This document shows, in pieces, positions 1 through 64,000 of a stretch of DNA of 64,000 nt (positions within the stretch are counted from its first letter, which is position 1; each line of letters begins with the position of its first letter). The notes beneath the pieces are model-generated. The model saw nothing but the letters and a program-made list of their open reading frames with translations, had not been told where the DNA came from and searched no databases. This stretch comes from an uncultured Candidatus Izemoplasmatales bacterium. Lineage in GTDB: Bacteria; Bacillota_I; Bacilli_A; MAG-NZ. The translations under genes were made by a program, and so were the position numbers. The stretch is from NCBI GenBank assembly GCA_964589075.1, contig CAZPQU010000004.1, positions 59,090-123,089 on the forward strand, given 5' to 3'.

Positions 1-135
1 TGATTATAACATAACCTGTTTTGTCATTATTTTAACCGTAGATTGAGTAGATGTCTTTCAGGCAAGTTTAATTGTTGAGTGCAGTACATTTCGCATAATT
101 TCCGTATGTGTTAAAATTAAGTAAGAGGTGATATT

Positions 136-759
136 TTGAAAAAGAGGATTGGTCAGTTCTATTTACTTTTAACAATACTTACATTCATCGTTTTTGTAAT
201 TAGTAGATTCTATGACAGAAGCGAAGGACAAACATTGTTTTTCAGTTCTTATTTTGTAGTTGTAACAATGTTGTTTAATCTAGTGATTGTGTTTCTATAC
301 AGAAAGCACAAACCACTACTATTATATTCGTTTTTATCTCTTGTAAACGTTGTTGGATATTATACTTACATTACTTACTTATCGAATAATCTACTTGGTA
401 TAATTTTGGCGTTTATTATTCCACTTACTTTCTATTCTTCTCTCGCCGCACTATTCGTAGCATTCTGGATTGCGCTATTAGAGGAGTATATGAAATTTGT
501 TTCAAGAATTCTTATTATAATAGGTATTAACAATTACCTATTCTATACAATATATGTTTCATATACCGAAAGAAGTCTCATCGGATTCTTTGGTCCATTT
601 CCTGATGACTTACAAGTCGTGTTTAACATTTTCTACTTTATTAAAGACTTAAACTTAACAGTAATTGTTGCATTACAAACAATCATTCTTTATTACTTGG
701 CATCTGGTAAAAAATTCTGGAACTATAATAGAACAAAAATGGATGACAATGAATCATAA
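136..759 (+). CDS. multi-pass membrane protein, function unknown
   Basis: 207-aa ORF with a TTG start 4 nt after GAGGTG. About 6 hydrophobic helices. No recognisable catalytic motif. Confidence 0.45.
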   Translation: MKKRIGQFYLLLTILTFIVFVISRFYDRSEGQTLFFSSYFVVVTMLFNLVIVFLYRKHKPLLLYSFLSLVNVVGYYTYITYLSNNLLGIILAFIIPLTFYSSLAALFVAFWIALLEEYMKFVSRILIIIGINNYLFYTIYVSYTERSLIGFFGPFPDDLQVVFNIFYFIKDLNLTVIVALQTIILYYLASGKKFWNYNRTKMDDNES

Positions 760-796
760 TATCAGCATAAGTATTAACTAAAATTAGACAAAACAA

Positions 797-820
797 AACC
801 TACAAATCTGTAGGTTTTTT
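797..820. terminator. bidirectional intrinsic terminator between convergent genes
   Basis: Hairpin aacctaca-aatc-tgtaggtt with an A-run before it and a T-run after it. Confidence 0.5.
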
Positions 821-2252
821 AATATTTATTCTTTATATAAATTTCCCAGTTATCAACTATCTCCTGCCAAGTAAATCCGGTCTTTTCAAGTATTAGTGTT
901 TCATCCTGTACTACTTCAAAATATATCTCTTCCGAAAACTCTTCCATAAAATAATTTGTAAATGAAACATATGGGAAGAATGATTCAGTACCGTAAGCTT
1001 CATATACATCATTGAAATCATTATTAGATAAAACATATATGTCAGCAAACTCGTATATGTCGTCTCTATATCTAGCATTATCACCATAAATGTTCTTATA
1101 CTCAGTAATAGCATATGCTATCTTGTCTTGAAGACCATCTAATTGATAAATTCTATCAAAATAAACTTGTGTATATTCGAACTCCATCGAATAATAAATT
1201 GCCATTGATTCTTTCAACCAAGTTGATGAATAAATGTAATTACTTTGTAGATGATGAACATACTCGTGACTTAGTGAAAAGATAGTACTTAGGAAAGATA
1301 GATTCGTTCTATAGTACCCCGAATTTCTAGAATCAACCAAGTAGATACTTATTTTCGGATAAGTAATATCATTTCTACCTAATTTTAAAGCTACCCTGTC
1401 CATTTCTGTCTCAAGACTTCTAATTAGATTAACTAAATTAAAATATCCATCCCTAAACAGATCTGGGTGACTTACATAGAAAAATGTATCATAAAAGTCA
1501 TCTTCTAAATACCAGTTGGAATGTTTTGTTTTCCAACTGATTGCGTATTCGGTTTTATCTCTACTAAAAACAATATAATATTCTGGATTATAAGCTTGTA
1601 ATCCAATTACTTCTAGATACTCATTTAAATACTTATAATAATTCTCCGCAAACAACGCATCATCCTCTATTTTAATTAATTGATCAAGAAATTCTACACT
1701 GTATTGTTCTATTAGGTAAGTCGTAAACAGCGTTGAAAACTCCATTGCATATGCTCTTGTATTGGTGTCAGCATAATCTTCATCGAATAAAGGATAAGTT
1801 AAGTCCATTATCTCGGGTCTATATGAAACATAGGAGAATATCTCATTACTATTATGTGCATACCCTTGATAAATGTTTCCTAAATCTCTCGCAACATAAT
1901 TTGCCATACCAAAGATAAGTCCATAGTTACCTTCCTTATGATAAATTCTGTCCAATATCGACATAACTGATCTATACCCATAATTTTTTCTACTTATTCC
2001 TACTTCGTTTGTAAATTCATTAAAAAAGCTCTCATTAAAATTACCTACATAAAACTTAAGTTCTTGATCCTCGTAAACACCTTTATCACGTAAGTAAATC
2101 AACGTCTTTTCATTGGTTAAGACAAAGCTGTTTTGTTCACGCTCAGTTATTTCATGTGAGTACGAGTACTCCGCAATTAATGGAGTTAAATAATCACAAC
2201 TGCTAAGTAAGAACACCGATATAAACATAAGCAGAATGGTAGTTTTTTTCAT
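819..2252 (-). CDS. lipoprotein with HExxH motif (putative secreted zinc metallopeptidase)
   Basis: Signal peptide plus lipobox (FLLSSC). SHEYVHH matches HExxH. 477 aa. Confidence 0.5.
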   Translation of the reverse strand: MKKTTILLMFISVFLLSSCDYLTPLIAEYSYSHEITEREQNSFVLTNEKTLIYLRDKGVYEDQELKFYVGNFNESFFNEFTNEVGISRKNYGYRSVMSILDRIYHKEGNYGLIFGMANYVARDLGNIYQGYAHNSNEIFSYVSYRPEIMDLTYPLFDEDYADTNTRAYAMEFSTLFTTYLIEQYSVEFLDQLIKIEDDALFAENYYKYLNEYLEVIGLQAYNPEYYIVFSRDKTEYAISWKTKHSNWYLEDDFYDTFFYVSHPDLFRDGYFNLVNLIRSLETEMDRVALKLGRNDITYPKISIYLVDSRNSGYYRTNLSFLSTIFSLSHEYVHHLQSNYIYSSTWLKESMAIYYSMEFEYTQVYFDRIYQLDGLQDKIAYAITEYKNIYGDNARYRDDIYEFADIYVLSNNDFNDVYEAYGTESFFPYVSFTNYFMEEFSEEIYFEVVQDETLILEKTGFTWQEIVDNWEIYIKNKY

Positions 2253-2469
2253 AGTATCACCAGCTTGTTTGTCCTCGAGTAATTCGTTGTTGTTATTTAA
2301 TTGTACCTTTTACCTATACATGTTGCAAAGTATTGGCAATTTGGAGTCAAAACAACGATCATATATATTCGGACAACATATATCTCAATACAAAAAAAAG
2401 ACACCAAATTTAATCGGCGTCTATCAATTATGTCGTTATATATTATGTAAATCTATAAATATCTTAAAA

Positions 2470-3105
2470 CTACAATGTAACAATGAAAAACGAGTTTTTA
2501 GCTTTTGAGATAGCTAAATTGTTATTTACAATAGTTTCATTTCCATTAAATAGTACCTCAGAACTTTTTATTCGCATAATATTTTGAATTGCTTTACTAA
2601 TGTCCTTAAAATCTCTTTTCAAAACACTTTCCTTATCACAAATCAATTCTAAATTTCCAGGAACTTTTAAATCATTTGTTTTTTTACTTAGCATGAATGT
2701 GCAAACTGCACCTTCAAAAGATTTGTTCAGTAATAACTCCTTATAAACTGGGTCTCCAGCACTTTTAAGGTTATCAATTACAACTGATAACTTTGTATCT
2801 AGGTGCTCAGCGTAATTCTTAGTGAAGTTTTCAGCGGTAGCAATATTTTCTTCTCTAGTAAAACAATTCTTGCTTAAGAATTCTCTTAATGTATTTTTAT
2901 AATCGTGGTATTTATATCTAGAAACCATTCTCTTATTGATTATATTTATTCTTACTGAGTTTTGTTCTGTTTCTAACTCTTGGTCTTGTTCTACTACTTC
3001 ATTTTCATTCATATTATTTTGTCCTTTCAAATTACAATTGATATTTTTTATATTAGTATTCATATATATCATAATTTCCTTACAAACTATATCACATAAT
3101 ACCAA
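2470..3105 (-). CDS. hypothetical protein
   Basis: 211-aa ORF. The true start is probably an internal Met (about 3063-3072). No recognisable motif. Confidence 0.4.
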   Translation of the reverse strand: MVLCDIVCKEIMIYMNTNIKNINCNLKGQNNMNENEVVEQDQELETEQNSVRINIINKRMVSRYKYHDYKNTLREFLSKNCFTREENIATAENFTKNYAEHLDTKLSVVIDNLKSAGDPVYKELLLNKSFEGAVCTFMLSKKTNDLKVPGNLELICDKESVLKRDFKDISKAIQNIMRIKSSEVLFNGNETIVNNNLAISKAKNSFFIVTL

Positions 3106-3254
3106 ATATAACTATGTCAGTACACTCATTACACCTAGAACACTTAAATTTTGCCTCAAATGACTATTTCGTAACGATAGTCAGCACGAATACGCTTCAT
3201 TAAAAAAAGGACTCGAGGAATCCCTTTCTTGGATAATTATCATTCTTGAAAGAA

Positions 3255-3716
3255 TCAGTAACCTGTAAAGTATCCGCCACCAGTCGTAGCGTTACTTGTG
3301 ATATTACCCTCTAAATCAAAGATAATTTGACCAGTAAATTCATAATAAGCATCAACTGCGTCAATCATTATGTTGTATTTGACTACTTTAGTGCCTTCTA
3401 TTCCATCTCCCAGTTCATATTTTTCTTCTATTATTGTGAATGTTTTTCCAGCAAATTTTGCATTCATGATCATTCGTTCAAGACTTTTATTATACTCAGT
3501 AAAGTGATCGTGATAACCAGCAAACCCTTTTCTTAGGCTATTAGTAAGACTAACTATACTGTCTATATCAAGTAAAACTCCTTCAGCTATATCATAATTA
3601 GATAGATCATAGATATGATTTATATACTCCTCAGCCATGGCAAGATTTCTTTTGTCTTCGCATCCAATTAACAGCACACTCACAGATACTAGTATGATCA
3701 AATTTATTATTCTCAA
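3255..3716 (-). CDS. small lipoprotein
   Basis: Signal peptide with lipobox LLIGC. Its start overlaps the stop of the upstream XRE gene by 4 nt. Confidence 0.5.
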   Translation of the reverse strand: MRIINLIILVSVSVLLIGCEDKRNLAMAEEYINHIYDLSNYDIAEGVLLDIDSIVSLTNSLRKGFAGYHDHFTEYNKSLERMIMNAKFAGKTFTIIEEKYELGDGIEGTKVVKYNIMIDAVDAYYEFTGQIIFDLEGNITSNATTGGGYFTGY

Positions 3717-4426
3717 GATATCACCTCTTCTATCCAGTCTTTATCGATTGAGATTTTTTTTGTTAAGTTGTCTGAAACCTGCATCCCCTGATCATCAAAC
3801 ACACTTATTTTAAGTCTATAAGTAAGAATCCATCTTTCATATATAGGATCGTAACTAATTCCAGCATAACCAGTTAACAGGCTAAACTCTCTAGGAATAC
3901 TTACTTTGCTAATATTAATAAACTGGTATTCAACATCATTATAATCAAAAGTTAATTTGATAGGAATACAATACCTCTCTTCATTTAATGTAATTTCTCT
4001 ATTTTCAACAATCATTCCCTCAAAGTATGATCCACCTCGCGTTTTGACTGTATCATCTACCTCTGTACATGCTCCTTCATAATCCGATATAGCTCTCATG
4101 TACTTCTTAGATGTATAACCATTAATAACGGAATAAAGAACAATGCTGAGTATTATAATAAGTAAACTTATCCAAATACTATTTCTGTAAACTATATCCT
4201 TTAGTCTTGAATAGCCAGTAACTATTAAATACTCACTACTAACTTTAAAAAACTTTGCTAAAAATTGTAGCATCTCGATGTCAGGCACAGACTTATCTCT
4301 TTCCCAACTAGAAATGGTTTGACGAGTTACAGACAACTTCTCTGCTAACTCATCCTGAGTAAGTTCGTTCTTAACTCTTAATTGTTTAAGTTTAGTTCCT
4401 AATGAATTTTTCTTCATCTTCAACAC
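3713..4426 (-). CDS. membrane-anchored XRE-family HTH transcriptional regulator
   Basis: N-terminal HTH_3 pattern (LKQLRVKNELTQDELAEKLSVTRQTISSWERDKSVP) followed by one TM helix and an extracytoplasmic domain. Confidence 0.7.
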   Translation of the reverse strand: MLKMKKNSLGTKLKQLRVKNELTQDELAEKLSVTRQTISSWERDKSVPDIEMLQFLAKFFKVSSEYLIVTGYSRLKDIVYRNSIWISLLIIILSIVLYSVINGYTSKKYMRAISDYEGACTEVDDTVKTRGGSYFEGMIVENREITLNEERYCIPIKLTFDYNDVEYQFINISKVSIPREFSLLTGYAGISYDPIYERWILTYRLKISVFDDQGMQVSDNLTKKISIDKDWIEEVIS

Positions 4427-4689
4427 CTCACAATAATTGTATTATGAATATCAGTAAATGACTAGCAAAGAATATTTGCTTCTATATATCTCAGTATATA
4501 GAATAATTTTATCACATATTTGCCACCTCAAATGTTACAGATATTCTACTATCACTAATATATAGTATGCTGGATTACACCATAGTTGAAGTATTTATCT
4601 TAATATCAAGTAATTATCTATTTAATCAACAGAACATCAACAAATCAGCTATTTAGAATGATATAATAAATAAATGACGGAGGTTCACT

Positions 4690-6474
4690 ATGCTATTTAT
4701 ATTACCTATTCTAGTTTTCGGATTTTTATTCGTTATCACTTATTACTTTTACCAGAAATTAGCAGTTGAAACACATTTGATGATTGTTCCACTTTCAATC
4801 TATCAGACATTCTTTACATTTTTTATTACTCTTCCTTTTTATCTTAAGGGATATTTAGTAGCTACATTTTTCGCAAAAGTGTTTATGATAATCCTATTAA
4901 TATTAGGAGCATTAATATTTGGATACTTAGCGGTAAGAGATAACGATGAAGAGGGACACTTTAATGATGTTAAATTAGAAGTGCTAAAAAACACTTTAGT
5001 TATCTTCTCATTAACAGTTCTACCCTTTTTAGTATTTATGACTATATTTAGATTTATTAATCCTTTTATTCAAGTATCGTTGGCTTTATTGGCGGCTCTT
5101 GTTATCTATGGGTTGTCAATGCTAAGCCGTAAGTACATCCTTCCACTCTTTTCTAAACTTAACTTCCATGTAGGTTTACTAGGAAATTCCAAGTGGATTA
5201 TTTTGTGGCTGTTAATTATCTTAGTTTTTGGATTATCAACTACAGTACGAGTTCCACTTAATAGTTTAGAGAATTCCTTAAACTTGTCTCACCATATTAA
5301 AGTATCGACAGATGACAAAGAGGAAATATACTACAAAAACAATTTTACTCAAGAAGAGTTGTTTAGTTTAGAATCTAACTTAACTGTTCCAATTCTTGAT
5401 AATAATACCAAGCCTAATTATTTTAGTTATTCGTACACGTCAACAACACTATTTGTAAGATTAAAAGATACTGTAACTAGTATTGATAGACAAACAAATG
5501 AAATAATACTTCAAGGAAATCTTAATGATAGAATTACTTCTTTAGATGAACCTTTACAGTACGGTAATGGGATTCAGCTTGAAAGCTATGATATTTTACT
5601 GAATCAATACGGTAGTTTTGTCTTAAATGGTTATGAAGTAGTAAACAATATAGATGAAGTATCTTTCAATAGTGAGTTATTTTTTTATAAGGGTGAAGCT
5701 TATTTCTTAAGCCAATCAAATTCAGACAGAAACAAATTTATGATTTACAAAATTGGTGATGAGATAGTTGAAATAGAAGAATTCTCTTCTGATAGTAGAT
5801 ACAATTTAGACCATTTCATTACCAACAATAATCTAATTCTAAAAGATGATAATATATTAAAGCCATATAATGAAGACGTTGAGTTTCCATACATTAAGGG
5901 GAACCAACCATATTATGATGAATCAAATCATGTAATGTACTATATTCAAGAATATGGTGGCGTTGTCGCTAGAAATATGACTAAGGATTCAACTTACTAT
6001 AAAGTCGACTCTGAAGGTAATGAAGAAGAGTTTTCACTTAGTTTTGATCATAACAGAATTGCATTAATACTTGATGGTGATATATATTTGTATGACAAAA
6101 CAGAAACTAGGTCAAACCAAATTGAGATTATGAATGGTGAATTTAGAATAAACACTATATTTAATCATGTAGCTCCACAATCGTTCCTTAAAAGTAAAGA
6201 TTCACTAGGTTCACTTGTTATTGATTACAGAAAAGTGGATGATCATATAGAGTTTTTGCAACTTGATTATGATGGTACTTTAACTGTATATAAACTTGTA
6301 GAGAATGATGTGGCTATAAACTTACCAATTTACACTTCATATAGTATTGGGATATTTGCTTGGATCATTTTGGCCATCTTAATTCCAGTTACTAAACACT
6401 CAATCGACTATAAAGTGATCGGTTTTATTGAAAAGAATGAAGAATTAATTGCAAAGAGTAATAAAACGAAATAA
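4690..6474 (+). CDS. large membrane protein, function unknown
   Basis: GGAGG RBS. About 6 N-terminal TM helices, a roughly 350-aa soluble domain and a C-terminal TM helix. Confidence 0.5.
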   Translation: MLFILPILVFGFLFVITYYFYQKLAVETHLMIVPLSIYQTFFTFFITLPFYLKGYLVATFFAKVFMIILLILGALIFGYLAVRDNDEEGHFNDVKLEVLKNTLVIFSLTVLPFLVFMTIFRFINPFIQVSLALLAALVIYGLSMLSRKYILPLFSKLNFHVGLLGNSKWIILWLLIILVFGLSTTVRVPLNSLENSLNLSHHIKVSTDDKEEIYYKNNFTQEELFSLESNLTVPILDNNTKPNYFSYSYTSTTLFVRLKDTVTSIDRQTNEIILQGNLNDRITSLDEPLQYGNGIQLESYDILLNQYGSFVLNGYEVVNNIDEVSFNSELFFYKGEAYFLSQSNSDRNKFMIYKIGDEIVEIEEFSSDSRYNLDHFITNNNLILKDDNILKPYNEDVEFPYIKGNQPYYDESNHVMYYIQEYGGVVARNMTKDSTYYKVDSEGNEEEFSLSFDHNRIALILDGDIYLYDKTETRSNQIEIMNGEFRINTIFNHVAPQSFLKSKDSLGSLVIDYRKVDDHIEFLQLDYDGTLTVYKLVENDVAINLPIYTSYSIGIFAWIILAILIPVTKHSIDYKVIGFIEKNEELIAKSNKTK

Positions 6475-6530
6475 CTGTTCTTCGATTAATTTAATTAGTT
6501 GCATTGAGTAATTATTATATCAATTAAAAA

Positions 6531-6558
6531 ACACGACTTCCAAATGAGTCGTGTTTTA
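6531..6558. terminator. bidirectional intrinsic terminator
   Basis: Hairpin acacgact-N8-agtcgtgt flanked by an A-run and a T-run, between convergent genes. Confidence 0.5.
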
Positions 6559-6583
6559 TTATGGAGCACATATTAGTTACTAC

Positions 6584-8461
6584 TTATACATGCTTAATAT
6601 CAGTGTATTTTGCGACTTCACCACTAATAGTAGATACGTGATGAACATCTAAATTATGTATGTTATCTAATCCATGAGACCTAGCAAATACTTTAAGTTC
6701 TTTTGCAGTTCCCATATAGAAGTTTTCAAATCTCTTAACTCCTGTTTTTGAATCAAACAGTTGTCTCAAATTTTCATCTTGAGTTGTGATACCAGCAGGA
6801 CATGATCCTGTATGACATATTTTCGCTTGTATACATCCGATAGCAATTAACGATGAAGTTGCAAGTGCAATAGCGTCTGCTCCAAGAGCAAGCCCTTTTG
6901 CAATGTCAGAGCTATCTCTAAATCCCCCTGTTATACATAATGTTACATCACTATTAACACTATCCAAGTATCTTCTAGCTCTTCTTATCGCGTATACCGG
7001 TGGTGTACCAATATTATCTTTTAAGAATTTAGGTGACGAACCAGTTGCTCCACCTCTACAGTCAATAGTAATAAAATCAGGCTTTGATTTAAGAGCCTCT
7101 TCTAAATCTGCCTCAATATTTCCAGAAGCAAACTTAACTCCAATAGGGACTCCGTCCGTTAGTACTCTAAGTCTAGTAACTAACTTCTCTAAATCTTCAA
7201 TTACATTTAATCCAACTAACCTTCCAGGTGATACTGAATCTTCTCCTGGTTTGAGTCCTCTAATTTTAGCAATCTCTGGCGTTATTTTGTTAGCAGGTAA
7301 ATGGCCACCTAGTCCAGGTTTTACTCCTTGACCTATCTTAATCTCAACAGCATCTGCTTGTTTGATAACAGAGTCTATATGTGAGAATGCAGCTGTACCT
7401 AGTTCATAGATATATTTTTTTGCAGCTTTCCTAGCTTCAGGTAACATTCCACCCTCACCCGAGCACATTGCAGTTCCAACTAATGATGTACCTGCAGCAA
7501 GAGCTATCTTAGCCTCTCTTGAAAGAGCTCCAAATGACATATGAGATACATAAAATGGAAGTTCTAATTCTAGTGGTTTCTTAGCATTTTTCCCAATTAT
7601 AGTTTTTAAACTTACATCTACGTCGTCATTGATTGGCATTGTTTTAAGTTGACTACCATTAAAAAGTATTTCATTAAATGTTGGAAACTTAAGTAACGTG
7701 GCCATTGCTGAGTTCTCACTTTTTCCAGTGCTGGCAAGGTGATTTACGTTATGAATTTTCTCATCCATTTTGTTTTCAACGAGTTTCTTTTCTAGTTCTG
7801 GTACTTCGGGTATTAGTCCCTCATCTTTAAATTCCTTATACCAATGTGTTCCATCGCAGTATGGCTTGTTTTTAGACTTCCCACATCTACAAAGTGCAAA
7901 ATGTTCTTTAGCAGTAGGTGGTTGTTCAATATCTATCTCAATGTTTCCTGAGAAGAAATAAGGACCGTCCTTTATAACTCGTACATTTGGAGTGTCCGAA
8001 TGGTTATCATAAAGTACATTTTCGATAGTATAAGTAAGTGCTCCAGATGGACATTTCTTACAGATTGCTATTAAGTCTTCAAAACTAGCAGCATCTGGAT
8101 CAATTGTTTGCTTCTTGTTGTGCCAAAATACTTTTGGCAATTCAGTTGTGCAATACCCAATATGGGCACAAATTTTTGCGTCATGATTAATAGTTATTAG
8201 CTTTCCTGCGTAGGAATTAATGACACCTTCTACATCCTGTTTTTCGTTTATATCTGAAAAATCAGTTTTACCATGTGTCCCGTCGCAGTAAGGCTTTGTT
8301 TTAGAATTACCACATCTACATAAAGCTATAGTCCTTTTTGTATCAACTTTTAGTGAGTTATCTTGTTCTAATATATCTAAGCCCGATAATACTAAAGGAC
8401 CGTTTTTCCCTAATTTGATACTTGGGTTTTTTATAGTATCGTTACTTAAAATCACCTTCAT
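6584..8461 (-). CDS. glutamate synthase-related FMN-domain protein with an N-terminal CDGSH / ferredoxin-like / CDGSH module
   Basis: Two CDGSH signatures (CRCGNSKTKPYCDGTH, CRCGKSKNKPYCDGTH). Cys-rich ferredoxin-like segment (ICAHIGYC...CKKCPSGA). C-terminal GltS domain-2 motifs (GEGGMLPE, KPGLGGHLP, DCRGGATGSSP, ITGGFRD). Confidence 0.75.
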   Translation of the reverse strand: MKVILSNDTIKNPSIKLGKNGPLVLSGLDILEQDNSLKVDTKRTIALCRCGNSKTKPYCDGTHGKTDFSDINEKQDVEGVINSYAGKLITINHDAKICAHIGYCTTELPKVFWHNKKQTIDPDAASFEDLIAICKKCPSGALTYTIENVLYDNHSDTPNVRVIKDGPYFFSGNIEIDIEQPPTAKEHFALCRCGKSKNKPYCDGTHWYKEFKDEGLIPEVPELEKKLVENKMDEKIHNVNHLASTGKSENSAMATLLKFPTFNEILFNGSQLKTMPINDDVDVSLKTIIGKNAKKPLELELPFYVSHMSFGALSREAKIALAAGTSLVGTAMCSGEGGMLPEARKAAKKYIYELGTAAFSHIDSVIKQADAVEIKIGQGVKPGLGGHLPANKITPEIAKIRGLKPGEDSVSPGRLVGLNVIEDLEKLVTRLRVLTDGVPIGVKFASGNIEADLEEALKSKPDFITIDCRGGATGSSPKFLKDNIGTPPVYAIRRARRYLDSVNSDVTLCITGGFRDSSDIAKGLALGADAIALATSSLIAIGCIQAKICHTGSCPAGITTQDENLRQLFDSKTGVKRFENFYMGTAKELKVFARSHGLDNIHNLDVHHVSTISGEVAKYTDIKHV

Positions 8462-8538
8462 GTGTATCTCTCCTCTTCAAAGCAGATTATGAAACCTTTA
8501 CTCTAAATCATGATTATGTATTGATTGAGCAGTAAACA

Positions 8539-9240
8539 TTATAGTTTATGCACTAATCCATCATCCTTAAAATCTTCATACCAGTGAGTTCCATCACAAT
8601 AAGGTTTATTTTTAGATTTACCACATCTACAAAGAGCAAAATGTTCTTTTGCTGTAGGTTGTTGTTCACAATTTAATTCAATACTTCCAGTTATGAAATA
8701 AGGACCATCCTTAATAATTTGCACTTTAGGTGTGTCTGAATAGTTATCATATAACACATCTTCAACAGTATAAGTTAGTGCACCAGATGGACATTTTTTA
8801 CAAAGTGCCATTATTTCTTCTACACTAGCAGCATCTGGATCAATTGTTTTATCTACATTGCTCCAAAAAACTTTTGGCAATTCAGTTGTACAATATCCAA
8901 TATGCGCACATATCTTAGCGTCATGATTAATCGTAATTTTCTTACCCTTGTAAGAATTAACAACACCTACTATATCCAGCTTCTCGTTTGAATCAGAAAA
9001 ATCTGATTTGCTATGTCTTCCATCACAATATGGTTTTGTCTCAGAGTTTCCACATCTACACAGAGCTACAATCTTTTTATTATCTACTTTAACTAAATTA
9101 TCTTGTTCCAATACATCCAGTCCTGATAAAATAAGCGGACCATTTTGGCTCAACTTAATACTTGTGTTTCTCATAATATCTTTTTCAATAAATTCTTTCA
9201 TAAACACTCTCTCCCTTATATAGTTTTTGTTAATCATCAT
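8539..9240 (-). CDS. stand-alone CDGSH / ferredoxin-like / CDGSH iron-sulfur protein (paralog of the N-terminus of the neighbouring gene)
   Basis: Same domain order and very high identity to residues 1-215 of the 625-aa neighbour. Two CDGSH signatures. Confidence 0.7.
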   Translation of the reverse strand: MMINKNYIRERVFMKEFIEKDIMRNTSIKLSQNGPLILSGLDVLEQDNLVKVDNKKIVALCRCGNSETKPYCDGRHSKSDFSDSNEKLDIVGVVNSYKGKKITINHDAKICAHIGYCTTELPKVFWSNVDKTIDPDAASVEEIMALCKKCPSGALTYTVEDVLYDNYSDTPKVQIIKDGPYFITGSIELNCEQQPTAKEHFALCRCGKSKNKPYCDGTHWYEDFKDDGLVHKL

Positions 9241-9333
9241 CTAATTATAGCATTATACAATTCTAAAGTAGATTGCCCATCATAAAACTGTATAGCTATT
9301 AGTACATATATAAAAAAATGGAAGAATTAACTT

Positions 9334-9358
9334 CCAGTTTGTTTATAAGTTGGTGCGG
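9334..9358. repeat. degenerate copy of the island left junction (flank plus first 8 nt of the tRNA-derived core)
   Basis: ccagtttgtttataagttggtgcgg matches 10654-10678 at 23 of 25 positions. Both follow a terminator hairpin. Confidence 0.4.
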
Positions 9359-9437
9359 GTAAATATGTTAACTACTACTTTTAGAAGATTACTTCATAAG
9401 TGAAAAATTCAGTGTTTTATCTCGATAGCCGTAAAAC

Positions 9438-9938
9438 TCATCTCAAACTAGCTAAAAACTGTTTTTTTTCTTTATAGTTATTAATTCTAATTATGTTTAA
9501 GTTACTAAATTCAATTAATCTTCTTTCAATACTAGGAAGTTTAACCTTCCCAAAATCTTTTACATATTCAATAAAATCATCGTCCATAATACTAGTATCA
9601 AATCCAGGTGCCATATCAGGTCTTTTTGATAATTTTTGTCGTTTCAGTATATTCCTAATACAGATATCGGTTGGTAGGTCAAAGAATATAACAGTATCAC
9701 ACAATTTCATTCTAAAACTCATTGTCCCACCATAATTACCATCAATTATAAAACAATCATGTTTATTAGCAAATTCTTCTGTCATCCTTCTTAATTCTTC
9801 TCTGCCAATATCATTATAATTGTCTATATGGAAGATATAATCCAAATGCAAAACAGGATAGCCAAGAATTTCTCCTAATTCACGACTAAGTGTTGATTTC
9901 CCACTACCAGGGCTTCCAATAATCATTATTTTCTTCAT
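9438..9938 (-). CDS. P-loop NTPase/kinase (adenylate-kinase-like, topology-modulation-type)
   Basis: Walker A IGSPGSGKST at the N-terminus. 166 aa, a typical size for small nucleotide kinases. Confidence 0.55.
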   Translation of the reverse strand: MKKIMIIGSPGSGKSTLSRELGEILGYPVLHLDYIFHIDNYNDIGREELRRMTEEFANKHDCFIIDGNYGGTMSFRMKLCDTVIFFDLPTDICIRNILKRQKLSKRPDMAPGFDTSIMDDDFIEYVKDFGKVKLPSIERRLIEFSNLNIIRINNYKEKKQFLASLR

Positions 9939-10007
9939 CTAAATCACCATTTTATGTTTATATAACAATAAACCCTTTCCATGAACTCATGACACATTTT
10001 ATTATAT

Positions 10008-10469
10008 CTACTTCTTTGTAAGTGAAAGTCTTAATTTAGTATCTAATTCATATAATGCTGTCTTGTTACTATCCCACATTAATAGTTGTGTAGCGGTATT
10101 GTAATCTGTCCATATGTATTCAGAGTGTTCATCAGACAAAGTAATGGTTTCCTCAGTGTGAACTCCAAATGAATATTCTGGAATGACTATTACTTCTGGA
10201 TAATTTACTGCAATTTCCTCAAATATAATTGCAGGTATGTGTGTTTGAGAAGTTAGCTCAATAAGGTTGATCACGGATATTCCAGTCTCTTCCTTCATTT
10301 CTCTTACTGCTGCTTCTTTTTTGGTTTCGGAATTTTCACCACCACCTGAGACCCATTGCCACATTTTTGGCACATTTTTTGATTCTGGCCTCTTGAAGAC
10401 ACAATAGGATATTCCTAGTTCAGAAAACTTGTACGGAATAATCAGTACTTGAAATGGTGCTCTAGCCAT
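10008..10469 (-). CDS. NUDIX hydrolase
   Basis: Nudix box GGGENSETKKEAAVREMKEETGI (G-x5-E-x7-REUxEExGU). Confidence 0.75.
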   Translation of the reverse strand: MARAPFQVLIIPYKFSELGISYCVFKRPESKNVPKMWQWVSGGGENSETKKEAAVREMKEETGISVINLIELTSQTHIPAIIFEEIAVNYPEVIVIPEYSFGVHTEETITLSDEHSEYIWTDYNTATQLLMWDSNKTALYELDTKLRLSLTKK

Positions 10470-10666
10470 AATAGCCTCCTTATTATTTATGGGTTACTAT
10501 ATTTCACCCACACATATTACGTACTTGTTTATGCCATTCTAAGTATGAGTCTTTTTATTATAACATCTCAAGTTCTTTATCTAAGATATGCAAGTAAATT
10601 AACAATAATTTTTTTTTGTTTTTTGGATATAAAAAAACTGGATGAGTTATCATCCAGTTTGCTTAT

Positions 10667-10694
10667 AATTTGGTGCGGATAACAGGAGTTGAAC
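10667..10694. repeat. distal att site (direct repeat of the tRNA-Leu 3' end)
   Basis: 28 of 28 identity with 51229-51256. Confidence 0.85.
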
Positions 10695-10778
10695 ATTAGT
10701 ACCCACATACAATAGGCTAAGGTTTTCAAAGAACTACACCCCTAAGATATCAAATGAGGGGGACGTATTATGTCACAT
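10688..10778. repeat. 91-nt island repeat, copy 1 (fused to the att core)
   Basis: Identical to the consensus gttgaacattagtaccc...gacgtattatgtcacat. Its first 7 nt overlap the att core. Confidence 0.9.
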
Positions 10779-10975
10779 TGAAAAAAAATCGTATTTTCGA
10801 ACTTTTTTTTGTTTATTAGTTATGAGTTAATTGTCCCTCAAACAGAATCTTCGTCCACATCCTGTAAAATCCACCAAAAACACGATTATTTATTTCAATA
10901 CTCACGAAAAAAAACAATCTTTCTCAGATTGTTTTGGCTCTTATATTGATAATAAAAGAAATTTTTAATGAAAAA

Positions 10976-11296
10976 TTATTCGTTAATTTCAGTGCCCACC
11001 CTTGGAATCTTCTCCCAAATGTCAATGGATTGAAGTTCACCTCCTGCGAAATGCCCATCTATAAAGTTTTCAAAAGTACCTGAATAAGTTATTTGAACAA
11101 TATATCCTTCAGCATATCTGTCATAATCAATCTCATGCTCTTTTGTAATACTAATCCAATATATTTCTTTCTCATCTGTTTCGATGGCTAAAAGACGATA
11201 TTCATCATCATATGTATACACAATACCTTTTATTGTTTTTTCTGTATTTTGGCAACCACCAAGAAGAATAATAAAAACTAAAATGAGTTTTTTCAT
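10976..11296 (-). CDS. small lipoprotein (possible partner or inhibitor of the upstream protease)
   Basis: Signal peptide plus lipobox LLGGC. Lies 22 nt downstream of the protease gene in the same cassette. Confidence 0.45.
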   Translation of the reverse strand: MKKLILVFIILLGGCQNTEKTIKGIVYTYDDEYRLLAIETDEKEIYWISITKEHEIDYDRYAEGYIVQITYSGTFENFIDGHFAGGELQSIDIWEKIPRVGTEINE

Positions 11297-11318
11297 TAGG
11301 TTCCTCCATATAGTCTAT

Positions 11319-12182
11319 TTAGAGATGATCATTCATCAACAAATTGTATAATACTACATCGATATCTCTTGCAACATTATAATATATTGAGTTTATTGTT
11401 ACTGCTCCAACATGAATTCCAACTACTTCATTATTGTAATTTAATACAGGAGAACCGGACATCCCTTCATAAGTATCGTTATCATATAGTATTGTTCTAG
11501 TCTCGAACGCTTCTACTCTTCCCGAACCTTTCCACATTGTATTAGATGGCTTATCACTTGGAAACCCAATTACATTTATAGCGTCATCTATCCCTACAGA
11601 TTTTTGTAATTGAAATTTCTTAATTGAACTATCCACTGACTGAGATAGGGTAATAATTGCATAATCATTTTTATGTCCATCATCAACGTTTATATAATCA
11701 TAACTTACATCAATCGTCTCTGACTGATACATAAAATCGTTGTCAGATGGTCCGCCTCCTGAGTAAACTCTAACGAATGCAGGCATTACTGGATATCCAG
11801 TTGCTCTACCATAGACAACGTGTCCACCTGTAAGGACTGTATTATCATCAAGCATGAAACCAGTCGCTATCGATGGTAAAGGAAAGTATTGGCCAGGAAC
11901 AAGTTTACTCTCATAGTAAACTTCAATTGCAACTATACCATTATATGGTTGTATACTTTTGTTAGTAATTTCTGTTCGACTATCGGAACCAATAACAACT
12001 CTAGTCGTCCTTTCGATGTAACCCGCCTCATCAGCTGAGACTATTTTATCAATTGTACTCTCTTCAATAGATTCAAACGTAATTGTTTCTTTTTTTTTGT
12101 CTTTCGTGTTATTAGACGCATCCACTGAAATTACCATGAACGGAATAATAAGTATCATAAATCCTAAAATTAATTTTTTCAT
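11319..12182 (-). CDS. secreted S1-family (V8 / glutamyl-endopeptidase-like) serine protease
   Basis: Signal peptide. Catalytic triad contexts LTGGHVV (His), NDYAIITL (Asp), GMSGSPV (Ser). Confidence 0.7.
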   Translation of the reverse strand: MKKLILGFMILIIPFMVISVDASNNTKDKKKETITFESIEESTIDKIVSADEAGYIERTTRVVIGSDSRTEITNKSIQPYNGIVAIEVYYESKLVPGQYFPLPSIATGFMLDDNTVLTGGHVVYGRATGYPVMPAFVRVYSGGGPSDNDFMYQSETIDVSYDYINVDDGHKNDYAIITLSQSVDSSIKKFQLQKSVGIDDAINVIGFPSDKPSNTMWKGSGRVEAFETRTILYDNDTYEGMSGSPVLNYNNEVVGIHVGAVTINSIYYNVARDIDVVLYNLLMNDHL

Positions 12183-12293
12183 ATTTTCTCCTTTTTTTTT
12201 TTGCTAATAGATATTGGTATTATAGCATAGATAATAAGGTTGAAAAGTTACAGATTTTTAACCATCCGAAGGTAAGCCGTTATTTGATACATT

Positions 12294-12309
12294 GTTACAA
12301 AACTGTAAC
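12294..12309. promoter_or_regulatory. perfect palindrome GTTACA-N4-TGTAAC upstream of the protease cassette
   Basis: Inverted hexamers at 12294-12299 and 12304-12309. The same hexamer recurs in cassette upstream regions. Confidence 0.35.
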
Positions 12310-12321
12310 ATTTCACTTCTT

Positions 12322-12370
12322 AAAAAATTACAGATTTTTTACTATTGTATAAAATAGATGTAGGTTTGAA
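12322..12370 (-). promoter_or_regulatory. conserved cassette promoter-like module (TGTAAC module)
   Basis: The minus-sense sequence ...TTTATACAATAGTAAAAAATCTGTAATTTTT aligns with the modules at 13671-13720, 24321-24362 and 28472-28520. Confidence 0.4.
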
Positions 12371-12404
12371 ACAAAAAAGGCCCTCAAGTTTGGGGGTCAT
12401 GAGA

Positions 12405-12495
12405 GTTCAACATTAGTACCCACATACATTAGGCTAAGGTTTTCAAAGATCTACGCCACTAAGATATCAAATGAGGGGGACGTATTATGTCACAT
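12405..12495. repeat. 91-nt island repeat, copy 2
   Basis: 5 mismatches to the consensus. The core reads GTTCAAC. Confidence 0.9.
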
Positions 12496-12567
12496 TAAAA
12501 AAAAGTCCTATTTTTGGACTTTTTTCGATTATTGTTAGAAGTAACCCTAGAATATGAAACTAGTGTA

Positions 12568-13629
12568 CTAAAGTGACTTTGCACCGATATTTAGCAAAGG
12601 TACCATGTAAATAGTAAGTTGGACAATCAATAGAATCAATGGGGTGCGAGCTGACAATTTGTCTATGTATATATGGAGTGATTTGTTTTCCAAATATTCC
12701 TTTTCCCATTTCTTGAAACTTTTCTCTTCATTAAGTCCGCTATTATTCATTCTTATTGATAATATCTCGAATTTTGATAAAACCTCATTTTCTAACATTT
12801 TGTACACATCAAAGTCAGTGATGTACGGAACAACAATTGTAAAAATCATGAATAGTAGTGTAGCGTAACCATACGATAATAATAGATTTAAAGTACTGTG
12901 TCCAATTACAATATCCATCACTAGTCCCAGAATAATAAATGAACCAGTAGAAGTTATTATCTTTCTATTGAGTCTTCTTAATTGGAAAATTGAAGTTAGC
13001 ATTGTTTTATCTATATATGTCGCTGTTGTTTTAACAGAAAGAACAAACTCTTTAAGTACAACTTTTTTATCAACGTATGCTACTAAAAAATAGGATATTA
13101 AGAAATAGAAAACAATAGAAATTATAAGCCAGGTACCTCGAATTATGACACTCATTAAAATACTAGAATTACCTGGATCAGGAAAACTAAAGTGTTCGTT
13201 TATCACTAGAATTACTGCAAACAGAACAACCAATGTATTCAAAATGAAATTCCTATTGTTCACAGCGATTGATTCTGGCTGTTGTAGCGGTTCCTTCTGC
13301 TCAGGCACTATTCGTGAAAATGTTGTTCTATACTTATTGATTACAAAAATCAGTACAATAATAGAGAATGATCGAAGAAAGAAAAAATTAAATTCAGGCA
13401 TTATTCCTGTTTCCTTTAAGTACTCAAATCTATGTGCTAAGTTCCCAGCTTCTCCTAGAAAGTTCTTAATTCCTTCCATTAAGCTAACATAATCATCAAA
13501 GATGATTACTAAAAATCTGAATAAAATCAACCCCAATACAATCAAACATATCCGTTTTAGGTAAGTTGTCAATGTCTGCTTTAGTTCCAGATTCCTAAAA
13601 ATTCCAAATGTAAAAAACAAATTTCCCAT
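12568..13629 (-). CDS. multi-pass membrane protein, function unknown (single-gene cassette)
   Basis: ORF with GGGAGG 7 nt upstream of the ATG at 13629. About 8 TM helices plus a C-terminal helical region. Confidence 0.5.
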   Translation of the reverse strand: MGNLFFTFGIFRNLELKQTLTTYLKRICLIVLGLILFRFLVIIFDDYVSLMEGIKNFLGEAGNLAHRFEYLKETGIMPEFNFFFLRSFSIIVLIFVINKYRTTFSRIVPEQKEPLQQPESIAVNNRNFILNTLVVLFAVILVINEHFSFPDPGNSSILMSVIIRGTWLIISIVFYFLISYFLVAYVDKKVVLKEFVLSVKTTATYIDKTMLTSIFQLRRLNRKIITSTGSFIILGLVMDIVIGHSTLNLLLSYGYATLLFMIFTIVVPYITDFDVYKMLENEVLSKFEILSIRMNNSGLNEEKSFKKWEKEYLENKSLHIYIDKLSARTPLILLIVQLTIYMVPLLNIGAKSL

Positions 13630-13670
13630 TTTAATACCTCCCATTTAACTTTAGCACATAAAACGATCCT

Positions 13671-13720
13671 CAAAAGTTACAGTTTTTTCACCATTATGTA
13701 TAGTTGGTGTGCGTTGGCGA
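13671..13720 (-). promoter_or_regulatory. conserved cassette promoter-like module (TGTAAC module)
   Basis: Minus-sense CTATACATAATGGTGAAAAAACTGTAACTTTTG. Homologous to the modules at 12322-12370 and 28472-28520. Confidence 0.4.
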
Positions 13721-13752
13721 AAAAAAAGACCTCCAATTTGAGGGTCATAGAT

Positions 13753-13843
13753 GTTGAACATTAGTACCCACATACAATAGGCTAAGGTTTTCAAAGAACT
13801 ACACCCCTAAGATATCAAATGAGGGGGACGTATTATGTCACAT
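13753..13843. repeat. 91-nt island repeat, copy 3
   Basis: Identical to the consensus. Confidence 0.9.
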
Positions 13844-13992
13844 CAAAAAAAAAATTCATTTTATTGAACTTTTTTTTGAAATATGTTTTCATATTATCAA
13901 CCAACAATTTTTGAACATTACAGTTTTAGCATCTAATACAAGATAATAAAGTGTCCAACAATTAGATTGCAACACAATTTATGACTAATTTA

Positions 13993-14961
13993 TTATGAGG
14001 TACACATGTATCGATTTCTATATACCTGTTCTGTTTCTTCAAAAAGACAATCTAGTTCAGCACCTAAAATAGAATATCCGTTTTCAATAGTAGGATGTTT
14101 TAAGAAATCAATAAATTGCTTAGTACTTAATCTTTCCACCAATACCGAAACAAACAACTTCGATAATAAGTAAGCCAATTCTTTTCTGTAATATGAGAAA
14201 TCACCCCATAGCAATTTAATACTGACTTTATCTTCAGGGAACTTAATACTTTTATAAACTATTGATTCATCAAAGTACTCGGCTATACCTTCTCTAATCA
14301 TCCTAGGGCTACTTGTAACATCCTTACTCATATTCTCATGATAAACGTGAGCAATTTCGTGACCACTACTGTCATGCAAATTAACGTGTATCATTGCAAA
14401 AACAGAATTTGTATAGCTAAGGTTATTTCCAATTACGTCCTTCCAATCTATATAAACATATATATCTATTTTTTTCCTCAAAGTAATTTGAAAAAAATGC
14501 TGGATTGAATAATTATAAGCTTCATGACTTGCTATGCATTTTTTCTCTTCAGATTTTAGTATACGTTTATCAATGTGAAAAACAATTTTCTCAGTTTCAA
14601 CAACCCTAAAAAAATTATTCCTAATCCCAAGTAATTCAATCCAGTCTTTTGATTCGTTCGAGAATTCTCCTAAAGACAAGTATGCTTTATCTAAGAACTG
14701 TGTTGACAATTGCGAATTGCCCATTGCGTAATATATTAACCCCACATATCCAAACAATCTGCTGTAGTCTATACTCTTATTGTTGAAATCAGTAATTTCA
14801 TTAAAAACTTCTAATGAGTTGCTTAATTGGTTCGTCTCGAATAGGGCAAATAATAAGTAACTTCTCAAAACATCTGTTATCTGTCCCTGTTCTATAAGAT
14901 TATAAATGCCAATGTAATTTCTATTTTCATATAATTGTTCAATTGTGAAACTACTCTGCAT
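13993..14961 (-). CDS. HExxH protein with a helical-repeat N-terminus (candidate leader peptidase or immunity protein of the RiPP cluster)
   Basis: SGHEIAHVYHE motif. Last gene of the operon. The start was chosen at the Met that overlaps the rSAM stop by 11 nt; the ORF extends to 15012. Confidence 0.45.
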   Translation of the reverse strand: MQSSFTIEQLYENRNYIGIYNLIEQGQITDVLRSYLLFALFETNQLSNSLEVFNEITDFNNKSIDYSRLFGYVGLIYYAMGNSQLSTQFLDKAYLSLGEFSNESKDWIELLGIRNNFFRVVETEKIVFHIDKRILKSEEKKCIASHEAYNYSIQHFFQITLRKKIDIYVYIDWKDVIGNNLSYTNSVFAMIHVNLHDSSGHEIAHVYHENMSKDVTSSPRMIREGIAEYFDESIVYKSIKFPEDKVSIKLLWGDFSYYRKELAYLLSKLFVSVLVERLSTKQFIDFLKHPTIENGYSILGAELDCLFEETEQVYRNRYMCTS

Positions 14962-16213
14962 AAAAGTATGGCAAAGACACCATTTCAAACTCAGAGCAAA
15001 CTCTACTACCATGGTTAATATTGTGGAGGATACACCCCCCTAAGCAATCCGGAAGTAATTTGCATTCCATGCACTTTTTATCTTCAAAGCAGTTCAACGC
15101 TTGGTACCAATCAAATATTTTATTACCATCAAGTTGTAACTCCCCATCATCATCAATAAAACCAATTTGTGCTTTCTCTTGTGAAAGGACATTTAGACAT
15201 TTCCAAACTGTTAAATCTGGAAGAATATAAAGGAAGTTTTCATTCGTACAGGATTCACAGGATCTATTATAATGAATATTACTCACAGTATTGTATCCTA
15301 TTTCAACTGCCATTTTGTATAAGTCATTAAAATCAGCCGAAGAATTCTCATTATTACCCTCAAACATTTCTGTGTCATAAACAGCACGGAAGTATACTTT
15401 CATTTTGCTTCTATATTCTGGCAAAACAGATTCTAATGTTTCCAGTATTTCTTCATTTGAGTTGTTATTGAGGTTAATTCTTAATATAAAATGAAACTCC
15501 TCCACGTCGAGGTATTTTGATATTGTGTCATTTATCTTACCCATTATTAAATCATATGATTTTTTTCCTGTTTTAAATTTTCTAGTTTGATCGTGTGTTT
15601 CCCTAGACCCATCAATAGTAATCTGCATCATTTTGCAGTTATTCTTGATAAGTTCCGACATTATATCTTCCGTCAAAAGTGAGCCATTAGTAATTATTGA
15701 GTTTCCAAAGTCTGTGTTTACTTCCTTACATATTTGCGAAGTGTTATTTATTAGGTTAATTAATTCACTACTAAACAACAATGGTTCTCCTCCAAATAAA
15801 CTCATTTCAAGATAAGTGTAGAATTTACTATACTTCTTAACGTATTTTTCAATAGTCTCGAAATAGTCTTTCTTTTTCACGCTATTTCTAAAAGGTTCTT
15901 CAAAACAATACTCACAGGCAAAATTACACTCCATGGTAGGTACTAGTATCAAATTCAATTGAGAGTTGTCAAAGAATTTTCTGTCAAAAAGGAACTTAAC
16001 TTTCTTGAATTCGTTCTCATCTTGAAGTACAATGAAACCATTCTCTACTAACTCACTGTACTGCATATTGTTTGGAAATTTATTCATTTCCTGTACAATT
16101 TCAGGTAGAGATGTATCCGGATCAATGCTCATAAATGCTTTTGTTACGGAATTATAAATTACCTCTTCTCCATTTATTACTTTATCTATATTATAATAAC
16201 TACTTTTATACAT
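14951..16213 (-). CDS. radical SAM / SPASM-domain peptide maturase
   Basis: CNFACEYC (Cx3Cx2C), GGEPLL, and C-terminal Cys clusters (CESC...WKC...CMECKLLPDCLGGC). Confidence 0.8.
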   Translation of the reverse strand: MYKSSYYNIDKVINGEEVIYNSVTKAFMSIDPDTSLPEIVQEMNKFPNNMQYSELVENGFIVLQDENEFKKVKFLFDRKFFDNSQLNLILVPTMECNFACEYCFEEPFRNSVKKKDYFETIEKYVKKYSKFYTYLEMSLFGGEPLLFSSELINLINNTSQICKEVNTDFGNSIITNGSLLTEDIMSELIKNNCKMMQITIDGSRETHDQTRKFKTGKKSYDLIMGKINDTISKYLDVEEFHFILRINLNNNSNEEILETLESVLPEYRSKMKVYFRAVYDTEMFEGNNENSSADFNDLYKMAVEIGYNTVSNIHYNRSCESCTNENFLYILPDLTVWKCLNVLSQEKAQIGFIDDDGELQLDGNKIFDWYQALNCFEDKKCMECKLLPDCLGGCILHNINHGSRVCSEFEMVSLPYFYAE

Positions 16214-16290
16214 AATCTTTACGAGTGATATTCACTCTTCCTTTCACGTTTTTTTGGAGTTCAACAATGAGAATACTATTTTAGTTTATC

Positions 16291-16464
16291 CTATGCTGCA
16301 GTGGGACAATTTCCTGTACAAGTACAAGCATCTCTAGGCGAGATGTACAGAGATTTGCCTACTTCAGTAGCTGATTCTTCAATTTTCTTTACAGTATTTA
16401 ATTTGGCGTTTCTTATGATTGTAAACATCTTTGATTTATTATTTTTCATTGCTTCTTTTTTCAT
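16291..16464 (-). CDS. RiPP precursor peptide (57 aa, Cys-rich C-terminal core DACTCTGNCPTAA)
   Basis: AGGAG 6 nt upstream of the ATG at 16464. Lys-rich leader followed by a 3-Cys core. Located immediately upstream of the rSAM gene. Confidence 0.6.
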   Translation of the reverse strand: MKKEAMKNNKSKMFTIIRNAKLNTVKKIEESATEVGKSLYISPRDACTCTGNCPTAA

Positions 16465-16532
16465 AATATCCTCCTGAATTTTATGTATATTTGGATTACT
16501 GATAATCCATTGTATTCTCATTGTGAACCCTG

Positions 16533-18281
16533 CTAATAATACAGTTGTGACTCCCAAAGTTTTTTATACAAAGTATCAGAACTTAGTAGTTCTTCATGAC
16601 TTCCAACTTCTGTAGTCACTCCATCATTTAATAAGTAAATTTTGTCCATTCTTTTTGCAATGCTCAATCTGTGTGTAATCACTATCACCGTTTTGTCTAG
16701 TGATGAAATAAGATTATTTAACTCATTTTCTTGAATCGGATCAATTGAACTAGTCGGTTCATCCATAATTATAATCTTTGAATCAATATATAAGGATCGT
16801 GCTAATGCAATTCGTTGCCATTCTCCTCCTGAGAAATCTGAATTACCAAACTCCAGTCCTATATGGCTGTTTTTATCTTGTTTCATCCTATCTAGTCCAA
16901 CTAGGGACAGCAGTTCATCTACTCGTAAGACTGCATCTTTCTTATCCACATTCTTTAATTGTGATAAATTATCAAGAACGATATTTTCAAATAATGTGTT
17001 CTCGTATTTGTTAAATTCTTGCAAGAGTGCACTTGATTTACTAATTCTAAACCTAGTCATCTCTTTGTGCTCGATGCCATCAAAACTTATTGTACCGCTT
17101 TTTAATTTCAAATAACCCATGATTATTTTTGCCAATGTTGTCTTTCCTGCTCCATTTAAACCTACAATAGCAATTTTTTCTCCACTACTTATTTCAATGT
17201 TGACATCCTTAATTACTTTGGTAATACTTGTTGGGTAATGATACACACCTGATTTAACTGTCAATGAATTAAAGCTATGTGAAATAGTCTTCTCTTTTTT
17301 TTGATCTATAAAGGAGAAATATGGCTTAACCAAAAATATAAATTTGGAAAAGTAACCTGCGCCTACAAACAACTCTGTGTATTGCATATTTAGAATAGTT
17401 ACAGCTGAAATTGTAGCCATAAACTGTGGAAAATTAATATTCCCCATAAAAAGCAAGTAAGCTGAAAAGACATAAATTGATAATTGTGAGAGACTCTTAA
17501 TTAGACCTAGTACTGCTTTATATTTTAAAACTCTCATCTTATTTTTTAGTAGACCTTCCTGAAGTATATTTCCTGTTGAAGTCCACTTGTTTTTAAGTTC
17601 ACTATAACAATGAATAGCTTTGATTTCCTTAAAAGACCTAATTTTAGTCAAAGAATCAAACCAATCTTTTTCAACCTTTGAGAGTTCCATTTCTTTTGAC
17701 CTATATCTTACGGCAATAGTTGCCTCAATGAACTGTTCAATAAATGATGGTATTGCTGCGAGAAATATGAGAATCCAAAATGTTGAATTGAAAGTAGATA
17801 TATATTTCCCAGTAATTACAATTCCAATTATTATAGCAACTGCATCAATCACATACTCAGTAATCCTATAGATATTAATACCTGCAACTTGAGCACTCCA
17901 AATACCATTATAAAACCTTGGATCTTCATAGTTGTCTACTTGCAGATCATTGCATTTTGAATGTATCGCTGTCCTAATCTTTTTTTCAAATCGTGGTATT
18001 CCACCGAGTTGGACAACCAAACGTTTATACAAGACAATGTATCCCCTCATGAGAATGTTATATAACGAATAAACTGCTATAACTATCATGAATGCTCCGT
18101 ACCCTATCTCTTTCTCTAAGATAGTCGTGTACAACGAAAGACTTAATCTAACCCCTAAAACAGGCAATAAGGCATAAGCCATATTAACAACAATCATTCC
18201 TACAAAATGTTTCGGTAAAATATTGAAACAGAGTGACATGGAACGCCACACAACCCATTGACTAATTTTTGTCATAAACAT
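16533..18281 (-). CDS. ABC transporter, fused permease/ATPase (exporter)
   Basis: TM domain plus Walker A GLNGAGKTT, signature FSGGEWQR and Walker B IIIMDEPTS. GAGGAG lies upstream of the Met at 18281. Confidence 0.8.
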   Translation of the reverse strand: MFMTKISQWVVWRSMSLCFNILPKHFVGMIVVNMAYALLPVLGVRLSLSLYTTILEKEIGYGAFMIVIAVYSLYNILMRGYIVLYKRLVVQLGGIPRFEKKIRTAIHSKCNDLQVDNYEDPRFYNGIWSAQVAGINIYRITEYVIDAVAIIIGIVITGKYISTFNSTFWILIFLAAIPSFIEQFIEATIAVRYRSKEMELSKVEKDWFDSLTKIRSFKEIKAIHCYSELKNKWTSTGNILQEGLLKNKMRVLKYKAVLGLIKSLSQLSIYVFSAYLLFMGNINFPQFMATISAVTILNMQYTELFVGAGYFSKFIFLVKPYFSFIDQKKEKTISHSFNSLTVKSGVYHYPTSITKVIKDVNIEISSGEKIAIVGLNGAGKTTLAKIIMGYLKLKSGTISFDGIEHKEMTRFRISKSSALLQEFNKYENTLFENIVLDNLSQLKNVDKKDAVLRVDELLSLVGLDRMKQDKNSHIGLEFGNSDFSGGEWQRIALARSLYIDSKIIIMDEPTSSIDPIQENELNNLISSLDKTVIVITHRLSIAKRMDKIYLLNDGVTTEVGSHEELLSSDTLYKKLWESQLYY

Positions 18282-19944
18282 ACATACTCCTCTGAGCATT
18301 ATACAAGTTACTGTATTTGCCATTATTCATCATTAAGCTCTCATGCTTTCCAGATTCAACAATCATTTTTTGATCCAGGACTACTATGCAATCTAATTTT
18401 TTTACTGCACCCAATCTGTGTGTAACAAAAATAGTTGTCTTGTCTTTAAACACTTCTAAACACATTTCAAACATTTCCTTCTCAGCAATAGGGTCAAGAT
18501 TTGAAGTAGGTTCATCTAGAATTATAAGATTACAACTGCTCAGCAATAGTCTTGCAATTGCTAGTCTTTGTGTCTCACCTTTTGACAATGACGTTCCCTC
18601 ACTTGTAATTAGTGATATTTTTGTATTAATTCCATTGGATAAACTATTGACTTTTTCTAGCATATTAACTTTGCCTAACGCTTCAAATAATGTAGTATTT
18701 GTAGTAGTTGACTCGTTTCCAAGGAGAATAAATTCTTTAACTGTTAAGTTGAATAAATTAAAATCCTGAAAAAGGACTGCAGCTTTTATGCTTTTACATG
18801 TACCCTCATATTTTCCTTCATAAAGCCCCATTAGTATTTTTATTAAAGTGCTTTTACCTGAACCGTTTTCTCCAACTATTCCATAATGTTTCCCCTTCTT
18901 AAAGACAAAGTTAACATCAGTTAGAACAGTGTCGTTCTCAATATACGAAAAACTAATATTCTTCAAGGAAATCTCTTCTTCGCTTTCGTAGTGTGTAGTA
19001 TCATCTTCGATTTTGAAAAAATCACTTAAGGAATTCCTCAGAGTATTAAATTCCTCAATCCCCTTATACCTCTCACTGAACAGTGCTACTCTTTGAATCA
19101 CCATTCCTGTGCTACTAATTATTCCTGTATAAACACCTATACTTATAATATTCGTATTTAGCGGTACAACAAAAATAATATAAGTAATTACTCCTAATAA
19201 AATCAATGCAATCTCTGATATAAATTGATATCTAAATCTAGTTTTTCCATTTGCAATGTTGGATAACAAACCTTTATCAAAAGCACTGCTGAATCCTCTC
19301 TCCAGAAACGCTTGATGACCATAAATAGATCTCTCATATGCATACTCCCGCTTCGCAAGAGTGTCAGAGTAGTAATGAGATCTTCTCATATTTGACATAT
19401 ACTTCTTCCAAAAATCTCCTGTTTTCTTGTTGGACCATTTGATTATTATATATATAGCAATGATTAATAAAAAATATATTAAAAGAATCAGAAAGTTTGT
19501 AGAAGAAGCTAAATATGAAAAAATCATAAAGAACACCACAGCACTAATCAGTGCTCCTACTGCATCAATGGATTCAAACAAAATCGTTATAAAGTTTTTA
19601 CTTTGTAAGACTAAGTCTTGATTTTTATTTTTCTCAACCTCCAATAGATTTAATCCTTGGAGTTTATCAATTACCTTTTCCGCTACAGTATACTTATATT
19701 TTCTTTCAAACCATATTTTCACAACATCTTTTAACAAAAGCAGCATTAGTTCAATAATCATAAGTGAGCCAATTATAACTAAATACTTTATTACTTTAGA
19801 ATTTGAGTTGAAGATACTATCTATTAATAATACTTTCATTACTATTCTCACACACAATGTTGATGTAATAGCTGTTTCTATTAGAAGCAAAATAAACCTC
19901 AATCTCACATAAAAGTGCTTGTTTTCTATAGTGGCCAATTGCAT
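18262..19944 (-). CDS. ABC transporter, fused permease/ATPase (exporter)
   Basis: TM domain plus Walker A GENGSGKST, signature LSKGETQR and Walker B LIILDEPTS. Confidence 0.8.
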   Translation of the reverse strand: MQLATIENKHFYVRLRFILLLIETAITSTLCVRIVMKVLLIDSIFNSNSKVIKYLVIIGSLMIIELMLLLLKDVVKIWFERKYKYTVAEKVIDKLQGLNLLEVEKNKNQDLVLQSKNFITILFESIDAVGALISAVVFFMIFSYLASSTNFLILLIYFLLIIAIYIIIKWSNKKTGDFWKKYMSNMRRSHYYSDTLAKREYAYERSIYGHQAFLERGFSSAFDKGLLSNIANGKTRFRYQFISEIALILLGVITYIIFVVPLNTNIISIGVYTGIISSTGMVIQRVALFSERYKGIEEFNTLRNSLSDFFKIEDDTTHYESEEEISLKNISFSYIENDTVLTDVNFVFKKGKHYGIVGENGSGKSTLIKILMGLYEGKYEGTCKSIKAAVLFQDFNLFNLTVKEFILLGNESTTTNTTLFEALGKVNMLEKVNSLSNGINTKISLITSEGTSLSKGETQRLAIARLLLSSCNLIILDEPTSNLDPIAEKEMFEMCLEVFKDKTTIFVTHRLGAVKKLDCIVVLDQKMIVESGKHESLMMNNGKYSNLYNAQRSMYVYDKN

Positions 19945-20460
19945 AAAAAAAACCCCTTCTCATTTAATAATTAATGAACATTATAAACTATCAAAAAATA
20001 AATCGTACTCTATTAAGTATTGTTTACTCTTAGTAGGTCACATATATTTGAATCAGTGACACTACTAAACAATATCATAGAATACAACGTTATAAAGTTA
20101 CAAATATTCTACTTTCCTTTACCTTAGCCGTTTCAGTTGTTAAGACTGCACATTTAATGCTCAATACTAGCGATTCTAACTTTAAATTATAGCTATATAC
20201 AGACTTCTAATGAAAAAATCATAAAGAACTAATTGTATCAATAGTAGAATAGATAACATCAAACACAACAATATCAACAGAATGATTAACAGTTTTTTGG
20301 TTAAGGAATATGAACTACACGGGTATTGGAACATTATGCTATAATTCACATATATTTCACCTTAGAATAAAACGAAACCACTGGGTATTGAAGTCGACAA
20401 AATGTATAAAGTAGGCGTTGAATGGAATAGAAAAAGACCCCTCTTTTAGGGATCACAATA

Positions 20461-20551
20461 GTTGAACATTAGTACCCACATACAATAGGCTAAGGTTTTC
20501 AAAGAACTACACCACTAATATATCAAATGAGGGGGACGTATTATGTCACAT
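20461..20551. repeat. 91-nt island repeat, copy 4
   Basis: 2 mismatches to the consensus. Confidence 0.9.
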
Positions 20552-20748
20552 CAGAAAAAAAGGATAAATTATCATCCTTTTTCAATTTGAACCTGCCCCT
20601 TAAAGTTTAAATACATAACAGAATTTTTCAATTAATTTGTACTGTGTCAAGGATACCTCGTTGTTTAATTCATACTTAAATCCATTTATATAAGTTACAT
20701 AATGTTATGCTTTTTTTCCTTAGTTTACTCTTCGAAGTAAACTTTACA

Positions 20749-21573
20749 TTATACAGCACCTTTTGAATGTGCAAACATGCAAACCTCAGAACTGGTAATA
20801 TACTTTCTTTCTAAAACATCAATATATTTGTTGTGTGATCTTACTATATGATTAACAAATTCTATCTCATTTCTAAACCCCTTAATCTTCAATAGAACTT
20901 GGTCAGATGATTTACCAGAATTTATGAACTCAGACACTACTTTCTCAAGAGCGATAAATTGTTTAGAAATAGTATTAAGTCTCATAAGATAGCTTTGTCT
21001 CCTAATCACTGTTATCAACCTATTTATGTTATTCAACTCTATTGAACTCTGAAAAACATTTAAGAACTCGTCTTCTTTGTAAGCAACCCCTAAATCATTA
21101 TATTTACTATTAAACCATTTATCCCTACAATCTACAATCTCGACTTTTGCTTTTTGCAAGAGTTGTAGCTCAGCAAAGTTTGTTCTCTCAAATAAAATAA
21201 AGTCGATTTTATTTAGTAGACATGTTACATGATTCCTTAAATCGTGGAATATATGTTCAAAATTGAATCTAACTCCTTCTAGCAGTTTCTCCGATTCAAA
21301 CACTGTAGAAATGATTGTCGAATACTCCTCACCCTTTTTTAACGAATGTTTGAATGAATACTTCAACTTCCTATATCTTGAGGCATCTGAAAAAACAAGT
21401 GAGGAAATTATTTTCATTTTTTTAATGTAAACACTAAAATTGTAAGGGCATAATATCACCCGACCCTTCATTGAAACTGTAAAAACATTCTCATAAAATT
21501 TTACGCCCTTTTTATCAATGTTATGACAGTTATTTTTACAATATGCTGTGTTGTTGAATGAAGTTTTTCTCAT
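20749..21573 (-). CDS. helical protein with a histidine-kinase H-box-like motif, no ATPase domain seen
   Basis: FEHIFHDLRNHVTCLL resembles a HisKA phospho-acceptor box. No N/G1/G2 boxes found. 4-nt ATGA overlap with the upstream receiver gene. Confidence 0.35.
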   Translation of the reverse strand: MRKTSFNNTAYCKNNCHNIDKKGVKFYENVFTVSMKGRVILCPYNFSVYIKKMKIISSLVFSDASRYRKLKYSFKHSLKKGEEYSTIISTVFESEKLLEGVRFNFEHIFHDLRNHVTCLLNKIDFILFERTNFAELQLLQKAKVEIVDCRDKWFNSKYNDLGVAYKEDEFLNVFQSSIELNNINRLITVIRRQSYLMRLNTISKQFIALEKVVSEFINSGKSSDQVLLKIKGFRNEIEFVNHIVRSHNKYIDVLERKYITSSEVCMFAHSKGAV

Positions 21574-22247
21574 TTCACTATTCCATTGACAAAACTGAAA
21601 ATCATACTTATTGCCCGACCCGCTTGAACCATCCTTCCAATATCTATACCACTCGTTTCAAACTGATTAGAATATCCACTAATACTTCTACAAAACAGAT
21701 CCTCTATTATAGCAATATCCTTATTCTTGACATTATCTTTCCTTAATTCGTTTTCTATTTTCTTCCATTGTATTACCGGGTTTTTGCTGTCACTGATGAG
21801 TTTGTCAAGTTCATTCGACAGTTCATTTCCAGACAGACCTTTTTGGATAAATCCATCTAATATCTCATAGTTTATACTGATATCAGATTCATTTATCCCT
21901 GTATATAGAACAACAATTTTATTACTATATTGCGATTTTAATTGTAAGGCTGCTTCGACTCCACCGTGCTTGCTGTCATCAGATACGTGGACTCCCTTTA
22001 TGTCGCATAATATAATATCATATACTTCATAAGTGCTAATATGCTTGAAGTTATCATCAACTACAACTTGACCATATCCTAGCCTATCGATGGAATTCCT
22101 GTCAAATCCCTCGTCATCAATTACACAAATACGGTACCTTTTTCTGTCCACAGCATTCTTTGAAAACATGTTTGAATACTTATGTCTATCTTCCTTTATT
22201 GACTTCAGTTTTTCAGTACTTAAGTAATTAGTCTTTTTTACAAACAT
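21570..22247 (-). CDS. receiver (REC) domain protein with a short helical C-terminal extension
   Basis: Receiver landmarks in order: ICVIDDE, DIILCDIKG, KIVVLYTG, GFIQKG. No recognisable DNA-binding output domain. Confidence 0.5.
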   Translation of the reverse strand: MFVKKTNYLSTEKLKSIKEDRHKYSNMFSKNAVDRKRYRICVIDDEGFDRNSIDRLGYGQVVVDDNFKHISTYEVYDIILCDIKGVHVSDDSKHGGVEAALQLKSQYSNKIVVLYTGINESDISINYEILDGFIQKGLSGNELSNELDKLISDSKNPVIQWKKIENELRKDNVKNKDIAIIEDLFCRSISGYSNQFETSGIDIGRMVQAGRAISMIFSFVNGIVK

Positions 22248-22402
22248 TATTTTGTCTCCCTACCATTTTCACTAATTATACACCATAATTACTTCAGTAA
22301 AAAGCGCATGAGTTTGATAATGGACTCATAGTGATACAAACTCGAACTAATTTACTTATTGATTTCCAGTGTAGTCAGATACTAAATAGACTGGTCCTAA
22401 GA

Positions 22403-22493
22403 GTTGAACATTAGTACCCACATACAATAGGCTAAGGTTTTCAAAGAACTACACCCCTAAGATATCAAATGAGGGGGACGTATTATGTCACAT
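22403..22493. repeat. 91-nt island repeat, copy 5
   Basis: Identical to the consensus. Confidence 0.9.
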
Positions 22494-22624
22494 TTAAAAA
22501 AAAGTCCAGTTTATCGAACTTTTTTTGATACATAGGATTTCAATTTTGTAATATTTAAAAGTATCAAAAGTGTAACATTTCAACAACTCCATATATGATA
22601 GACTTAGGTCAAGGAGGTGAAGGC

Positions 22625-22816
22625 ATGAGACTTATAGACACAACAGAAATGGACGGAACTAGAATTACAATTAACGCTGATAATATATCATTCATAAGAG
22701 GATATGAAACCTATACCAGAGTATTCCTCAATACCTCAGATGCAAATTACATTAACTTTATTGATGTTAATGATACATATGAAGTATTTCAAAATTTGTT
22801 GCAACAACTACAATAA
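22625..22816 (+). CDS. small protein (63 aa), FlbD/LytTR-like beta-rich pattern, function unknown
   Basis: AGGAGG RBS 7 nt upstream of the ATG at 22625. The only gene in its cassette, and on the opposite strand to most cargo. Confidence 0.4.
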   Translation: MRLIDTTEMDGTRITINADNISFIRGYETYTRVFLNTSDANYINFIDVNDTYEVFQNLLQQLQ

Positions 22817-22843
22817 AAAAGACCATTCTATTTGGTCACAGAA

Positions 22844-22934
22844 GTTGAACATTAGTACCCACATACAATAGGCTAAGGTTTTCAAAGAACTACACCCCTA
22901 AGATATCAAATGAGGGGGACGTATTATGTCACAT
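22844..22934. repeat. 91-nt island repeat, copy 6
   Basis: Identical to the consensus. Confidence 0.9.
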
Positions 22935-23030
22935 TAAAAAAAAAGTTCAGATTTTGAACTTTTTTTTAGCAGTTAAAATATAATCTCACTACCTTGTATC
23001 TCAAACTTATCGTCATTTTACAAGGGATAC

Positions 23031-24254
23031 TTAGTTACTTAGAACTTGGGTTAGATTTTTTAGTCTAGCTAGTACTTCATCATATGTAATGACTACCACG
23101 TCACTAAAACTGTTTCTAAATAGTTCAAAAGACTTCTCTCTGTCTATACCTACTATTTCATCTAATCTTCCAATAATTACATAAGCTATTGGTCTGTATG
23201 CTTTTGTTTGATAATCCGAATGAGTATTCCTAACCGGCAAATCAATTATAAAGTTAAACCTTTGTATGCATACTTGAGTGATTGAACCACTCAATTCATT
23301 ACTAGGTCCAAAGACTGTATCGGGTCTGTAGGCGTTAGTTTTCAGCAATGGAGTAGTAGGTTTCTTAATTTCAATCACGGATACAACTTGATCGTTCCAT
23401 TTTGCAATAAAATCCGTGAATGTACTTCCTTTTCCACTGATTTTTGTTCCACCAGTGAATCTATCTTCACCTATCATATGACAAGTAGTTGGAATTACAA
23501 GTGGTAACAGAAAGGAGTTGGTAGTAAAGAACTCCTGACATTCTGGTTCTGATGGACTCCCTCCTATTAAAGTTTCAAAATCCTCGATAGCTAACTCCAA
23601 TATTGATCTTCCAATTTTAGAGTTTAGCTCTTGAAGTTTCTCAATATCAAATTTTTCTAATAAAAGGTCAATATTATCTTTATTTTCCAAGTATGCTTTA
23701 ACAGATTCAGGAGACTCAGAAACCTTTAGTAGTATCTCTGGATTAATTAATTTCAGTGTAGCCGTTATGTCTTCAATATTGTCCCCAGATAGCAAATCAA
23801 TCAAGTCATTTAGTTCTGTTTTTTTTGCAAATCTAAGCACTTTATTTACTAATTCCTTATCCTTCTCAATATTGGAGTTAAACAACAAATGTTGCTCTCT
23901 TAAAAAATAGTAATCATTATTTCCAAAAGATAAATCTGCATCTTCATACATTTTCTTAAGTTCACCTGATATGCTTATTAATTCAAAAAGGTCATCTCTA
24001 CTCAAGTCAACTTTAGTCCACTCCCCAGCTTTTAAGTTATTAAGAGAAATAGAGTCTTGGTCGCTCCAATCCTCACTGGTCTTCTTTTTTTGGTAAATCA
24101 ATTTCCCTGAAACTATTTTCTCCGGGTTAGAACTTGCTCTAACTAATTTAGGATAATAAACTAATCTTCCGGTTTTGTTACTTCTTAGTACGACACCAGT
24201 ACATTTTGAGGTCGCCCTCGAATCACTCATTACGTTTATAGATATTAATTGCAT
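23031..24254 (-). CDS. Shedu-like defence nuclease (DUF4263-type PD-(D/E)xK C-terminal domain)
   Basis: C-terminal FTDFIAKWNDQVVSVIEIKKPTTPLL ... ELSGSITQV matches the D...E-x-K plus downstream Q pattern of SduA-type proteins. 407 aa is a typical length. Confidence 0.55.
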   Translation of the reverse strand: MQLISINVMSDSRATSKCTGVVLRSNKTGRLVYYPKLVRASSNPEKIVSGKLIYQKKKTSEDWSDQDSISLNNLKAGEWTKVDLSRDDLFELISISGELKKMYEDADLSFGNNDYYFLREQHLLFNSNIEKDKELVNKVLRFAKKTELNDLIDLLSGDNIEDITATLKLINPEILLKVSESPESVKAYLENKDNIDLLLEKFDIEKLQELNSKIGRSILELAIEDFETLIGGSPSEPECQEFFTTNSFLLPLVIPTTCHMIGEDRFTGGTKISGKGSTFTDFIAKWNDQVVSVIEIKKPTTPLLKTNAYRPDTVFGPSNELSGSITQVCIQRFNFIIDLPVRNTHSDYQTKAYRPIAYVIIGRLDEIVGIDREKSFELFRNSFSDVVVITYDEVLARLKNLTQVLSN

Positions 24255-24320
24255 ATTAAGCCTCCCTATTATACTTTCATGATCGCGTTTTGTTATATTA
24301 TATCATCTCATACTCAATAA

Positions 24321-24362
24321 TAAAGTCACATTTATTTCACCATTGTGTAAAATGGATATGGT
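24321..24362 (-). promoter_or_regulatory. TGTAAC/TGTGAC-type promoter-like module upstream of the Shedu-like gene
   Basis: Minus-sense CCATTTTACACAATGGTGAAATAAATGTGACTTTA aligns with the other cassette modules. Confidence 0.35.
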
Positions 24363-24421
24363 CACTTGTACATTATATAAATGTAAAGTAAACTTTAGGT
24401 ATAATTACAAAGGAGATTAAT

Positions 24422-24988
24422 ATGAAAAAAAGTAAAAGAAAAGGTGTTATTAAACAAGTAGTTCGGGATTTGACATATTCAATTGTGTCGTTTATGTATT
24501 TGATATTATCACTGCTTGCATTTTATCAGATTGGATTTACAATTAGTCTAATACTATTGGGTCTTTTTGCATTAGCAAGCATTCTTATGATGCTGAGTTT
24601 TTTTTTAGGAAATCAACCTTATAAAACATATCTTGCGACATTCATAGGCTCATTTTTCCTCTCTGTGGGTGTTTTCTTTAATATTGCTAAGTTAATCTCT
24701 ATGATAAACAATAAGTATCTCACTGAGATTCTAATAATGGGGACTATCCTAGTTATTGGTTATGCTCCCATATTAGTAAATCACATATTATTTAAAACTA
24801 GAAAAAGTTATGTCTCGAGATTATCAATGTATGTAATTGCATTAACAATGTTACTAATAGACTACTTCCTAACGGTATTTGAGGGAGGGACTTCCCCCTT
24901 ACAAAGTGCAGTATGGATTATACTTCTTGTTGACAATATAATTCAGTTGGTAATGAAAGAAGTATCGAACCGACTAGTGGAGGAATAG
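24422..24988 (+). CDS. membrane protein (5-6 TM), function unknown
   Basis: AGGAG RBS. 188 aa, strongly hydrophobic. Confidence 0.5.
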   Translation: MKKSKRKGVIKQVVRDLTYSIVSFMYLILSLLAFYQIGFTISLILLGLFALASILMMLSFFLGNQPYKTYLATFIGSFFLSVGVFFNIAKLISMINNKYLTEILIMGTILVIGYAPILVNHILFKTRKSYVSRLSMYVIALTMLLIDYFLTVFEGGTSPLQSAVWIILLVDNIIQLVMKEVSNRLVEE

Positions 24989-25070
24989 AGTGTTTCAACA
25001 TAAAAATTCAAAAATTGTAACTTTTAGAATGATTATAAAATGCTATTATAGATTAAGGAGGACTTTTTAA

Positions 25071-25292
25071 ATGAAAAAAAACGTCCATGTAACAAAGCAT
25101 CCCGAGGGATGGCAAAGTAAAAAGGCTGGTAACTCAAGAGCGTCTTCTGTACATTCTACCCAAGCTGAGGCTATAGCAAGAGGTAGAGAATTAGCGAAAG
25201 CAGAGCAATCAGAATTACTAATTCACGGCCGAGATGGCAAAATAAGAGAAAAAGATAGTCATGGACCTGACCCAAGAAGGATTAAAGGTTAA
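25071..25292 (+). CDS. DUF2188-like small protein
   Basis: Pattern VHVTKHPEGWQSKKAGNSRASSVHSTQAEAIARGRELA...LIHGRDGKIREKDSHGPDP. AGGAGG RBS. GC content is locally higher than the surroundings. Confidence 0.55.
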   Translation: MKKNVHVTKHPEGWQSKKAGNSRASSVHSTQAEAIARGRELAKAEQSELLIHGRDGKIREKDSHGPDPRRIKG

Positions 25293-25294
25293 AC

Positions 25295-26011
25295 ATGATA
25301 GCTATATTTCAGACGGCTACAATTATTTTTGTTTTTATACCTGGAATAATGAGATCATATATGTTCTCGACTTATTCTTCAAAAAAGAACCACAAGAATT
25401 CCTGGGATTATTTAAGTGAAATAATTTCATTCTCTACCCTTATTTATTCGATTTCATTTGTAATATTTATTATATATGATTTTATATTTTTCTCGAAGTT
25501 TAAAGGGCTGGACCTACTGGGACTTGCTTTAAGAGCTGAAGATAGTGATAAAATATTAATATCGATATTCACTTTATTAATAGTATCGTTTTTTGCCTTT
25601 ATTTGGATTACACTCGAACTCAAAAGAGAAAACTCGGGACAATCTGGACCAATGAGTAAGCTAACAAATAGTGAAAACACAATTAATAACACAACTCTTG
25701 AAACCTTCTTCGATTTACATGTAAAATATCGAAATAGAGAAATAGTAGATAAACTATCTTTCGTTCAAATTTTAGATTTAAAAGAAAGAATACTTTATGA
25801 GGGATTGATTAATTCCATTCCCCTAAGTGACCAGGATGAAAGATACGAGAGAACAATACCATTACTCCTTGAAAATACCTATGCTTACAAAATGAGTGAT
25901 GATTGCACAGAGATTACTGAAGACTTGTATGAATCTCAATATTTAACTTTAGGCTTTAACCCTGAACATATGACTATAAGAATAGAAGGAGAAAGTGACT
26001 TAGATGATTAA
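25295..26011 (+). CDS. membrane protein, function unknown
   Basis: 238 aa with 4 N-terminal TM helices and an acidic C-terminal domain. Starts 2 nt after the previous stop. Confidence 0.45.
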   Translation: MIAIFQTATIIFVFIPGIMRSYMFSTYSSKKNHKNSWDYLSEIISFSTLIYSISFVIFIIYDFIFFSKFKGLDLLGLALRAEDSDKILISIFTLLIVSFFAFIWITLELKRENSGQSGPMSKLTNSENTINNTTLETFFDLHVKYRNREIVDKLSFVQILDLKERILYEGLINSIPLSDQDERYERTIPLLLENTYAYKMSDDCTEITEDLYESQYLTLGFNPEHMTIRIEGESDLDD

Positions 26012-26162
26012 AAAAGAACATCCACAAAATCCCAACCCTAATAAGGGTAAAGATTCAAGCAAAAACAGTACAGTTACTCTTCACGATCACTCTGTAAAAC
26101 GCTCAAAAACTACACCTAGGAATACTCCAAACCCTAAACCACCAAAACGACCAAAGGGTTAG
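26004..26162 (+). CDS. possible small basic protein (52 aa), absent from the supplied ORF track
   Basis: ATG at 26004 overlaps the stop of the upstream gene, with GGAGAAAG upstream. Product is Lys/Pro/Asn-rich. Followed by the terminator at 26229. Confidence 0.3.
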   Translation: MIKKEHPQNPNPNKGKDSSKNSTVTLHDHSVKRSKTTPRNTPNPKPPKRPKG

Positions 26163-26228
26163 ATGTAGAATTTTAAAGGTTGTTATACTAAGAAAAAAAC
26201 AGACCAGTTTATGAAGTGAACCCCAAAA

Positions 26229-26261
26229 GGTAGACATATGAAAAAAGAGTCTACCTTTTTT
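26229..26261 (+). terminator. intrinsic terminator of the plus-strand operon 24422-26162
   Basis: ggtagac-N13-gtctacc followed by TTTTTT. Confidence 0.55.
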
Positions 26262-26403
26262 CGTTCTTCGTCTTGTTGTTTTGTAGAAATACATCCACTC
26301 ATGAACTTGATTTATGTATTCCTCTAGTGAAGTGATATTATTAATGTAGAGAGTTTCTTTACTTATAAGATTAAAAAAGACCCACTTTGCCGGGGTCATA
26401 GAA

Positions 26404-26494
26404 GTTGAACATTAGTACCCACATACAATAGGCTAAGGTTTTCAAAGAACTACACCCCTAAGATATCAAATGAGGGGGACGTATTATGTCACAT
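26404..26494. repeat. 91-nt island repeat, copy 7
   Basis: Identical to the consensus. Confidence 0.9.
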
Positions 26495-26655
26495 TAAAAA
26501 AAAAGATGAAATTTCATCTTTTTAAATTTATTCGTTTGTTGTTTATTTTGTATCCAGTACTTATCCTTAGTTACTTAGACAACGCAATGTCATCAACGAC
26601 ATATAATCCATTCACCCTAGTAACTTTTTTCAGAAATATCTATAACAACTCACAT

Positions 26656-27018
26656 TTACTCTTTAGCTTCGTTAGTATTACTCTTCATCATCTTTTTTTT
26701 TGTTTTTCTAAGTAGTTTCCTGGTGTGTCTATCTGCTGGAAATATACTGTCGTCAACAATAAAGTAGTGAGATTTACACTCAAAATAGAAGTTACCAACT
26801 GATGGCGTCAAGGATAAAGTCCCATCATAAATTAAACACCAATCATCTTTTCCCAGTATCATATACACTGTCTCTCCGCATCCACATGGGCATTTATGCA
26901 TCACAGCTCTGTTTTTGATCGATATATAAATTACTAAATCATCAACAGTCTCTAAGTTGTGAAATTCATTAACGAATTCAGTTTTAATTTTTATCATGAA
27001 TAAAGTCACCTTCCTCAA
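26656..27018 (-). CDS. small Cys/His-rich protein (DUF6527-like, putative zinc-binding)
   Basis: HKCPCGCGETVYM...W...LSLTPSVGN...CKSHYFIVDDSIF. Overlaps the end of the E1-like gene by 35 nt. Confidence 0.45.
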   Translation of the reverse strand: MRKVTLFMIKIKTEFVNEFHNLETVDDLVIYISIKNRAVMHKCPCGCGETVYMILGKDDWCLIYDGTLSLTPSVGNFYFECKSHYFIVDDSIFPADRHTRKLLRKTKKKMMKSNTNEAKE

Positions 27019-28240
27019 TCACAGTGGTAATGACATTACTTTCCTTAGAGTCATGATAAAAATCAATTGATTGTTTCCATCTAATTACAGCTTGACAAGC
27101 AATCAAGGAATTGATTTCTGCAATTTGAATGTTTGTGGAGTAATCATCATCTTCATTATCGTAAACAATATTTTTTTCGAGATGCTTATTCATGTTACCG
27201 TCAAAGTAAACTAAGCTGCACATAGCATACATCTTACCCTCTCCCAATCTTACGCTTATTCCACAATCAATAAATGGGATTTTCTGTTCAACTAGAAATT
27301 CGACTATTCTTTCTTTGTCTGTTCCTCCATCAATGCTTATAAATACGAAATCAAACCCTTTTATTTCATCTAAGTTAGATTCATCAACATTATAAGGATG
27401 TGGAATAACATCGTACCTAATAAACGAATATCTGCTTGCCTGAAGAGTGGCTTTATTAATTTTACTGTTAACCGTCTCTAATGATAGTGCACCTGGCGTT
27501 CTAAAGGCATTGTGTCCATTAAACTCGTCACCATCAAATAAATGAATTTCAGATACAGGAGTCCTAGCTAAAAAGTCGAGTATATAAGACCCAGTTCCTC
27601 CTACACCTATTAATGCAATTTTCATTTTTCTAAATTTGTTTGCAAGAGAATTAAGATGAAGACTACTGCTATCATCATCAGGATAAATAAAAACACCCTC
27701 AGTTTCTTGATTAAATTCTACTTGTTCTGATTTCTGCTTAAGATCATCCATTGATATTCCGTCACGATCCATTACAAAAAAAGCAGGATCACTGATGTAC
27801 TCATAATATTGAATTATTTTCTCATAATGGGAATTATAGTATTTACATTCTGGTACAGTTGACATTAAAAACTTTGTAGTAAGACCATTAGAATATGGGA
27901 ACTGTACTGCTCCTGGTTTGATTAAATCCTTTATTTCCTCACCATCTATCTCATGTGGAAATTCTCCATCAAAATAGACGGTATGTGAGTTTTGGGCAAC
28001 TGCAGGAGTCATTATTTTTGTGGTGGGGTGCTGGACCATAATGAATGCTGGGATCCCTCTCAAAATAAACGTTTCAATAATAAGGCCAAGTTTTATTGAA
28101 CCATCTTTGCAAATATATGGCACATTTGTGATTGCGATATTTTTATTTCTTAACAGTATTACATCACAACCACGTTCTGTGACCACCTTTAGCTCATTAT
28201 TAAGATCCTTTCGTGTTACCAATGCTAAATACCATGCCAT
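26984..28240 (-). CDS. ThiF/E1-like adenylyltransferase with an uncharacterised ~200-aa N-terminal domain (possible E2-like)
   Basis: Rossmann motif KIALIGVGGTGSYILDFLARTPVSEIHLFDGDEFNGHNAFR, then FVFISIDGGTDKERIVEFL...PFIDCG, as in ThiF/MoeB/E1 folds. Confidence 0.6.
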   Translation of the reverse strand: MAWYLALVTRKDLNNELKVVTERGCDVILLRNKNIAITNVPYICKDGSIKLGLIIETFILRGIPAFIMVQHPTTKIMTPAVAQNSHTVYFDGEFPHEIDGEEIKDLIKPGAVQFPYSNGLTTKFLMSTVPECKYYNSHYEKIIQYYEYISDPAFFVMDRDGISMDDLKQKSEQVEFNQETEGVFIYPDDDSSSLHLNSLANKFRKMKIALIGVGGTGSYILDFLARTPVSEIHLFDGDEFNGHNAFRTPGALSLETVNSKINKATLQASRYSFIRYDVIPHPYNVDESNLDEIKGFDFVFISIDGGTDKERIVEFLVEQKIPFIDCGISVRLGEGKMYAMCSLVYFDGNMNKHLEKNIVYDNEDDDYSTNIQIAEINSLIACQAVIRWKQSIDFYHDSKESNVITTVIEEGDFIHDKN

Positions 28241-28427
28241 CTACTGCATCTATGCAGTTTCCTTTCAATAACTTTGACCCTTGATAAGTAACAGTGTACT
28301 TCGGTTTTTCACCGGGACCTGTTTTCTTTCCAAATAATTTTACTACGTCTTTATAGCAAACTTCCTTTTTTTTATATGGAAAAGATTTTTTTCCAATAAA
28401 AATTGTTATCTCTTTTTCATTATTCAT
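28200..28427 (-). CDS. ubiquitin-like beta-grasp protein (single multiubiquitin-type domain)
   Basis: 75 aa. Alternating beta pattern ITIFIGKKSF...VCYKDVVKLFG...YTVTYQG...IDAVDGMVFSIGNTKGS. First gene of the operon. Confidence 0.45.
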   Translation of the reverse strand: MNNEKEITIFIGKKSFPYKKKEVCYKDVVKLFGKKTGPGEKPKYTVTYQGSKLLKGNCIDAVDGMVFSIGNTKGS

Positions 28428-28471
28428 TTTGTTACCTCCTTTTTCTATATTATATCACCTTCTATGCACTT

Positions 28472-28520
28472 GAAAAGTTACAAATTTTCTACTATTGTGT
28501 AAAGGATGTGGGGTTGAATA
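28472..28520 (-). promoter_or_regulatory. conserved cassette promoter-like module (TGTAAC module)
   Basis: Minus-sense CCTTTACACAATAGTAGAAAATTTGTAACTTTTCA. TTTACA-N17-TAACTT lies 45-90 nt upstream of the Ubl gene. Confidence 0.4.
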
Positions 28521-28551
28521 AAAAAAGACCTCTAATTTAGGGGTCATAGAA

Positions 28552-28642
28552 GTTGAACATTAGTACCTACATACAATAGGCTAAGGTTTTCAAAGAACTA
28601 CACCCCTAAGATATCAAATGAGGGGGACGTATTATGTTACAT
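28552..28642. repeat. 91-nt island repeat, copy 8
   Basis: 2 mismatches to the consensus. Confidence 0.9.
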
Positions 28643-28746
28643 TAAAAAAAAATCCCTTTTATCGGACTTTTTTTGATTCAGTTGATCTAAACTTCTTATA
28701 ATTAAAAGTTGACTAAAGTGTAACTTTTATAGCGAATTTCTCACCT

Positions 28747-30102
28747 TTAGAATCCCAGCCTTCGTGAATATCTTTCATATAAACTGAGCATTAAAATCTC
28801 TATTTCGGTCATCGGTACACCAATAATCTCTAGCATACATGCTGTATGCACTCTCCTCAATGTCAATACGTCTGCATAATCTATCGATGTAAAGTTCGTT
28901 TCAGAACCATGTGCAACATCATTTCTATTCTTTAGCACTCTTTGTACAATATCTTCAGGTTGCTTTTTGTTACCACGTAATCTCAGGTAGTATGAGAATT
29001 GCACACCATCCTTGAAAGAAACATTTAAGTATCTATTGAACATAAACTCGAGTTTAGTTCTAGTAGTCACTTTACTTATAGTACTAACAAGTTCAGCAAA
29101 ATCTTCTTTATATGTATCTCCATGTTCTTTTATTAGTGTTTTCTTTATCACTTTAATTTTTCCTAAATTTGAGTGACCCTTAAAGTGACCTTTGTCTATC
29201 TTCTTCTTCAATAGCTTGTATGAGTACTCAATTGCTGCAACAGCATTTAAAATATCAAATTTGCTATTACTCAACTCTTGGGATCTTACAATATAATCTA
29301 TGTCGACTTCCTTCTTATCTATTGCTTCAATCAAGTTACCGAACACATGCGAAATATCATCAAACATTAGTGAGTTAGAATAATTCTTATTATAAGTCCC
29401 TTCATCCCTAAAGTCTATCTCGCAAAATGTAGTTCCATAAACATACTCGTGACTCAGTACTATATATGATGCTTGGGTGAAATCATTCATCTTTCTTCTA
29501 AGTAAAAAACTAAAAACATAGTTTAGAAGACCTCTCAGGTAAACCATTTCATCGAATGAATTAATTTTCGAGAACTCAATATATGCTCTTGGTACCTCTT
29601 TATTATAATTGTTTTGGCTAGGAACATTACAATAGGAGATCCTCATAGTTGTTTCTATTTTCCCTAGATGTAGTTCATAGTTTTCTCCTATATGACATGC
29701 AAAAAGGTCTTCATCGACTTGTTGCATATTAAACAACTTTATTTTCTTTGGAGTTAAATAAAAGTCATCTAAAGCATCAGAGTAAAATCTCACCGCACCA
29801 GATTTATATAACTCGAAGGGATTGTTGTCTGAAGTAGCTTGCACTTTAAACGATGCATCGTAGGCTGATACTTTTTCATTAAAGAACCATTTCCCAATGC
29901 TACAATAACTAAAATAGTCTCTTTTATCTTCATCTAGTCTTACCCATTTGTGCGATATCAACCTTCTGAAATCCAGTTGATCCCCTAATTTTGGAAAATC
30001 ACCCTTTCTATCAAGCGTGAAATGAAGTTCATCTATATTGTAATAGTATCTACCCTTGTATCCTTCAAACTCGAACGGTCCACTCTTTGAAAAATTCTCC
30101 AT
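28747..30102 (-). CDS. HEPN-like (ApeA/Abi-type) protein, candidate abortive-infection effector
   Basis: C-terminal R-x4-H motif in VLKNRNDVAHGS. 451 aa, single-gene unit directly after repeat copy 8. Confidence 0.4.
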   Translation of the reverse strand: MENFSKSGPFEFEGYKGRYYYNIDELHFTLDRKGDFPKLGDQLDFRRLISHKWVRLDEDKRDYFSYCSIGKWFFNEKVSAYDASFKVQATSDNNPFELYKSGAVRFYSDALDDFYLTPKKIKLFNMQQVDEDLFACHIGENYELHLGKIETTMRISYCNVPSQNNYNKEVPRAYIEFSKINSFDEMVYLRGLLNYVFSFLLRRKMNDFTQASYIVLSHEYVYGTTFCEIDFRDEGTYNKNYSNSLMFDDISHVFGNLIEAIDKKEVDIDYIVRSQELSNSKFDILNAVAAIEYSYKLLKKKIDKGHFKGHSNLGKIKVIKKTLIKEHGDTYKEDFAELVSTISKVTTRTKLEFMFNRYLNVSFKDGVQFSYYLRLRGNKKQPEDIVQRVLKNRNDVAHGSETNFTSIDYADVLTLRRVHTACMLEIIGVPMTEIEILMLSLYERYSRRLGF

Positions 30103-30330
30103 ATCTTCACCTCTGCTAAAAGTATATCAAAAGCAACCTTAATTACAAAGGTTGCTTTTTTTGTGTTTTATTAGGCTGATCTTCGTATATCGATTGATTT
30201 AACACCATCTCAAGTTACATGTCACAGGATGCTCTCTATTACACAAAGCCATTGCCTATTGTCACTAGTATCATATCATCTATCTTTTTAATACTCATAC
30301 TTACGTTTTATTTCTTGTTAATCACATAGA

Positions 30331-30543
30331 TCATTCAAGCAGATTCTCCAAATTGTATGAATCACTACTCTTACTATACTTCACTTGTTCATATATATAC
30401 TCTTCTACCAGCATTGCATTTATAGAATTAATATACCTAGTTACTTGCCTCTCAGATATATTCAATCGAGTTGATAAATCTCTTCTACTTATCCCTACCC
30501 TTTTGACATATAAAATAATAAATACTTTAATGATATTTTCCAT
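30331..30543 (-). CDS. small HTH DNA-binding protein
   Basis: ISRRDLSTRLNISERQVTRYINSI helix-turn-helix pattern. Confidence 0.5.
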   Translation of the reverse strand: MENIIKVFIILYVKRVGISRRDLSTRLNISERQVTRYINSINAMLVEEYIYEQVKYSKSSDSYNLENLLE

Positions 30544-30700
30544 TGTTCCTCCTAGTGTAATTTAGATTCAAGCAATTTCCCCAATGGAACTAAGATAGCT
30601 ATTTGATTATAGTGTACTTTTACACACAACACAAAAGTAACTAAATATCCACTTTTCAAAAACAGAAACAGTGATATAATTTAAAAAAAGGAGGAGTAGA

Positions 30701-31015
30701 ATGAGTAATTATATAGTGTGCATTAAAGAAGATGACAACAAAGTTATTACAAAAGTAGGAATAAAAACGCAACTAAGGAATAGTGGGTATAAAGAATTAA
30801 TTTCTAGAGGGGAAGCTATAAAGTTAATTGAACAAAATGATAATTTCTTCTCTGCAATAAAGAATTCTAAGTTCACTAAGGAGAACGATGAAGATTATTT
30901 TTTAAAGGCTGCTAAAGTCTCGGTAGTATCAGTATCAGGCAAAAAATATATCCGAACAGACAAAAACGATACCGCAAAGGATAATCTAGATAATTTAAAA
31001 AAATGTACTTCTTAG
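30701..31015 (+). CDS. DUF3892-like protein
   Basis: AGGAGG RBS. Pattern ...VITKVGIK...ISRGEAIKLIEQNDNFFS...KYIRTDKNDTAKDNLDNL. Confidence 0.5.
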   Translation: MSNYIVCIKEDDNKVITKVGIKTQLRNSGYKELISRGEAIKLIEQNDNFFSAIKNSKFTKENDEDYFLKAAKVSVVSVSGKKYIRTDKNDTAKDNLDNLKKCTS

Positions 31016-31064
31016 GGATTGAGACATAAAAACTATAACTTAAAATAACGAAGGAGATTAAATT

Positions 31065-31451
31065 ATGGGAAGATGGTTCATAAAAGCATGGAAAAACAGA
31101 ATTGATGTAAAAGTGGCAAAAAAAAAGAACATGGTTAAAATTTCTGCATTTCAGACTTCAAAATACACTAAAACTATAAAAAAAACAGCGAGAAGACCGA
31201 TTGAAGTAGAAATCGATCCAGTTGTAGAAATAAAACAAGAGATTCTAGATCTCTTGAATGATATCAAGGTTAATATTGCAGATGAAACAGATGCAGAAGA
31301 ATTATTAGTGATATGTAAGGCGCTAGCTGTGATTGAGAATAAAATTGATGAATTTCAGAGAGACACTGTTGAAGAGCAGAAGCTATGGCTAAAACTTAAA
31401 GAAATTGCAGAGGAGTATTTATCATATGCAATCGACCCTGATAAAGATTAG
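31065..31451 (+). CDS. hypothetical acidic coiled-coil protein
   Basis: 128-aa ORF with a GGAG RBS. Confidence 0.4.
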   Translation: MGRWFIKAWKNRIDVKVAKKKNMVKISAFQTSKYTKTIKKTARRPIEVEIDPVVEIKQEILDLLNDIKVNIADETDAEELLVICKALAVIENKIDEFQRDTVEEQKLWLKLKEIAEEYLSYAIDPDKD

Positions 31452-31776
31452 TTTCACTATACTCTCATCTTGGTTGGCTATTTGTTTTATGCTACTGTTT
31501 AATACGATTATTCCTAGGGTAAGTATAAGTTCCTTTAATGTAATTTTATTTGGATTTAAATATACATTTGCAATATTAGTTTCAAGTTATTGGTTTTCCA
31601 AAATTGATAATACAGCGTTCATATCCTATATTAAAAGAATAAGTTTTCTTCTGACTTTAATATTATTCATGTATCCAGATCTAAATTCTAGGCTATTTTC
31701 AATGTTGATATTCTTAATTGCTACATTGATCGATAATAATAGGGTGCAAAACTATGTTTCATCAATAGTAAGATAG
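31405..31776 (+). CDS. small membrane protein
   Basis: 3-4 TM helices. The start is uncertain because the ORF overlaps the previous gene. Confidence 0.35.
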   Translation: MQRSIYHMQSTLIKISFTILSSWLAICFMLLFNTIIPRVSISSFNVILFGFKYTFAILVSSYWFSKIDNTAFISYIKRISFLLTLILFMYPDLNSRLFSMLIFLIATLIDNNRVQNYVSSIVR

Positions 31777-31812
31777 ATATATAAGTATTTTGATTGAGCT
31801 TTAGCAGTAAAT

Positions 31813-31834
31813 AAAAGACCAATTTTGGTCTTTT
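31813..31834. terminator. bidirectional terminator between convergent genes
   Basis: aaaagacc-aatt-ttggtctttt. Confidence 0.55.
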
Positions 31835-31853
31835 ATTATTGACTACTAATCCT

Positions 31854-33971
31854 TTAGAAAATAAGTTTGCTTGGTTGTAGCAGTTCCTTGTTTAGTGTTT
31901 TTCTCATTACGATCTCATTATTCATTAGAAGGTCTCTTACTTTCATTTTGCACTTGTTTGTAGATAACCAGTACTCCTTACTTACCGGCACTGCACAGAA
32001 TTCTAATGATGCCTTGTCGACTAATCCTCTATCAAACAACTGGTTGAACAGTTCTGCAGGTGTCAACTTGTTCCAAGTAGCCTTACCAGTAGTAGTTGGT
32101 TTAGAACTTATCTTCCTTGCAATAACTTTTGCATGTTTCATCAGTCCGGCTTTACTGATCAATTTTGTAAACTTCTTCCTATGATCAACCGACATCTGAG
32201 TAAGTAGTTTTATGTTTTTAGCATATCTTTCCTCTTCACTCATAAATATCTTAGGTACACTGATTAGTTCATCCATAATATCCTGAAGGGGTTTATATCC
32301 CATGTACTCAACGTCTGATAACTTCATGTCCATTGAGTCCCAGGTAGGTAAGTCTTTAAATGTTTCAGAATGCTTATCAGTTTTAGCTGTGCGAATGATT
32401 TTAAGATAATGGGTATTATATCGACCAAAGGTGTCACTCTTCCTCATAGTTAAACATAGGCCAAAACTACGGCTATTAAAGTCTCCACTGTCCTCAACCA
32501 TAACTCCCTGAAGTAACTTAGGGAAAGTAACTCTTCTACCAACGTCCTTAATGGATCTATAAACTCCAATTTGGAACTCTAGGTATCCTTTAGCATTAAG
32601 TCTATCTTGCAATGCTTTGGCTTTAGATATAATTTTCCTGTTCAGCTGTCTAGCCTTGTTTAAGAAAACTTTTCCTAGCTCAGTTTTAGTTATTTGACTA
32701 ACTGCTAATAAAGCCAACTTGAACGGTGCTGTAACCATGTTTTTATACCACGTCTTAACTTCTGTCCACTCTATCAATGCATACTCAAAAAACTTTTTAA
32801 TGAACCAGTTATTTAGTTTGAATACGCCAATATAGAATCCGATCAATTTTCTAATGTTTGGTGAAGTACATCGTTCTGTCTTCCCCATGACGTGCATGTA
32901 GCACAGGTGAAGTTCTCGAACCGCTTTAATTTGTCTCATTGGATCCTGAGTAACAGTATAATAATAAGAACTCTCTCCTAGTAAATGTCCTATCAGAGTA
33001 AAGAACTCTCTAATTCCTGATATATGTTTAACATAAGCCTCGTTCTTCTTATCTACATTTCCATTAAAGATAGCTGATTCAGTTTCAATCACGATCATTG
33101 AATGAATAAACGGGAACGAGTTGTCCTCTTTTATAGCTATCATTGATTGTTTAAATTTCTTGCTCATAACTAATTCTTGAATCTGTTGGTTTTTGTCTAG
33201 CTTCAGTACTTCGATTATTGGTTGATTACTTAAGATATAATTTGGAATATGAACATATCTAACATAATAGATAAAGTATTCAAACAACAAGTCCAGGTAT
33301 TGCTTTCCACCTGGTGTTATTCCATCCTTGTAGAACATTGTTGATTTACGTCCCTTTATGTAATCCTTAAGGAATTCAAGCCCCGTCACTTGATTCGACT
33401 TGGAATACTCCCCATCGATGAAGCATTCGTTTTGACTCATGGTGCTAATAAATGCACTCATAATCTTTTTTTCACTACTTTGGACGAACTTATGTCCATA
33501 ATGTAATATGTCCAGGTACTCATGAACTTTATCAAAGTCAATCATGAAGAGTTTATCTCTTAGCTCCTTCATCTTCTTTGCATCTTTTACCATGATGAGC
33601 TCTCTCATGATGTTCGCTGATCCAACAACAGATAAATCTTTACCAACACGTTGCGGACCACTTACTTGTCTCAGCATCGGTAAGAGCCCTGTGTCAGTTA
33701 ATACCTCAGCAGATTTCTTTCTTAAAATCTCACATTCGATTTTTTCTCCTATGAGTTTGTAAACTAGTTTAAAGAATAGAACGACCACACCAGTGATCGC
33801 TCCTATATATAATGTAATCTTTCCGATTACTATCCATGGTGTAAGTCCAACTAATCCTTGAAACACTAATATAAATACTACTGTTCCAACTGAAGCCTTT
33901 AGAAGTAGGATCCATTTTTGAAGTTTCTTATCAAATTTTTCAACACGTGATAACTCAATTTTAGTTTTCAT
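31854..33971 (-). CDS. membrane-anchored putative P-loop NTPase (candidate assembly or DNA-translocation ATPase)
   Basis: Two N-terminal TM helices, a Walker-A-like GPQRVGKD and a possible Walker B MIVIETE. Last gene of the long operon. Confidence 0.35.
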   Translation of the reverse strand: MKTKIELSRVEKFDKKLQKWILLLKASVGTVVFILVFQGLVGLTPWIVIGKITLYIGAITGVVVLFFKLVYKLIGEKIECEILRKKSAEVLTDTGLLPMLRQVSGPQRVGKDLSVVGSANIMRELIMVKDAKKMKELRDKLFMIDFDKVHEYLDILHYGHKFVQSSEKKIMSAFISTMSQNECFIDGEYSKSNQVTGLEFLKDYIKGRKSTMFYKDGITPGGKQYLDLLFEYFIYYVRYVHIPNYILSNQPIIEVLKLDKNQQIQELVMSKKFKQSMIAIKEDNSFPFIHSMIVIETESAIFNGNVDKKNEAYVKHISGIREFFTLIGHLLGESSYYYTVTQDPMRQIKAVRELHLCYMHVMGKTERCTSPNIRKLIGFYIGVFKLNNWFIKKFFEYALIEWTEVKTWYKNMVTAPFKLALLAVSQITKTELGKVFLNKARQLNRKIISKAKALQDRLNAKGYLEFQIGVYRSIKDVGRRVTFPKLLQGVMVEDSGDFNSRSFGLCLTMRKSDTFGRYNTHYLKIIRTAKTDKHSETFKDLPTWDSMDMKLSDVEYMGYKPLQDIMDELISVPKIFMSEEERYAKNIKLLTQMSVDHRKKFTKLISKAGLMKHAKVIARKISSKPTTTGKATWNKLTPAELFNQLFDRGLVDKASLEFCAVPVSKEYWLSTNKCKMKVRDLLMNNEIVMRKTLNKELLQPSKLIF

Positions 33972-34261
33972 TATCCTATCCCAATTAATGGAATGAGATA
34001 TTTCACCATCTCAAGCCAAGCTTCTATAAATTCAATATCAAATCCCGCTAAGGATATTATCCTTGCGAATACAGTCAGTCCAAATACCCAAGTAATGATC
34101 ACTCCTGATATTTTTATCTTCTTAAACAAATACAAAACTAAAATGAATATTATTAGGTACAAAATGAGTTTGATTACTGGAGCGACGTTATCCCAAACAA
34201 AGAACCCGTTCTGCATGTAGTCTATGAATTTTGCTATTTTACCAACATTCTCAAGATCCAT
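33971..34261 (-). CDS. small membrane protein
   Basis: 96 aa, 2-3 TM helices. Start and stop overlap the neighbouring genes. Confidence 0.45.
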   Translation of the reverse strand: MDLENVGKIAKFIDYMQNGFFVWDNVAPVIKLILYLIIFILVLYLFKKIKISGVIITWVFGLTVFARIISLAGFDIEFIEAWLEMVKYLIPLIGIG

Positions 34262-35346
34262 TAGGTTATAATCTCTGCAGACTTAATAAAGAAATCCAAT
34301 ACTCTAGAATCAAATAAATCTGCTCCATAAACTGCTATAAGTAATACTAAGACCACCACAGCTACTGCGATAGACTTCACAAAACTATTAGTCGTAAACA
34401 ACACAAATAAGAATGCAAGAATCACTCCAACCCACCAGTAGTCTTTTATAATTCTGTCGAGGTCGAATGATTCTCCACTAAATACTGTCGCAATAACTCC
34501 GGGCTCTTTTACTGTGAACGTCTCTTCCTCTTCTATTACTTCATTAATTACTGGTAGCTCGGCCGCACCTATTACTACAAGCCTCTCAGTGAACCCGACG
34601 TTACCCATAGAGTCAGTAACTGAATATCTTATGATATATACATCTTCTACTTCGATAGCTTCTCCTGGTGTGATTCCACCATATTCAATCACAACGTCGC
34701 TGGTTAGATCCACAACATTGTCACTATCAAATGTTGACTCAGCTGTAAACCCCGGTTCTACAAATACATATCCAACTTGGTGCTTAAACACGTCACCATG
34801 GTTAAGCTCAATATTTGGATACTTTTCAAGGTCATTGTGTTCGAATGTATAAGTTGCATACTCGACACCAGTTCCAGCAACAATATCAAATGCCTCATTA
34901 TGAAACTTTATCTCCTGCAGATACCATTTCCCATTAATTGATTGTGGTAACCCATCATGGAAGTTTAGCTCGTAAACCGCTTCAACATCATCAGGCAATC
35001 CTTTCCAGGCTGTTGATTCTTTTGTATAAGTAATTCCCTGAAGTAATGAAGCTCCCGTATAATACTGAGGAACAATCCTTTCGCCATTAATTACAAAATA
35101 CTCGATTTTATACTCCAAGGAATCGATTCCTTTTAAATCAAAGAATGGTGCTTTTTGGTTAAATCCAAGTGACAATTTATAATAAGTTCCTCCGCCCCAT
35201 GGAGTCTTTGTTTCAAATTCCATATATATAAGTTCAGGATGATCGGCAGGTACAATCTGCCTATCTCCATATCCTACAGTTGTACTTGCATTTACTGAAG
35301 GTAGTAATAACATAAAGAACATCAATATCATTATCAGCTTTTTCAT
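34261..35346 (-). CDS. secreted, C-terminally TM-anchored protein with an Ig-like (DUF5011-type) domain
   Basis: Signal peptide. Segment VFVEPGFTAESTFDSDNVVDLTSDVVIEYGG...YIIRYSVTDSMGNVGFTERLVVI. C-terminal TM helices. Confidence 0.5.
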   Translation of the reverse strand: MKKLIMILMFFMLLLPSVNASTTVGYGDRQIVPADHPELIYMEFETKTPWGGGTYYKLSLGFNQKAPFFDLKGIDSLEYKIEYFVINGERIVPQYYTGASLLQGITYTKESTAWKGLPDDVEAVYELNFHDGLPQSINGKWYLQEIKFHNEAFDIVAGTGVEYATYTFEHNDLEKYPNIELNHGDVFKHQVGYVFVEPGFTAESTFDSDNVVDLTSDVVIEYGGITPGEAIEVEDVYIIRYSVTDSMGNVGFTERLVVIGAAELPVINEVIEEEETFTVKEPGVIATVFSGESFDLDRIIKDYWWVGVILAFLFVLFTTNSFVKSIAVAVVVLVLLIAVYGADLFDSRVLDFFIKSAEIIT

Positions 35347-37856
35347 TTCTTGTCCTCTTTATCTTTCTTGAATGTATAGTAAACAGTTCCACCAAGTACC
35401 ATAACTCCAGTACCGGCACTTACTATAAGTCCTGTTGTAGTCATAAATAACCAGTCAATTTTTGGTGCCATAGTTCCATAAAGGAATCTAGCCCACCAAA
35501 CATTGTCAGTTAAATGGATCTCTTTCTCATACAAGGTCCCAACTTCGAACTCAGTAATTGATTCAAATATCCTTACACCTATCTCTGTGAATCTTTTAAT
35601 TGAAATAGAGTCCAGGTTAAATATAATCTTAGAGTTAGATCCAAGTCTTGTCGGAATAATAATCTCAGTGTAAGCCTCATTAATCTCGAACTCTGCACTT
35701 GAGTAAGTTGATCCATTTATGCTTAATGCAGTTATCTCGTATCCGTTCGGATTAAGTAAGCTAATAAGTAGCTGTGTCTCATCACCTGCAAACACTTCCG
35801 AGTCAGCTAAGTCGATTGATATAACTTCTACCTCTTCAGTAAATGCATAAGCTGTAATCGGAACCGATACAATAACATCATCAACCAGGAATGAATTAAA
35901 CGCCTGGATATTATTGAAGGTCTCAAATCTGATCCCATCAAGAACGAATACATGAGTTCCTACTGTGTCCCTAGCTGTAACCGGAATAGTAATAACTTCC
36001 TTCGATGCATCAACTGTTATATCAGTGTAAGAAATACCATTGATAATAACAGAGTAAATATTGTGATTACCTGGATTATCAATCGTTAATATCAAGTCAA
36101 ATTCACTCTCAACAATTGCTCTTAAGCTCTCGCTCCTAAAGTTCTTAACTCTGATGTTGGCCAAGTCTATCGGATTGCTTACTGTATAAGTAAACGGTGA
36201 TAGAATTATCTTGCTTGAGTTGTAGTCAGTAAGTGCGATATTCTTAGTGAAATTGATGTGCTGCACTTCGTAATTAAACTCACCTTCAGTTACACCTACC
36301 GCCATTGCGATTGTGATAACCGAATTAGTTATATCAATGTCAAATACTGTGTGATTCGTTCCATTAATCCTGATGTAATTAACCACTAGCTCGTCTGGGT
36401 TATCAAGTATGATTACCAGGTCAATAATATCTCCAAGTAATGCAGTTCCGGGTATGGTAATATCAGTCACGATTATGTCATTCGTGAATGTTAGATTTGA
36501 TGATACAAATTCAGTTCTGTCGATGCTTTCAATATAACTATCAAATGGTGATACAAGTTCTATAAATTCAATACTCTCTACTTCATGGATGTTATCTCCA
36601 TAAACTGTCTGAGCTGTAAGTGGTAAAGTAATCACTGTGAAACTTGCATTGACGTCATAGCCTTCTGATGAGTCCGTGTATGTGATTCCATTAACAACTA
36701 AGTCCCCGGTATAATATCCATCCGGATTCGTTAACTCAATTATCAAGTTATAGTCTTCTCCAAATGTAACTGAAGACTTATCAATATATGAATTATCATA
36801 ACCTGCGGTATGTTGTATCGGCATCTCAGCCTGTATTGTGTGACTTGATCCAATTGTCCAAGTCTCGAATATCCCGTTATCTAAGACCTCGATATAATCA
36901 ATTACATGAGTAATGGATCCATCAATTGTCATAGTGTTCGTAATAGGTATGGCCACTTCAGTGAAGTCGTCATTTATTACATACCCTTTTGATAATTCAG
37001 TCTCATGGGAAACGATTCCCCCATCTACCGAAATATCGCCAAGAGTTACTCCATCCGGGTTAGTCAGTGATAAAAGTAAATAGTACTCCTCACTGATTCC
37101 AGAAACGACGTCAGTGCTAAATGCTAGCTCATCAAGTGTCATTTCACTACCTGCAGATACAACATTAGATAGTGAATAATACTCCTGGGTGTTTGTTGAA
37201 GTAGTAGTCATTCTTGTATAGTTAACTCCATCGTAGGAATATTCTAAATAATCACTCTCAGGGTTCTGATCAGTAACAAATAAAGCTGTGTTACCAGTAT
37301 TTATGGTTGTATTCCACAAATAGTAGTATCTGTGAGTAACTTCGAACTCATATCCAGTTCCTGGATTCAGTCCTTCCAATATAATATTTGTAGCAATCCC
37401 ATTAGTAATATATAACGTATCACTCTTATATAAATATCCATTGAATAGTAATCTCAGAGTCTGCCCCATGTACTCCTGAACATCCCACCAAGCCCATTCA
37501 TCTCCAGCGTCAGATTTTATCTCATTGGTACCATAACTAATTTTGGTATTAGGTACTATTGTTGGTACTAGTCTAATTTCTCCAGATTGCTTATGTGAAT
37601 ACAAGTTAGTCAGAGATGCTAAGTCAGACTCCGACTCAATAAAATTATCAGCTGTATAAGACATGGTTCCGTCGGTATCTGTAGCTTGTCTTACATGAAC
37701 TGGATAACTTAAGTTATAAGTTGATCCATCGACTGAACTAAATTCAACTTGCTCAGTCTGAGGCGTATAAGAGTGATCAACAGTAAACGGATTATTGAAC
37801 GTGAATCCAATTATTGTTCCGATAAATAAAACAAATATACTTAACGTTTTTTTCAT
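35343..37856 (-). CDS. large secreted, C-terminally TM-anchored tandem-repeat protein (candidate spike or adhesin)
   Basis: Signal peptide. At least 5 repeats of ~95-100 aa sharing L-x-L-x-NP-(D/G)...(I/V)NG-x-x-Y-(T/S). C-terminal TM helix plus a Lys-rich tail. Confidence 0.55.
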   Translation of the reverse strand: MKKTLSIFVLFIGTIIGFTFNNPFTVDHSYTPQTEQVEFSSVDGSTYNLSYPVHVRQATDTDGTMSYTADNFIESESDLASLTNLYSHKQSGEIRLVPTIVPNTKISYGTNEIKSDAGDEWAWWDVQEYMGQTLRLLFNGYLYKSDTLYITNGIATNIILEGLNPGTGYEFEVTHRYYYLWNTTINTGNTALFVTDQNPESDYLEYSYDGVNYTRMTTTSTNTQEYYSLSNVVSAGSEMTLDELAFSTDVVSGISEEYYLLLSLTNPDGVTLGDISVDGGIVSHETELSKGYVINDDFTEVAIPITNTMTIDGSITHVIDYIEVLDNGIFETWTIGSSHTIQAEMPIQHTAGYDNSYIDKSSVTFGEDYNLIIELTNPDGYYTGDLVVNGITYTDSSEGYDVNASFTVITLPLTAQTVYGDNIHEVESIEFIELVSPFDSYIESIDRTEFVSSNLTFTNDIIVTDITIPGTALLGDIIDLVIILDNPDELVVNYIRINGTNHTVFDIDITNSVITIAMAVGVTEGEFNYEVQHINFTKNIALTDYNSSKIILSPFTYTVSNPIDLANIRVKNFRSESLRAIVESEFDLILTIDNPGNHNIYSVIINGISYTDITVDASKEVITIPVTARDTVGTHVFVLDGIRFETFNNIQAFNSFLVDDVIVSVPITAYAFTEEVEVISIDLADSEVFAGDETQLLISLLNPNGYEITALSINGSTYSSAEFEINEAYTEIIIPTRLGSNSKIIFNLDSISIKRFTEIGVRIFESITEFEVGTLYEKEIHLTDNVWWARFLYGTMAPKIDWLFMTTTGLIVSAGTGVMVLGGTVYYTFKKDKEDKK

Positions 37857-38209
37857 CTCTTTTTACTCCCCTTTCGTACATAGAACTTTGACTGAAACCT
37901 ATCGAGGATCCCGTCACCATTTCTATCTTTATCTTTTTTATTTCTAATGCCGTCTTTATCATCATCTTTCATCCCATCAACAAATCCTAAAAACTTGCTG
38001 ACAATGATAATAGGTATGACCGGCACCATATATAATCTAAGTTTCACAGTGAGGATAACTACAGCGATTAATAGTATAAAAAGAAGGAACCACATGAAGT
38101 AACTAAATGCGGTTCCTACTTGAGCTATTCTATATGCTGAAGTTAGGAACACCTCTACTGGATTAAAGAAGGTTTTGATACCTTCCCAAATAATAGTAAA
38201 TTTTTCCAT
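37853..38209 (-). CDS. small membrane protein with a basic/acidic tail
   Basis: 118 aa, 2-3 TM helices, DKDGIRNKKDKDRNGDG tail. Confidence 0.45.
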   Translation of the reverse strand: MEKFTIIWEGIKTFFNPVEVFLTSAYRIAQVGTAFSYFMWFLLFILLIAVVILTVKLRLYMVPVIPIIIVSKFLGFVDGMKDDDKDGIRNKKDKDRNGDGILDRFQSKFYVRKGSKKR

Positions 38210-38223
38210 TCTTCACACCTCTT

Positions 38224-39309
38224 CTAGGCCGTCACATTAATCGAATATGTGTTCGATTCAGTTAAGACTACCTCTTTCATTGCTAGTGAATCAAAATACT
38301 GGAACTTCTCAAACTCTGCAGTATAAGTTCCAATTGTAGTGTTCGTTTGCTCTAAAGCAATCGTCACAGTATCAAGAGTTAAATTTACAGTTACATCATT
38401 ATGAGTTGATAAGATATACTTGATTCCATCAACAGTGACAGAATACAAATCTGCAACATCATCCATTGAAATAACTAAATCATAAGTTGCGATTCCTGAA
38501 TTCACTTCTGCTACCGTGAATACACCTGATCCAACACTTAAACTTTCTAGCTGAGGTTCAGCTTTAACAATGCTAAATTCCATAGTATTGTTTGCAGTTA
38601 AATCTACTCTTACACTTTGTGTTCCAGTGTCAAAAGTATATGATTCTAAAACGTACTCTTTCTCACCAACTGATAATCCAGCTAAACTCAAAGTGATTGT
38701 TCCAGTATTATCTACTACATCGAAGTCAGTTTCTTCATCATAAGTAGTCCCATTTAAGACTAGTTCAGTGATACCTTCAACATCATCAAACTCCATTGTG
38801 ATTACTACTGCAGTACCAGCTGATACAGTTGCAGGTACACTTACACCCACAAATAGTGGTTGGTTATGAGTCTGAGTCATGTTTACGCTTGAAGTGATCC
38901 CTTCGGATTCAACAATTGAAACGGTTTTATCTTCTGAATCTACTTTGTAGAGAATCTTGCCTAGTTTATAAATTTGAGTTCCAATTAAATCAGTCGCAGT
39001 TATCTCGATTACATAAAGTCCCTCTTCAGTTTGAGATTTAACAAATGTTGTATAAGCTAATGCGTTTACTTCAAATCCCAATATCTCAACATCTGATCCA
39101 TGATTAACTAAAACATCGAGCAAGAACTTAGATTCTTTTTCAACTGATGAATTGTCTACATCAACGTCAACTAGTTCTACTGGAGTAACTGAATCTATTT
39201 CATAAACTCCGCCCCATTTGAAGAACCCCGTTACAGTTCCAGCGATTGCTAATATAATTACTATCATTACTAATACTTCAAGCCACGTTGGGCTCCACTT
39301 TTTAGCCAT
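38224..39309 (-). CDS. N-terminally TM-anchored repeat protein, related to the 837-aa protein
   Basis: N-terminal TM helix. Three repeats with V(N/D)G-x-x-Y signatures (EVNALAYT, VLNGTTYD, TVDGIKY). Confidence 0.5.
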   Translation of the reverse strand: MAKKWSPTWLEVLVMIVIILAIAGTVTGFFKWGGVYEIDSVTPVELVDVDVDNSSVEKESKFLLDVLVNHGSDVEILGFEVNALAYTTFVKSQTEEGLYVIEITATDLIGTQIYKLGKILYKVDSEDKTVSIVESEGITSSVNMTQTHNQPLFVGVSVPATVSAGTAVVITMEFDDVEGITELVLNGTTYDEETDFDVVDNTGTITLSLAGLSVGEKEYVLESYTFDTGTQSVRVDLTANNTMEFSIVKAEPQLESLSVGSGVFTVAEVNSGIATYDLVISMDDVADLYSVTVDGIKYILSTHNDVTVNLTLDTVTIALEQTNTTIGTYTAEFEKFQYFDSLAMKEVVLTESNTYSINVTA

Positions 39310-39320
39310 TCTATTTCCTC

Positions 39321-39632
39321 CTAGTTTTCTTGACTCAGCAATTTAGCTTGAGCCCTGATTCCATTTTCTGATAAAGTAAGCTCTCTTCTAAAGCGGTCGG
39401 CACGAATCCTAATCTTTCTTCTATTAAGTAACCCTGCTTCAGCTAAGTAAGTTATCCACCTTTGGACTGATCTAACACTAGTTGCTCCTTCAACCGCAAG
39501 AGCGAGTTCACCATTTGTGGCCATAATCTTCTCCTGAAGTAAGAAATCTCTAGTTGCTAGTTCACTGAAGAATTGACGAGTTGGTTCATTCAGGCCGTTA
39601 AGCTCTGATACAAGTCTCGTATTTACTCTCAT
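39321..39632 (-). CDS. winged-helix DNA-binding protein
   Basis: AAGGAAG RBS before the Met at 39632. SVRSVQRWITYLAEAGLL HTH pattern. Confidence 0.45.
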   Translation of the reverse strand: MRVNTRLVSELNGLNEPTRQFFSELATRDFLLQEKIMATNGELALAVEGATSVRSVQRWITYLAEAGLLNRRKIRIRADRFRRELTLSENGIRAQAKLLSQEN

Positions 39633-39968
39633 AAAAACACTTCCTTTATCATTTACTTGCAATGATATACAATCCGGCACTCTAGTTTCAATACAGTAAA
39701 ATTAAAAAAATGAAAAAGTCAGTCAGATATGAATATAGACAATCCTTTAGAACACTCTTTCTTATATTCTTTAATGACATTCCCACCTTAGGCATATATA
39801 CCGGTATCATCTCCCTATCTTAGAATATCCTCTTCCCATCCTGATAAACCATATTCCCATCTAGAATAAAAGCAAAAAAAAATACGTCGCTTAGACGTCT
39901 TATTATAATTGGTCCACGAGAAAGCAACTTCAAAGTGAGATTATCTCTAATCTCCTTTTATATATAGT

Positions 39969-40850
39969 TTAAGCTCGGCGTGGTACTACTTCGTCACAAA
40001 ATCCATCGAAGTAACTCATGTCCTTAATAGGTTGTGAGTCATTCTTGATGATCCCATGTATGTATACTATCGATAATTGTTTTTTCACCTGTATAGCTTT
40101 AAGTAATCCTAGTTTCCACTGATCACAGTTAAACTTAGATTTTCTTATTGTGTCTAATTCCTTTTTGTTTAGCAATCGATCATATTCTACTTTGAACAAA
40201 TCAGTAATAGATTCCATTTCTTCATTATCGCCGCCGAAGGCTATTAAACCATTTAGAATTGCCCTGTGTCCCTGGTAATTGATGAACTTGTTAAATTGTT
40301 CCCTGTGCTTTTTTACAGCCGTCACGAATGAGAATATGCGGTTTCTAATAAATTTACGAAGTACCAGGATTAATCCTCTGTTCTTCTCAATTGTAAACAC
40401 TTCACCTTTATGTTCCCAGCTAGTTATATTAGGATTGAACTCCGAATACAGTTTTTCTACAAATTCCTTGTTTACAGTAATTGTGCGTCTTGAACCATGA
40501 GTACTTATATATGTTTGAACTGTATCAATAAATCCTAACTTAACTAATCCATGGATACCCTTGTTTACCTTTCGCTCAACATACAGCTTCAGATTAACCT
40601 GTTCTTCAGTTAATTGTTTTGATTTCTTAGAGGTAATATAATTGGACCTGAAACCCTTCTCAATAAAACCGCATTGTTCTCCAAAATGAAGTGATGAAGA
40701 CCATATTTTAGTCATACCCTCTCCAAGGTATGTCTTTGTAATAATGTCTGTAAATAGTTTCTCTTTGTCTGACATATCGGTCTCAGCATATCGATCCATT
40801 GGTTTAGATCCTTTTCCATGCTGATACAGCTTACGTTGTAATTTGCTCAT
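39969..40850 (-). CDS. hypothetical protein (candidate replication or DNA-binding protein)
   Basis: 293-aa ORF positioned between the early genes and the structural-like module. No motif recognised. Confidence 0.35.
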   Translation of the reverse strand: MSKLQRKLYQHGKGSKPMDRYAETDMSDKEKLFTDIITKTYLGEGMTKIWSSSLHFGEQCGFIEKGFRSNYITSKKSKQLTEEQVNLKLYVERKVNKGIHGLVKLGFIDTVQTYISTHGSRRTITVNKEFVEKLYSEFNPNITSWEHKGEVFTIEKNRGLILVLRKFIRNRIFSFVTAVKKHREQFNKFINYQGHRAILNGLIAFGGDNEEMESITDLFKVEYDRLLNKKELDTIRKSKFNCDQWKLGLLKAIQVKKQLSIVYIHGIIKNDSQPIKDMSYFDGFCDEVVPRRA

Positions 40851-41217
40851 ATGTAACTCCCTTCTGCTGATAATAGAACTCTTTATATTCTTTGATTACT
40901 AATGCAATGTAGCTTAAACTGCAGTCTAATTGATTACTTACTGCAGTATGAGTTAGTCCTTCAATTTGTTTGAGCTTAATAATATTAAATCGTAACTCAT
41001 TTTTGAATGGATTCTGTTTACCAAATTCATCAATTATCTCTTCAACTTCTCGCATCGATTCTTCTGCTGTTTTAATCTCTTTAGCGATTGTCTTTTGCTC
41101 ATTTCTTTTCGGTTTTTTTAGTCTACTCAATGTAATACTTTTAACCTGAAGTCCGAATATCTCGAGTTTCAGTTCGAAGTGACTTATTAGTGGTGCATAA
41201 ATTGCTTTCTGAGTCAT
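40831..41217 (-). CDS. small HTH protein (sigma region-4-like)
   Basis: GLTHTAVSNQLDCSLSYIALVIKEY HTH pattern. Confidence 0.35.
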   Translation of the reverse strand: MTQKAIYAPLISHFELKLEIFGLQVKSITLSRLKKPKRNEQKTIAKEIKTAEESMREVEEIIDEFGKQNPFKNELRFNIIKLKQIEGLTHTAVSNQLDCSLSYIALVIKEYKEFYYQQKGVTYEQITT

Positions 41218-41222
41218 CCTAA

Positions 41223-41507
41223 CTACTCCCTTCTACAATCTAGTATTCGTTTCTGAAACGCCATGTCTTGTCTAATTTGATTTACCTGGATACATCTATA
41301 TGGTTTATCATAAATATCTATTAGTTGTGATCCCATTAATTTGACAGTTGTTAGATCACCGCACACAGTGGTGCTGACCTCGAGGACGTTTCTCTCAAGG
41401 TCAACTTTAGTAACTACTCCTGACATCTCTTCAGACGTCAATGCTGTGCTAGCCTGAGCTAAGAAGTATTTACCCACAAATGTACTGTTGACTCTGCCAT
41501 CATTCAC
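41223..41507 (-). CDS. hypothetical protein
   Basis: 94-aa ORF in the tightly packed operon. Confidence 0.35.
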   Translation of the reverse strand: MNDGRVNSTFVGKYFLAQASTALTSEEMSGVVTKVDLERNVLEVSTTVCGDLTTVKLMGSQLIDIYDKPYRCIQVNQIRQDMAFQKRILDCRRE

Positions 41508-41997
41508 GATGAGTCTTGTCTACTGGTTCTCCCAGTATTATAGTTACTGATTCATCAAGATCTTCAATTTTATCTATTTTATACTTAATACCTTTAACTG
41601 TTACAGATGTAACATCATAAATTACCGTTGGTCTTTGGTGATGAAAAACCAGTGGAGATGTTGATAAGTGACTCATAATTTTTTCAAGATCATTATAGCC
41701 CATGTACTCTATGTCATATGGACTGATTCGTTCCCTGGATAATTTCATTATCCGAGTGTCAGCAATATATAATACAACTTGAGAAACTAGGGTCGCATAA
41801 ACAAATGTAATGAGTGTGCCTAATTCATACCAGGGATTAGAATAATTATCTGCAGTGAAAGCTACTACTGCAGTTAAAATAATCATAACGTTTCTAATTT
41901 TCCATAAGAGTCTTCTATTTTCAACAGCCTCTACCATTGAATTTCGTCTAAATAGAAATCGTAATAATTTCTTAACTAGTTTTTTAAGTTTTTTCAT
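41500..41997 (-). CDS. membrane protein
   Basis: 165 aa, 2 TM helices. Overlaps both neighbouring genes. Confidence 0.4.
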   Translation of the reverse strand: MKKLKKLVKKLLRFLFRRNSMVEAVENRRLLWKIRNVMIILTAVVAFTADNYSNPWYELGTLITFVYATLVSQVVLYIADTRIMKLSRERISPYDIEYMGYNDLEKIMSHLSTSPLVFHHQRPTVIYDVTSVTVKGIKYKIDKIEDLDESVTIILGEPVDKTHRE

Positions 41998-42611
41998 TTT
42001 TGCTGCTCCTTGGTATTGATAAATTGTTTACTGAAAGTATGTGCATCTACAAATAGACCTTTTGAGATAGTAGTTATTTCAGATTGCTCTTTTTCACTTA
42101 GCATTAGTCTCTTGTCACAAGCTAGACAATATGCGAATGGGCAATTCCCTTTAGATTGTTCGTTGACTCCACAGTCTTTACAAATATCTAAGTCAACTGA
42201 TCTCAAGTAATCTCGGTCTTTAATTGCATCTATTCGCGCTTCACTTTCCTCGATATATTCGCAAAAGATTATCTCCTGAAACATGAAGAATGATGCATCA
42301 TTTAAACTATCGAGTGTCTTCAGATAATATGGTGATGTGCTTTTGTCTAAATTTGAATTTTTAATTCTATGAGCTTTCAAAGCATGCATCTTTATGTAAA
42401 AGTTTTCGTAATAATGGAGAGTAAATGCAGTGAAACAACTCCCTACAATCAAGATGGTGATGCCAATCAGCCCTGATAATGAACCGAACGATGTTGAAAC
42501 TACAACGAAAGTTATTAAAATTGATACAACCCCTACGGGGATTAATCTTGAATATTTTAATGTTACCCAATCCAAATGACACTTTAATACTTTTATTAAA
42601 TCGAATCTCAT
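41994..42611 (-). CDS. membrane protein with a C-terminal Cys cluster
   Basis: 2 TM helices. CKDCGVNEQSKGNCPFAYCLAC. Confidence 0.4.
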   Translation of the reverse strand: MRFDLIKVLKCHLDWVTLKYSRLIPVGVVSILITFVVVSTSFGSLSGLIGITILIVGSCFTAFTLHYYENFYIKMHALKAHRIKNSNLDKSTSPYYLKTLDSLNDASFFMFQEIIFCEYIEESEARIDAIKDRDYLRSVDLDICKDCGVNEQSKGNCPFAYCLACDKRLMLSEKEQSEITTISKGLFVDAHTFSKQFINTKEQQK

Positions 42612-42622
42612 AATGATTCCTC

Positions 42623-42844
42623 CTATTTTTTTAGTTCTAAGTATAATTCCTCAGTGATATTCTTAAATTTAAATCCTTTCGCATGCGTGATTATTCCCTT
42701 ACATACCTTCGCAACTGCACTTGAACTTGTATCAGTTCGAAATCCTGCATCAGATTGAGATGAAAATACTTTTTGAATCAAGCCTTTATCATCTATCAGT
42801 GCAACACGTTTTCTTTTAGGTTCTAGAACATAATTTGATTTCAT
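42623..42844 (-). CDS. small NUMOD1-like DNA-binding protein
   Basis: VALIDDKGLIQKVFSSQSDAG...AVAKVCKG...AKGFKF pattern. Confidence 0.3.
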   Translation of the reverse strand: MKSNYVLEPKRKRVALIDDKGLIQKVFSSQSDAGFRTDTSSSAVAKVCKGIITHAKGFKFKNITEELYLELKK

Positions 42845-42845
42845 G

Positions 42846-43049
42846 TTATTCCTCCCTTAGAGGACACCATCTTGGTTGATTTTTTCGTGGTATATCCTCT
42901 TTGTTTAAAGTTCTTAACTGATTAATCTTAGTGTATGGAGAGTTCCCCTTAACCTTGCTAGGATTTTTCTCGTGAGTACAATACCATCTACTAGGACTGC
43001 CGTTATATGTTTCAAAGTCACAATTGTCACAAGTTATGCATTTACACAT
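42846..43049 (-). CDS. small Cys-rich protein
   Basis: CKCITCDNC ... C ... C. 67 aa. Confidence 0.35.
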   Translation of the reverse strand: MCKCITCDNCDFETYNGSPSRWYCTHEKNPSKVKGNSPYTKINQLRTLNKEDIPRKNQPRWCPLREE

Positions 43050-43050
43050 A

Positions 43051-43455
43051 CTATTTATACCTCTTGATTGGTGGATTCAAGAACTTAACTAATGCATGAT
43101 AACTTAGCTGACTGAATTGAGCAGGTGATAATGAGTAGTGCTTAAACTCATTAGAGTTTTCCATAAAGTACACTTGTTTGTTTTTGATGAGTGCGTATTC
43201 TATTTCTCGCCTAGTGCTTTTCCCGATATAACCGCCTACGTTAATGACATATATAGAATCACTCATGTCTATCTTCGCAAGGTGAATTAAATCAAGTGTC
43301 TCTTTCTCACTTTTCTTAAACCTAATTCCGTCTGCATGGCCAAATACTCCAACACTAAGGACGACCATGCCTTTCATAGTGAACTTTGCATTTACGTCCT
43401 CAAACTCTTTCTTATATTTTGTACTTCCGCAAAGGGTCATTACTATTCTTTTCAT
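43051..43455 (-). CDS. nucleoside 2-deoxyribosyltransferase-like (Rossmann-like) phage protein
   Basis: IVMTLCGSTKY...VLSVG...IDMSDSIYVINVGGYIGKSTRREIEYA pattern. Assigned from memory of this family. Confidence 0.3.
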   Translation of the reverse strand: MKRIVMTLCGSTKYKKEFEDVNAKFTMKGMVVLSVGVFGHADGIRFKKSEKETLDLIHLAKIDMSDSIYVINVGGYIGKSTRREIEYALIKNKQVYFMENSNEFKHYSLSPAQFSQLSYHALVKFLNPPIKRYK

Positions 43456-43457
43456 TT

Positions 43458-44216
43458 TTAGTCCTCCTGGTTAAAATCAGTGAAGATACTTGTTTGACCA
43501 CTAGCAGTTATTCCATTCAATCGGTCACACGCTATTTTGTGGTATTCCGGATCTATCTCAAAGCCTATGAAGTTTCGATGTAATTCTTTAGCTGCGACAG
43601 CTGTAGTTCCTGAACCCATAAAGAAGTCAGCTACAATCTCTCCTGGTTCACTAGAGTTGATGATAAAGTTCTTTATGAAGTCCAACGGCTTAATCGTTGG
43701 ATGCATGAATAATGCCTTGTCAGCTACGTTCGCCTTTCTTACATAAAACTTGTGCTTTGTTTCATATGATCCTCGTAACCTCACTCCTTTTTCTCTAAAA
43801 TAAAAACAGTATTCTATATCAGGCAAATATGTATTATTAACTGCAGGAGTTGGGTTGGTCTTACACCAAACTAACAATTCAAAGTTACAATCCAAATTAC
43901 TAAAATAATCGAAGTACTGTTTCAGTTGGTACTTGTTACACCAAATGTAAATATTGATTTTCTTCATTACTCGAACTATCTCATCGAGTAGGACGTTCGT
44001 GATTCCGACGTCTAATTTCTTGCTTGCTAGTTCAGTCTGTAGCTTGTGCATCGCTCCGGTAATATTACTAGCATTCTTACCGAGTTTACCCTTGTTGATT
44101 TTCAGTTCATAAGGGGGATCAATAACCACCAGGTCAATACACTTGTCCGGTAGTTCCTGGATAGCCTTATAACTATCCTCATTGTGAATCTTGTTTAAAC
44201 TATATTTTCCTATCAT
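43458..44216 (-). CDS. DNA methyltransferase (N6-adenine/N4-cytosine, beta class)
   Basis: Motif IV VIDPPY precedes motif I FFMGSGTTAVAA. Confidence 0.8.
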   Translation of the reverse strand: MIGKYSLNKIHNEDSYKAIQELPDKCIDLVVIDPPYELKINKGKLGKNASNITGAMHKLQTELASKKLDVGITNVLLDEIVRVMKKINIYIWCNKYQLKQYFDYFSNLDCNFELLVWCKTNPTPAVNNTYLPDIEYCFYFREKGVRLRGSYETKHKFYVRKANVADKALFMHPTIKPLDFIKNFIINSSEPGEIVADFFMGSGTTAVAAKELHRNFIGFEIDPEYHKIACDRLNGITASGQTSIFTDFNQED

Positions 44217-44294
44217 ATGACAGTCCTTTCCTGTCTACGATAGATCTTTGATTAATTCCTTATTTGTTTGCTATACTATTAAAGAGGTGACTAA

Positions 44295-44741
44295 ATGAAC
44301 AAATTTCTTTCAAGAGATAGGTCAAAAGGATGGATGATATTTCAAGTTATTGGTGATGTAATAGCTACACCCTTTTACCTTATTTACTTTATTTCCTTAA
44401 TAGTTAAGGGACTAATTGTTATTGCAAAAACAGTAGTCAAGACAATAGATGAATCAGTAAATTTTTTATCTTCCCTTATCTATCAAGCCTTTATGATATT
44501 TGAAACAACTAAAAACCCATGGTTTAACTTACTGGAACTCAAATGGATAGTGATTTATATGTTTGCAATCCATATTTTTAACTTCGTAATCGCACCAATG
44601 ATTCTTTATAAAAAGAACCAAGCGGAAACATTTGAAGAAAGAATGAAGATAGCTTTATTTACAGGGTCTGTCATATTATCAATTGAGTTGTTAAGTCGCT
44701 TAGTGTTTTATTTCTTGCACGGCCATTTTAACGCAATATAG
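44295..44741 (+). CDS. membrane protein (moron-like, opposite strand)
   Basis: Own RBS (AGAGGTG). 4 TM helices. The only plus-strand gene inside the long minus-strand operon. Confidence 0.45.
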   Translation: MNKFLSRDRSKGWMIFQVIGDVIATPFYLIYFISLIVKGLIVIAKTVVKTIDESVNFLSSLIYQAFMIFETTKNPWFNLLELKWIVIYMFAIHIFNFVIAPMILYKKNQAETFEERMKIALFTGSVILSIELLSRLVFYFLHGHFNAI

Positions 44742-44870
44742 GTTATAGTTGTTACTGTTACCCCTACATAGTATAGAAACATATCCTGTCGAATGATAAG
44801 TCCAATCATATACCCTGAGAGTAAATTTATCAGGGTGTTTTTTATTGTGTTTTTAATTTCTGAGTTCATT

Positions 44871-45101
44871 CTAAGCCCCTCTAATTTGAGATGTTGGTTC
44901 CATTATTCTAGTACTCATTGTGTTATTTGAAGAGTCATAAATAATCTCCATCCAACACTCACAGACAACGCAGATTCCTGATCCACTTCCATAGCTCCCA
45001 AGTAGGTGCTCCATGGAAGGGACACATACATGTTCTTTCTTACACTTAGGACATTTTATTAAGTACTCCTCAGTAGGGTTTGGATAATATCGTCTAGACA
45101 T
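44871..45101 (-). CDS. small zinc-ribbon-like protein
   Basis: CPKCKK ... C ... CVVCEC. Confidence 0.4.
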   Translation of the reverse strand: MSRRYYPNPTEEYLIKCPKCKKEHVCVPSMEHLLGSYGSGSGICVVCECWMEIIYDSSNNTMSTRIMEPTSQIRGA

Positions 45102-45113
45102 TTTTGATTTCCT

Positions 45114-45413
45114 CTAATATGTGAGTGTTCTTCTTTGTGTAGTTTCTTTCAGCAGAGTTTCAAGTTTGATATATGCAGATCCATTATATGAGTTACTAAA
45201 TATCTCTCCATATGATTTAATAATTGGGTATCCCTGGTAACAGTTAGATTTGATATCTTCTAATGTCATTTTTTCAGCGCTATCTAAATCAGTAGTGTAG
45301 CCTTTACCCAGTGTTCTTTCCTCATGATCATCCGAATACACTCCCCAGAACTGAATAGGATTCGTACCGTGTTTAATACTTACCATTACATAATCTCTTC
45401 TTAGTTTAGGCAT
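45114..45413 (-). CDS. hypothetical protein
   Basis: 99-aa ORF abutting the next gene. Confidence 0.35.
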   Translation of the reverse strand: MPKLRRDYVMVSIKHGTNPIQFWGVYSDDHEERTLGKGYTTDLDSAEKMTLEDIKSNCYQGYPIIKSYGEIFSNSYNGSAYIKLETLLKETTQRRTLTY

Positions 45414-45731
45414 CTATAGACTCTCCTTAGAATATTGTTCCCTCAGAGCTTCGAGGGTTTTGGACTTTAAGTCCTTATTTTCGTAATACAATTTAATGAA
45501 TCCATCTATCAACTGCGACTCACTAAATGAATGAACTATCGTCTCATCTTTCTCCAGGACTAAGCCATACTGTTGTCCTTTACTAGTTCTAACAATCACA
45601 TGAGTACTTCCGTTAATCGTTTCTAGATCAGTACAAACTCGTTCCTCGAATCCACCCATGCATCCTTTGATTTTTACTATTGCGTATTTTTTATCTTCAA
45701 CCTTAAATCTTGATTTATCTATTTTGCACAT
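45414..45731 (-). CDS. hypothetical protein
   Basis: 105-aa ORF. Confidence 0.35.
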   Translation of the reverse strand: MCKIDKSRFKVEDKKYAIVKIKGCMGGFEERVCTDLETINGSTHVIVRTSKGQQYGLVLEKDETIVHSFSESQLIDGFIKLYYENKDLKSKTLEALREQYSKESL

Positions 45732-46219
45732 GAGTAACTTACATCCTTTCCAACTTTACTGAAAAGTCTTTGAATCTTTGGACACAGTATCTTCTTGTCA
45801 TAGCAATCCCAACATCGTTTAAGGTCGATAGAACAAGCCATCCACTCACCTTCATATTTGAAGTTTGATTCCTCTTGAAATCTCCTTCTAGTTTTATATC
45901 CTATTTGGCTCAAACACTGATCACATATTTTACGTTCTCCGGTAGGACTATTAGGTCTACCACAAACTCTACATTTTGGAGGAACCAAATTTACTCCCCC
46001 GACTTTGTACCTTTTTTTTAGTCTGCCGTGATTTAGTTCTTCAGTAACTGTAATAGCACTGACGTCTGTACAAGCTAGAATTACTGTGGCGTATTCTTTA
46101 GCAAACTTAAGAATCGAAAGAATAGGTCTCCCTTTTCTCATTCTTCCAGTGAAGTACTTCTTATCAGTTTCAAGTTTGGCTCCATTCTCAGCTACTACAT
46201 AGTAAGCAATATTAATCAT
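45719..46219 (-). CDS. Cys-rich protein
   Basis: CRVCGRP...CDQC and a C-terminal CWDC...C cluster. Confidence 0.35.
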   Translation of the reverse strand: MINIAYYVVAENGAKLETDKKYFTGRMRKGRPILSILKFAKEYATVILACTDVSAITVTEELNHGRLKKRYKVGGVNLVPPKCRVCGRPNSPTGERKICDQCLSQIGYKTRRRFQEESNFKYEGEWMACSIDLKRCWDCYDKKILCPKIQRLFSKVGKDVSYSCAK

Positions 46220-46550
46220 CTGAACACCTACTACAAAGTGATGGTGCTACCCAGTGACATGGATGGCCTTGAGCATCGACACAAATACCACAGTCGGAAT
46301 CAGTGCATCCACATATTTTACATTTCATTGCTACTTCATAACCTGCTAAATTAAGTGCCTTAACTGTTGTCTCAGTTACATACATGTCATTAGCCATCAA
46401 GTAATTCACTGACTCAAGTGGCTTAACAATACTAGGATCCTCTTCGAGCATTGATATTTTTAACCCAGATGGATATAACAATGCGTTACATTTATCTACA
46501 GCAATTGTTATCAAGTCATCCTTCATAATCTCTTTTACTGTTTTAGCCAT
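46212..46550 (-). CDS. Cys-rich protein
   Basis: CKICGCTDSDCGICVDAQGHPCHW...CSRC. Confidence 0.35.
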   Translation of the reverse strand: MAKTVKEIMKDDLITIAVDKCNALLYPSGLKISMLEEDPSIVKPLESVNYLMANDMYVTETTVKALNLAGYEVAMKCKICGCTDSDCGICVDAQGHPCHWVAPSLCSRCSDD

Positions 46551-46821
46551 TATCGCCTAACTCCTCAGAGGTAACAACATATTTAATATTTCTCATTATC
46601 AGTTGAACAATGAATATATAAGCAATCCAAACACTTAGGTAAAGCAGGAAGTACAAAATGCGGTCCACTCCAGGATTAAAATAGCTTATTCTCCATCTTG
46701 ATTCGTATAAAAAGTTAATTAGTAATATATAGATTCCTCTCTTAGTTGTAAATAAATCAATAACTAACTCCATTATAATTTGGCCAAACTTCTTAAGTAG
46801 ATTTCTACGCATGAGGTTCAA
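46543..46821 (-). CDS. small membrane protein
   Basis: 92 aa, 2 TM helices. Confidence 0.35.
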   Translation of the reverse strand: MNLMRRNLLKKFGQIIMELVIDLFTTKRGIYILLINFLYESRWRISYFNPGVDRILYFLLYLSVWIAYIFIVQLIMRNIKYVVTSEELGDNG

Positions 46822-47059
46822 CTCCTTCCTTGAGAGCTTTTGTTACAAACTCACATCTATCTTTACATTCCAAGCAAACAAATGCCCACACCGAACACTC
46901 ATCTCCACTTGGTTGTGTTGTCTCAATTCCTTTGAATCTATCCAACGTTTTAGTCATGATTAATTGTTTCTGAATTATTCCATGTAAATTTAGAATCTTA
47001 GAGCGTTGGTGTTCATTATTGATAATCATGTTTATAGGTTTATTCACATCGTATGTCAT
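46805..47059 (-). CDS. small Cys-containing protein
   Basis: 84 aa. CSVWAFVCLECKDRC. Confidence 0.35.
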   Translation of the reverse strand: MTYDVNKPINMIINNEHQRSKILNLHGIIQKQLIMTKTLDRFKGIETTQPSGDECSVWAFVCLECKDRCEFVTKALKEGVEPHA

Positions 47060-47430
47060 AAAATCACACTTCCTTTTTCGTAATGATCTGATATCAAGTT
47101 TACGAAATCATAAATCTCATCATCGTCATTACGCCTAACAGCTGACACTAACTTTCTAAATAGTTGCTGTGCCTTCAAAAATTGTTCAGCTACAGCACCT
47201 CTTGTGATAACAGTAAGTACTTCAGTCTGTCTAACTAATAGATCCACGAACCCGGATGCACTTGGGAACTCAATCCTTATAAACTCTATGCCCTCTAGTC
47301 CTGTAATAACTCCAACAGTGTTAATGAACTCTAACCCTGCTCTGAATTCGACTACTGCATGTCTTCCTATATGCTTTGGATAAACTTTCATATCAGGATA
47401 AGCAGTCGCCTTACTGTTAATGATTTTCAT
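47056..47430 (-). CDS. hypothetical protein
   Basis: 124-aa ORF. First gene after the non-coding gap. Confidence 0.4.
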   Translation of the reverse strand: MKIINSKATAYPDMKVYPKHIGRHAVVEFRAGLEFINTVGVITGLEGIEFIRIEFPSASGFVDLLVRQTEVLTVITRGAVAEQFLKAQQLFRKLVSAVRRNDDDEIYDFVNLISDHYEKGSVIL

Positions 47431-47948
47431 AATAAGACTCCCTTCAATAAAATATATTTACTCATTGCTCTAACAAAGACTCACTAGAAACAATGTAGTA
47501 TTCAATTAGTTATGCTTACATCTATTCATGCACTACCTCTTGTACCGGATACGCAACTACTCTACCTCTATCAGGGAACGATGCATGGGACTACACACAC
47601 ACAAAGTAGCGTGGTGGCTCCCAACAGTCCATAATGACCAAGAGAACCAAAATAAGAAAAAAATGCCAATGTCGACAGCTTGCTGGCGAGGTTTGCTTTT
47701 TAAAGAAAAATATCGGGTGAAGTATGGAAGTGGCAAGGACACCGCAGGTGGCATTGCCCAACGCCACTTTTTTTTCAGGCGTCTGAAATCAAAAAAAATA
47801 AGATTGATTCCAACTGATCAATGTATCAATTATCAGTATTACTCCACTCAGTTTAGGCCAAAAGAACTGTAATCTTCTGAGTTAAATCGAGTGGACTAAC
47901 ACCCATAAGAGGTGTTGCCGATTCATTCAGTGCTATAAGTACGAGTGT
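47431..47948. other. 518-nt non-coding, locally GC-enriched, hairpin-rich region (candidate structured RNA or replication/packaging region)
   Basis: No credible ORF. Many 5-8 bp stems. Contains a plus-strand intrinsic terminator at 47748-47775. Confidence 0.4.
47748..47775 (+). terminator. intrinsic terminator on the plus strand inside a minus-strand operon
   Basis: GTGGC-N10-GCCAC followed by 8 T. Confidence 0.45.
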
Positions 47949-48125
47949 TTATTCTATTTTTACTACTTGGAATCCACTTCTAGAGGTCTTTTTATCTCTA
48001 ATTAATCGATAAAGAGCTTCTACAGACTTGAATCCAATGTATGTTTTCAGTTCTTTGATAGTTCCTACAGCTACTGGTAGGCCTTTATCTTTGGAATCAT
48101 ATGCAATGTACAGTTTTTCAGTCAT
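47949..48125 (-). CDS. small DNA-binding-like protein
   Basis: GAGGA RBS before the Met at 48125. Pattern similar to the 73-aa protein at 42623-42844. Confidence 0.35.
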   Translation of the reverse strand: MTEKLYIAYDSKDKGLPVAVGTIKELKTYIGFKSVEALYRLIRDKKTSRSGFQVVKIE

Positions 48126-48260
48126 TAGTTTGATCCTCATGGATACGAATTTTAATCCATTCATCATTCATAGCATCACTGACCTTCTGTTTACTATTGA
48201 TTCCATCTTGATCAAGTAGCTTAATCCATTGTTCTAGCAGTTCTCTCATGTACCCACCCC

Positions 48261-48938
48261 TTAGTTTCTTACTAATCTACTGAAGGGAGCCAAGGACCTG
48301 ATCGCCGCCAATCGGTTCCTAGGAGTTGAATATAACCCCTCTTTAATCTTATTGATCCTCGATGTGTTAAAGTTTTTCTTCTCGATGGACTTGAAGTCAA
48401 TTTTCTTAATGATGTATTTGTCCAGGACTGAAGTCTTAGCTTTGTTGTTGAAGTAGTCATACACAGTTTGATGACTGCAGTGAAGTGCCTTAGCTAGCTG
48501 ACGTCCACCGACATAATATTTACATTTGCTATCATCAATCTCCTGGACTGAGTAGATATTTCCCCTCGACTTTCCTCCGGTTAAAACTCCGGCTTCTTCT
48601 TTGGTCAGAAGGATCAAGTTATCTAAAGAACAATTGTATAAATTTCTCTTATCCAGGAGGAATATATAATTTCTTCCTGATGCATATTCTGAAGGTTTAA
48701 AAGTCTTGGCCACAAGTTTAGAAACGGATACTTCTCCAAGAGTTGATATCTTGGTCATGGGTCTACCATGCTTCAGATAAACGCTTTGTTTTTTTACCCA
48801 TTTAATATTGCTTGAATGTAATGGATCCCTGTGCTGAAGTTTCTTATTCTTGAGCACTCGAAACAAGTCCCCGGACTCTGATAAATAATAGGAGATATTA
48901 CATTTTGTAAATACTAGCCTTACATCATTTGGAATCAT
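48261..48938 (-). CDS. DNA-binding protein with degenerate homing-endonuclease-like (NUMOD/HNH_3-like) features
   Basis: ...HGRPMTKISTLGEVSVSKLVAKTF... and a C-terminal HTH-like LAKALHCSHQTVYDYF. No intact HNH motif seen. Confidence 0.3.
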   Translation of the reverse strand: MIPNDVRLVFTKCNISYYLSESGDLFRVLKNKKLQHRDPLHSSNIKWVKKQSVYLKHGRPMTKISTLGEVSVSKLVAKTFKPSEYASGRNYIFLLDKRNLYNCSLDNLILLTKEEAGVLTGGKSRGNIYSVQEIDDSKCKYYVGGRQLAKALHCSHQTVYDYFNNKAKTSVLDKYIIKKIDFKSIEKKNFNTSRINKIKEGLYSTPRNRLAAIRSLAPFSRLVRN

Positions 48939-48949
48939 CTATAACACCT

Positions 48950-49159
48950 CTATGTAACTAATCGATTCTTTATTTCCACAGTCTTTTTAAGAAAGGCGTA
49001 TGAATCTCTAGTCAAAATAAATGACTTGTTACCTTCAAAGTTAACTCTACGATTGTTTCCATCAATTGTAGTTATGCTTTCTAGATTAATAATCATTCTA
49101 TTTTTTCCAGTTTTTGATCTACTTTTCTTTTGTTCACACTTAACTTCTATAAAATTCAT
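48950..49159 (-). CDS. first early-operon protein (Cro/antirepressor position), function unknown
   Basis: 69 aa, divergent from the XRE gene across the operator region. Confidence 0.4.
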   Translation of the reverse strand: MNFIEVKCEQKKSRSKTGKNRMIINLESITTIDGNNRRVNFEGNKSFILTRDSYAFLKKTVEIKNRLVT

Positions 49160-49458
49160 ATTGTATTCCTCTTTCTATTTAATTTATAAATGGCTCTGGA
49201 GGACGCACCCTCTCCTCGACTGCTTGAAGATTTGAGAGTGCACCCACCAGAACCATTAAGGAAAAAGTGTGATGAATTTGCAGTCGAGTCTATTTGAAGG
49301 AGATATTTCTATGAAAAAATTACTCCAGGCATTGCACATGGTCACCTGCTGTTGCAGAGTGGCCAGATATGATATAATTGAACTGCGAGGCACAATTATA
49401 TATAAACGTTCTATTAGACTGCTCATGTGAGGGGTCTAATTTTGCGTTTAAGCATTAC

Positions 49459-49474
49459 AGGACTAATTAGACCT
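49459..49474. promoter_or_regulatory. operator-like palindrome AGGACTAATTAGACCT
   Basis: Imperfect 16-bp palindrome (AGGnCTAATTAGnCCT) in the divergent switch region. Confidence 0.45.
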
Positions 49475-49492
49475 ATAACAACACCATTATAT

Positions 49493-49508
49493 AGGACTAA
49501 ATAGCCCT
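49493..49508. promoter_or_regulatory. second operator-like site AGGACTAAATAGCCCT
   Basis: Related to the site at 49459-49474, 34 nt away. Ends 24 nt before the XRE start codon. Confidence 0.45.
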
Positions 49509-49531
49509 ATGTCAAATTTCGAGGTTATTTT

Positions 49532-49741
49532 ATGTATCTGAGTTCAAACATTAAGTACTTGAGAATAAAGAACAACATCCAGCAAAAGGATCTTGGTAAG
49601 GCAATTGGAATTACTGATCGACAAGTGCGACAGTATGAAAATGGCGAGCTCAAGAATCCTAATTTTGAGTTAGTAATCAAAATTGCTGACTATTTTCATG
49701 TTTCACTTGATGAACTTATTAGAGATAACTTAAACAGATAA
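49532..49741 (+). CDS. XRE-family HTH repressor (CI/Cro-like)
   Basis: IKYLRIKNNIQQKDLGKAIGITDRQVRQYENGE...LVIKIADYFHVSLDELI. Confidence 0.75.
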   Translation: MYLSSNIKYLRIKNNIQQKDLGKAIGITDRQVRQYENGELKNPNFELVIKIADYFHVSLDELIRDNLNR

Positions 49742-49768
49742 CATTAGTTCCTCGCAAAGGTGGTTACC

Positions 49769-49996
49769 ATGGCTAGTAAACAAGTACAATATTTTATGGA
49801 TAACGTTAAATACCTTCAGTTGAACAGTAAGCTAAGTAGAGTAGTTTATTGTGATCAAGTGGGTATTAGCTTGTATCGATACGAGAAATTCATCTCCGGG
49901 GATTCAAGTGCTTTCCGAATGAGTGAGTTCGACTCAATATGCAACTATCATTCCATAAAGCATCACACAATCTTTATCGAAGGATTTTACAAGTAA
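49769..49996 (+). CDS. second small HTH-like protein
   Basis: AAAGGTGG RBS before the ATG at 49769. VKYLQLNSKLSRVVYCDQVGISLYRYEKF. Confidence 0.45.
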   Translation: MASKQVQYFMDNVKYLQLNSKLSRVVYCDQVGISLYRYEKFISGDSSAFRMSEFDSICNYHSIKHHTIFIEGFYK

Positions 49997-50156
49997 TTAA
50001 GATTGACTCGAGCTAGTCTATTGTTCAAACTAGCAAATGAGTCAAAGATCTATCTAGTGAGCTTCTGCTCTTTAGACTAAAATTAAATACATTCATTTTG
50101 TTCGTTACTGGCTATACCTTGGACTTCTCCATGGGCGATAACTGTAACGAACTTTT

Positions 50157-50184
50157 ATGTGACATAATACGTCTCTCTCATTTG
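50157..50184. repeat. inverted 28-nt fragment of the 91-nt island repeat in the integrase promoter/5' UTR
   Basis: atgtgacataatacgtctctctcatttg is the reverse complement of the repeat's 3' end, matching at 26 of 28 positions. Contains TGaCATAAT. Confidence 0.8.
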
Positions 50185-50212
50185 TTAGAATAGGAAATTG
50201 AGGAGTGATAAA

Positions 50213-51160
50213 ATGAATGACGTCAAAAAACTAATATCGCAGCTTATTGAAATGAACTGCGTTTCACTAAGCCTTACAGATATAAAAAGAATCTATCTTG
50301 CAAGAACCAAGGGACTTAACAGTCCTGGTACTTATGACAACTACCGCAGAAACCTAAATTATATTGTTGAGTACTTAACCTGGAAGAATGTTCTGACAAC
50401 TGATCAGATAACTTTTGAGAAGATATACTTGTATATCGACTTCGAGAGATCTAAAGGAAACAAGAACAATACCATTAGAGCTAGAATTGGAATACTGAAA
50501 CAAGCTCTCGAGTACAGTGAGAATAATGGATACATTTCTTCCAATGCTTTGAGGAAGTTTAAGCTACCTCCGAAGGATGATATTGAAACTAAGATAATTC
50601 CACAGGATATTATCAAGGATATCTTTGCCTACATGAACAATCTAGACAAACAAAAAAAGGTAAATTATCGCAATATTGCGGTAACCTACCTATTGTATGA
50701 TACTGGTATTCGATTTAATGAGATGCGTGAGCTAAGACTGAAGAATATCGACTTAGAAAACAGAGAAATATTTTTAACAAAGACTAAGAGTAAGAAATAT
50801 AGAACTGTGATCATGTCTGAATCGACTAAAGTTAAACTCATAGAATATATAGAATTCTGCAATGTAACTGATTACTTGTACGTAAATGTTGAAACTAATG
50901 AACGGATAAATAGAGTACACTATTATAAGTTCTTAGAACGAGTTAGAATCGCTCTGAGCATACCTAAGGATATCTCAATAAGTCCGCATAAGTATAGACA
51001 TACAATGGCTACAGTAAGCCTTAATAACGGTGCTAACATTGAATATGTTAGAAAGGTATTAGGTCATAGTAGCTTAATTATTACTCAGAAGTACTTGCAC
51101 TTAGATAAAACAGAAATAAAAAAGGTACACGATCGAACCTCTCCTATGAATTTCTTATAG
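50213..51160 (+). CDS. int: tyrosine recombinase / phage integrase
   Basis: AGGAG RBS. Catalytic residues in context: R172 (TGIRFNE), H264-x-x-R267 (HKYRHT), H290 (LGHSS), Y299 (TQKYLH). Confidence 0.85.
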   Translation: MNDVKKLISQLIEMNCVSLSLTDIKRIYLARTKGLNSPGTYDNYRRNLNYIVEYLTWKNVLTTDQITFEKIYLYIDFERSKGNKNNTIRARIGILKQALEYSENNGYISSNALRKFKLPPKDDIETKIIPQDIIKDIFAYMNNLDKQKKVNYRNIAVTYLLYDTGIRFNEMRELRLKNIDLENREIFLTKTKSKKYRTVIMSESTKVKLIEYIEFCNVTDYLYVNVETNERINRVHYYKFLERVRIALSIPKDISISPHKYRHTMATVSLNNGANIEYVRKVLGHSSLIITQKYLHLDKTEIKKVHDRTSPMNFL

Positions 51161-51228
51161 GATTTTGGGTTAAAAAGTGTAAAACTTTTGTTACCCAAAA
51201 CGGTTGAATGTCGCATACCTTAGCGTAA

Positions 51229-51256
51229 AATTTGGTGCGGATAACAGGAGTTGAAC
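51229..51256. repeat. tRNA-proximal att core
   Basis: 28 of 28 identity with 10667-10694. Covers CCA, the acceptor 3' strand and part of the T arm. Confidence 0.85.
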
Positions 51257-51315
51257 CTGCACCCCGAAGGACTAGAGCCTAAATCTAGCGCGTCTGCCAA
51301 TTCCGCCATATCCGC
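51233..51315 (-). tRNA. tRNA-Leu, anticodon UAG, class II with a long variable arm and encoded CCA
   Basis: Reverse complement GCGGATA-TG-GCG...CTAGA-TTTAGGC-TCTAG-TCCTTCGGGGTG-CAGG-TTCAACT-CCTG-T-TATCCGC-A-CCA folds as a cloverleaf. Confidence 0.85.
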
Positions 51316-51333
51316 AAATAAACTTGCCTATAT

Positions 51334-51362
51334 AGTATATAATCTTGACTGCTAATTGTCAA
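51334..51362 (-). promoter_or_regulatory. sigma-70-type promoter of tRNA-Leu
   Basis: Minus-sense TTGACA-N17-TATACT ending about 18 nt upstream of the tRNA 5' end. Confidence 0.55.
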
Positions 51363-51409
51363 TGAAAAAAGCACCTTATTTTCGATGCTTGTACAGTCAA
51401 TAATTAAAC

Positions 51410-51976
51410 CTATTTCTTTTTCAATATTATCCCAGCAAAAACATCATTTATTCCAAATGTTTTAGTGATTTTGAAATGTTTCGAGCACATATTCTCTATC
51501 TGCCCTATAGATAATCTATGACTAAGTTTTGGGCCCATTTCAGTATCAGCATACTTCCACTCAATGATACCTAATGTACCACCCTCAGATGTTATTCTAG
51601 CTACTTCATCTATAAAAGACTCAGTTTGATCAATCTCGTGTAGTACAGTAGATAATAATACAAATGAAGCAGAACTATCTGGTATTTTAAAGTCATCACC
51701 AACTGATAATACAGTATCAATCAACTCGTTCTTTTTCTTAGAATCTAAATGGTCTAACATTTCTTGTGATAAGTCAATTGCATAGACTTTTGATTTTGTA
51801 ATTTCATAAGCGGGGAAACTAAAATATCCTGTTCCACACCCTACATCAGCTAGGACGTCACCTTCTACAAGACCTAGTTTTAAAAGAGTTTCCTTGGGTG
51901 GTAACATTTTTCTTCTTTTAGGACTATCTAACTTTGCTTTGTTCTTTGCACTAAAAACTTTATTATCCATATTCAA
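51410..51976 (-). CDS. class I SAM-dependent methyltransferase
   Basis: Motif I VLADVGCGTGYFS. 188 aa. Confidence 0.7.
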   Translation of the reverse strand: MNMDNKVFSAKNKAKLDSPKRRKMLPPKETLLKLGLVEGDVLADVGCGTGYFSFPAYEITKSKVYAIDLSQEMLDHLDSKKKNELIDTVLSVGDDFKIPDSSASFVLLSTVLHEIDQTESFIDEVARITSEGGTLGIIEWKYADTEMGPKLSHRLSIGQIENMCSKHFKITKTFGINDVFAGIILKKK

Positions 51977-52060
51977 TCCTCCTATATGATTATATATCGT
52001 AATCGTTCGTATGCGACATAATATGCAAAAAAAACACCCGCTAGGATGTTTTTAGGGAGA

Positions 52061-52960
52061 TTATGCTTCTTCTGATCCAGTATTTGTAGTTTCTGCATTT
52101 GGTCTATCATTACTTCTTCTACCAGCATCATATCCTCTTTGATAGTTTCTACCAGCTCTAAATCCTGTTTTGAAGTCTTTACTTCTACCTTGATGATTAC
52201 CACCTTGACCATTTCCTGGTCTACCATTTGGTCTGTGTTGACCTCTTTGTTGAAGTAGTGATAAGTCAATTCCTAATTCATCAGCTTTAGCTTGGATTAA
52301 TACTTTGATTTCATCCATTGCTGCTAATATTTCTTCTTCAGTCATGTTCTCAAAGTCATAACCTGACATTAACTCTTGATGATATGCTCTTAGTTCAACT
52401 AATTCTTCAGAGTTCATCAATTCAAATTGAGCGGCTCTCTTTAATTGTTTTTCTAAGATTTCAGTGATATCAACACCAAGTTCTTCGGCCTTAACAACCA
52501 TTAGCTCATGAATTTCATCCATCGCAGCTATCTTTTCATCGACTGCTAAATTTGCTAGGTTATAATCTAGGAATAATTGATCCATATATTCTCTGAATTC
52601 AATCCATTCAGGTGAATTATGTAACTCGTAATTAGCAAATCTTTCTTCAAAACGTTCCAGCATAGGCGTTATATCTACACCTAACTCTTCAGCCTTAATG
52701 ATAACTAATTCACGTATTTCGTCCAGTGCTGTGATTTTTTCTTCTTCTGTTAAATTCTCAAAGTCATATCCTTCTTTAAGTTCGTTAGCATATATTCTTA
52801 ATGCTTCTTCCTCTGCAGTTAGAATAAACCCTTCTTTGTTTCCGTCAAACTGTTCGTGCATTGCATTTCCTCTTACGTTATTGGTAACGAATTCCAGTGC
52901 AGTATCATCTGTCGCAAAGAATCCTCCTACTAATGAAAATATAATTAATAATGATTTCAT
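52061..52960 (-). CDS. secreted repeat protein with a Gly/Arg/Asn-rich tail
   Basis: AGGAGG RBS before the Met at 52960. Signal peptide. Three ~70-aa repeats (...DEIxELxxxKAEELGVDIT...). Confidence 0.5.
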   Translation of the reverse strand: MKSLLIIFSLVGGFFATDDTALEFVTNNVRGNAMHEQFDGNKEGFILTAEEEALRIYANELKEGYDFENLTEEEKITALDEIRELVIIKAEELGVDITPMLERFEERFANYELHNSPEWIEFREYMDQLFLDYNLANLAVDEKIAAMDEIHELMVVKAEELGVDITEILEKQLKRAAQFELMNSEELVELRAYHQELMSGYDFENMTEEEILAAMDEIKVLIQAKADELGIDLSLLQQRGQHRPNGRPGNGQGGNHQGRSKDFKTGFRAGRNYQRGYDAGRRSNDRPNAETTNTGSEEA

Positions 52961-53100
52961 TTTACTTCCTCCTCGTTTTAAATACATCCCTAGTATAAAG
53001 ATAACTAGTGTCGTAAATTTGAAATACTTGTGAAGGTTCTGTGAAGATAGCTGAAAGCGTATAATTTAGTATGATATTATGTATTTAAGGAAGTGAACTT

Positions 53101-53784
53101 ATGAATAAATCTATATTATTGGTCGAAGATGAACTGACATTACTAAATATTCTGGAAGTTTATTTCAAAAAAGAAGGTTTCATTGTATATAAAGCTGAAA
53201 ATGGTCTAGAAGCTCTAGAACTTTTTGAGATGCATGAAATTGATATAGCTTGTATTGATGTTATGATTCCATTTATAAACGGCTTTGAGGTTGTAAAAGC
53301 GATTAAGCAAAAGTCTAACATGCCAATCATTATGATGACTGCTCTTACAAGTGAGGAGAATCAGTTAAAAGGATATGATCTTGAAATAGATGAATATGTT
53401 CCAAAACCATTTAGCCCTACTATTTTAGTAGCGAAGGTTAAATCTATATTAAAGAGATACTCAGAACAATTAGAATCTAAAAAAGTTGTAAACTATAAAA
53501 TAGGTCTAATCGATATTAACTTTGATAGAAGATCTGTTGAGGTTAGTAATGAGTTGATTGAATTATCTAAAACTGAATTTAATTTACTAGAATATTTTAT
53601 TAAGCACCAAGGTGTAGCTATCGATAGAATGACATTCCTTGATGAATTGTGGGGTATGGATGTATACGTTGAAGACAGAGTTGTTGATACATTCATTAAA
53701 ACTCTAAGAAAAAAACTTGGTCCAGCTAGTGAATATATCAAAACCGTATTTGGTTTTGGTTATAAGTTTGAGGTGAAAAAATGA
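53101..53784 (+). CDS. OmpR-family response regulator
   Basis: Receiver domain (LLVEDE, CIDVMIP, MMTAL, KPF) plus a winged-helix C-terminus (GFGYKF). Confidence 0.85.
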   Translation: MNKSILLVEDELTLLNILEVYFKKEGFIVYKAENGLEALELFEMHEIDIACIDVMIPFINGFEVVKAIKQKSNMPIIMMTALTSEENQLKGYDLEIDEYVPKPFSPTILVAKVKSILKRYSEQLESKKVVNYKIGLIDINFDRRSVEVSNELIELSKTEFNLLEYFIKHQGVAIDRMTFLDELWGMDVYVEDRVVDTFIKTLRKKLGPASEYIKTVFGFGYKFEVKK

Positions 53785-55496
53785 GAAAATCATTTCTAAG
53801 TAAACTTCTTACAGGGATACTTCTTATTCTTTTTTTCACATTCGTGATTCAAGCATTCCTACAACAGAGAGTTTTACCAACATATTTTCAAAACCAGGTA
53901 ATGGGAGACATTGAAACAGAAATTACTAACTTACCAAGAAGTATGACTTTGGCAGACTCAGCCGATATATTAGAGGAATTCACCCTCTCAACACACACTT
54001 CATCAACGCTTGTTAATCTAAGTGACTATCAAGAAGGACTTAAAGAAGTTCCTTATATAAATATAGAAAACAGAAATGGTACAGTGTTTAAAATTCATGT
54101 GCCAAGAATACCAAAAGTTCTACAAGGAAATAACTTAACCGTTAGCGGTGAGTTTTATAAATCAATTAATAATGAATTTTATGTTCCAATCAATCTGCTA
54201 GTTAATGGGAGACTCGTATATGGTTCTCAAACTAGAATGGGAATGAACACAGAATACTCAACTGACATTGTAAATACTGACAAAGTAATAGAATTATCAG
54301 GGACTTTCCTTAATTCATCTGTTACCACAATCGCAACTACTGAAGATTTCTTATTAAATAGAGAACTCTTAAATATTACGACAGGAAATACTACTGAATT
54401 CTTAAGAACTGAAAAAGGAGTTAGATATATATCTGAAGATATAGAGGGTAATAAACTAAACCTTGTTTATATAACACCTGTTAGGATTGCTGGTGTTGAG
54501 AAAATACTACTAACAATTTATCCCTTAAGTAACATCGCTTATATAGCTACTCAGTTAAATAGTTTTAACCTTGTTGTATTTGGACTGGCTTTCATCTTTA
54601 TCATCATAACTTTTGGTGTATTTACTCAAAGAATAAGCATTCCTTTAAAAAGAATAATTGAAGCAACAAGAAAATTCTCAAACTTTGAGTTTTCTCAAAT
54701 ACCTGAAGTGAGATCCAATGATGAAATAGGTCATCTATCAAGGAACATAAACATATTGAGCACAAACCTACAATCTACCTTATCTGACTTAAGAGATAAA
54801 AACCAAGCACTTTCTACTTCATTGGAGTTAGAATCAGTGAGAGAAAAAACTAGAAAGGATTTTGTAGAAGGAATATCACACGAACTTAAAACACCTCTAG
54901 CTGTGATTCAAGCTACTAATGAAGCTCTATCGCTTGGGTTGTTTTCTGAAGATGAGGTTCTTGAGCATCATGATATAGTTAAAAGAGAAATCACAAAGAC
55001 TAACAAGATCATTGGGGACATGATGAGTGTATACCGAATAGATCAAGCTGACTATATGATTAACTGGAAAGATAATTTGCTAGAAACTATTATTTATGAC
55101 TCGATGGATAGTCACAGAATACTTGCAGATGCAAAAAAAATAAGAATCAAAACGAACATAACTACCTCAACTGTAAATGTGGATTACGATAAAATACTAC
55201 TCGTAATAAGTAATCTATTAGGTAATGCGATAAAATACTCAAATGAGAACTCAACAATTGAGATCAATTCATCAAATGGGAGTTTTGAAATAACTAATGA
55301 AGGTTCAATCGCAACTGAGGAGTTGGAGGCAGTATTCGAACCATTTTATAGAGTTGATAAAGCAAGAGCTAGACAAGACGGTTCTACTGGACTTGGCTTA
55401 TACATCGTTAAACAAATATTAATGCAACATAAAGCTGAGTATGGTGCAAAATCAAATAATAATAAAGTGACATTTTACTTTAAATTAAAAAGATGA
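53781..55496 (+). CDS. sensor histidine kinase
   Basis: 2 TM helices, a HAMP domain, H-box SHELKTPL and a HATPase domain (NAIKYS, GLGLYIV). ATGA overlap with the regulator gene. Confidence 0.85.
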   Translation: MRKSFLSKLLTGILLILFFTFVIQAFLQQRVLPTYFQNQVMGDIETEITNLPRSMTLADSADILEEFTLSTHTSSTLVNLSDYQEGLKEVPYINIENRNGTVFKIHVPRIPKVLQGNNLTVSGEFYKSINNEFYVPINLLVNGRLVYGSQTRMGMNTEYSTDIVNTDKVIELSGTFLNSSVTTIATTEDFLLNRELLNITTGNTTEFLRTEKGVRYISEDIEGNKLNLVYITPVRIAGVEKILLTIYPLSNIAYIATQLNSFNLVVFGLAFIFIIITFGVFTQRISIPLKRIIEATRKFSNFEFSQIPEVRSNDEIGHLSRNINILSTNLQSTLSDLRDKNQALSTSLELESVREKTRKDFVEGISHELKTPLAVIQATNEALSLGLFSEDEVLEHHDIVKREITKTNKIIGDMMSVYRIDQADYMINWKDNLLETIIYDSMDSHRILADAKKIRIKTNITTSTVNVDYDKILLVISNLLGNAIKYSNENSTIEINSSNGSFEITNEGSIATEELEAVFEPFYRVDKARARQDGSTGLGLYIVKQILMQHKAEYGAKSNNNKVTFYFKLKR

Positions 55497-55509
55497 TTCG
55501 ATTTTAGAA

Positions 55510-55737
55510 TCATCTTTTCATATTATCTACCAAAACCTTGAGAATATAATCATATCCACCTTTTGCATGGGGGATATTACAGTTCGAACAGTCTTTTATT
55601 CCGTCATCCGTATAGTTACCCTTACAATCGTAGTTGTAAATGGGACAGTAACAGAATAAACAGTTGAAAAACTCTCCCTTAATATCGTGGCAAGGAAAGT
55701 ATTCGCACTTATCATTTTTAAAGTATTTATAACTCAT
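55510..55737 (-). CDS. cysteine-rich small-domain protein
   Basis: GGAGG RBS before the Met at 55737. CEYFPCH...CLFCYCPIY...C...C. Confidence 0.55.
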   Translation of the reverse strand: MSYKYFKNDKCEYFPCHDIKGEFFNCLFCYCPIYNYDCKGNYTDDGIKDCSNCNIPHAKGGYDYILKVLVDNMKR

Positions 55738-55838
55738 AATTACCTCCAATTTCATCCATATTATAACTTATTTTTAAGTCAGTTTCAAGAATTTACAAAT
55801 GCATAATAGTGTGGTAACATATGATACGAGGTGTGAAT

Positions 55839-56492
55839 ATGAGCATGATTTTTAAGTGTCGTTTATTTAAGGACTTTACCCTTCAAGAAATAAACAACTT
55901 TTTTAGAAAATATCAGACATTAACAAGAACATACCAAAAGGACGATATCCTCTTTCACAAGGGAGATGACTGTACTACTGTTGGTATTGTAGTATCGGGT
56001 TCGATTGACGTTCAAGAAATCGCTACTGATGGATCTTGTTATCTTTTAAGTAAACTTATAGCGGGACATTTGTTTGGAGAAGTGTTACTTTATTCTAAAC
56101 AACATTCTTATCCGGCTACTTTTGTTGCATCAAGTGAAGTTGAAGTTTTATATATCGATAAGCATGAATTAATTAGAGCACTAGGTGCTCATAAAAAGTT
56201 ATTAGTTAACTTCCTACAACTGATGGCTAATAGAGCACTAGATTTAAATAATAGGCTTAAGGTTTTAACAAAACCATCACTTAGATCTAAGATAGCATCT
56301 TACATCTTATCTTCTTCTAACAACGAGGATAAAGTAGCTATTGGAATGACTAAGGAGAAATTGGCTGAATACTTAAGTGTTCAAAGACCTTCTCTATCAA
56401 GAGAGCTAATCTCAATGAAAGATGATGGATTAATACATTGTGACAGAAAGTTCTTCTATATTATAAACAGAGACGAACTGGAGAAATTGTAA
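55839..56492 (+). CDS. Crp/Fnr-family transcriptional regulator
   Basis: cNMP-binding-like barrel (LFGEVLLY) and a C-terminal HTH (MTKEKLAEYLSVQRPSLSRELISM). Confidence 0.75.
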   Translation: MSMIFKCRLFKDFTLQEINNFFRKYQTLTRTYQKDDILFHKGDDCTTVGIVVSGSIDVQEIATDGSCYLLSKLIAGHLFGEVLLYSKQHSYPATFVASSEVEVLYIDKHELIRALGAHKKLLVNFLQLMANRALDLNNRLKVLTKPSLRSKIASYILSSSNNEDKVAIGMTKEKLAEYLSVQRPSLSRELISMKDDGLIHCDRKFFYIINRDELEKL

Positions 56493-56529
56493 CGACCATT
56501 TTCTCATAGAATTTTATAATTATTATAAA

Positions 56530-56553
56530 AGAGGGCCAAAATCCTCTTTTTTT
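56530..56553 (+). terminator. intrinsic terminator
   Basis: agagg-N8-cctct followed by a T-run. Confidence 0.5.
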
Positions 56554-56776
56554 GTACACATCATCCGTAATTAAACACTTTGATACTCAAAATAACTATT
56601 CTATTCCTTGTAATCTATACCTAACAGGAATATAATTAATTAAATAAATATTGGTAAACTCTAGGAAATTAGAGGACACAAAACTATAGGGACCTAGCCG
56701 AAAGGTGGTCAGCCAGTTGCATCTACATGTTGCCATTATTTTTTTGGTACTTTTTTTATTGAAAGTGGGGAAAAAT

Positions 56777-59700
56777 ATGAAAAAATTATTAGCAGTAATT
56801 ATAGTAGGAATACTACTAGCAATTATGCCTGTTAGTTCAATAGCATCTAGTGGGTTATTTTATCAATTCAAAGAAATAGAGGTGAATCAGGATCTCGGCT
56901 TTGTAACGATAAGACTTAACAATGTTCAAGCCAGCTTTTCTGAAGGAATTGAATATGAATTTATGCAAGTTTTAGATTGGCAGTTTAACGATGAAAACAG
57001 TGGAGTTCAAATCGTTCAAAGAACTGAAACAATCTATCATACTGAATGGCATCCGCTAGGAGATGAATTATCTATCTATGCCTGGCTAAGAGATACCGAA
57101 GCCTGGTCAAATTTCCAAGCACTGATTCCAGGTCAGGAACATCAAATAAATATAATCGTAAATGAGTACAGTGGGGTAACTCTAGTTAACAGTGGGGTTC
57201 AACCAGTTGTAACTTTGCCTGATCAAGACTTAGGAACACTTACTGAGAACGTTACATTTGGTGAACCTGAAATATCAGGAACAATAGAATATAACTATTA
57301 CTCTGACTCATCTGGTAATGTATTTGTTAAAGTATTATCAAATTCAGTGTATGACGTAAGTTATGTTCTAAATACAAATAGAGGCGATTCTCCTCAAATA
57401 GAATTAGTAGGGGATGATTACATTGAATTGTATGTTGGTGAAACATACACCGATTCTGGGGTTACAATTACCCATTACGGTAACAATGTTGCCTCAGGAC
57501 TTGTTAGAGAAGTTGAAGTTGACATTTATGACTGGAGTATCAACTCAGGTGTTGATGAAATAGACACCTCTAAACAAGGATATTATCAAATAGTTTATGA
57601 ACTAGTAGATGATTTTGGTTCAAAATCTAGAGAATATAGAACAGTTAATGTCTATCACAATCCAACTGAACCCGTAATTGAGGGTGAACTTAATGATTCA
57701 GGAATGGACATTATAGTAACAGGCGCAGATATAACTAGTGGATTCTTAAATATCCACTATGACATAACCGGAACTATATCGAATACAAATAAATCTAAAA
57801 TACAATTTAATTTCAGTATTGAAGGTAACGATACATGGCCCTGGATAAATGCTGAGAATGACGTAATTAATAGTTCAGGTGTAGTTTCATTTAATCTAGA
57901 CAATATAATACTAGATCCAAACGTACCAGCAATCAGTACTGTTTCATCTGGACTAATTGGTGCTTATATCTGGGAATATGATGCAACGTGGCAACATAAG
58001 GGAAGTTTATCCATTAATGAGTTCACAATACCAGTGGTAGAGACTTCTTATTCTGTTGGTGCATTAACATATACTTTAATGAATGATGAATTTGGAGCAC
58101 TAGCAATTAAAGTTGAAAATAGTGCTAACAATCCATCAGCTAAATACATTTGGGATTTACAACATTATTCAAATGGAAGTTTAGCTGATAACTTCTTAGA
58201 CGTAACAGTTGAGAAAGTTACAGTGAACAGAGACTTAGGTACTATCGACATAGAGTACTCACAAACAAATGACATTACCGAGTCTGGAAGTATGGAAATG
58301 AACCTTTATACTCATTTCCAAGCTAATGGTAAATCAAGTGATCAAAACGAATGGTTATACATAGCTGACCGCGGAGATTTCCAAACTTCGGGAGTATTCA
58401 GTTTACCACTTAAAAATGCAGTCCAATCTCAAAACATGAGCAGTGTATTTAACACTGTGACAGATTGGGACAGTGAACAAATACCAAATGGTGGTCCAAT
58501 AGGATTCAACCTTAGTAATTACAACAATACAGATTATTACTGGGAAAATTTGGGTTACTACAGCATTAATGCACTTCTTTATTCAAGTGACGTTTACTTG
58601 TTAGATTCTGGAGTGACAACAGTCGCAAGTGGCTTAACTGATTTCCAGTACCAAGTAGGGTCACTTACTTATACACTTGATATTGATTCAAATGGTATAT
58701 TAAACCTATTTGTTGAAAACAGCAATTACGTAGCTGATGATAAATTTGACCATTCAATTAGAAACGATTTCGATTGGTTAGATTTCGATACATTTGAATT
58801 TACAGCTATTAGAATAGTTGAAGACACATTAGAAATTGACTACTTATTTAATATAGATGAATCAATCGACTTAGATGAAGGAAGTTACAACTTAAATGTT
58901 TATACAGAACAGGAAGAGTGTTTTGACAATGAATGTATGCACATATCACTTTGGGGTTACAACTACCTAGGTGAAGTGTCAACAACATCAGGACTTAATG
59001 CTACTTCTGGAACATTGGTAATGAGAATGTCTGAATCAAATCTAACATCTTGGTACCAATACAATCTTGAAGCAATTAAAGACAGATTAGCTACTGATAT
59101 TAAAGTTGATTTAAGTTACTGGAACTCTGAAACATCAGATTATGGTTATGCTTCATTCAAACCAGAAATCAAATCAGGTATTTTAGATATTTCTGTTAAT
59201 TACGAATTAAAACCATACGAAACTGATGACAGAGTAGTTACATTTACGTGGAGTAAAGACGCAGAGGGATTACTTGAATTATCTTGGGTCAATGGATTCT
59301 ATGATTCAGAAGCTACACTATATGTTCCAACACCTGAAGAAGTTAACATAGTTAGCGTTAAACTAACTGAGAAAACAGTAGATAAAAGAGATCCAAGTAA
59401 AACAGAATCTGAAATAGATGAAGTCTTCACATACTACACAATATTAGTAGAACTTGAAGAAAGACTCTCAGGTGGTTTAAAACTAAACACTGATCCTGAT
59501 GATTATGAATCATGGGTTGGTTACGCTGAAGGTAAATACGGAGAGGTAAATTATTATCAATTATTCTATGGGGATGAACCTATAGTAGATCAGTTCTTAT
59601 ACTTAGAGCATTGGGGTAATGATGGAGTTAGGGAATATATCCCACTTATGTACTCTGGAGCAGATGTAGTATTCAAAAACAATGCTTATCAGGAGTTCAG

Positions 59701-60529
59701 TCCTATGATGCCAATGAAGGAACAGTTAATAAAAATATACGGGGATGAAAATGGATTCCTAAGAATCACAGCTGAGGAAATAGTATCTAAGGCATCAGTT
59801 ATCACAAGCTCTGGATCATTTGACATTAATCTTACTTGGCAAAGACTTGGAGACTTCGGTAACTTCACAATGGCTGACGATACTGGATCAGGAACAGAAA
59901 CAATGTACATGTATGGTAATTTCGGTACAATCATCGAAATAAGTGATGATGCTGGTGAAACTTGGGAAGTTATTGATGAGTTCAATTTCTACGATGCTGA
60001 GTTTTCTGATTCAGGATTAAGAGAAGCTTACATCCAAGAATATATGCAGTCAACGTACAAAATAACTGACGAAAATACTTCTGGAATATCTATACTACCT
60101 AACTCAAGTTATATTGTTAGAGTAAGAGTTAGTTCAGATTACAGAAATGATTCAACAGATGACAGATTAGCAAATGATGACCCTGATTCAATTAATTTCT
60201 CAGGAATCATGGAAGTTATTCTAGTAACATACGAAGAAATAGTATTACTTGAAACAGTTACCACAGGAGCATTCTTAACCGACATTGTAGTAGTTGATAC
60301 AGTTACGGAGGTTATTATAAAAGCAGATGGAACAGTAGCAATCGTTACTAAGACTGCTGAAGTAGAAATTTCAACTGAAGAGATACCATCTCAAGAAGAG
60401 GAAATGGATAACTCAACAGTTAACCAGGCAGATGAACAAAATAGTTCAATGAGTAATAGTGCCTTAACAGGTGCAACATCTGAAGAAGACAGCGCAAGCA
60501 ACGATGAAGTTACAATACCAGGTCAGTAG
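56777..60529 (+). CDS. very large secreted surface protein
   Basis: Start chosen at MKKLLAVIIVGILLA, which carries the signal peptide. 1250 aa. Acidic Ser/Glu-rich C-terminus. Confidence 0.6.
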   Translation: MKKLLAVIIVGILLAIMPVSSIASSGLFYQFKEIEVNQDLGFVTIRLNNVQASFSEGIEYEFMQVLDWQFNDENSGVQIVQRTETIYHTEWHPLGDELSIYAWLRDTEAWSNFQALIPGQEHQINIIVNEYSGVTLVNSGVQPVVTLPDQDLGTLTENVTFGEPEISGTIEYNYYSDSSGNVFVKVLSNSVYDVSYVLNTNRGDSPQIELVGDDYIELYVGETYTDSGVTITHYGNNVASGLVREVEVDIYDWSINSGVDEIDTSKQGYYQIVYELVDDFGSKSREYRTVNVYHNPTEPVIEGELNDSGMDIIVTGADITSGFLNIHYDITGTISNTNKSKIQFNFSIEGNDTWPWINAENDVINSSGVVSFNLDNIILDPNVPAISTVSSGLIGAYIWEYDATWQHKGSLSINEFTIPVVETSYSVGALTYTLMNDEFGALAIKVENSANNPSAKYIWDLQHYSNGSLADNFLDVTVEKVTVNRDLGTIDIEYSQTNDITESGSMEMNLYTHFQANGKSSDQNEWLYIADRGDFQTSGVFSLPLKNAVQSQNMSSVFNTVTDWDSEQIPNGGPIGFNLSNYNNTDYYWENLGYYSINALLYSSDVYLLDSGVTTVASGLTDFQYQVGSLTYTLDIDSNGILNLFVENSNYVADDKFDHSIRNDFDWLDFDTFEFTAIRIVEDTLEIDYLFNIDESIDLDEGSYNLNVYTEQEECFDNECMHISLWGYNYLGEVSTTSGLNATSGTLVMRMSESNLTSWYQYNLEAIKDRLATDIKVDLSYWNSETSDYGYASFKPEIKSGILDISVNYELKPYETDDRVVTFTWSKDAEGLLELSWVNGFYDSEATLYVPTPEEVNIVSVKLTEKTVDKRDPSKTESEIDEVFTYYTILVELEERLSGGLKLNTDPDDYESWVGYAEGKYGEVNYYQLFYGDEPIVDQFLYLEHWGNDGVREYIPLMYSGADVVFKNNAYQEFSPMMPMKEQLIKIYGDENGFLRITAEEIVSKASVITSSGSFDINLTWQRLGDFGNFTMADDTGSGTETMYMYGNFGTIIEISDDAGETWEVIDEFNFYDAEFSDSGLREAYIQEYMQSTYKITDENTSGISILPNSSYIVRVRVSSDYRNDSTDDRLANDDPDSINFSGIMEVILVTYEEIVLLETVTTGAFLTDIVVVDTVTEVIIKADGTVAIVTKTAEVEISTEEIPSQEEEMDNSTVNQADEQNSSMSNSALTGATSEEDSASNDEVTIPGQ

Positions 60530-60538
60530 GGGGACAAT

Positions 60539-62215
60539 ATGAAAAAATTATTAATAATTATCATGCTTCTACTTCTTCCAGTAAATGCTTATGCATTTGG
60601 GGAAGAGGGACCATCAGGTGGTGTTGAAGTAATAAATAATACAAATGAACAAACAGTTTACGACGCAAATAGTACAATTAATACGGCGATTAACGAGCAA
60701 GGCGTGATAATTCTCGGAACCGAGGATGGAAAAATACATGCATTCTTGGTTTCAAACCCTTCATATTTTATAGCTCCAATATCTATTGGAGAAAACGTTA
60801 CATTAGTAGCAATCAGTTCTAATGACTTAGTTGTTACTACAGCTTCAGGACAACAAACCATCGCCGGGTTTGTACCTGATGTAGTAATGGAATTAATAAA
60901 CAGAACTGAACCTGTTGCACCACCACAGAGTTCAGGGTCAAGTTCAGGATCTAGTTCTTCTAGTTCGAGTTCAAGTGCACCGGTACCCGCACCACTTCCT
61001 GATCCACCGATTATGGAATTAAATGGTGAGGCCGAGTTAACTATCAGTTATGCTGATATCTATATTGACTTAGGTGCAATAGCATATGAAACTGAATTAG
61101 CTAATGATGTTTCTGATAATATCGAGGTTACTTCGAACTTAGTTCAAGATATCCTTGGAACTTACCAGATAGATTACACTGTTTCAAATACAGGTGGTGA
61201 GACATCACTTACTAGAACGATACAAGTAATAGATGATATATCACCAGTAGTTTCATTAGTTGGAAACAGTAGTATTATAATCACTGAAGATGAACTTTAT
61301 ATAGAACAAGGTATTACTAGCACAGATTTTTCAACTACAACTACACAAGTAACAGGTGAAGTTAAATCTATACCTGGTACTTATGTATTAACTTATGCAG
61401 TAACTGATTTATTTGGTAATTCTGCATCTGTAACTAGAACAGTGGAAGTTTTAGAGTACTTTTCCCAAACAATTGAAGTAGATATTAGTAATGGTTTCGC
61501 TGAGACTGACATTACACTAAGATCAGTTCTATTAACAGATGATTCAATTACATATTACTCAGTTGGAAATGAAACAATTTTTGGTAGTAACGATTCAAGA
61601 TGGATTCCACTTCCAAATAACCTTTCAATTGACGTTAGAAACGAAGGACTATATTTACATGTAATGGTTATGACTAGTGATGGTGAGTTTGATGTGTTTA
61701 CATCAAATGAACTTCCCTATGACAACTCATTACCGATTGATGAGTCTAAGATAATTGTATTAGTGAATGAAGAGGAAGCCAATATTGAAACAATTATCAG
61801 TGAAAATGAAATTCTCAGTAAAGAATTAGTAAAAATACAACAAAACGACGAATCAACAATGATAATATTCGACCTTCGAGATAATAGTGAATACTCAGAA
61901 ATGGTAGTTAACTACAGAATTAAACCTGAAACTTCAGTTATAGTCTCTGCAAATGCTGCCGAAGGTTGGACAACACTTATAATTAAGTCTAATACGGTTG
62001 AAGTATTAGAAATAGCGAATACAATTGAACTTGAATTCATTATAGAGTTATTAAAACTTGATTCAGAAGAACCAGTAATCACTGAATTTAGTATCATTAA
62101 TACTGATGGTGAGCTTGAGTTTAATTTAGAAGTAGAAACTACTTCTTACCTTAAATTCTTAATCTTAACAATCCCTGTTGTTTTAGGATTATTGTATATA
62201 AAAGTCAAAAAATAA
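60539..62215 (+). CDS. surface protein with a Ser-rich linker, Ig-like (DUF5011-type) domains and a C-terminal TM anchor
   Basis: Signal peptide. SSGSSSGSSSSSSSSS linker. Two ELNGEAELTI...TYQIDYTV...TRTIQVID-type domains. C-terminal TM helix. Confidence 0.6.
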   Translation: MKKLLIIIMLLLLPVNAYAFGEEGPSGGVEVINNTNEQTVYDANSTINTAINEQGVIILGTEDGKIHAFLVSNPSYFIAPISIGENVTLVAISSNDLVVTTASGQQTIAGFVPDVVMELINRTEPVAPPQSSGSSSGSSSSSSSSSAPVPAPLPDPPIMELNGEAELTISYADIYIDLGAIAYETELANDVSDNIEVTSNLVQDILGTYQIDYTVSNTGGETSLTRTIQVIDDISPVVSLVGNSSIIITEDELYIEQGITSTDFSTTTTQVTGEVKSIPGTYVLTYAVTDLFGNSASVTRTVEVLEYFSQTIEVDISNGFAETDITLRSVLLTDDSITYYSVGNETIFGSNDSRWIPLPNNLSIDVRNEGLYLHVMVMTSDGEFDVFTSNELPYDNSLPIDESKIIVLVNEEEANIETIISENEILSKELVKIQQNDESTMIIFDLRDNSEYSEMVVNYRIKPETSVIVSANAAEGWTTLIIKSNTVEVLEIANTIELEFIIELLKLDSEEPVITEFSIINTDGELEFNLEVETTSYLKFLILTIPVVLGLLYIKVKK

Positions 62216-62220
62216 AATTA

Positions 62221-62247
62221 GCCCATGCTTAGTATGGGCTTTTTTTT
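62221..62247 (+). terminator. intrinsic terminator
   Basis: gcccat-N7-atgggc followed by 8 T. Confidence 0.6.
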
Positions 62248-62315
62248 ATTTCAAGTAATTATTAGGTAGACAAATATAGTAAAAACTATTACAATTAATC
62301 TTGAGGAGTGAGACT

Positions 62316-62663
62316 ATGTTTGGAAAAAATATTGAATCAGTAACTGTACAAGAGTTAAAAATACTAAACAAAAAGAAGCCACTTATTATTGATGTTAGAG
62401 AAGAATCAGAGTTTGAAGCATCATACATACCTAATTCTATTAATGTTCCTTTAAAGACTTTACTAAAGTCTCCTGATGAATATATCACTGGGACAGCATA
62501 TATAGTATGTGCAACTGGATCTAGATCAAAGAAAGCTGTTAAAAAACTTTCAAAGAACTTTGATGTAGTTAACGTATTAGGTGGAGCTAAGAATTATGGA
62601 CAAAAATTTGCTTTAGTTAGAAACATGAAAATTATAAAAGAAAAAAAGAAGACTAAGAAATAG
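62316..62663 (+). CDS. rhodanese-domain sulfurtransferase
   Basis: IIDVREESEFEASYIPNSINVP and the active-site loop CATGSRS. Confidence 0.75.
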   Translation: MFGKNIESVTVQELKILNKKKPLIIDVREESEFEASYIPNSINVPLKTLLKSPDEYITGTAYIVCATGSRSKKAVKKLSKNFDVVNVLGGAKNYGQKFALVRNMKIIKEKKKTKK

Positions 62664-62671
62664 TCTTCTTT

Positions 62672-63835
62672 CTATATACTATACCCAGCTACATAGCCAG
62701 TAGATAATGCAATTGTATGGTTGTATCCACCAGTAATTCCACTGATATCTAACACTTCTCCAACAAGATACAGATTATACATGATTTTCGATTCCATTGT
62801 TTTTGAATCTACATCATATAAACTTACTCCGCCACCGGTTATAAAGGCATTCTCATACCCTTTAAGTGAAGCTACATTTATTTCAAAATTCTTTAAAGCC
62901 TCAAAGAAAGCATTAAAGTTCTTCTTGCTTACTTCAGTAACATTCTTATTAAGTCCATATTTATCAAGTAAATACTCTACCATTCTTTTTGGAATGAAAG
63001 TGAATAGTGCTTTCTTCCCTCCTGATAAGAATAGGTTTCTTAAGTTCTCTATTTTTTCATCCGGAATTAAATCTAGTGAAACAATTGAATTTTTACTTAA
63101 TCCGAAATGAACTTCTTTTGATATATTAAGTACAATTGGTCCACTTATCCCAAAGTGAGTGAAAATCATCCCACCTCTAAAACTCTTCTTGTTGTATTTT
63201 ATTAAACAATCACTTAAAGTAATTCCTTGAAGCACTTTACTCTGTATAAAGTCATCATTTGAGACAATTGGAGTATTCATTGGATATGTCTTAACTATTT
63301 GGTGCCCAAGAGACTTAGCAAACTCATAACCGTCTCCAGTTGACCCTAGCTTCGGATAACTTTTACCACCCGTGGCTATCACAACTACTTTGGCTATGTA
63401 CACTTCTTTATTACTAGTGACTTTGAATCCAAAACCTTCTCTTTCTACTTTCAAAACTGTCTCAGTTTTGATTTCAACACCTTTTAACTCTTTTAATAAA
63501 CAATCAAGGATATCTGATGCCTTTCCACTTTTGGGAAACATTCTATTATTATCCTCTTCAACAAGCTCAACTCCCCTGCTGTTAAAGAAATCAACTATAT
63601 CATAAGCATTAAAAATCCCTAATGGCTTATACATGAATCTATCAGAAATCCCTGCCATTAACTCATTATTTGGTTTGAGATTTGTAATATTACATCTTCC
63701 TCCACCTGAGATAAGTAACTTCTTACCTAATATTTTATTTGTATCAATCAAAACTACTTTTTTATTATTTCTATTGGACTTAATCGCCGCCATCATACCA
63801 GCAGGACCTCCACCAATTACTAGTACATCTACCAT
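62672..63835 (-). CDS. HI0933/YhiN-family NAD(FAD)-dependent flavoprotein
   Basis: VIGGGPAGMMAA dinucleotide fold, GGGRCNITN motif, C-terminal GGYN. GAGGTG RBS before the Met at 63835. Confidence 0.8.
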   Translation of the reverse strand: MVDVLVIGGGPAGMMAAIKSNRNNKKVVLIDTNKILGKKLLISGGGRCNITNLKPNNELMAGISDRFMYKPLGIFNAYDIVDFFNSRGVELVEEDNNRMFPKSGKASDILDCLLKELKGVEIKTETVLKVEREGFGFKVTSNKEVYIAKVVVIATGGKSYPKLGSTGDGYEFAKSLGHQIVKTYPMNTPIVSNDDFIQSKVLQGITLSDCLIKYNKKSFRGGMIFTHFGISGPIVLNISKEVHFGLSKNSIVSLDLIPDEKIENLRNLFLSGGKKALFTFIPKRMVEYLLDKYGLNKNVTEVSKKNFNAFFEALKNFEINVASLKGYENAFITGGGVSLYDVDSKTMESKIMYNLYLVGEVLDISGITGGYNHTIALSTGYVAGYSI

Positions 63836-64000
63836 AGTAATCACCTCAAGTAATTATAACAACTATCTCACTAAAAGAAAGATTTAATCCAATTTATAAT
63901 TTTTTTGAAGAATGTCTCCTCAACGAGATGCTCATTAATATCATAAAGGTATTCAAGTTCGTTTTCTAAGCAGATACTTTCTAGTTCTTCATTTTCTTCA

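Follow-up and report, generated by a model that had tools for sequence, protein, structure and literature searches.

A membrane-protein and ATPase module in an undescribed family of tRNA-integrating elements most like budding plasmaviruses

Plasmaviruses are rare, budding viruses whose hosts are wall-less bacteria. Members of the Plasmaviridae have an enveloped pleomorphic virion, are released by budding, and carry a circular dsDNA genome of about 12 kb. To our knowledge, Acholeplasma virus L172 is enveloped and about 14 kb in size, has no homology to L2 and was never sequenced. Acholeplasma virus L2 (L13696) is temperate and has a tRNA-targeting tyrosine integrase, a trait common to many elements. 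L2 is coded essentially on one strand and lacks capsid and lysis genes; its late genes (ORF12-13-14-(1)-2-3) specify a membrane protein, a large signal-peptide envelope protein, an Ig-like C-anchored envelope protein, a small two-TM protein and an N-terminal-TM P-loop protein. The inoviruses (Tubulavirales) are non-lytic too and use a membrane-anchored assembly ATPase, pI/Zot. In about 30% of inovirus-like species the pI ATPase is reported to have its TMD at the N-terminus, and these species may represent separate virus groups (Roux et al., 2019; PMC6813254).

Here we analyse an element within a 64,000-nucleotide stretch of DNA (the window) that is alike in these respects: it has a tRNA-targeting integrase (5.5e-17 against L2 ORF5), is coded essentially on one strand, lacks capsid and lysis genes and has a late gene order like that of L2. 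Its late module is conserved in an undescribed family of tRNA-integrating elements that are most like budding plasmaviruses.

Integration site, cargo and early operon

The element is integrated at the 3' end of a tRNA-Leu and is laid out as follows:

10667..10694, attL, 28-bp direct repeat identical to the tRNA-Leu 3' end (AATTTGGTGCGGATAACAGGAGTTGAAC; repeat search, shuffles)
10695..30128, cargo or fused island within the att-bounded unit, with peptide-biosynthesis and defence genes
11319-12182, trypsin-like protease (cargo island)
14951-19944, radical-SAM peptide cluster with two ABC exporters (cargo island)
21570-22247, PDC-M43A-like (cargo island)
23031-24254, Shedu SduA (cargo island)
26984-28240, E1/ThiF-like protein (cargo island)
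28747-30102, HEPN RiboL-PSP protein (cargo island)
30129..30159, bidirectional terminator-like hairpin that parts the cargo from the core element
30331..30543, minus strand, small terminal HTH protein, 70 aa, with the same end position in Mycoplasmatota bacterium zrk6 and in related loci L014, L016 and L017
30701..31776, plus strand, three accessory ORFs (DUF3892, 104 aa; 128 aa; 123-aa membrane protein)
39884..39898, minus strand, terminator-like hairpin, then a promoter-like site at 39691-39662
39969..49426, minus strand, early operon
39969-40850, minus strand, basic 293-aa protein of the early operon, conserved in zrk6
43458-44216, minus strand, N6_N4 DNA methyltransferase of the early operon (4.6e-29)
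49486..49515, minus strand, sigma-70 promoter (12/12 consensus) that heads the long operon and faces the repressor
49532..49741, plus strand, XRE/RstR-like repressor, divergent from the operon (NCBIfam RstR-type, 8e-16)
50198..51160, plus strand, tyrosine integrase (Pfam Phage_integrase, 3.7e-31; PHROG 1, 2.1e-46)
51229..51256, attR, 28-bp repeat overlapping the tRNA-Leu 3' end (repeat search, shuffles)
51233-51315, minus strand, tRNA-Leu, adjoining the integrase

The exact 28-mer occurs at 10667-10694 and 51229-51256 (0 expected; 100 shuffles). This pair is the sole att-type repeat of the tRNA-Leu 3' end, and no further copy of the 28-mer was found near 30-32 kb; the att-bounded unit is therefore 40.5 kb. 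The initial annotation had placed the element at 30331-51160 (20.8 kb), boundaries that no longer hold, and all the items it listed between 30.3 and 51.2 kb were found where it had put them. The cargo island has no integrase of its own, and the additional 20 kb at the left is likewise without phage structural genes. The three accessory ORFs are not conserved in zrk6.

The lysogeny switch, the integrase, the beta-class methyltransferase and the small CxxC-rich proteins that had been proposed from a first reading are all borne out. An RstR-type repressor stands opposite a perfect promoter, from which a 17.6-kb co-directional operon runs from 49426 to 31854, interrupted by one plus-strand ORF only. 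The methyltransferase belongs to the beta class because DPPY comes before FxGxG in its sequence. Further members of the early operon are a 128-aa sigma-region-4-like HTH protein, two 2-TM proteins, six proteins with CxxC motifs and a 225-aa HTH protein, and small early ORFs have matches in PHROGs. With its repressor switch, methyltransferase, Zn-ribbon proteins and PHROG matches, this region looks like a phage early region. The hairpin at 39884..39898 and the promoter-like site that follows it probably mark the boundary between early and late transcription.

The late module and its membrane ATPase

Topologies of the late proteins (TM segments, anchors and signal peptides) were predicted by hydropathy scan. 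The late genes, all on the minus strand, are:

39321..39680, minus strand, 119-aa wHTH protein, of a family that immediately precedes the ATPase at every other locus
38224..39309, minus strand, 361-aa repeat protein with N-terminal anchor, paralogue of the 837-aa protein
37853..38209, minus strand, 118-aa membrane protein with about two TM segments and a basic C-terminal tail
35343..37856, minus strand, 837-aa acidic protein with signal peptide and C-terminal anchor, candidate spike or receptor-binding protein
34261..35346, minus strand, 361-aa secreted protein with signal peptide, one Ig-like domain and a C-terminal TM pair, candidate envelope protein
33971..34261, minus strand, 96-aa protein with two TM segments
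31854..33971, minus strand, 705-aa membrane-anchored ASCE ATPase (N-terminal TM hairpin, P-loop; predicted model)

The scan agrees for all six products with the earlier description of the distal module as membrane or anchored proteins plus a 705-aa P-loop protein only. The late transcription unit encodes the wHTH protein, acidic proteins that are Sec-exported and anchored, small TM proteins whose tails are basic, and the membrane ATPase. The 837-aa protein contains five repeats of about 108 aa with an NPxG...ING..Y motif.

Profile searches (Pfam, PHROGs, NCBIfam) found no capsid, portal, terminase, tail, tape-measure, holin or endolysin gene in any ORF of 10.7-51.2 kb, in line with the initial failure to recognise tailed-phage structural or lysis signatures by eye. 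Specifically, no ORF in this interval matched the HK97-fold major capsid protein, portal or large terminase of Caudoviricetes, and the 705-aa protein, which is the sole P-loop protein and has two TM helices, had no match to the terminase fold. An icosahedral membrane-containing virus of the Tectiliviricetes type, with a double-jelly-roll capsid protein too divergent to recognise, would account for the numerous small membrane proteins and for an ATPase that resembles A32/B204 packaging ATPases in fold. It is nevertheless very improbable: soluble proteins of 200 aa or more are limited to the methyltransferase, the HTH protein of 225 aa and the basic protein of 293 aa, and profile searches match none of them to a capsid family; the complete relative L014 has a single soluble candidate (301 aa), unrelated to the 293-aa protein; and A32-type packaging ATPases have no TM anchor.

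Judged by its sequence, the 705-aa protein founds a rare ATPase family, with 66 matches among 1.84 billion representatives, an invariant GxxGxGKD and no sequence match in Pfam or the PDB. It has a Walker A motif, GPQRVGKD, with invariant K111 and D112, a Walker-B-like IVIETE with invariant E298, conserved R346/R352 and a net charge of about +40. Its AlphaFold model is confident (pLDDT 79.8, pTM 0.70), and the Foldseek E-values obtained with it are modest. The best PDB matches were the Zot N-terminal domain (2r2a; prob 1.0, E 6e-3), the STIV2 B204 packaging NTPase and HerA; the best viral fold matches were an unnamed viral protein (1.2e-6), Inoviridae Zot (7.5e-4), ASFV B354L and L2 ORF3 (E 0.02, prob 0.95). 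The fold search therefore supports an ASCE P-loop ATPase nearest to Zot/pI, the A32/B204 packaging ATPases and HerA, and not to conjugative coupling proteins, which answers the structural question raised by the first annotation. The N-terminal hairpin tethers a cytoplasmic, very basic, FtsK-HerA/Zot-like motor domain to the membrane. The protein shares the ASCE P-loop fold, Walker A, the Walker B glutamate and conserved arginines with the FtsK-HerA superfamily (A32/B204, HerA), whereas the TM hairpin, a long helical hairpin (371-460) and the GKD Walker A are unique to the 705-aa family.

The Zot match invites comparison with an inovirus-like temperate phage, filamentous, extruded and with ssDNA, in which the ATPase would be an atypical N-terminal-TMD pI, the 837-aa and 361-aa proteins pIII-like adsorption proteins and a small TM protein the coat. 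Zot is the best solved-structure match of the ATPase core, the late genes mirror the M13 order gVIII-gIII-gVI-gI, the repressor is RstR-like, and ArdC in a relative is compatible with ssDNA entry. Like pI, the ATPase would be the membrane-anchored assembly ATPase of a non-lytic virus, the viral status of the window element being putative. Its topology is that of the documented N-terminal-TMD pI group (Roux et al., 2019; PMC6813254). However, none of the 36 family members examined matches Pfam Zot, hhalign against M13 pI aligned the P-loop only, no HUH Rep motif was found, and the ATPase is twice as large as pI. Inovirus coat proteins are 30-90 aa with a single TMD and the genomes are ssDNA of 5-15 kb; the window has no clear protein of that kind (those of 96 and 118 aa have about two TM segments each), and the element is at least 20 kb; 20-40 kb is far above known inoviruses. 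The element also has large Ig-like proteins instead of pIII. An inovirus is thus quite improbable.

The same motor could serve a new minimal integrative conjugative or cell-contact element, with the ATPase as DNA translocase, the wHTH protein as DNA-recognition adaptor and the Ig-like proteins as mating adhesins. TraB is the DNA translocase of actinomycete AICEs, and ArdC is typical of conjugative elements. A membrane-anchored, FtsK-HerA-like motor with HerA among its structural matches, the conserved wHTH and ATPase pair, a large cargo region as in ICEs, ArdC (ArdcN and MPTase-PolyVal) in loci L006 and L007 of the family and its absence from IMG/VR and deposited phage genomes would all suit such an element. 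We consider it unlikely, since no relaxase or T4SS gene was found (Pfam, PHROGs, NCBIfam), nor any relaxase, Rep, VirB4, VirB6, T4CP, FtsK_SpoIIIE, FtsK-type TraB or mating-pore domain (Pfam); TrwB, VirD4 and FtsK structures are absent from the top 50 fold matches, which include Zot and viral packaging ATPases; the early region is phage-type; and no family member occurs among 72,556 plasmids.

Relatives and comparison with membrane-assembled viruses

In Mycoplasmatota bacterium zrk6, a nine-gene module is syntenic with that of the window at 33-55% identity. At about 15 loci the ATPase is accompanied by the wHTH protein, anchored Ig-like proteins and a tRNA-targeting integrase; loci with this set and the integrase adjacent to the tRNA include L005, L006/7, L011, L014, L019-L023 and L025. 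L014, about 13.16 kb long, is complete, with an identical 30-nt tRNA 3' end at both contig ends. The ATPase, the wHTH protein and the anchored proteins make up most of it, and there is no space for a capsid module.

These relatives bear on whether the locus is a satellite, a decayed prophage or a genomic island, its late module being surface-protein cargo (for adhesion or exclusion) plus an ATPase. Such an origin would explain the absent structural genes and the heavy defence and peptide-biosynthesis cargo in the same att-bounded unit, and host surface proteins do have the same Ig-like domain and C-terminal TM-anchor style. It is distinctly unlikely, given that the entire module is intact and syntenic in zrk6 at such low identity, that its ATPase-wHTH-anchored core recurs beside integrases and forms the bulk of a complete 13.2-kb element, that the att repeats match exactly and the promoter is perfect, and that satellite genes of the terS, capsid-remodelling or primase type were not found. 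Mere remodelling of the cell surface, another early suggestion, would leave the conserved wHTH and ATPase pair unexplained.

The element, L2, M13 and HRPV-1 share one late gene order: a small membrane protein comes first, then one or more anchored spikes and a small TM protein, with the ATPase last. In HRPV-1 (Pleolipoviridae), an internal membrane protein, a signal-peptide anchored spike and a putative NTPase follow one another. Pleolipoviruses are non-lytic, with vesicle-like virions, and some are integrative. Their hosts are archaeal, there is no sequence similarity (hhalign of the ATPase against VP8, prob 0.3%), and VP8 is without the N-terminal TM hairpin architecture of the 705-aa protein.

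Resemblance to L2 extends to ORF3, one of the best viral matches to the 705-aa fold, and to size in the case of L014 (13.2 kb against 12 kb), while the window element is larger (20-40 kb). In loci L020, L022 and L025 the module runs directly into the integrase, like that of L2. However, the ATPase is twice as long as ORF3, has a distinctive GKD Walker A and shows no detectable sequence homology to the ORF3 family (hhalign, P-loop only, prob 7%). The 837-aa protein gave no match to the ORF13 group and is unrelated to it, and the element has no counterpart of L2 ORF1. The 361-aa Ig-like protein shares one Ig-like domain with the ORF13 group (prob 30%), a link that is generic because a control host surface protein also matches ORF13 at 2.8e-8. 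The originally proposed likeness to non-tailed membrane viruses thus stands as regards late gene order, a conserved family and the ATPase fold, but not as sequence homology, which was not found between the ATPases or spikes of L2, inoviruses or pleolipoviruses and those of the window beyond the P-loop and a generic Ig-like domain.

A possible route of assembly

Our best explanation, held tentatively and at somewhat less than even, is that the element is a temperate, non-lytic, capsid-less, membrane-assembled virus or virus-like element of an undescribed family, a functional analogue of Plasmaviridae. The absence of the family from IMG/VR and deposited phage genomes, and ArdC in one relative, count against this view. 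Derepression would lead to excision and replication of the element, and the anchored proteins would gather in the cell membrane, ready to become spikes of the envelope. The wHTH protein may bind element DNA and pass it to the membrane ATPase, which would condense or translocate it into a membrane bud; extrusion of a filament by the ATPase is a less likely alternative. Release of particles would be non-lytic, and the 837-aa and 361-aa proteins would let them into new cells by binding a receptor and bringing about fusion. Since particles of the vesicle type have no set capacity, they would tolerate 20 kb of defence and peptide-biosynthesis cargo. The host is not Acholeplasma; it belongs to a deep 'Mycoplasmatota'-labelled lineage that is not known to be wall-less, and may have a cell wall. 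The zrk6 lineage keeps several peptidoglycan genes, so that it would be unsafe to presume budding through a membrane that has no wall around it.

A bolder and rather doubtful extension is that the family marked by the GKD ATPase, its wHTH partner and the anchored proteins constitutes a separate and widespread lineage of bacterial viruses that are vesicle-like, budding and without a capsid, and that have a morphogenesis motor of their own. This lineage could match the L172 type. If so, plasmavirus-like biology would not be confined to Acholeplasma but would take in marine-sediment Bacilli and Mycoplasmatota, and large cargoes of defence and bacteriocin genes would be possible because the particle has no fixed capacity.

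The integrated element and its boundaries

The gene content of the element points, tentatively and with slightly less than an even chance in our judgement, to a functionally plasmavirus-like temperate virus that would lack a capsid and assemble at the membrane without lysis. This reading is based on a combination of features: a lysogeny switch and an early region of phage type, the lack of capsid and lysis genes throughout the element, exported anchored proteins accompanied by basic-tailed small transmembrane (TM) proteins, and a conserved pair consisting of a DNA-binding winged-helix (wHTH) protein and a predicted membrane-tethered ATPase of viral type. In such a virus, the wHTH protein would hand DNA over to the ATPase, the DNA would be loaded into membrane buds, and cells would be entered by fusion.

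All features listed for 30.3-51.2 kb in the initial annotation, from the repressor, integrase and methyltransferase to the membrane-protein late module, are present. G+C content is about 31% for the window and slightly higher (34-37%) over 32-51 kb. The main landmarks are:

30331-30543, small HTH gene, then a bidirectional terminator at 30129-30159; end of the conserved core
49515-49486, minus strand, sigma-70 promoter matching the consensus at 12/12 positions, faced by the XRE repressor
49532-49741, XRE repressor of 69 aa; best NCBIfam match the RstR phage-repressor family (8e-16)
50198-51160, tyrosine integrase (Pfam Phage_integrase, 3.7e-31; PHROG 1, 2.1e-46)
51233-51315, tRNA-Leu, directly adjoining the integrase

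The promoter heads a minus-strand gene run of 17.6 kb that ends at 31854. It encodes six small CxxC-bearing proteins and an N6/N4 DNA methyltransferase (4.6e-29), which belongs to the beta class because DPPY comes before FxGxG. A hydropathy and charge scan bore out the topology proposed for the six distal proteins and found the exported ones strongly acidic. The reported lack of capsid, portal, terminase, tail, tape-measure, holin and endolysin genes also held, as no ORF matches such a family in Pfam, PHROGs and/or NCBIfam. Neither HUH Rep motifs nor an enrichment of DnaA boxes like those of L2 origins was detected, and the 293-aa protein showed no relation to any PDB entry or to the 438-aa Rep-like family found in the other subgroup. 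The tRNA is the only Rfam family in the element. Within the early operon lies a relatively GC-rich, gene-free stretch of 520 nt (47431-47948, minus strand) with several hairpins, an RNA fold z-score of -2.0 and no Rfam match; it could be an origin, a non-coding RNA or a regulatory leader. Between the ATPase gene and the terminal HTH gene, a DUF3892 protein (30701-31015, plus strand) and two more plus-strand ORFs are probably accessory genes; they are missing in the related element of Mycoplasmatota bacterium zrk6.

The tRNA 3' end has an exact 28-bp repeat at a single other place, 10667-10694, with none expected by chance. No internal att copy or remnant was detected near 30-32 kb (exact k-mers of at least 9 nt; local alignment), nor was a second recombinase within the unit. 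The att-bounded unit is thus 40.5 kb long (10695-51228), and the interval 30331-51160 originally proposed as the element stands as its conserved core and not as the integrated unit. Tandem islands separated by a second att site at about 30 kb were rejected, since no such copy was detected. The left half contains the following genes:

Left half, trypsin-like secreted protease
14951-19944, radical-SAM peptide-maturation cluster: SPASM-like radical-SAM maturase, two ABC exporter/ATPase genes and a small 88-aa ORF (16291-16557)
20749-30102, defence island, comprising the next four entries
21570-22247, PDC-M43A-like protein
23031-24254, Shedu SduA (6e-58)
26984-28240, E1/ThiF with DUF6791, overlapped by a 75-aa ORF (28200-28427)
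28747-30102, HEPN RiboL-PSP

These genes are cargo rather than virion genes. Their presence also led us to discard a tailed prophage whose structural genes would lie in this left 20 kb, where protease, radical-SAM/ABC, Shedu, E1-like and HEPN genes are found instead. The genes at 14951-19944 jointly form a RiPP or bacteriocin-type cluster, of which the 88-aa ORF could be the precursor peptide. In L014, a complete relative, the small HTH gene adjoins the att end; in zrk6, L016 and L017 (also relatives) it comes after the ATPase gene. Its place there, together with the terminator, indicates that the 20-kb core is ancestral, and that the left 20 kb was either gained as cargo at the element's end or is a fused island. 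In zrk6, defence-like genes (a methyltransferase with HATPase_c, and an IS) also occur beyond the ATPase end. Just outside attL, two adjacent paralogous host genes (6584-9240, minus strand) encode duplicated iron-sulfur motifs of CDGSH type, and one of the two genes also includes a fused FMN domain resembling that of glutamate synthase.

The 705-aa protein as a predicted ASCE ATPase

Two TM segments lie at the N-terminus of the 705-aa protein, whose net charge is about +40 (hydropathy and charge scan). Searching 5.8 billion proteins with a word index returned only three relatives. A profile run exhaustively against 1.84 billion representatives returned 66, 22 of them below 1e-30. In a 36-sequence alignment, K111 and D112 are invariant within a Walker A motif of the form GxxGxGKD, D112 being unusual at a position normally occupied by Ser or Thr. 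Also conserved are N249-Q250-P251, T297-E298 (hhhhETE, Walker-B-like), N305, R346 and R352. Family members have no Pfam or PHROG match, and the family profile has no PDB sequence match.

AlphaFold prediction improved from pLDDT 38 with three sequences to pLDDT 79.8 and pTM 0.70 with 36. In the latter, confident model, a long helical hairpin at the N-terminus forms the TM anchor; the other parts are an alpha/beta P-loop core, a second such hairpin, also long, and a small beta domain. In Foldseek against the PDB, the Zot N-terminal domain ranks first (prob 1.0, E 6e-3), followed by the STIV2 B204 genome-packaging NTPase and HerA; TrwB, VirD4 and FtsK structures are absent among the 50 best matches. 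Among viral models (BFVD), the best match is the unnamed viral protein A0A894JLK1 (1.2e-6), and the other leading matches are an Inoviridae Zot (7.5e-4), ASFV B354L and ORF3 of Acholeplasma phage L2, a 37-kDa protein (prob 0.95). The protein first described as a membrane NTPase with a Walker-A-like motif is therefore, as modelled, an ASCE ATPase that is tethered to the membrane and belongs to the FtsK-HerA/Zot kind serving viral morphogenesis, with Zot, B204 and HerA as its nearest structures. The inovirus protein pI has been placed in the FtsK-HerA superfamily, and in about 30% of inovirus-like species pI carries its TM domain at the N-terminus (PMC6813254).

The Zot fold and the gene order would suit an inovirus-like filamentous phage, but the element's size and its lack of Rep and coat protein make this quite improbable. 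A double-jelly-roll virus with an unrecognised capsid would explain the A32/B204-like fold; no capsid candidate was found, and we regard this as very improbable indeed.

A 165-aa early protein with two TM segments (41500-41997, minus strand) has a C-terminal motif, D[IV]EYMGY..L..IM, in common with ATPase residues ~550-575 (jackhmmer 4e-17). By sequence it looks like a partial paralogue and possible interaction module.

Relatives of the module

In the complete zrk6 genome (CP074575.1, 'Mycoplasmatota bacterium zrk6') the module is syntenic, with 33-55% identity for the 293, 119, 361, 118, 837, 361, 96 and 705-aa proteins and the terminal HTH protein, and 74% for the methyltransferase. In every other locus, the small gene directly upstream of the ATPase gene is a homologue of the 119-aa wHTH protein (iterative search). 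The order in L005, L006/7/8, L011/12, L014, L019-L023 and L025 is wHTH, ATPase, small TM protein, secreted Ig-like protein, C-anchored Ig-like protein and then a multi-TM-anchored protein. An integrase commonly comes straight after, beside a host tRNA: tRNA-Phe (L020), tRNA-Trp (L022) or tRNA-Asn (L007). No att partners of these three were found within the flanks examined.

The 13,189-bp Logan contig of L014 has an identical 30-nt tRNA 3' end at 1-30 and 13160-13189, and therefore holds an element of about 13.16 kb that is complete (or circularised), the repeat being either a circular junction or collapsed attL/attR. It carries integrase and XRE-like regulator genes, small early ORFs, genes for a 301-aa protein, the wHTH protein and the ATPase, genes for two large anchored proteins and two basic-tailed small TM proteins, and the terminal HTH gene. 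A satellite, decayed island or surface-cargo island would account for the heavy cargo and missing structural genes; however, the module is intact, deeply conserved and fills a 13-kb element, so that we consider this unlikely, at little more than one chance in eight.

Precomputed Pfam domains include no capsid, terminase, relaxase or T4SS component in the relative loci, and no family members occur in IMG/VR, 50,697 deposited phage genomes or 72,556 plasmids. In L006/L007, an ArdC-type anti-restriction protein (ArdcN + MPTase-PolyVal) lies at 12.1-13.6 kb in a low-GC (24%) relative, and hints at ssDNA entry into cells by some family members. A minimal conjugative or contact-transfer element would agree with ArdC in one relative, with the large cargo and with the family's absence from viromes. 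No conjugation genes were found, however, and the fold ranking is also unfavourable, leaving this reading at about one chance in five.

In the relative L011, an insertion with two large serine recombinases and a SIR2-type defence pair (1960-8727) separates the integrase and HTH genes from the wHTH-ATPase module. L012 (10.8 kb), an identical contig from another sample, is broken exactly at this insertion.

Comparison with known viruses and the host envelope

To our knowledge, Acholeplasma virus L2 is the single sequenced species of capsid-less budding bacterial viruses. It is a temperate, enveloped, budding virus of 12 kb whose relatives integrate into tRNA genes, and its integrase is the only gene common to other viruses (PMC12662186). 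Virus-detection pipelines would therefore miss viruses of this kind, and the ATPase family is indeed missing from IMG/VR, INPHARED, PHROGs and Pfam. Such systems are extremely sparsely sampled, and no description of the ATPase family or of the zrk6 element was found in the literature. If the virus reading is right, the membrane-anchored GKD ATPase with its wHTH partner is a candidate marker for systematic mining, as pI is for inoviruses. The family would also give a testable model of DNA loading into membrane buds, and would show anti-phage defence and peptide-biosynthesis cargo on such elements in deep-branching Mollicutes relatives.

The late order of the window recurs in L2 as ORF12 (membrane), ORF13 (738-aa envelope precursor), ORF14 (Ig-like, C-anchored), ORF1, ORF2 (81 aa, two TM), ORF3 (312 aa, N-terminal TM and PGGGKS) and ORF4, then the integrase. 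The same logic is seen in M13 (gVIII-gIII-gVI-gI) and in the pleolipovirus HRPV-1 (VP3-VP4-ORF5/6/7-VP8); the pleolipovirus core is defined as spike, internal membrane protein and NTPase (PMC5867852). Sequence homology to L2, M13 or HRPV-1 is not demonstrable. When the ATPase family is compared with a 21-member L2 ORF3 family, only the P-loop aligns (prob 7%); with M13 pI and HRPV-1 VP8, too, the alignment is confined to the P-loop. The 837-aa protein has no match to the ORF13 group. The Ig-like 361-aa protein has one Ig-like domain in common with the L2 envelope proteins (prob 30%), and Ig-like proteins of the other subgroup match ORF13 at 1e-27 to 1e-33. This link is largely generic, because a host chromosomal surface protein encoded in the window matches ORF13 too (2.8e-8). 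Acholeplasma virus L172, an enveloped virus with ~14 kb of ssDNA and no L2 homology, was never sequenced (PMC13375369); more speculatively, its size and host range are as expected for the family's compact members.

Budding would be straightforward if the host were wall-less. A flanking flavoprotein has homologues in 'Mycoplasmatota bacterium WC44' (58% identity) and zrk6 (55%), with the next matches in Bacilli and Haloplasmataceae (~45%). As a recent phylogenomic study assigns zrk6 to an early-diverging lineage that keeps several peptidoglycan genes (PMC12786226), a wall-less host cannot be assumed. Also bearing on the type of envelope, two host surface proteins of 1274 and 558 aa are encoded at 56705-62215 (plus strand), the shorter one with Ig-like domains of the L2 ORF13 type and a C-terminal TM anchor in place of LPXTG.

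Follow-up and report, generated by a model that had tools for sequence, protein, structure and literature searches.

The locus described here raises the question of why the region in front of a tyrosine integrase gene (int) carries, in inverted orientation, one end of a 91-nt repeat that is present in eight copies in the same window (the whole stretch of 64,000 nt that was analysed; Table 1). A preliminary description of this DNA had reported an inverted fragment of 28 nt in front of int, agreeing with the repeat at 26 of 28 positions and deviating within a G-run, and our analysis bears this out and extends the match to 35 nt. The 28-mer, CAAATGAGGGGGACGTATTATGTCACAT, is found eight times on the plus strand (starting at 10751, 12468, 13816, 20524, 22466, 22907, 26467, and 28615; seven exact copies and one, at 28615, with a single mismatch) and once on the minus strand (50157-50184, two mismatches, both within the G-run), and the entire 1.83-Mb genome holds these nine copies and no further one. 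By gapped local alignment, the plus strand of the window at 50153-50187 agrees in 31 of 35 positions with the reverse-complemented outer end of every one of the eight repeats, while ungapped extension gave 42 nt at 83%, and 17 nt are perfectly identical between the int-side copy and the arm. The likeness is sharply bounded, with 35 nt at 89% and flanks on both sides that show no similarity. A chance or low-complexity origin can be regarded as refuted, since no match to the 28-mer is expected from shuffled sequence (0.00; 0 in 100 shuffles), and since the alignment score of the 35-mer was 50, compared to 18.8 ± 2.6 (maximum 29) for shuffles, and the best of 2,848 real 140-nt windows taken from this DNA scored 30. 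When viral and metagenome contigs were searched exactly with a degenerate form of a 27-mer, no match was obtained.

Table 1. Position of the integrase region, the repeat array and the tRNA-Leu target in the window.
Feature	Position	Strand	Basis or remark
Displaced tRNA-Leu 3' fragment (attL), ending in GTTGAAC where repeat 1 begins	10658-10694	+	92% to 51220-51256, 37 nt
Arm repeat 1, 91 nt; promoter copy on minus strand, toward crossover	10688-10778	+	
Arm repeat 2	12405-12495	+	
Arm repeat 3	13753-13843	+	
Arm repeat 4	20461-20551	+	
Arm repeat 5	22403-22493	+	
Arm repeat 6	22844-22934	+	
Arm repeat 7	26404-26494	+	
Arm repeat 8; one mismatch in TG-extension (GTAACATAAT)	28552-28642	+	
XRE/HTH_3 regulator	49532-49741	+	HTH_3 7.2e-17; conserved upstream neighbour of int in related elements
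75-aa ORF between XRE and int, candidate accessory DNA-binding protein	49769-49996	+	No family match
CTGTAAC motif	50142-50148	+	Outside shared element
Shared 35-nt element TTTTATGTGACATAATACGTCTCTCTCATTTGTTA	50153-50187	+	Inverted copy of att-arm outer end; 28-nt core 50157-50184
TRTG/TG-extended -10 TGTGACATAAT, hexamer CATAAT 50163-50168	50158-50168	+	Read from sequence; putative int promoter, without -35
13-bp near-palindrome GACATAATACGTC, 5/6 pairs, overlapping -10; candidate operator	50161-50173	.	Read from sequence
RBS GAGGAG of int	50200-50205	+	7 nt ahead of int ATG (50213)
Tyrosine integrase Int, 315 aa, Xer-like two-domain	50213-51160	+	Pfam Phage_integrase 3.5e-31; SAM-like domain 21-117
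tRNA-Leu, integration target (attR side); T-loop crossover GTTGAAC 51250-51256	51233-51315	-	ARAGORN and Rfam

The region from 10.66 to 51.25 kb is a single 40.6-kb insertion in a tRNA-Leu gene, since the 3' end of the tRNA plus 13 nt (51220-51256) is repeated at 10658-10694 and both copies end with GTTGAAC. The intact tRNA-Leu begins 72 nt beyond the stop codon of int, which reads toward it and has its promoter on the far side of the gene. At the other end of the element, the GTTGAAC ending at 10694 doubles as the first seven bases of repeat 1, and the 91-nt repeat is the left (P') att arm of the element, starting at the crossover. The association of integrase and repeats is hence stronger than was claimed in the preliminary description, as the repeats are the att arm of the very element that this integrase inserts into tRNA-Leu. 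In repeats 2-8, (A)GTTGAAC is retained together with a left flank that is semi-conserved (T[CA][AC][CT]A[GA]nAGTTGAAC), but no further tRNA sequence is present. Within the arm, the 28-mer occupies positions 64-91 of the repeat, the shared stretch lying 56-90 nt past the GTTGAAC crossover, and the copy in front of int is about 1,066 bp (~1.07 kb) away from the core at 51250-51256.

Multiplied eight times, the arms bound cargo and defence cassettes, forming units down to 0.4 kb. Most of the cassettes between the repeats lie on the minus strand, and their cargo comprises a trypsin-like protease, a radical-SAM gene together with two ABC genes, Shedu, a ThiF/DUF6791 system, and a HEPN protein. The repeats share their crossover with the tRNA target and there is one integrase for the whole set, as found for att-bounded units without int, and the same arrangement was seen in two related genomes (G005 and G006, see below). 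In each arm, the module shared with int is found on the minus strand, where a bidirectional terminator directly precedes it, and is aimed at the crossover at a distance of 60-90 nt, past which another hairpin with a T-run follows that comes from each cassette or, for repeat 1, from the displaced tRNA terminator. Two small ORFs within the repeat, a mini-ORF with an RBS on its plus strand (MSH followed by a stop) and a 25-aa hydrophobic ORF on its minus strand, were dropped as neither is conserved in the arms of G006 or of the tRNA-Trp element.

On the strand reading into int, the shared piece has the order TTTT-ATGTGACATAAT-ACGTCTCTCTCATTTGTTA. A TG-extended -10 (TG at -15/-14, one base, and a hexamer with A2 and T6) is present as TGTGACATAAT at int and in 7 of the 8 arms; in repeat 8, GTAACATAAT stands in its place, the mismatch falling in the TG-extension just upstream of the -10 hexamer. 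Apart from this mismatch, the earlier proposal that int and all eight repeats have the same TG-extended -10 is supported by the sequence. Since TGnTATAAT is the usual motif before the operons of the window (e.g., minus strand, 12227, 24305, and 28457; plus strand, 4659 and 30672), the cassette operons among them, an extended -10 promoter is a natural reading of the shared piece. The hexamer at int is CATAAT and not TATAAT, and it was not listed by a consensus promoter scan requiring a -35. Positions 50172-50179, which include the bases 6-8 nt past the -10, read TCTCTCTC at int and TCCCCCTC in the arms, with pyrimidines where a purine start would be expected, and the nearest purines are at +3 and +12. 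A start site composed solely of pyrimidines at this distance from the -10 would be unusual.

The shared piece continues for ~15-17 nt beyond the -10, and these bases would form the start of the transcript. The 15-mer GTGACATAATACGTC (exact or with one mismatch) is found in the window at the nine sites only, and when three mismatches were allowed, a single additional match appeared (5498), which looks like chance. No other copies of the candidate operator were found in the window, including the XRE/early divergent promoter, and the motifs repeated at the divergent promoter of the XRE gene itself (TTAGAC/GTCTAA) are unlike the shared element. The distance of ~30 nt to the RBS of int given in the preliminary description holds for the -10 hexamer (~32 nt), but the end of the shared element is 12 nt from GAGGAG. 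Predicted leader RNAs folded like shuffled sequences (z -0.6 to +0.6), for which reason we rejected both a hairpin in the leader that would mask the RBS of int and a small structured RNA originating from the arms. A search of RNA-seq runs for the repeat gave no match. The CTGTAAC motif that had been placed at 50145-50151 in front of the element is indeed present, but at 50142-50148; with 14 copies in the window as compared to 6.9 ± 2.5 expected (1 of 100 shuffles reaches 14), its enrichment is weak and it was dropped as a shared motif. Promoter activity, binding of a protein, and co-regulation of int and the arms would be expected at the shared element.

Which protein could act there depends on the integrase and on the genes preceding it. 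The SAM-like core-binding domain of Int starts at residue 21, so that Int is without an arm-binding domain, and a search for an arm-DNA-binding Pfam family in Int gave no match. Int is Xer-like by NCBIfam and lies below every NCBIfam cut-off. As stated before, it is the only recombinase in the window, where one PF00589 match (Int) was obtained, and a genome-wide search for a serine recombinase gave none. Among 5.8 billion proteins, no relative of the integrase exceeded 45% identity, the best being at 44-45% and named 'Mycoplasmatota bacterium', and a scan of genome contigs gave only relatives at 25-26%. Outside its own genome, the Int family was found only in G005, G006, and G049 (399 scored genomes of the class), and every member of the family adjoins a tRNA or tmRNA gene.

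The preliminary description had referred to two XRE proteins encoded upstream of int. The first of these (49532-49741) matches an HTH family, but the 75-aa ORF at 49769-49996 matches nothing. XRE homologues of 68-70 aa are encoded directly upstream of int in the G006 tRNA-Arg element and in the genome's own tRNA-Ser element, and the conserved XRE gene before int is an obvious candidate regulator; however, given the different motifs at its own promoter, the 75-aa ORF is an equally good candidate. No excisionase-family protein was recognised by family searches. That the shared copies serve as arm-type sites for the integrase, as had been suggested, is unlikely: Int has no arm-binding domain and the element is unlike the conserved core flanks, which makes binding by Int improbable, and while arm sites of the lambda type flank the crossover on either side at no more than roughly 150 bp, the int-side copy is far outside this distance.

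Six arm types were compared, i.e., those of the window, the G005 tmRNA element, the G006 tRNA-Arg element, two G006 tRNA-Ser elements, and the genome's own tRNA-Trp element, and all six have a crossover-directed TATAAT-type -10 directly behind a terminator, with an exact TGnTATAAT in four (background density of TGnTATAAT 0.12-0.21 per strand-kb). That the arms of this element family carry a predicted promoter aimed at the crossover is well supported. G005 has 8-9 copies of a 34-nt tmRNA fragment followed by an arm of ~92 nt, and the sole block conserved between this arm and that of the window is the outer ~48 nt, in which AATGTGACATA is kept at 11 of 11 positions (2 of 1000 shuffles reach the score). 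In G005, however, AATGTGACATA is not a -10, and a perfect TGGTATAAT located ~20 nt further in would be the arm promoter; hence, the conserved part may partly be a binding site and not a promoter. The G005 integrases are truncated or broken, and the comparison of int with the arms did not extend to their promoters.

The two G006 tRNA-Ser-type arms have TGTGATATAAT and TGCTATAAT, respectively. In the first of them, TGTGATATAAT is followed by GCGT, and there is a 14/16 match to the window module (p about 0.02-0.04). In these elements, the tRNA is followed by int in the same direction, and by this geometry the arm promoter would be upstream of int and in sense in the circular or tandem form. The arm of the genome's own tRNA-Trp element (C4:149971) has TATAAT behind the terminator. 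With regard to the upstream regions of homologous integrases, to which the preliminary description had looked for the element, arm and int are paired in the G006 tRNA-Arg element, but not in the tRNA-Trp element, where the arm and the int promoter (C3) show no similarity. The sharing of AATGTGACA between the G049 int upstream region and the window was rejected, as its score is at chance level (413 of 1000 shuffles).

The G006 pairing is independent of that in the window. G006 belongs to the same family as the window's genome and to another genus, and the Int of its tRNA-Arg island is 42% identical to the window Int, with an XRE gene directly upstream and tRNA-Arg downstream, the layout being as in the window. 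The island contains 16 copies of a repeat of ~92 nt (1,420,490-1,470,470), all on the strand opposite to int and spaced 0.6-5.5 kb apart except for one gap of 22.6 kb. Each repeat consists of a terminator, AAGGTGGAAAGCCAGTTTCCATGTCGTATGtTATAATG, ~55 nt, and GTGTTTAGAG joined to the T-loop core AGTTCGAATC; 3 of the 16 copies have a longer tRNA-Arg fragment, and the others have the T-loop core alone, as in the window. The region upstream of the G006 int, AAGGTGGAAACTGGGCTTCCATGTCAATTTGTATAATG, is the first ~42 nt of this repeat, inverted relative to the array. Alignment of the 16 copies to this region gave scores of 25-53, and 12 of them were above the 99th percentile of a null built from real windows without the copies (mean 19.8, 99th percentile 29, maximum 41). 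The alignment runs into the stretch after the XRE stop codon, and the int-side and arm copies may descend from a duplicated int control region, as the preliminary description had offered as an alternative. The shared block includes the palindrome GGAAAnnnnnTTTCC at the -35 position. The G006 cassette ORFs are again mostly co-oriented with the arm promoter.

In sequence, the G006 module is unrelated to that of the window, so that int and arm agree within each element while the two elements differ from one another. In computational work, such a pattern is commonly taken to indicate a specific protein-DNA interaction, and it points to recognition by an element-specific protein besides RNA polymerase. 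The shared part comprises the -10 and downstream bases with the near-palindrome in the window, whereas it comprises the -10 and an upstream palindrome in G006. The two have nothing but the -10 in common, which suggests a promoter to which an operator is attached. It is well supported that in two lineages, with unrelated sequences, the putative int promoter region is an inverted copy of the putative arm promoter.

We propose that one element-specific promoter/operator module serves int and the arms alike, an explanation to which we would give an even chance. The 35-nt element would then be the core of the int promoter, consisting of a TG-extended -10 without a -35 and the first ~15 transcribed bases, and overlapping an operator-like 13-bp near-palindrome, and an inverted copy of this module would form the outer end of the left att arm (P'), behind an intrinsic terminator and facing GTTGAAC. 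Since the arm would have been propagated with every cassette, the genome would have come to hold eight module copies in addition to the one at int. The matched sequence would enable RNA polymerase and one element-specific DNA-binding protein, most likely a small regulator encoded just upstream of int, to act on int and all arms together, and how much integrase is made would depend on whether the recombination arms are transcribed or occupied.

In the window element, the arm promoter would give rise to an RNA of ~110-130 nt that crosses the crossover and ends at the next terminator. After excision it would read antisense into int, and its role in the excised circle is therefore not obvious. In relatives with int reading away from the tRNA, by comparison, the arm promoter would drive int in the circular form, which provides a possible origin of the duplication. 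A promoter with this function is known from ICEclc of Pseudomonas knackmussii B13, in which Pcirc is located at the end opposite int, faces outward across att when the element is integrated, and is placed in sense upstream of int by circularisation, Pcirc and Pint being different (PMC5812530). The window element is like ICEclc, at the level of sequence only, in that an outward-facing promoter is found at the element end opposite int. In contrast to ICEclc, the arm promoter here is a sequence copy of the int promoter, is present eight times, and would be convergent (antisense) to int after circularisation, both in the window element and in the G006 tRNA-Arg element.

Following this line, the match could be a mere historical leftover of an old inverted duplication, from arm to int or the reverse, that took place when the orientation of int changed, the copies now being uncoupled. 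The geometry of the G006 tRNA-Ser-type elements, in which the arm promoter would be in sense upstream of int like Pcirc (PMC5812530), would agree with such a history, and so would the G006 tRNA-Arg alignment, which continues past the XRE stop codon as expected for a duplication, and the tRNA-Trp element of the same genome having lost any similarity between int and arm. However, the match has sharp limits (89% over 35 nt in the window, ~42 nt in G006) without flanking similarity, and a matched pair in each of two lineages with unrelated sequences would need constraint or repeated independent duplication, and we consider a leftover improbable.

We also considered that the shared element is mainly the site of a recombination protein, either an excisionase-like factor or Int, serving intasome assembly in the att arm and duplicated at the int promoter, where it would mediate a negative autoregulation of the KplE1 type through a copied arm site in place of an overlap with attL; we find this possible, if rather unlikely. 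In KplE1 (CPS-53), attL overlaps the intS promoter and IntS and the RDF TorI act as repressors, and in many tRNA-associated prophages the int promoter likewise overlaps attL and is repressed by Int and RDF (PMC2951348). As in KplE1, recombination-arm and integrase-promoter sequences coincide in a tRNA-associated element, which by analogy would predict autoregulation by recombination proteins. A binding site of this kind would also be consistent with the conserved part of the window extending 17 nt beyond the -10 with the near-palindrome inside, with the retention of AATGTGACATA in the G005 arm outside the -10 there, and with the palindrome GGAAAnnnnnTTTCC in the G006 shared block. Unlike KplE1, though, there is no physical overlap in the window, the int promoter being separated from the crossover by ~1.07 kb with int in between, and holding only a 35-nt inverted copy of the opposite arm. 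The lack of an arm-binding domain in the window Int, the dissimilarity of the element to the conserved crossover flanks, and the absence of a recognised excisionase-family protein likewise speak against such a site. It also largely overlaps with the promoter/operator module proposed above, from which it differs in the binding protein and in the purpose.

Tandem att-bounded units next to tRNA genes, as well as int promoters linked to att, are already known. In the CIME accretion of the ICESt1/ICESt3 family, att-bounded units, most of them without int, lie beside a tRNA (PMC5704250), and repeated att-bounded units at tRNA/tmRNA genes form the tycheposon islands of Prochlorococcus (10.1101/2020.12.28.424599). 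The array of the window resembles both in having repeat-bounded units, most of which lack an integrase of their own, with one integrase at the tRNA-proximal end. CIMEs and tycheposons, on the other hand, repeat a tRNA-derived identity segment, whereas in the window and in most G006 copies the T-loop is reduced to 8-11 nt, and what is repeated is an arm of ~90 nt with a putative promoter, bounding units as small as 0.4 kb. Chromosomal integrons offer another comparison, as they also combine one tyrosine recombinase, co-oriented cassettes, near-identical repeats of ~100 nt, a platform-linked promoter, and defence cargo. However, Int is not IntI (63.6 bits with the integron integrase model TIGR02249, cut-off 265, and 41.9 with PRK15417, cut-off 435), the repeats do not fold as attC hairpins do (z about -0.4 to -0.6), a distance of 21 kb separates int from the array, which is at the far end of a phage-/ICE-like module, and each junction has its own predicted promoter and terminator in place of one Pc.

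Control of int by the att region in tRNA-inserted elements is thus known from KplE1 and ICEclc, but here the two appear to be linked in another way, with the putative int promoter/operator copied, in inverted orientation, into the opposite arm and multiplied at the cassette junctions (8 here and 16 in the relative). In the literature, we found no description of an int promoter/operator duplicated and inverted in the opposite arm, nor of an arm, as opposed to a tRNA segment, repeated 8-16 times as a cassette junction. Should a single protein read every copy, integrase levels would be coupled to cassette number, and this would constitute a simple control circuit for an integron-like system with Shedu, a ubiquitin-like system, and HEPN defence genes. 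The modules of the window and of G006 represent two natural specificity variants for experiments. More speculatively, the marine wall-less Firmicutes relatives (for the G006 homologue, NCBI uses the name 'Mycoplasmatota bacterium') may possess a distinct integron-like platform, with an Xer-like integrase targeting the T-loop, arrays of 8-16 cassettes, and arms of ~90 nt carrying copies of the int promoter/operator, in which the array feeds back on int (e.g., by titration of the regulator) or transcription across the crossover licenses recombination; we attach a low probability to this idea.

Finally, the inverted copies could themselves be crossover sites for inverting the 21-39 kb that separate an arm from the int promoter, in the manner of a shufflon or an invertible promoter. 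The geometry would fit, as the repeats are inverted and one of them has a tyrosine recombinase as its neighbour. Nevertheless, the element is without the GTTGAAC core and its flanks, only 17 nt are perfectly identical, and among the source-metagenome contigs there is none in which an arm continues into the inverted int flank, though rare forms may be hidden in contigs; we hold such an inversion to be highly unlikely. At 85% likeness, two loose ends were seen among the contigs of the source run, one at 26498 that continued as the reverse-complement int flank and was taken for a possible inversion junction, and one at 10694 that continued as tRNA-Leu and was taken for a possible empty attB. Both were rejected as they are absent at 90% likeness, and both proved to be a single 3,564-nt int contig that aligned through similarities of 42 and 37 nt. 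With the 90% setting, this clean contig covers the int region and has no loose ends, and no recombinant arm/int-flank junctions were seen in the source-run contigs, which drop rare variants; neither were excision junctions seen among these contigs, in which rare forms are hidden. The source run also contained two extra repeat-bounded contigs, of 1,473 and 2,021 nt.

In the same 1.83-Mb genome, the fragment of tRNA-Trp (3' end) with its adjoining att arm on one contig pairs with the integrase/tRNA-Trp junction that opens another, and a second element of the integrase family thus spans the contig break. The tRNA-Arg island of G006, a relative of another genus, carries 16 copies of an att-arm repeat of ~92 nt, which combines a terminator, the palindrome GGAAAnnnnnTTTCC, TGnTATAAT and the T-loop core AGTTCGAATC; a longer tRNA fragment is present in only three of the 16. 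Several of these copies also show an inverted GTCGAAC and a T-run 30-45 nt past the core. In a further relative (G005), a 34-nt tmRNA 3' fragment joined to an arm of ~92 nt occurs in 8-9 copies spaced 0.6-12 kb apart, together with partial arm copies, and the integrases nearby are either 5'-truncated beside an IS-like transposase or contain a stop codon. G049 has a tandem pair of identical tmRNA-targeting integrase genes 1.9 kb apart, and the inner unit, consisting of hardly more than arm, integrase and att, is a minimal element.

The source metagenome run (X1) yielded two contigs of 1,473 and 2,021 nt that start and end in the arm repeat of the array region and are absent from the assembled genome. 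Their depths (31.7 and 41.1) are comparable to that of the array, and they could represent extra or alternative cassettes within the population. One of them carries a variant repeat (13835 A>C and 13836 T>A), which would destroy the -10 element. In an unrelated subsurface sample (run X2), a ~97% identical relative of the integrase and tRNA-Leu region was detected at a depth of about 3.5x, on contigs that either break off or diverge at 51120-51131. In X2, where good coverage would be expected for eight copies, no arm repeat of at least 85% likeness was found.

Between promoter and crossover, CTTTGAAAA(C) was found in four arm types. The DNA word GGTTTTCAAAGATC, which resembles it, encodes the C-terminus of XRE proteins upstream of related integrases. 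A second motif of ~30 nt, TTGAAAAGTTACAGATTTTTAACCAT(TGTATAAAG), which contains the reverse complement of CTGTAAC, is repeated at the right ends of several window cassettes and also stands upstream of a + strand gene (24422-24988). The G049 arm has AGTTACAGATATTT, similar to this cassette-end motif.

In the divergent early/XRE promoter region, three operator-like repeats lie around a leftward promoter with a perfect TTGACA-18-TATAAT. Elsewhere in the window, a c-di-GMP-I riboswitch (53.9 bits) precedes an ORF for a surface protein of 1,274 aa.

Coordinates of arms, motifs and neighbouring features
Feature	Location
tRNA-Trp fragment and arm	own genome C4:149946-150125
Integrase/tRNA-Trp junction	own genome C3:4884-5822
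tRNA-Arg island arms (L035-L038)	G006:C1:1420490-1470470
tmRNA fragment/arm copies (L049-L051)	G005:C1:1514276-1558867
Partial arm copies	G005: 860581, 1521369, 1617354
Tandem integrases (L088, L089)	G049:C1:964345-967171
Array region	window 10400-29400
X2 relative	window 50477-50859, 51120-51500
CTTTGAAAA(C)	window arms (e.g. 22880-22892); G006 arms; own C4:150010-150025; G049 arm adjoining core
TTGAAAAGTTACAGATTTTTAACCAT(TGTATAAAG)	window 12240-12265, 12320-12345, 13669-13694, 28470-28495, 24323-24351
Operator-like repeats TTAGAC-N14-GTCTAA; GGACTAATTAGACC; GGACTAAATAGCC	window 49400-49531
Leftward promoter	window 49515-49486
c-di-GMP-I riboswitch	window 56643-56724
Surface protein ORF	window 56705-60529
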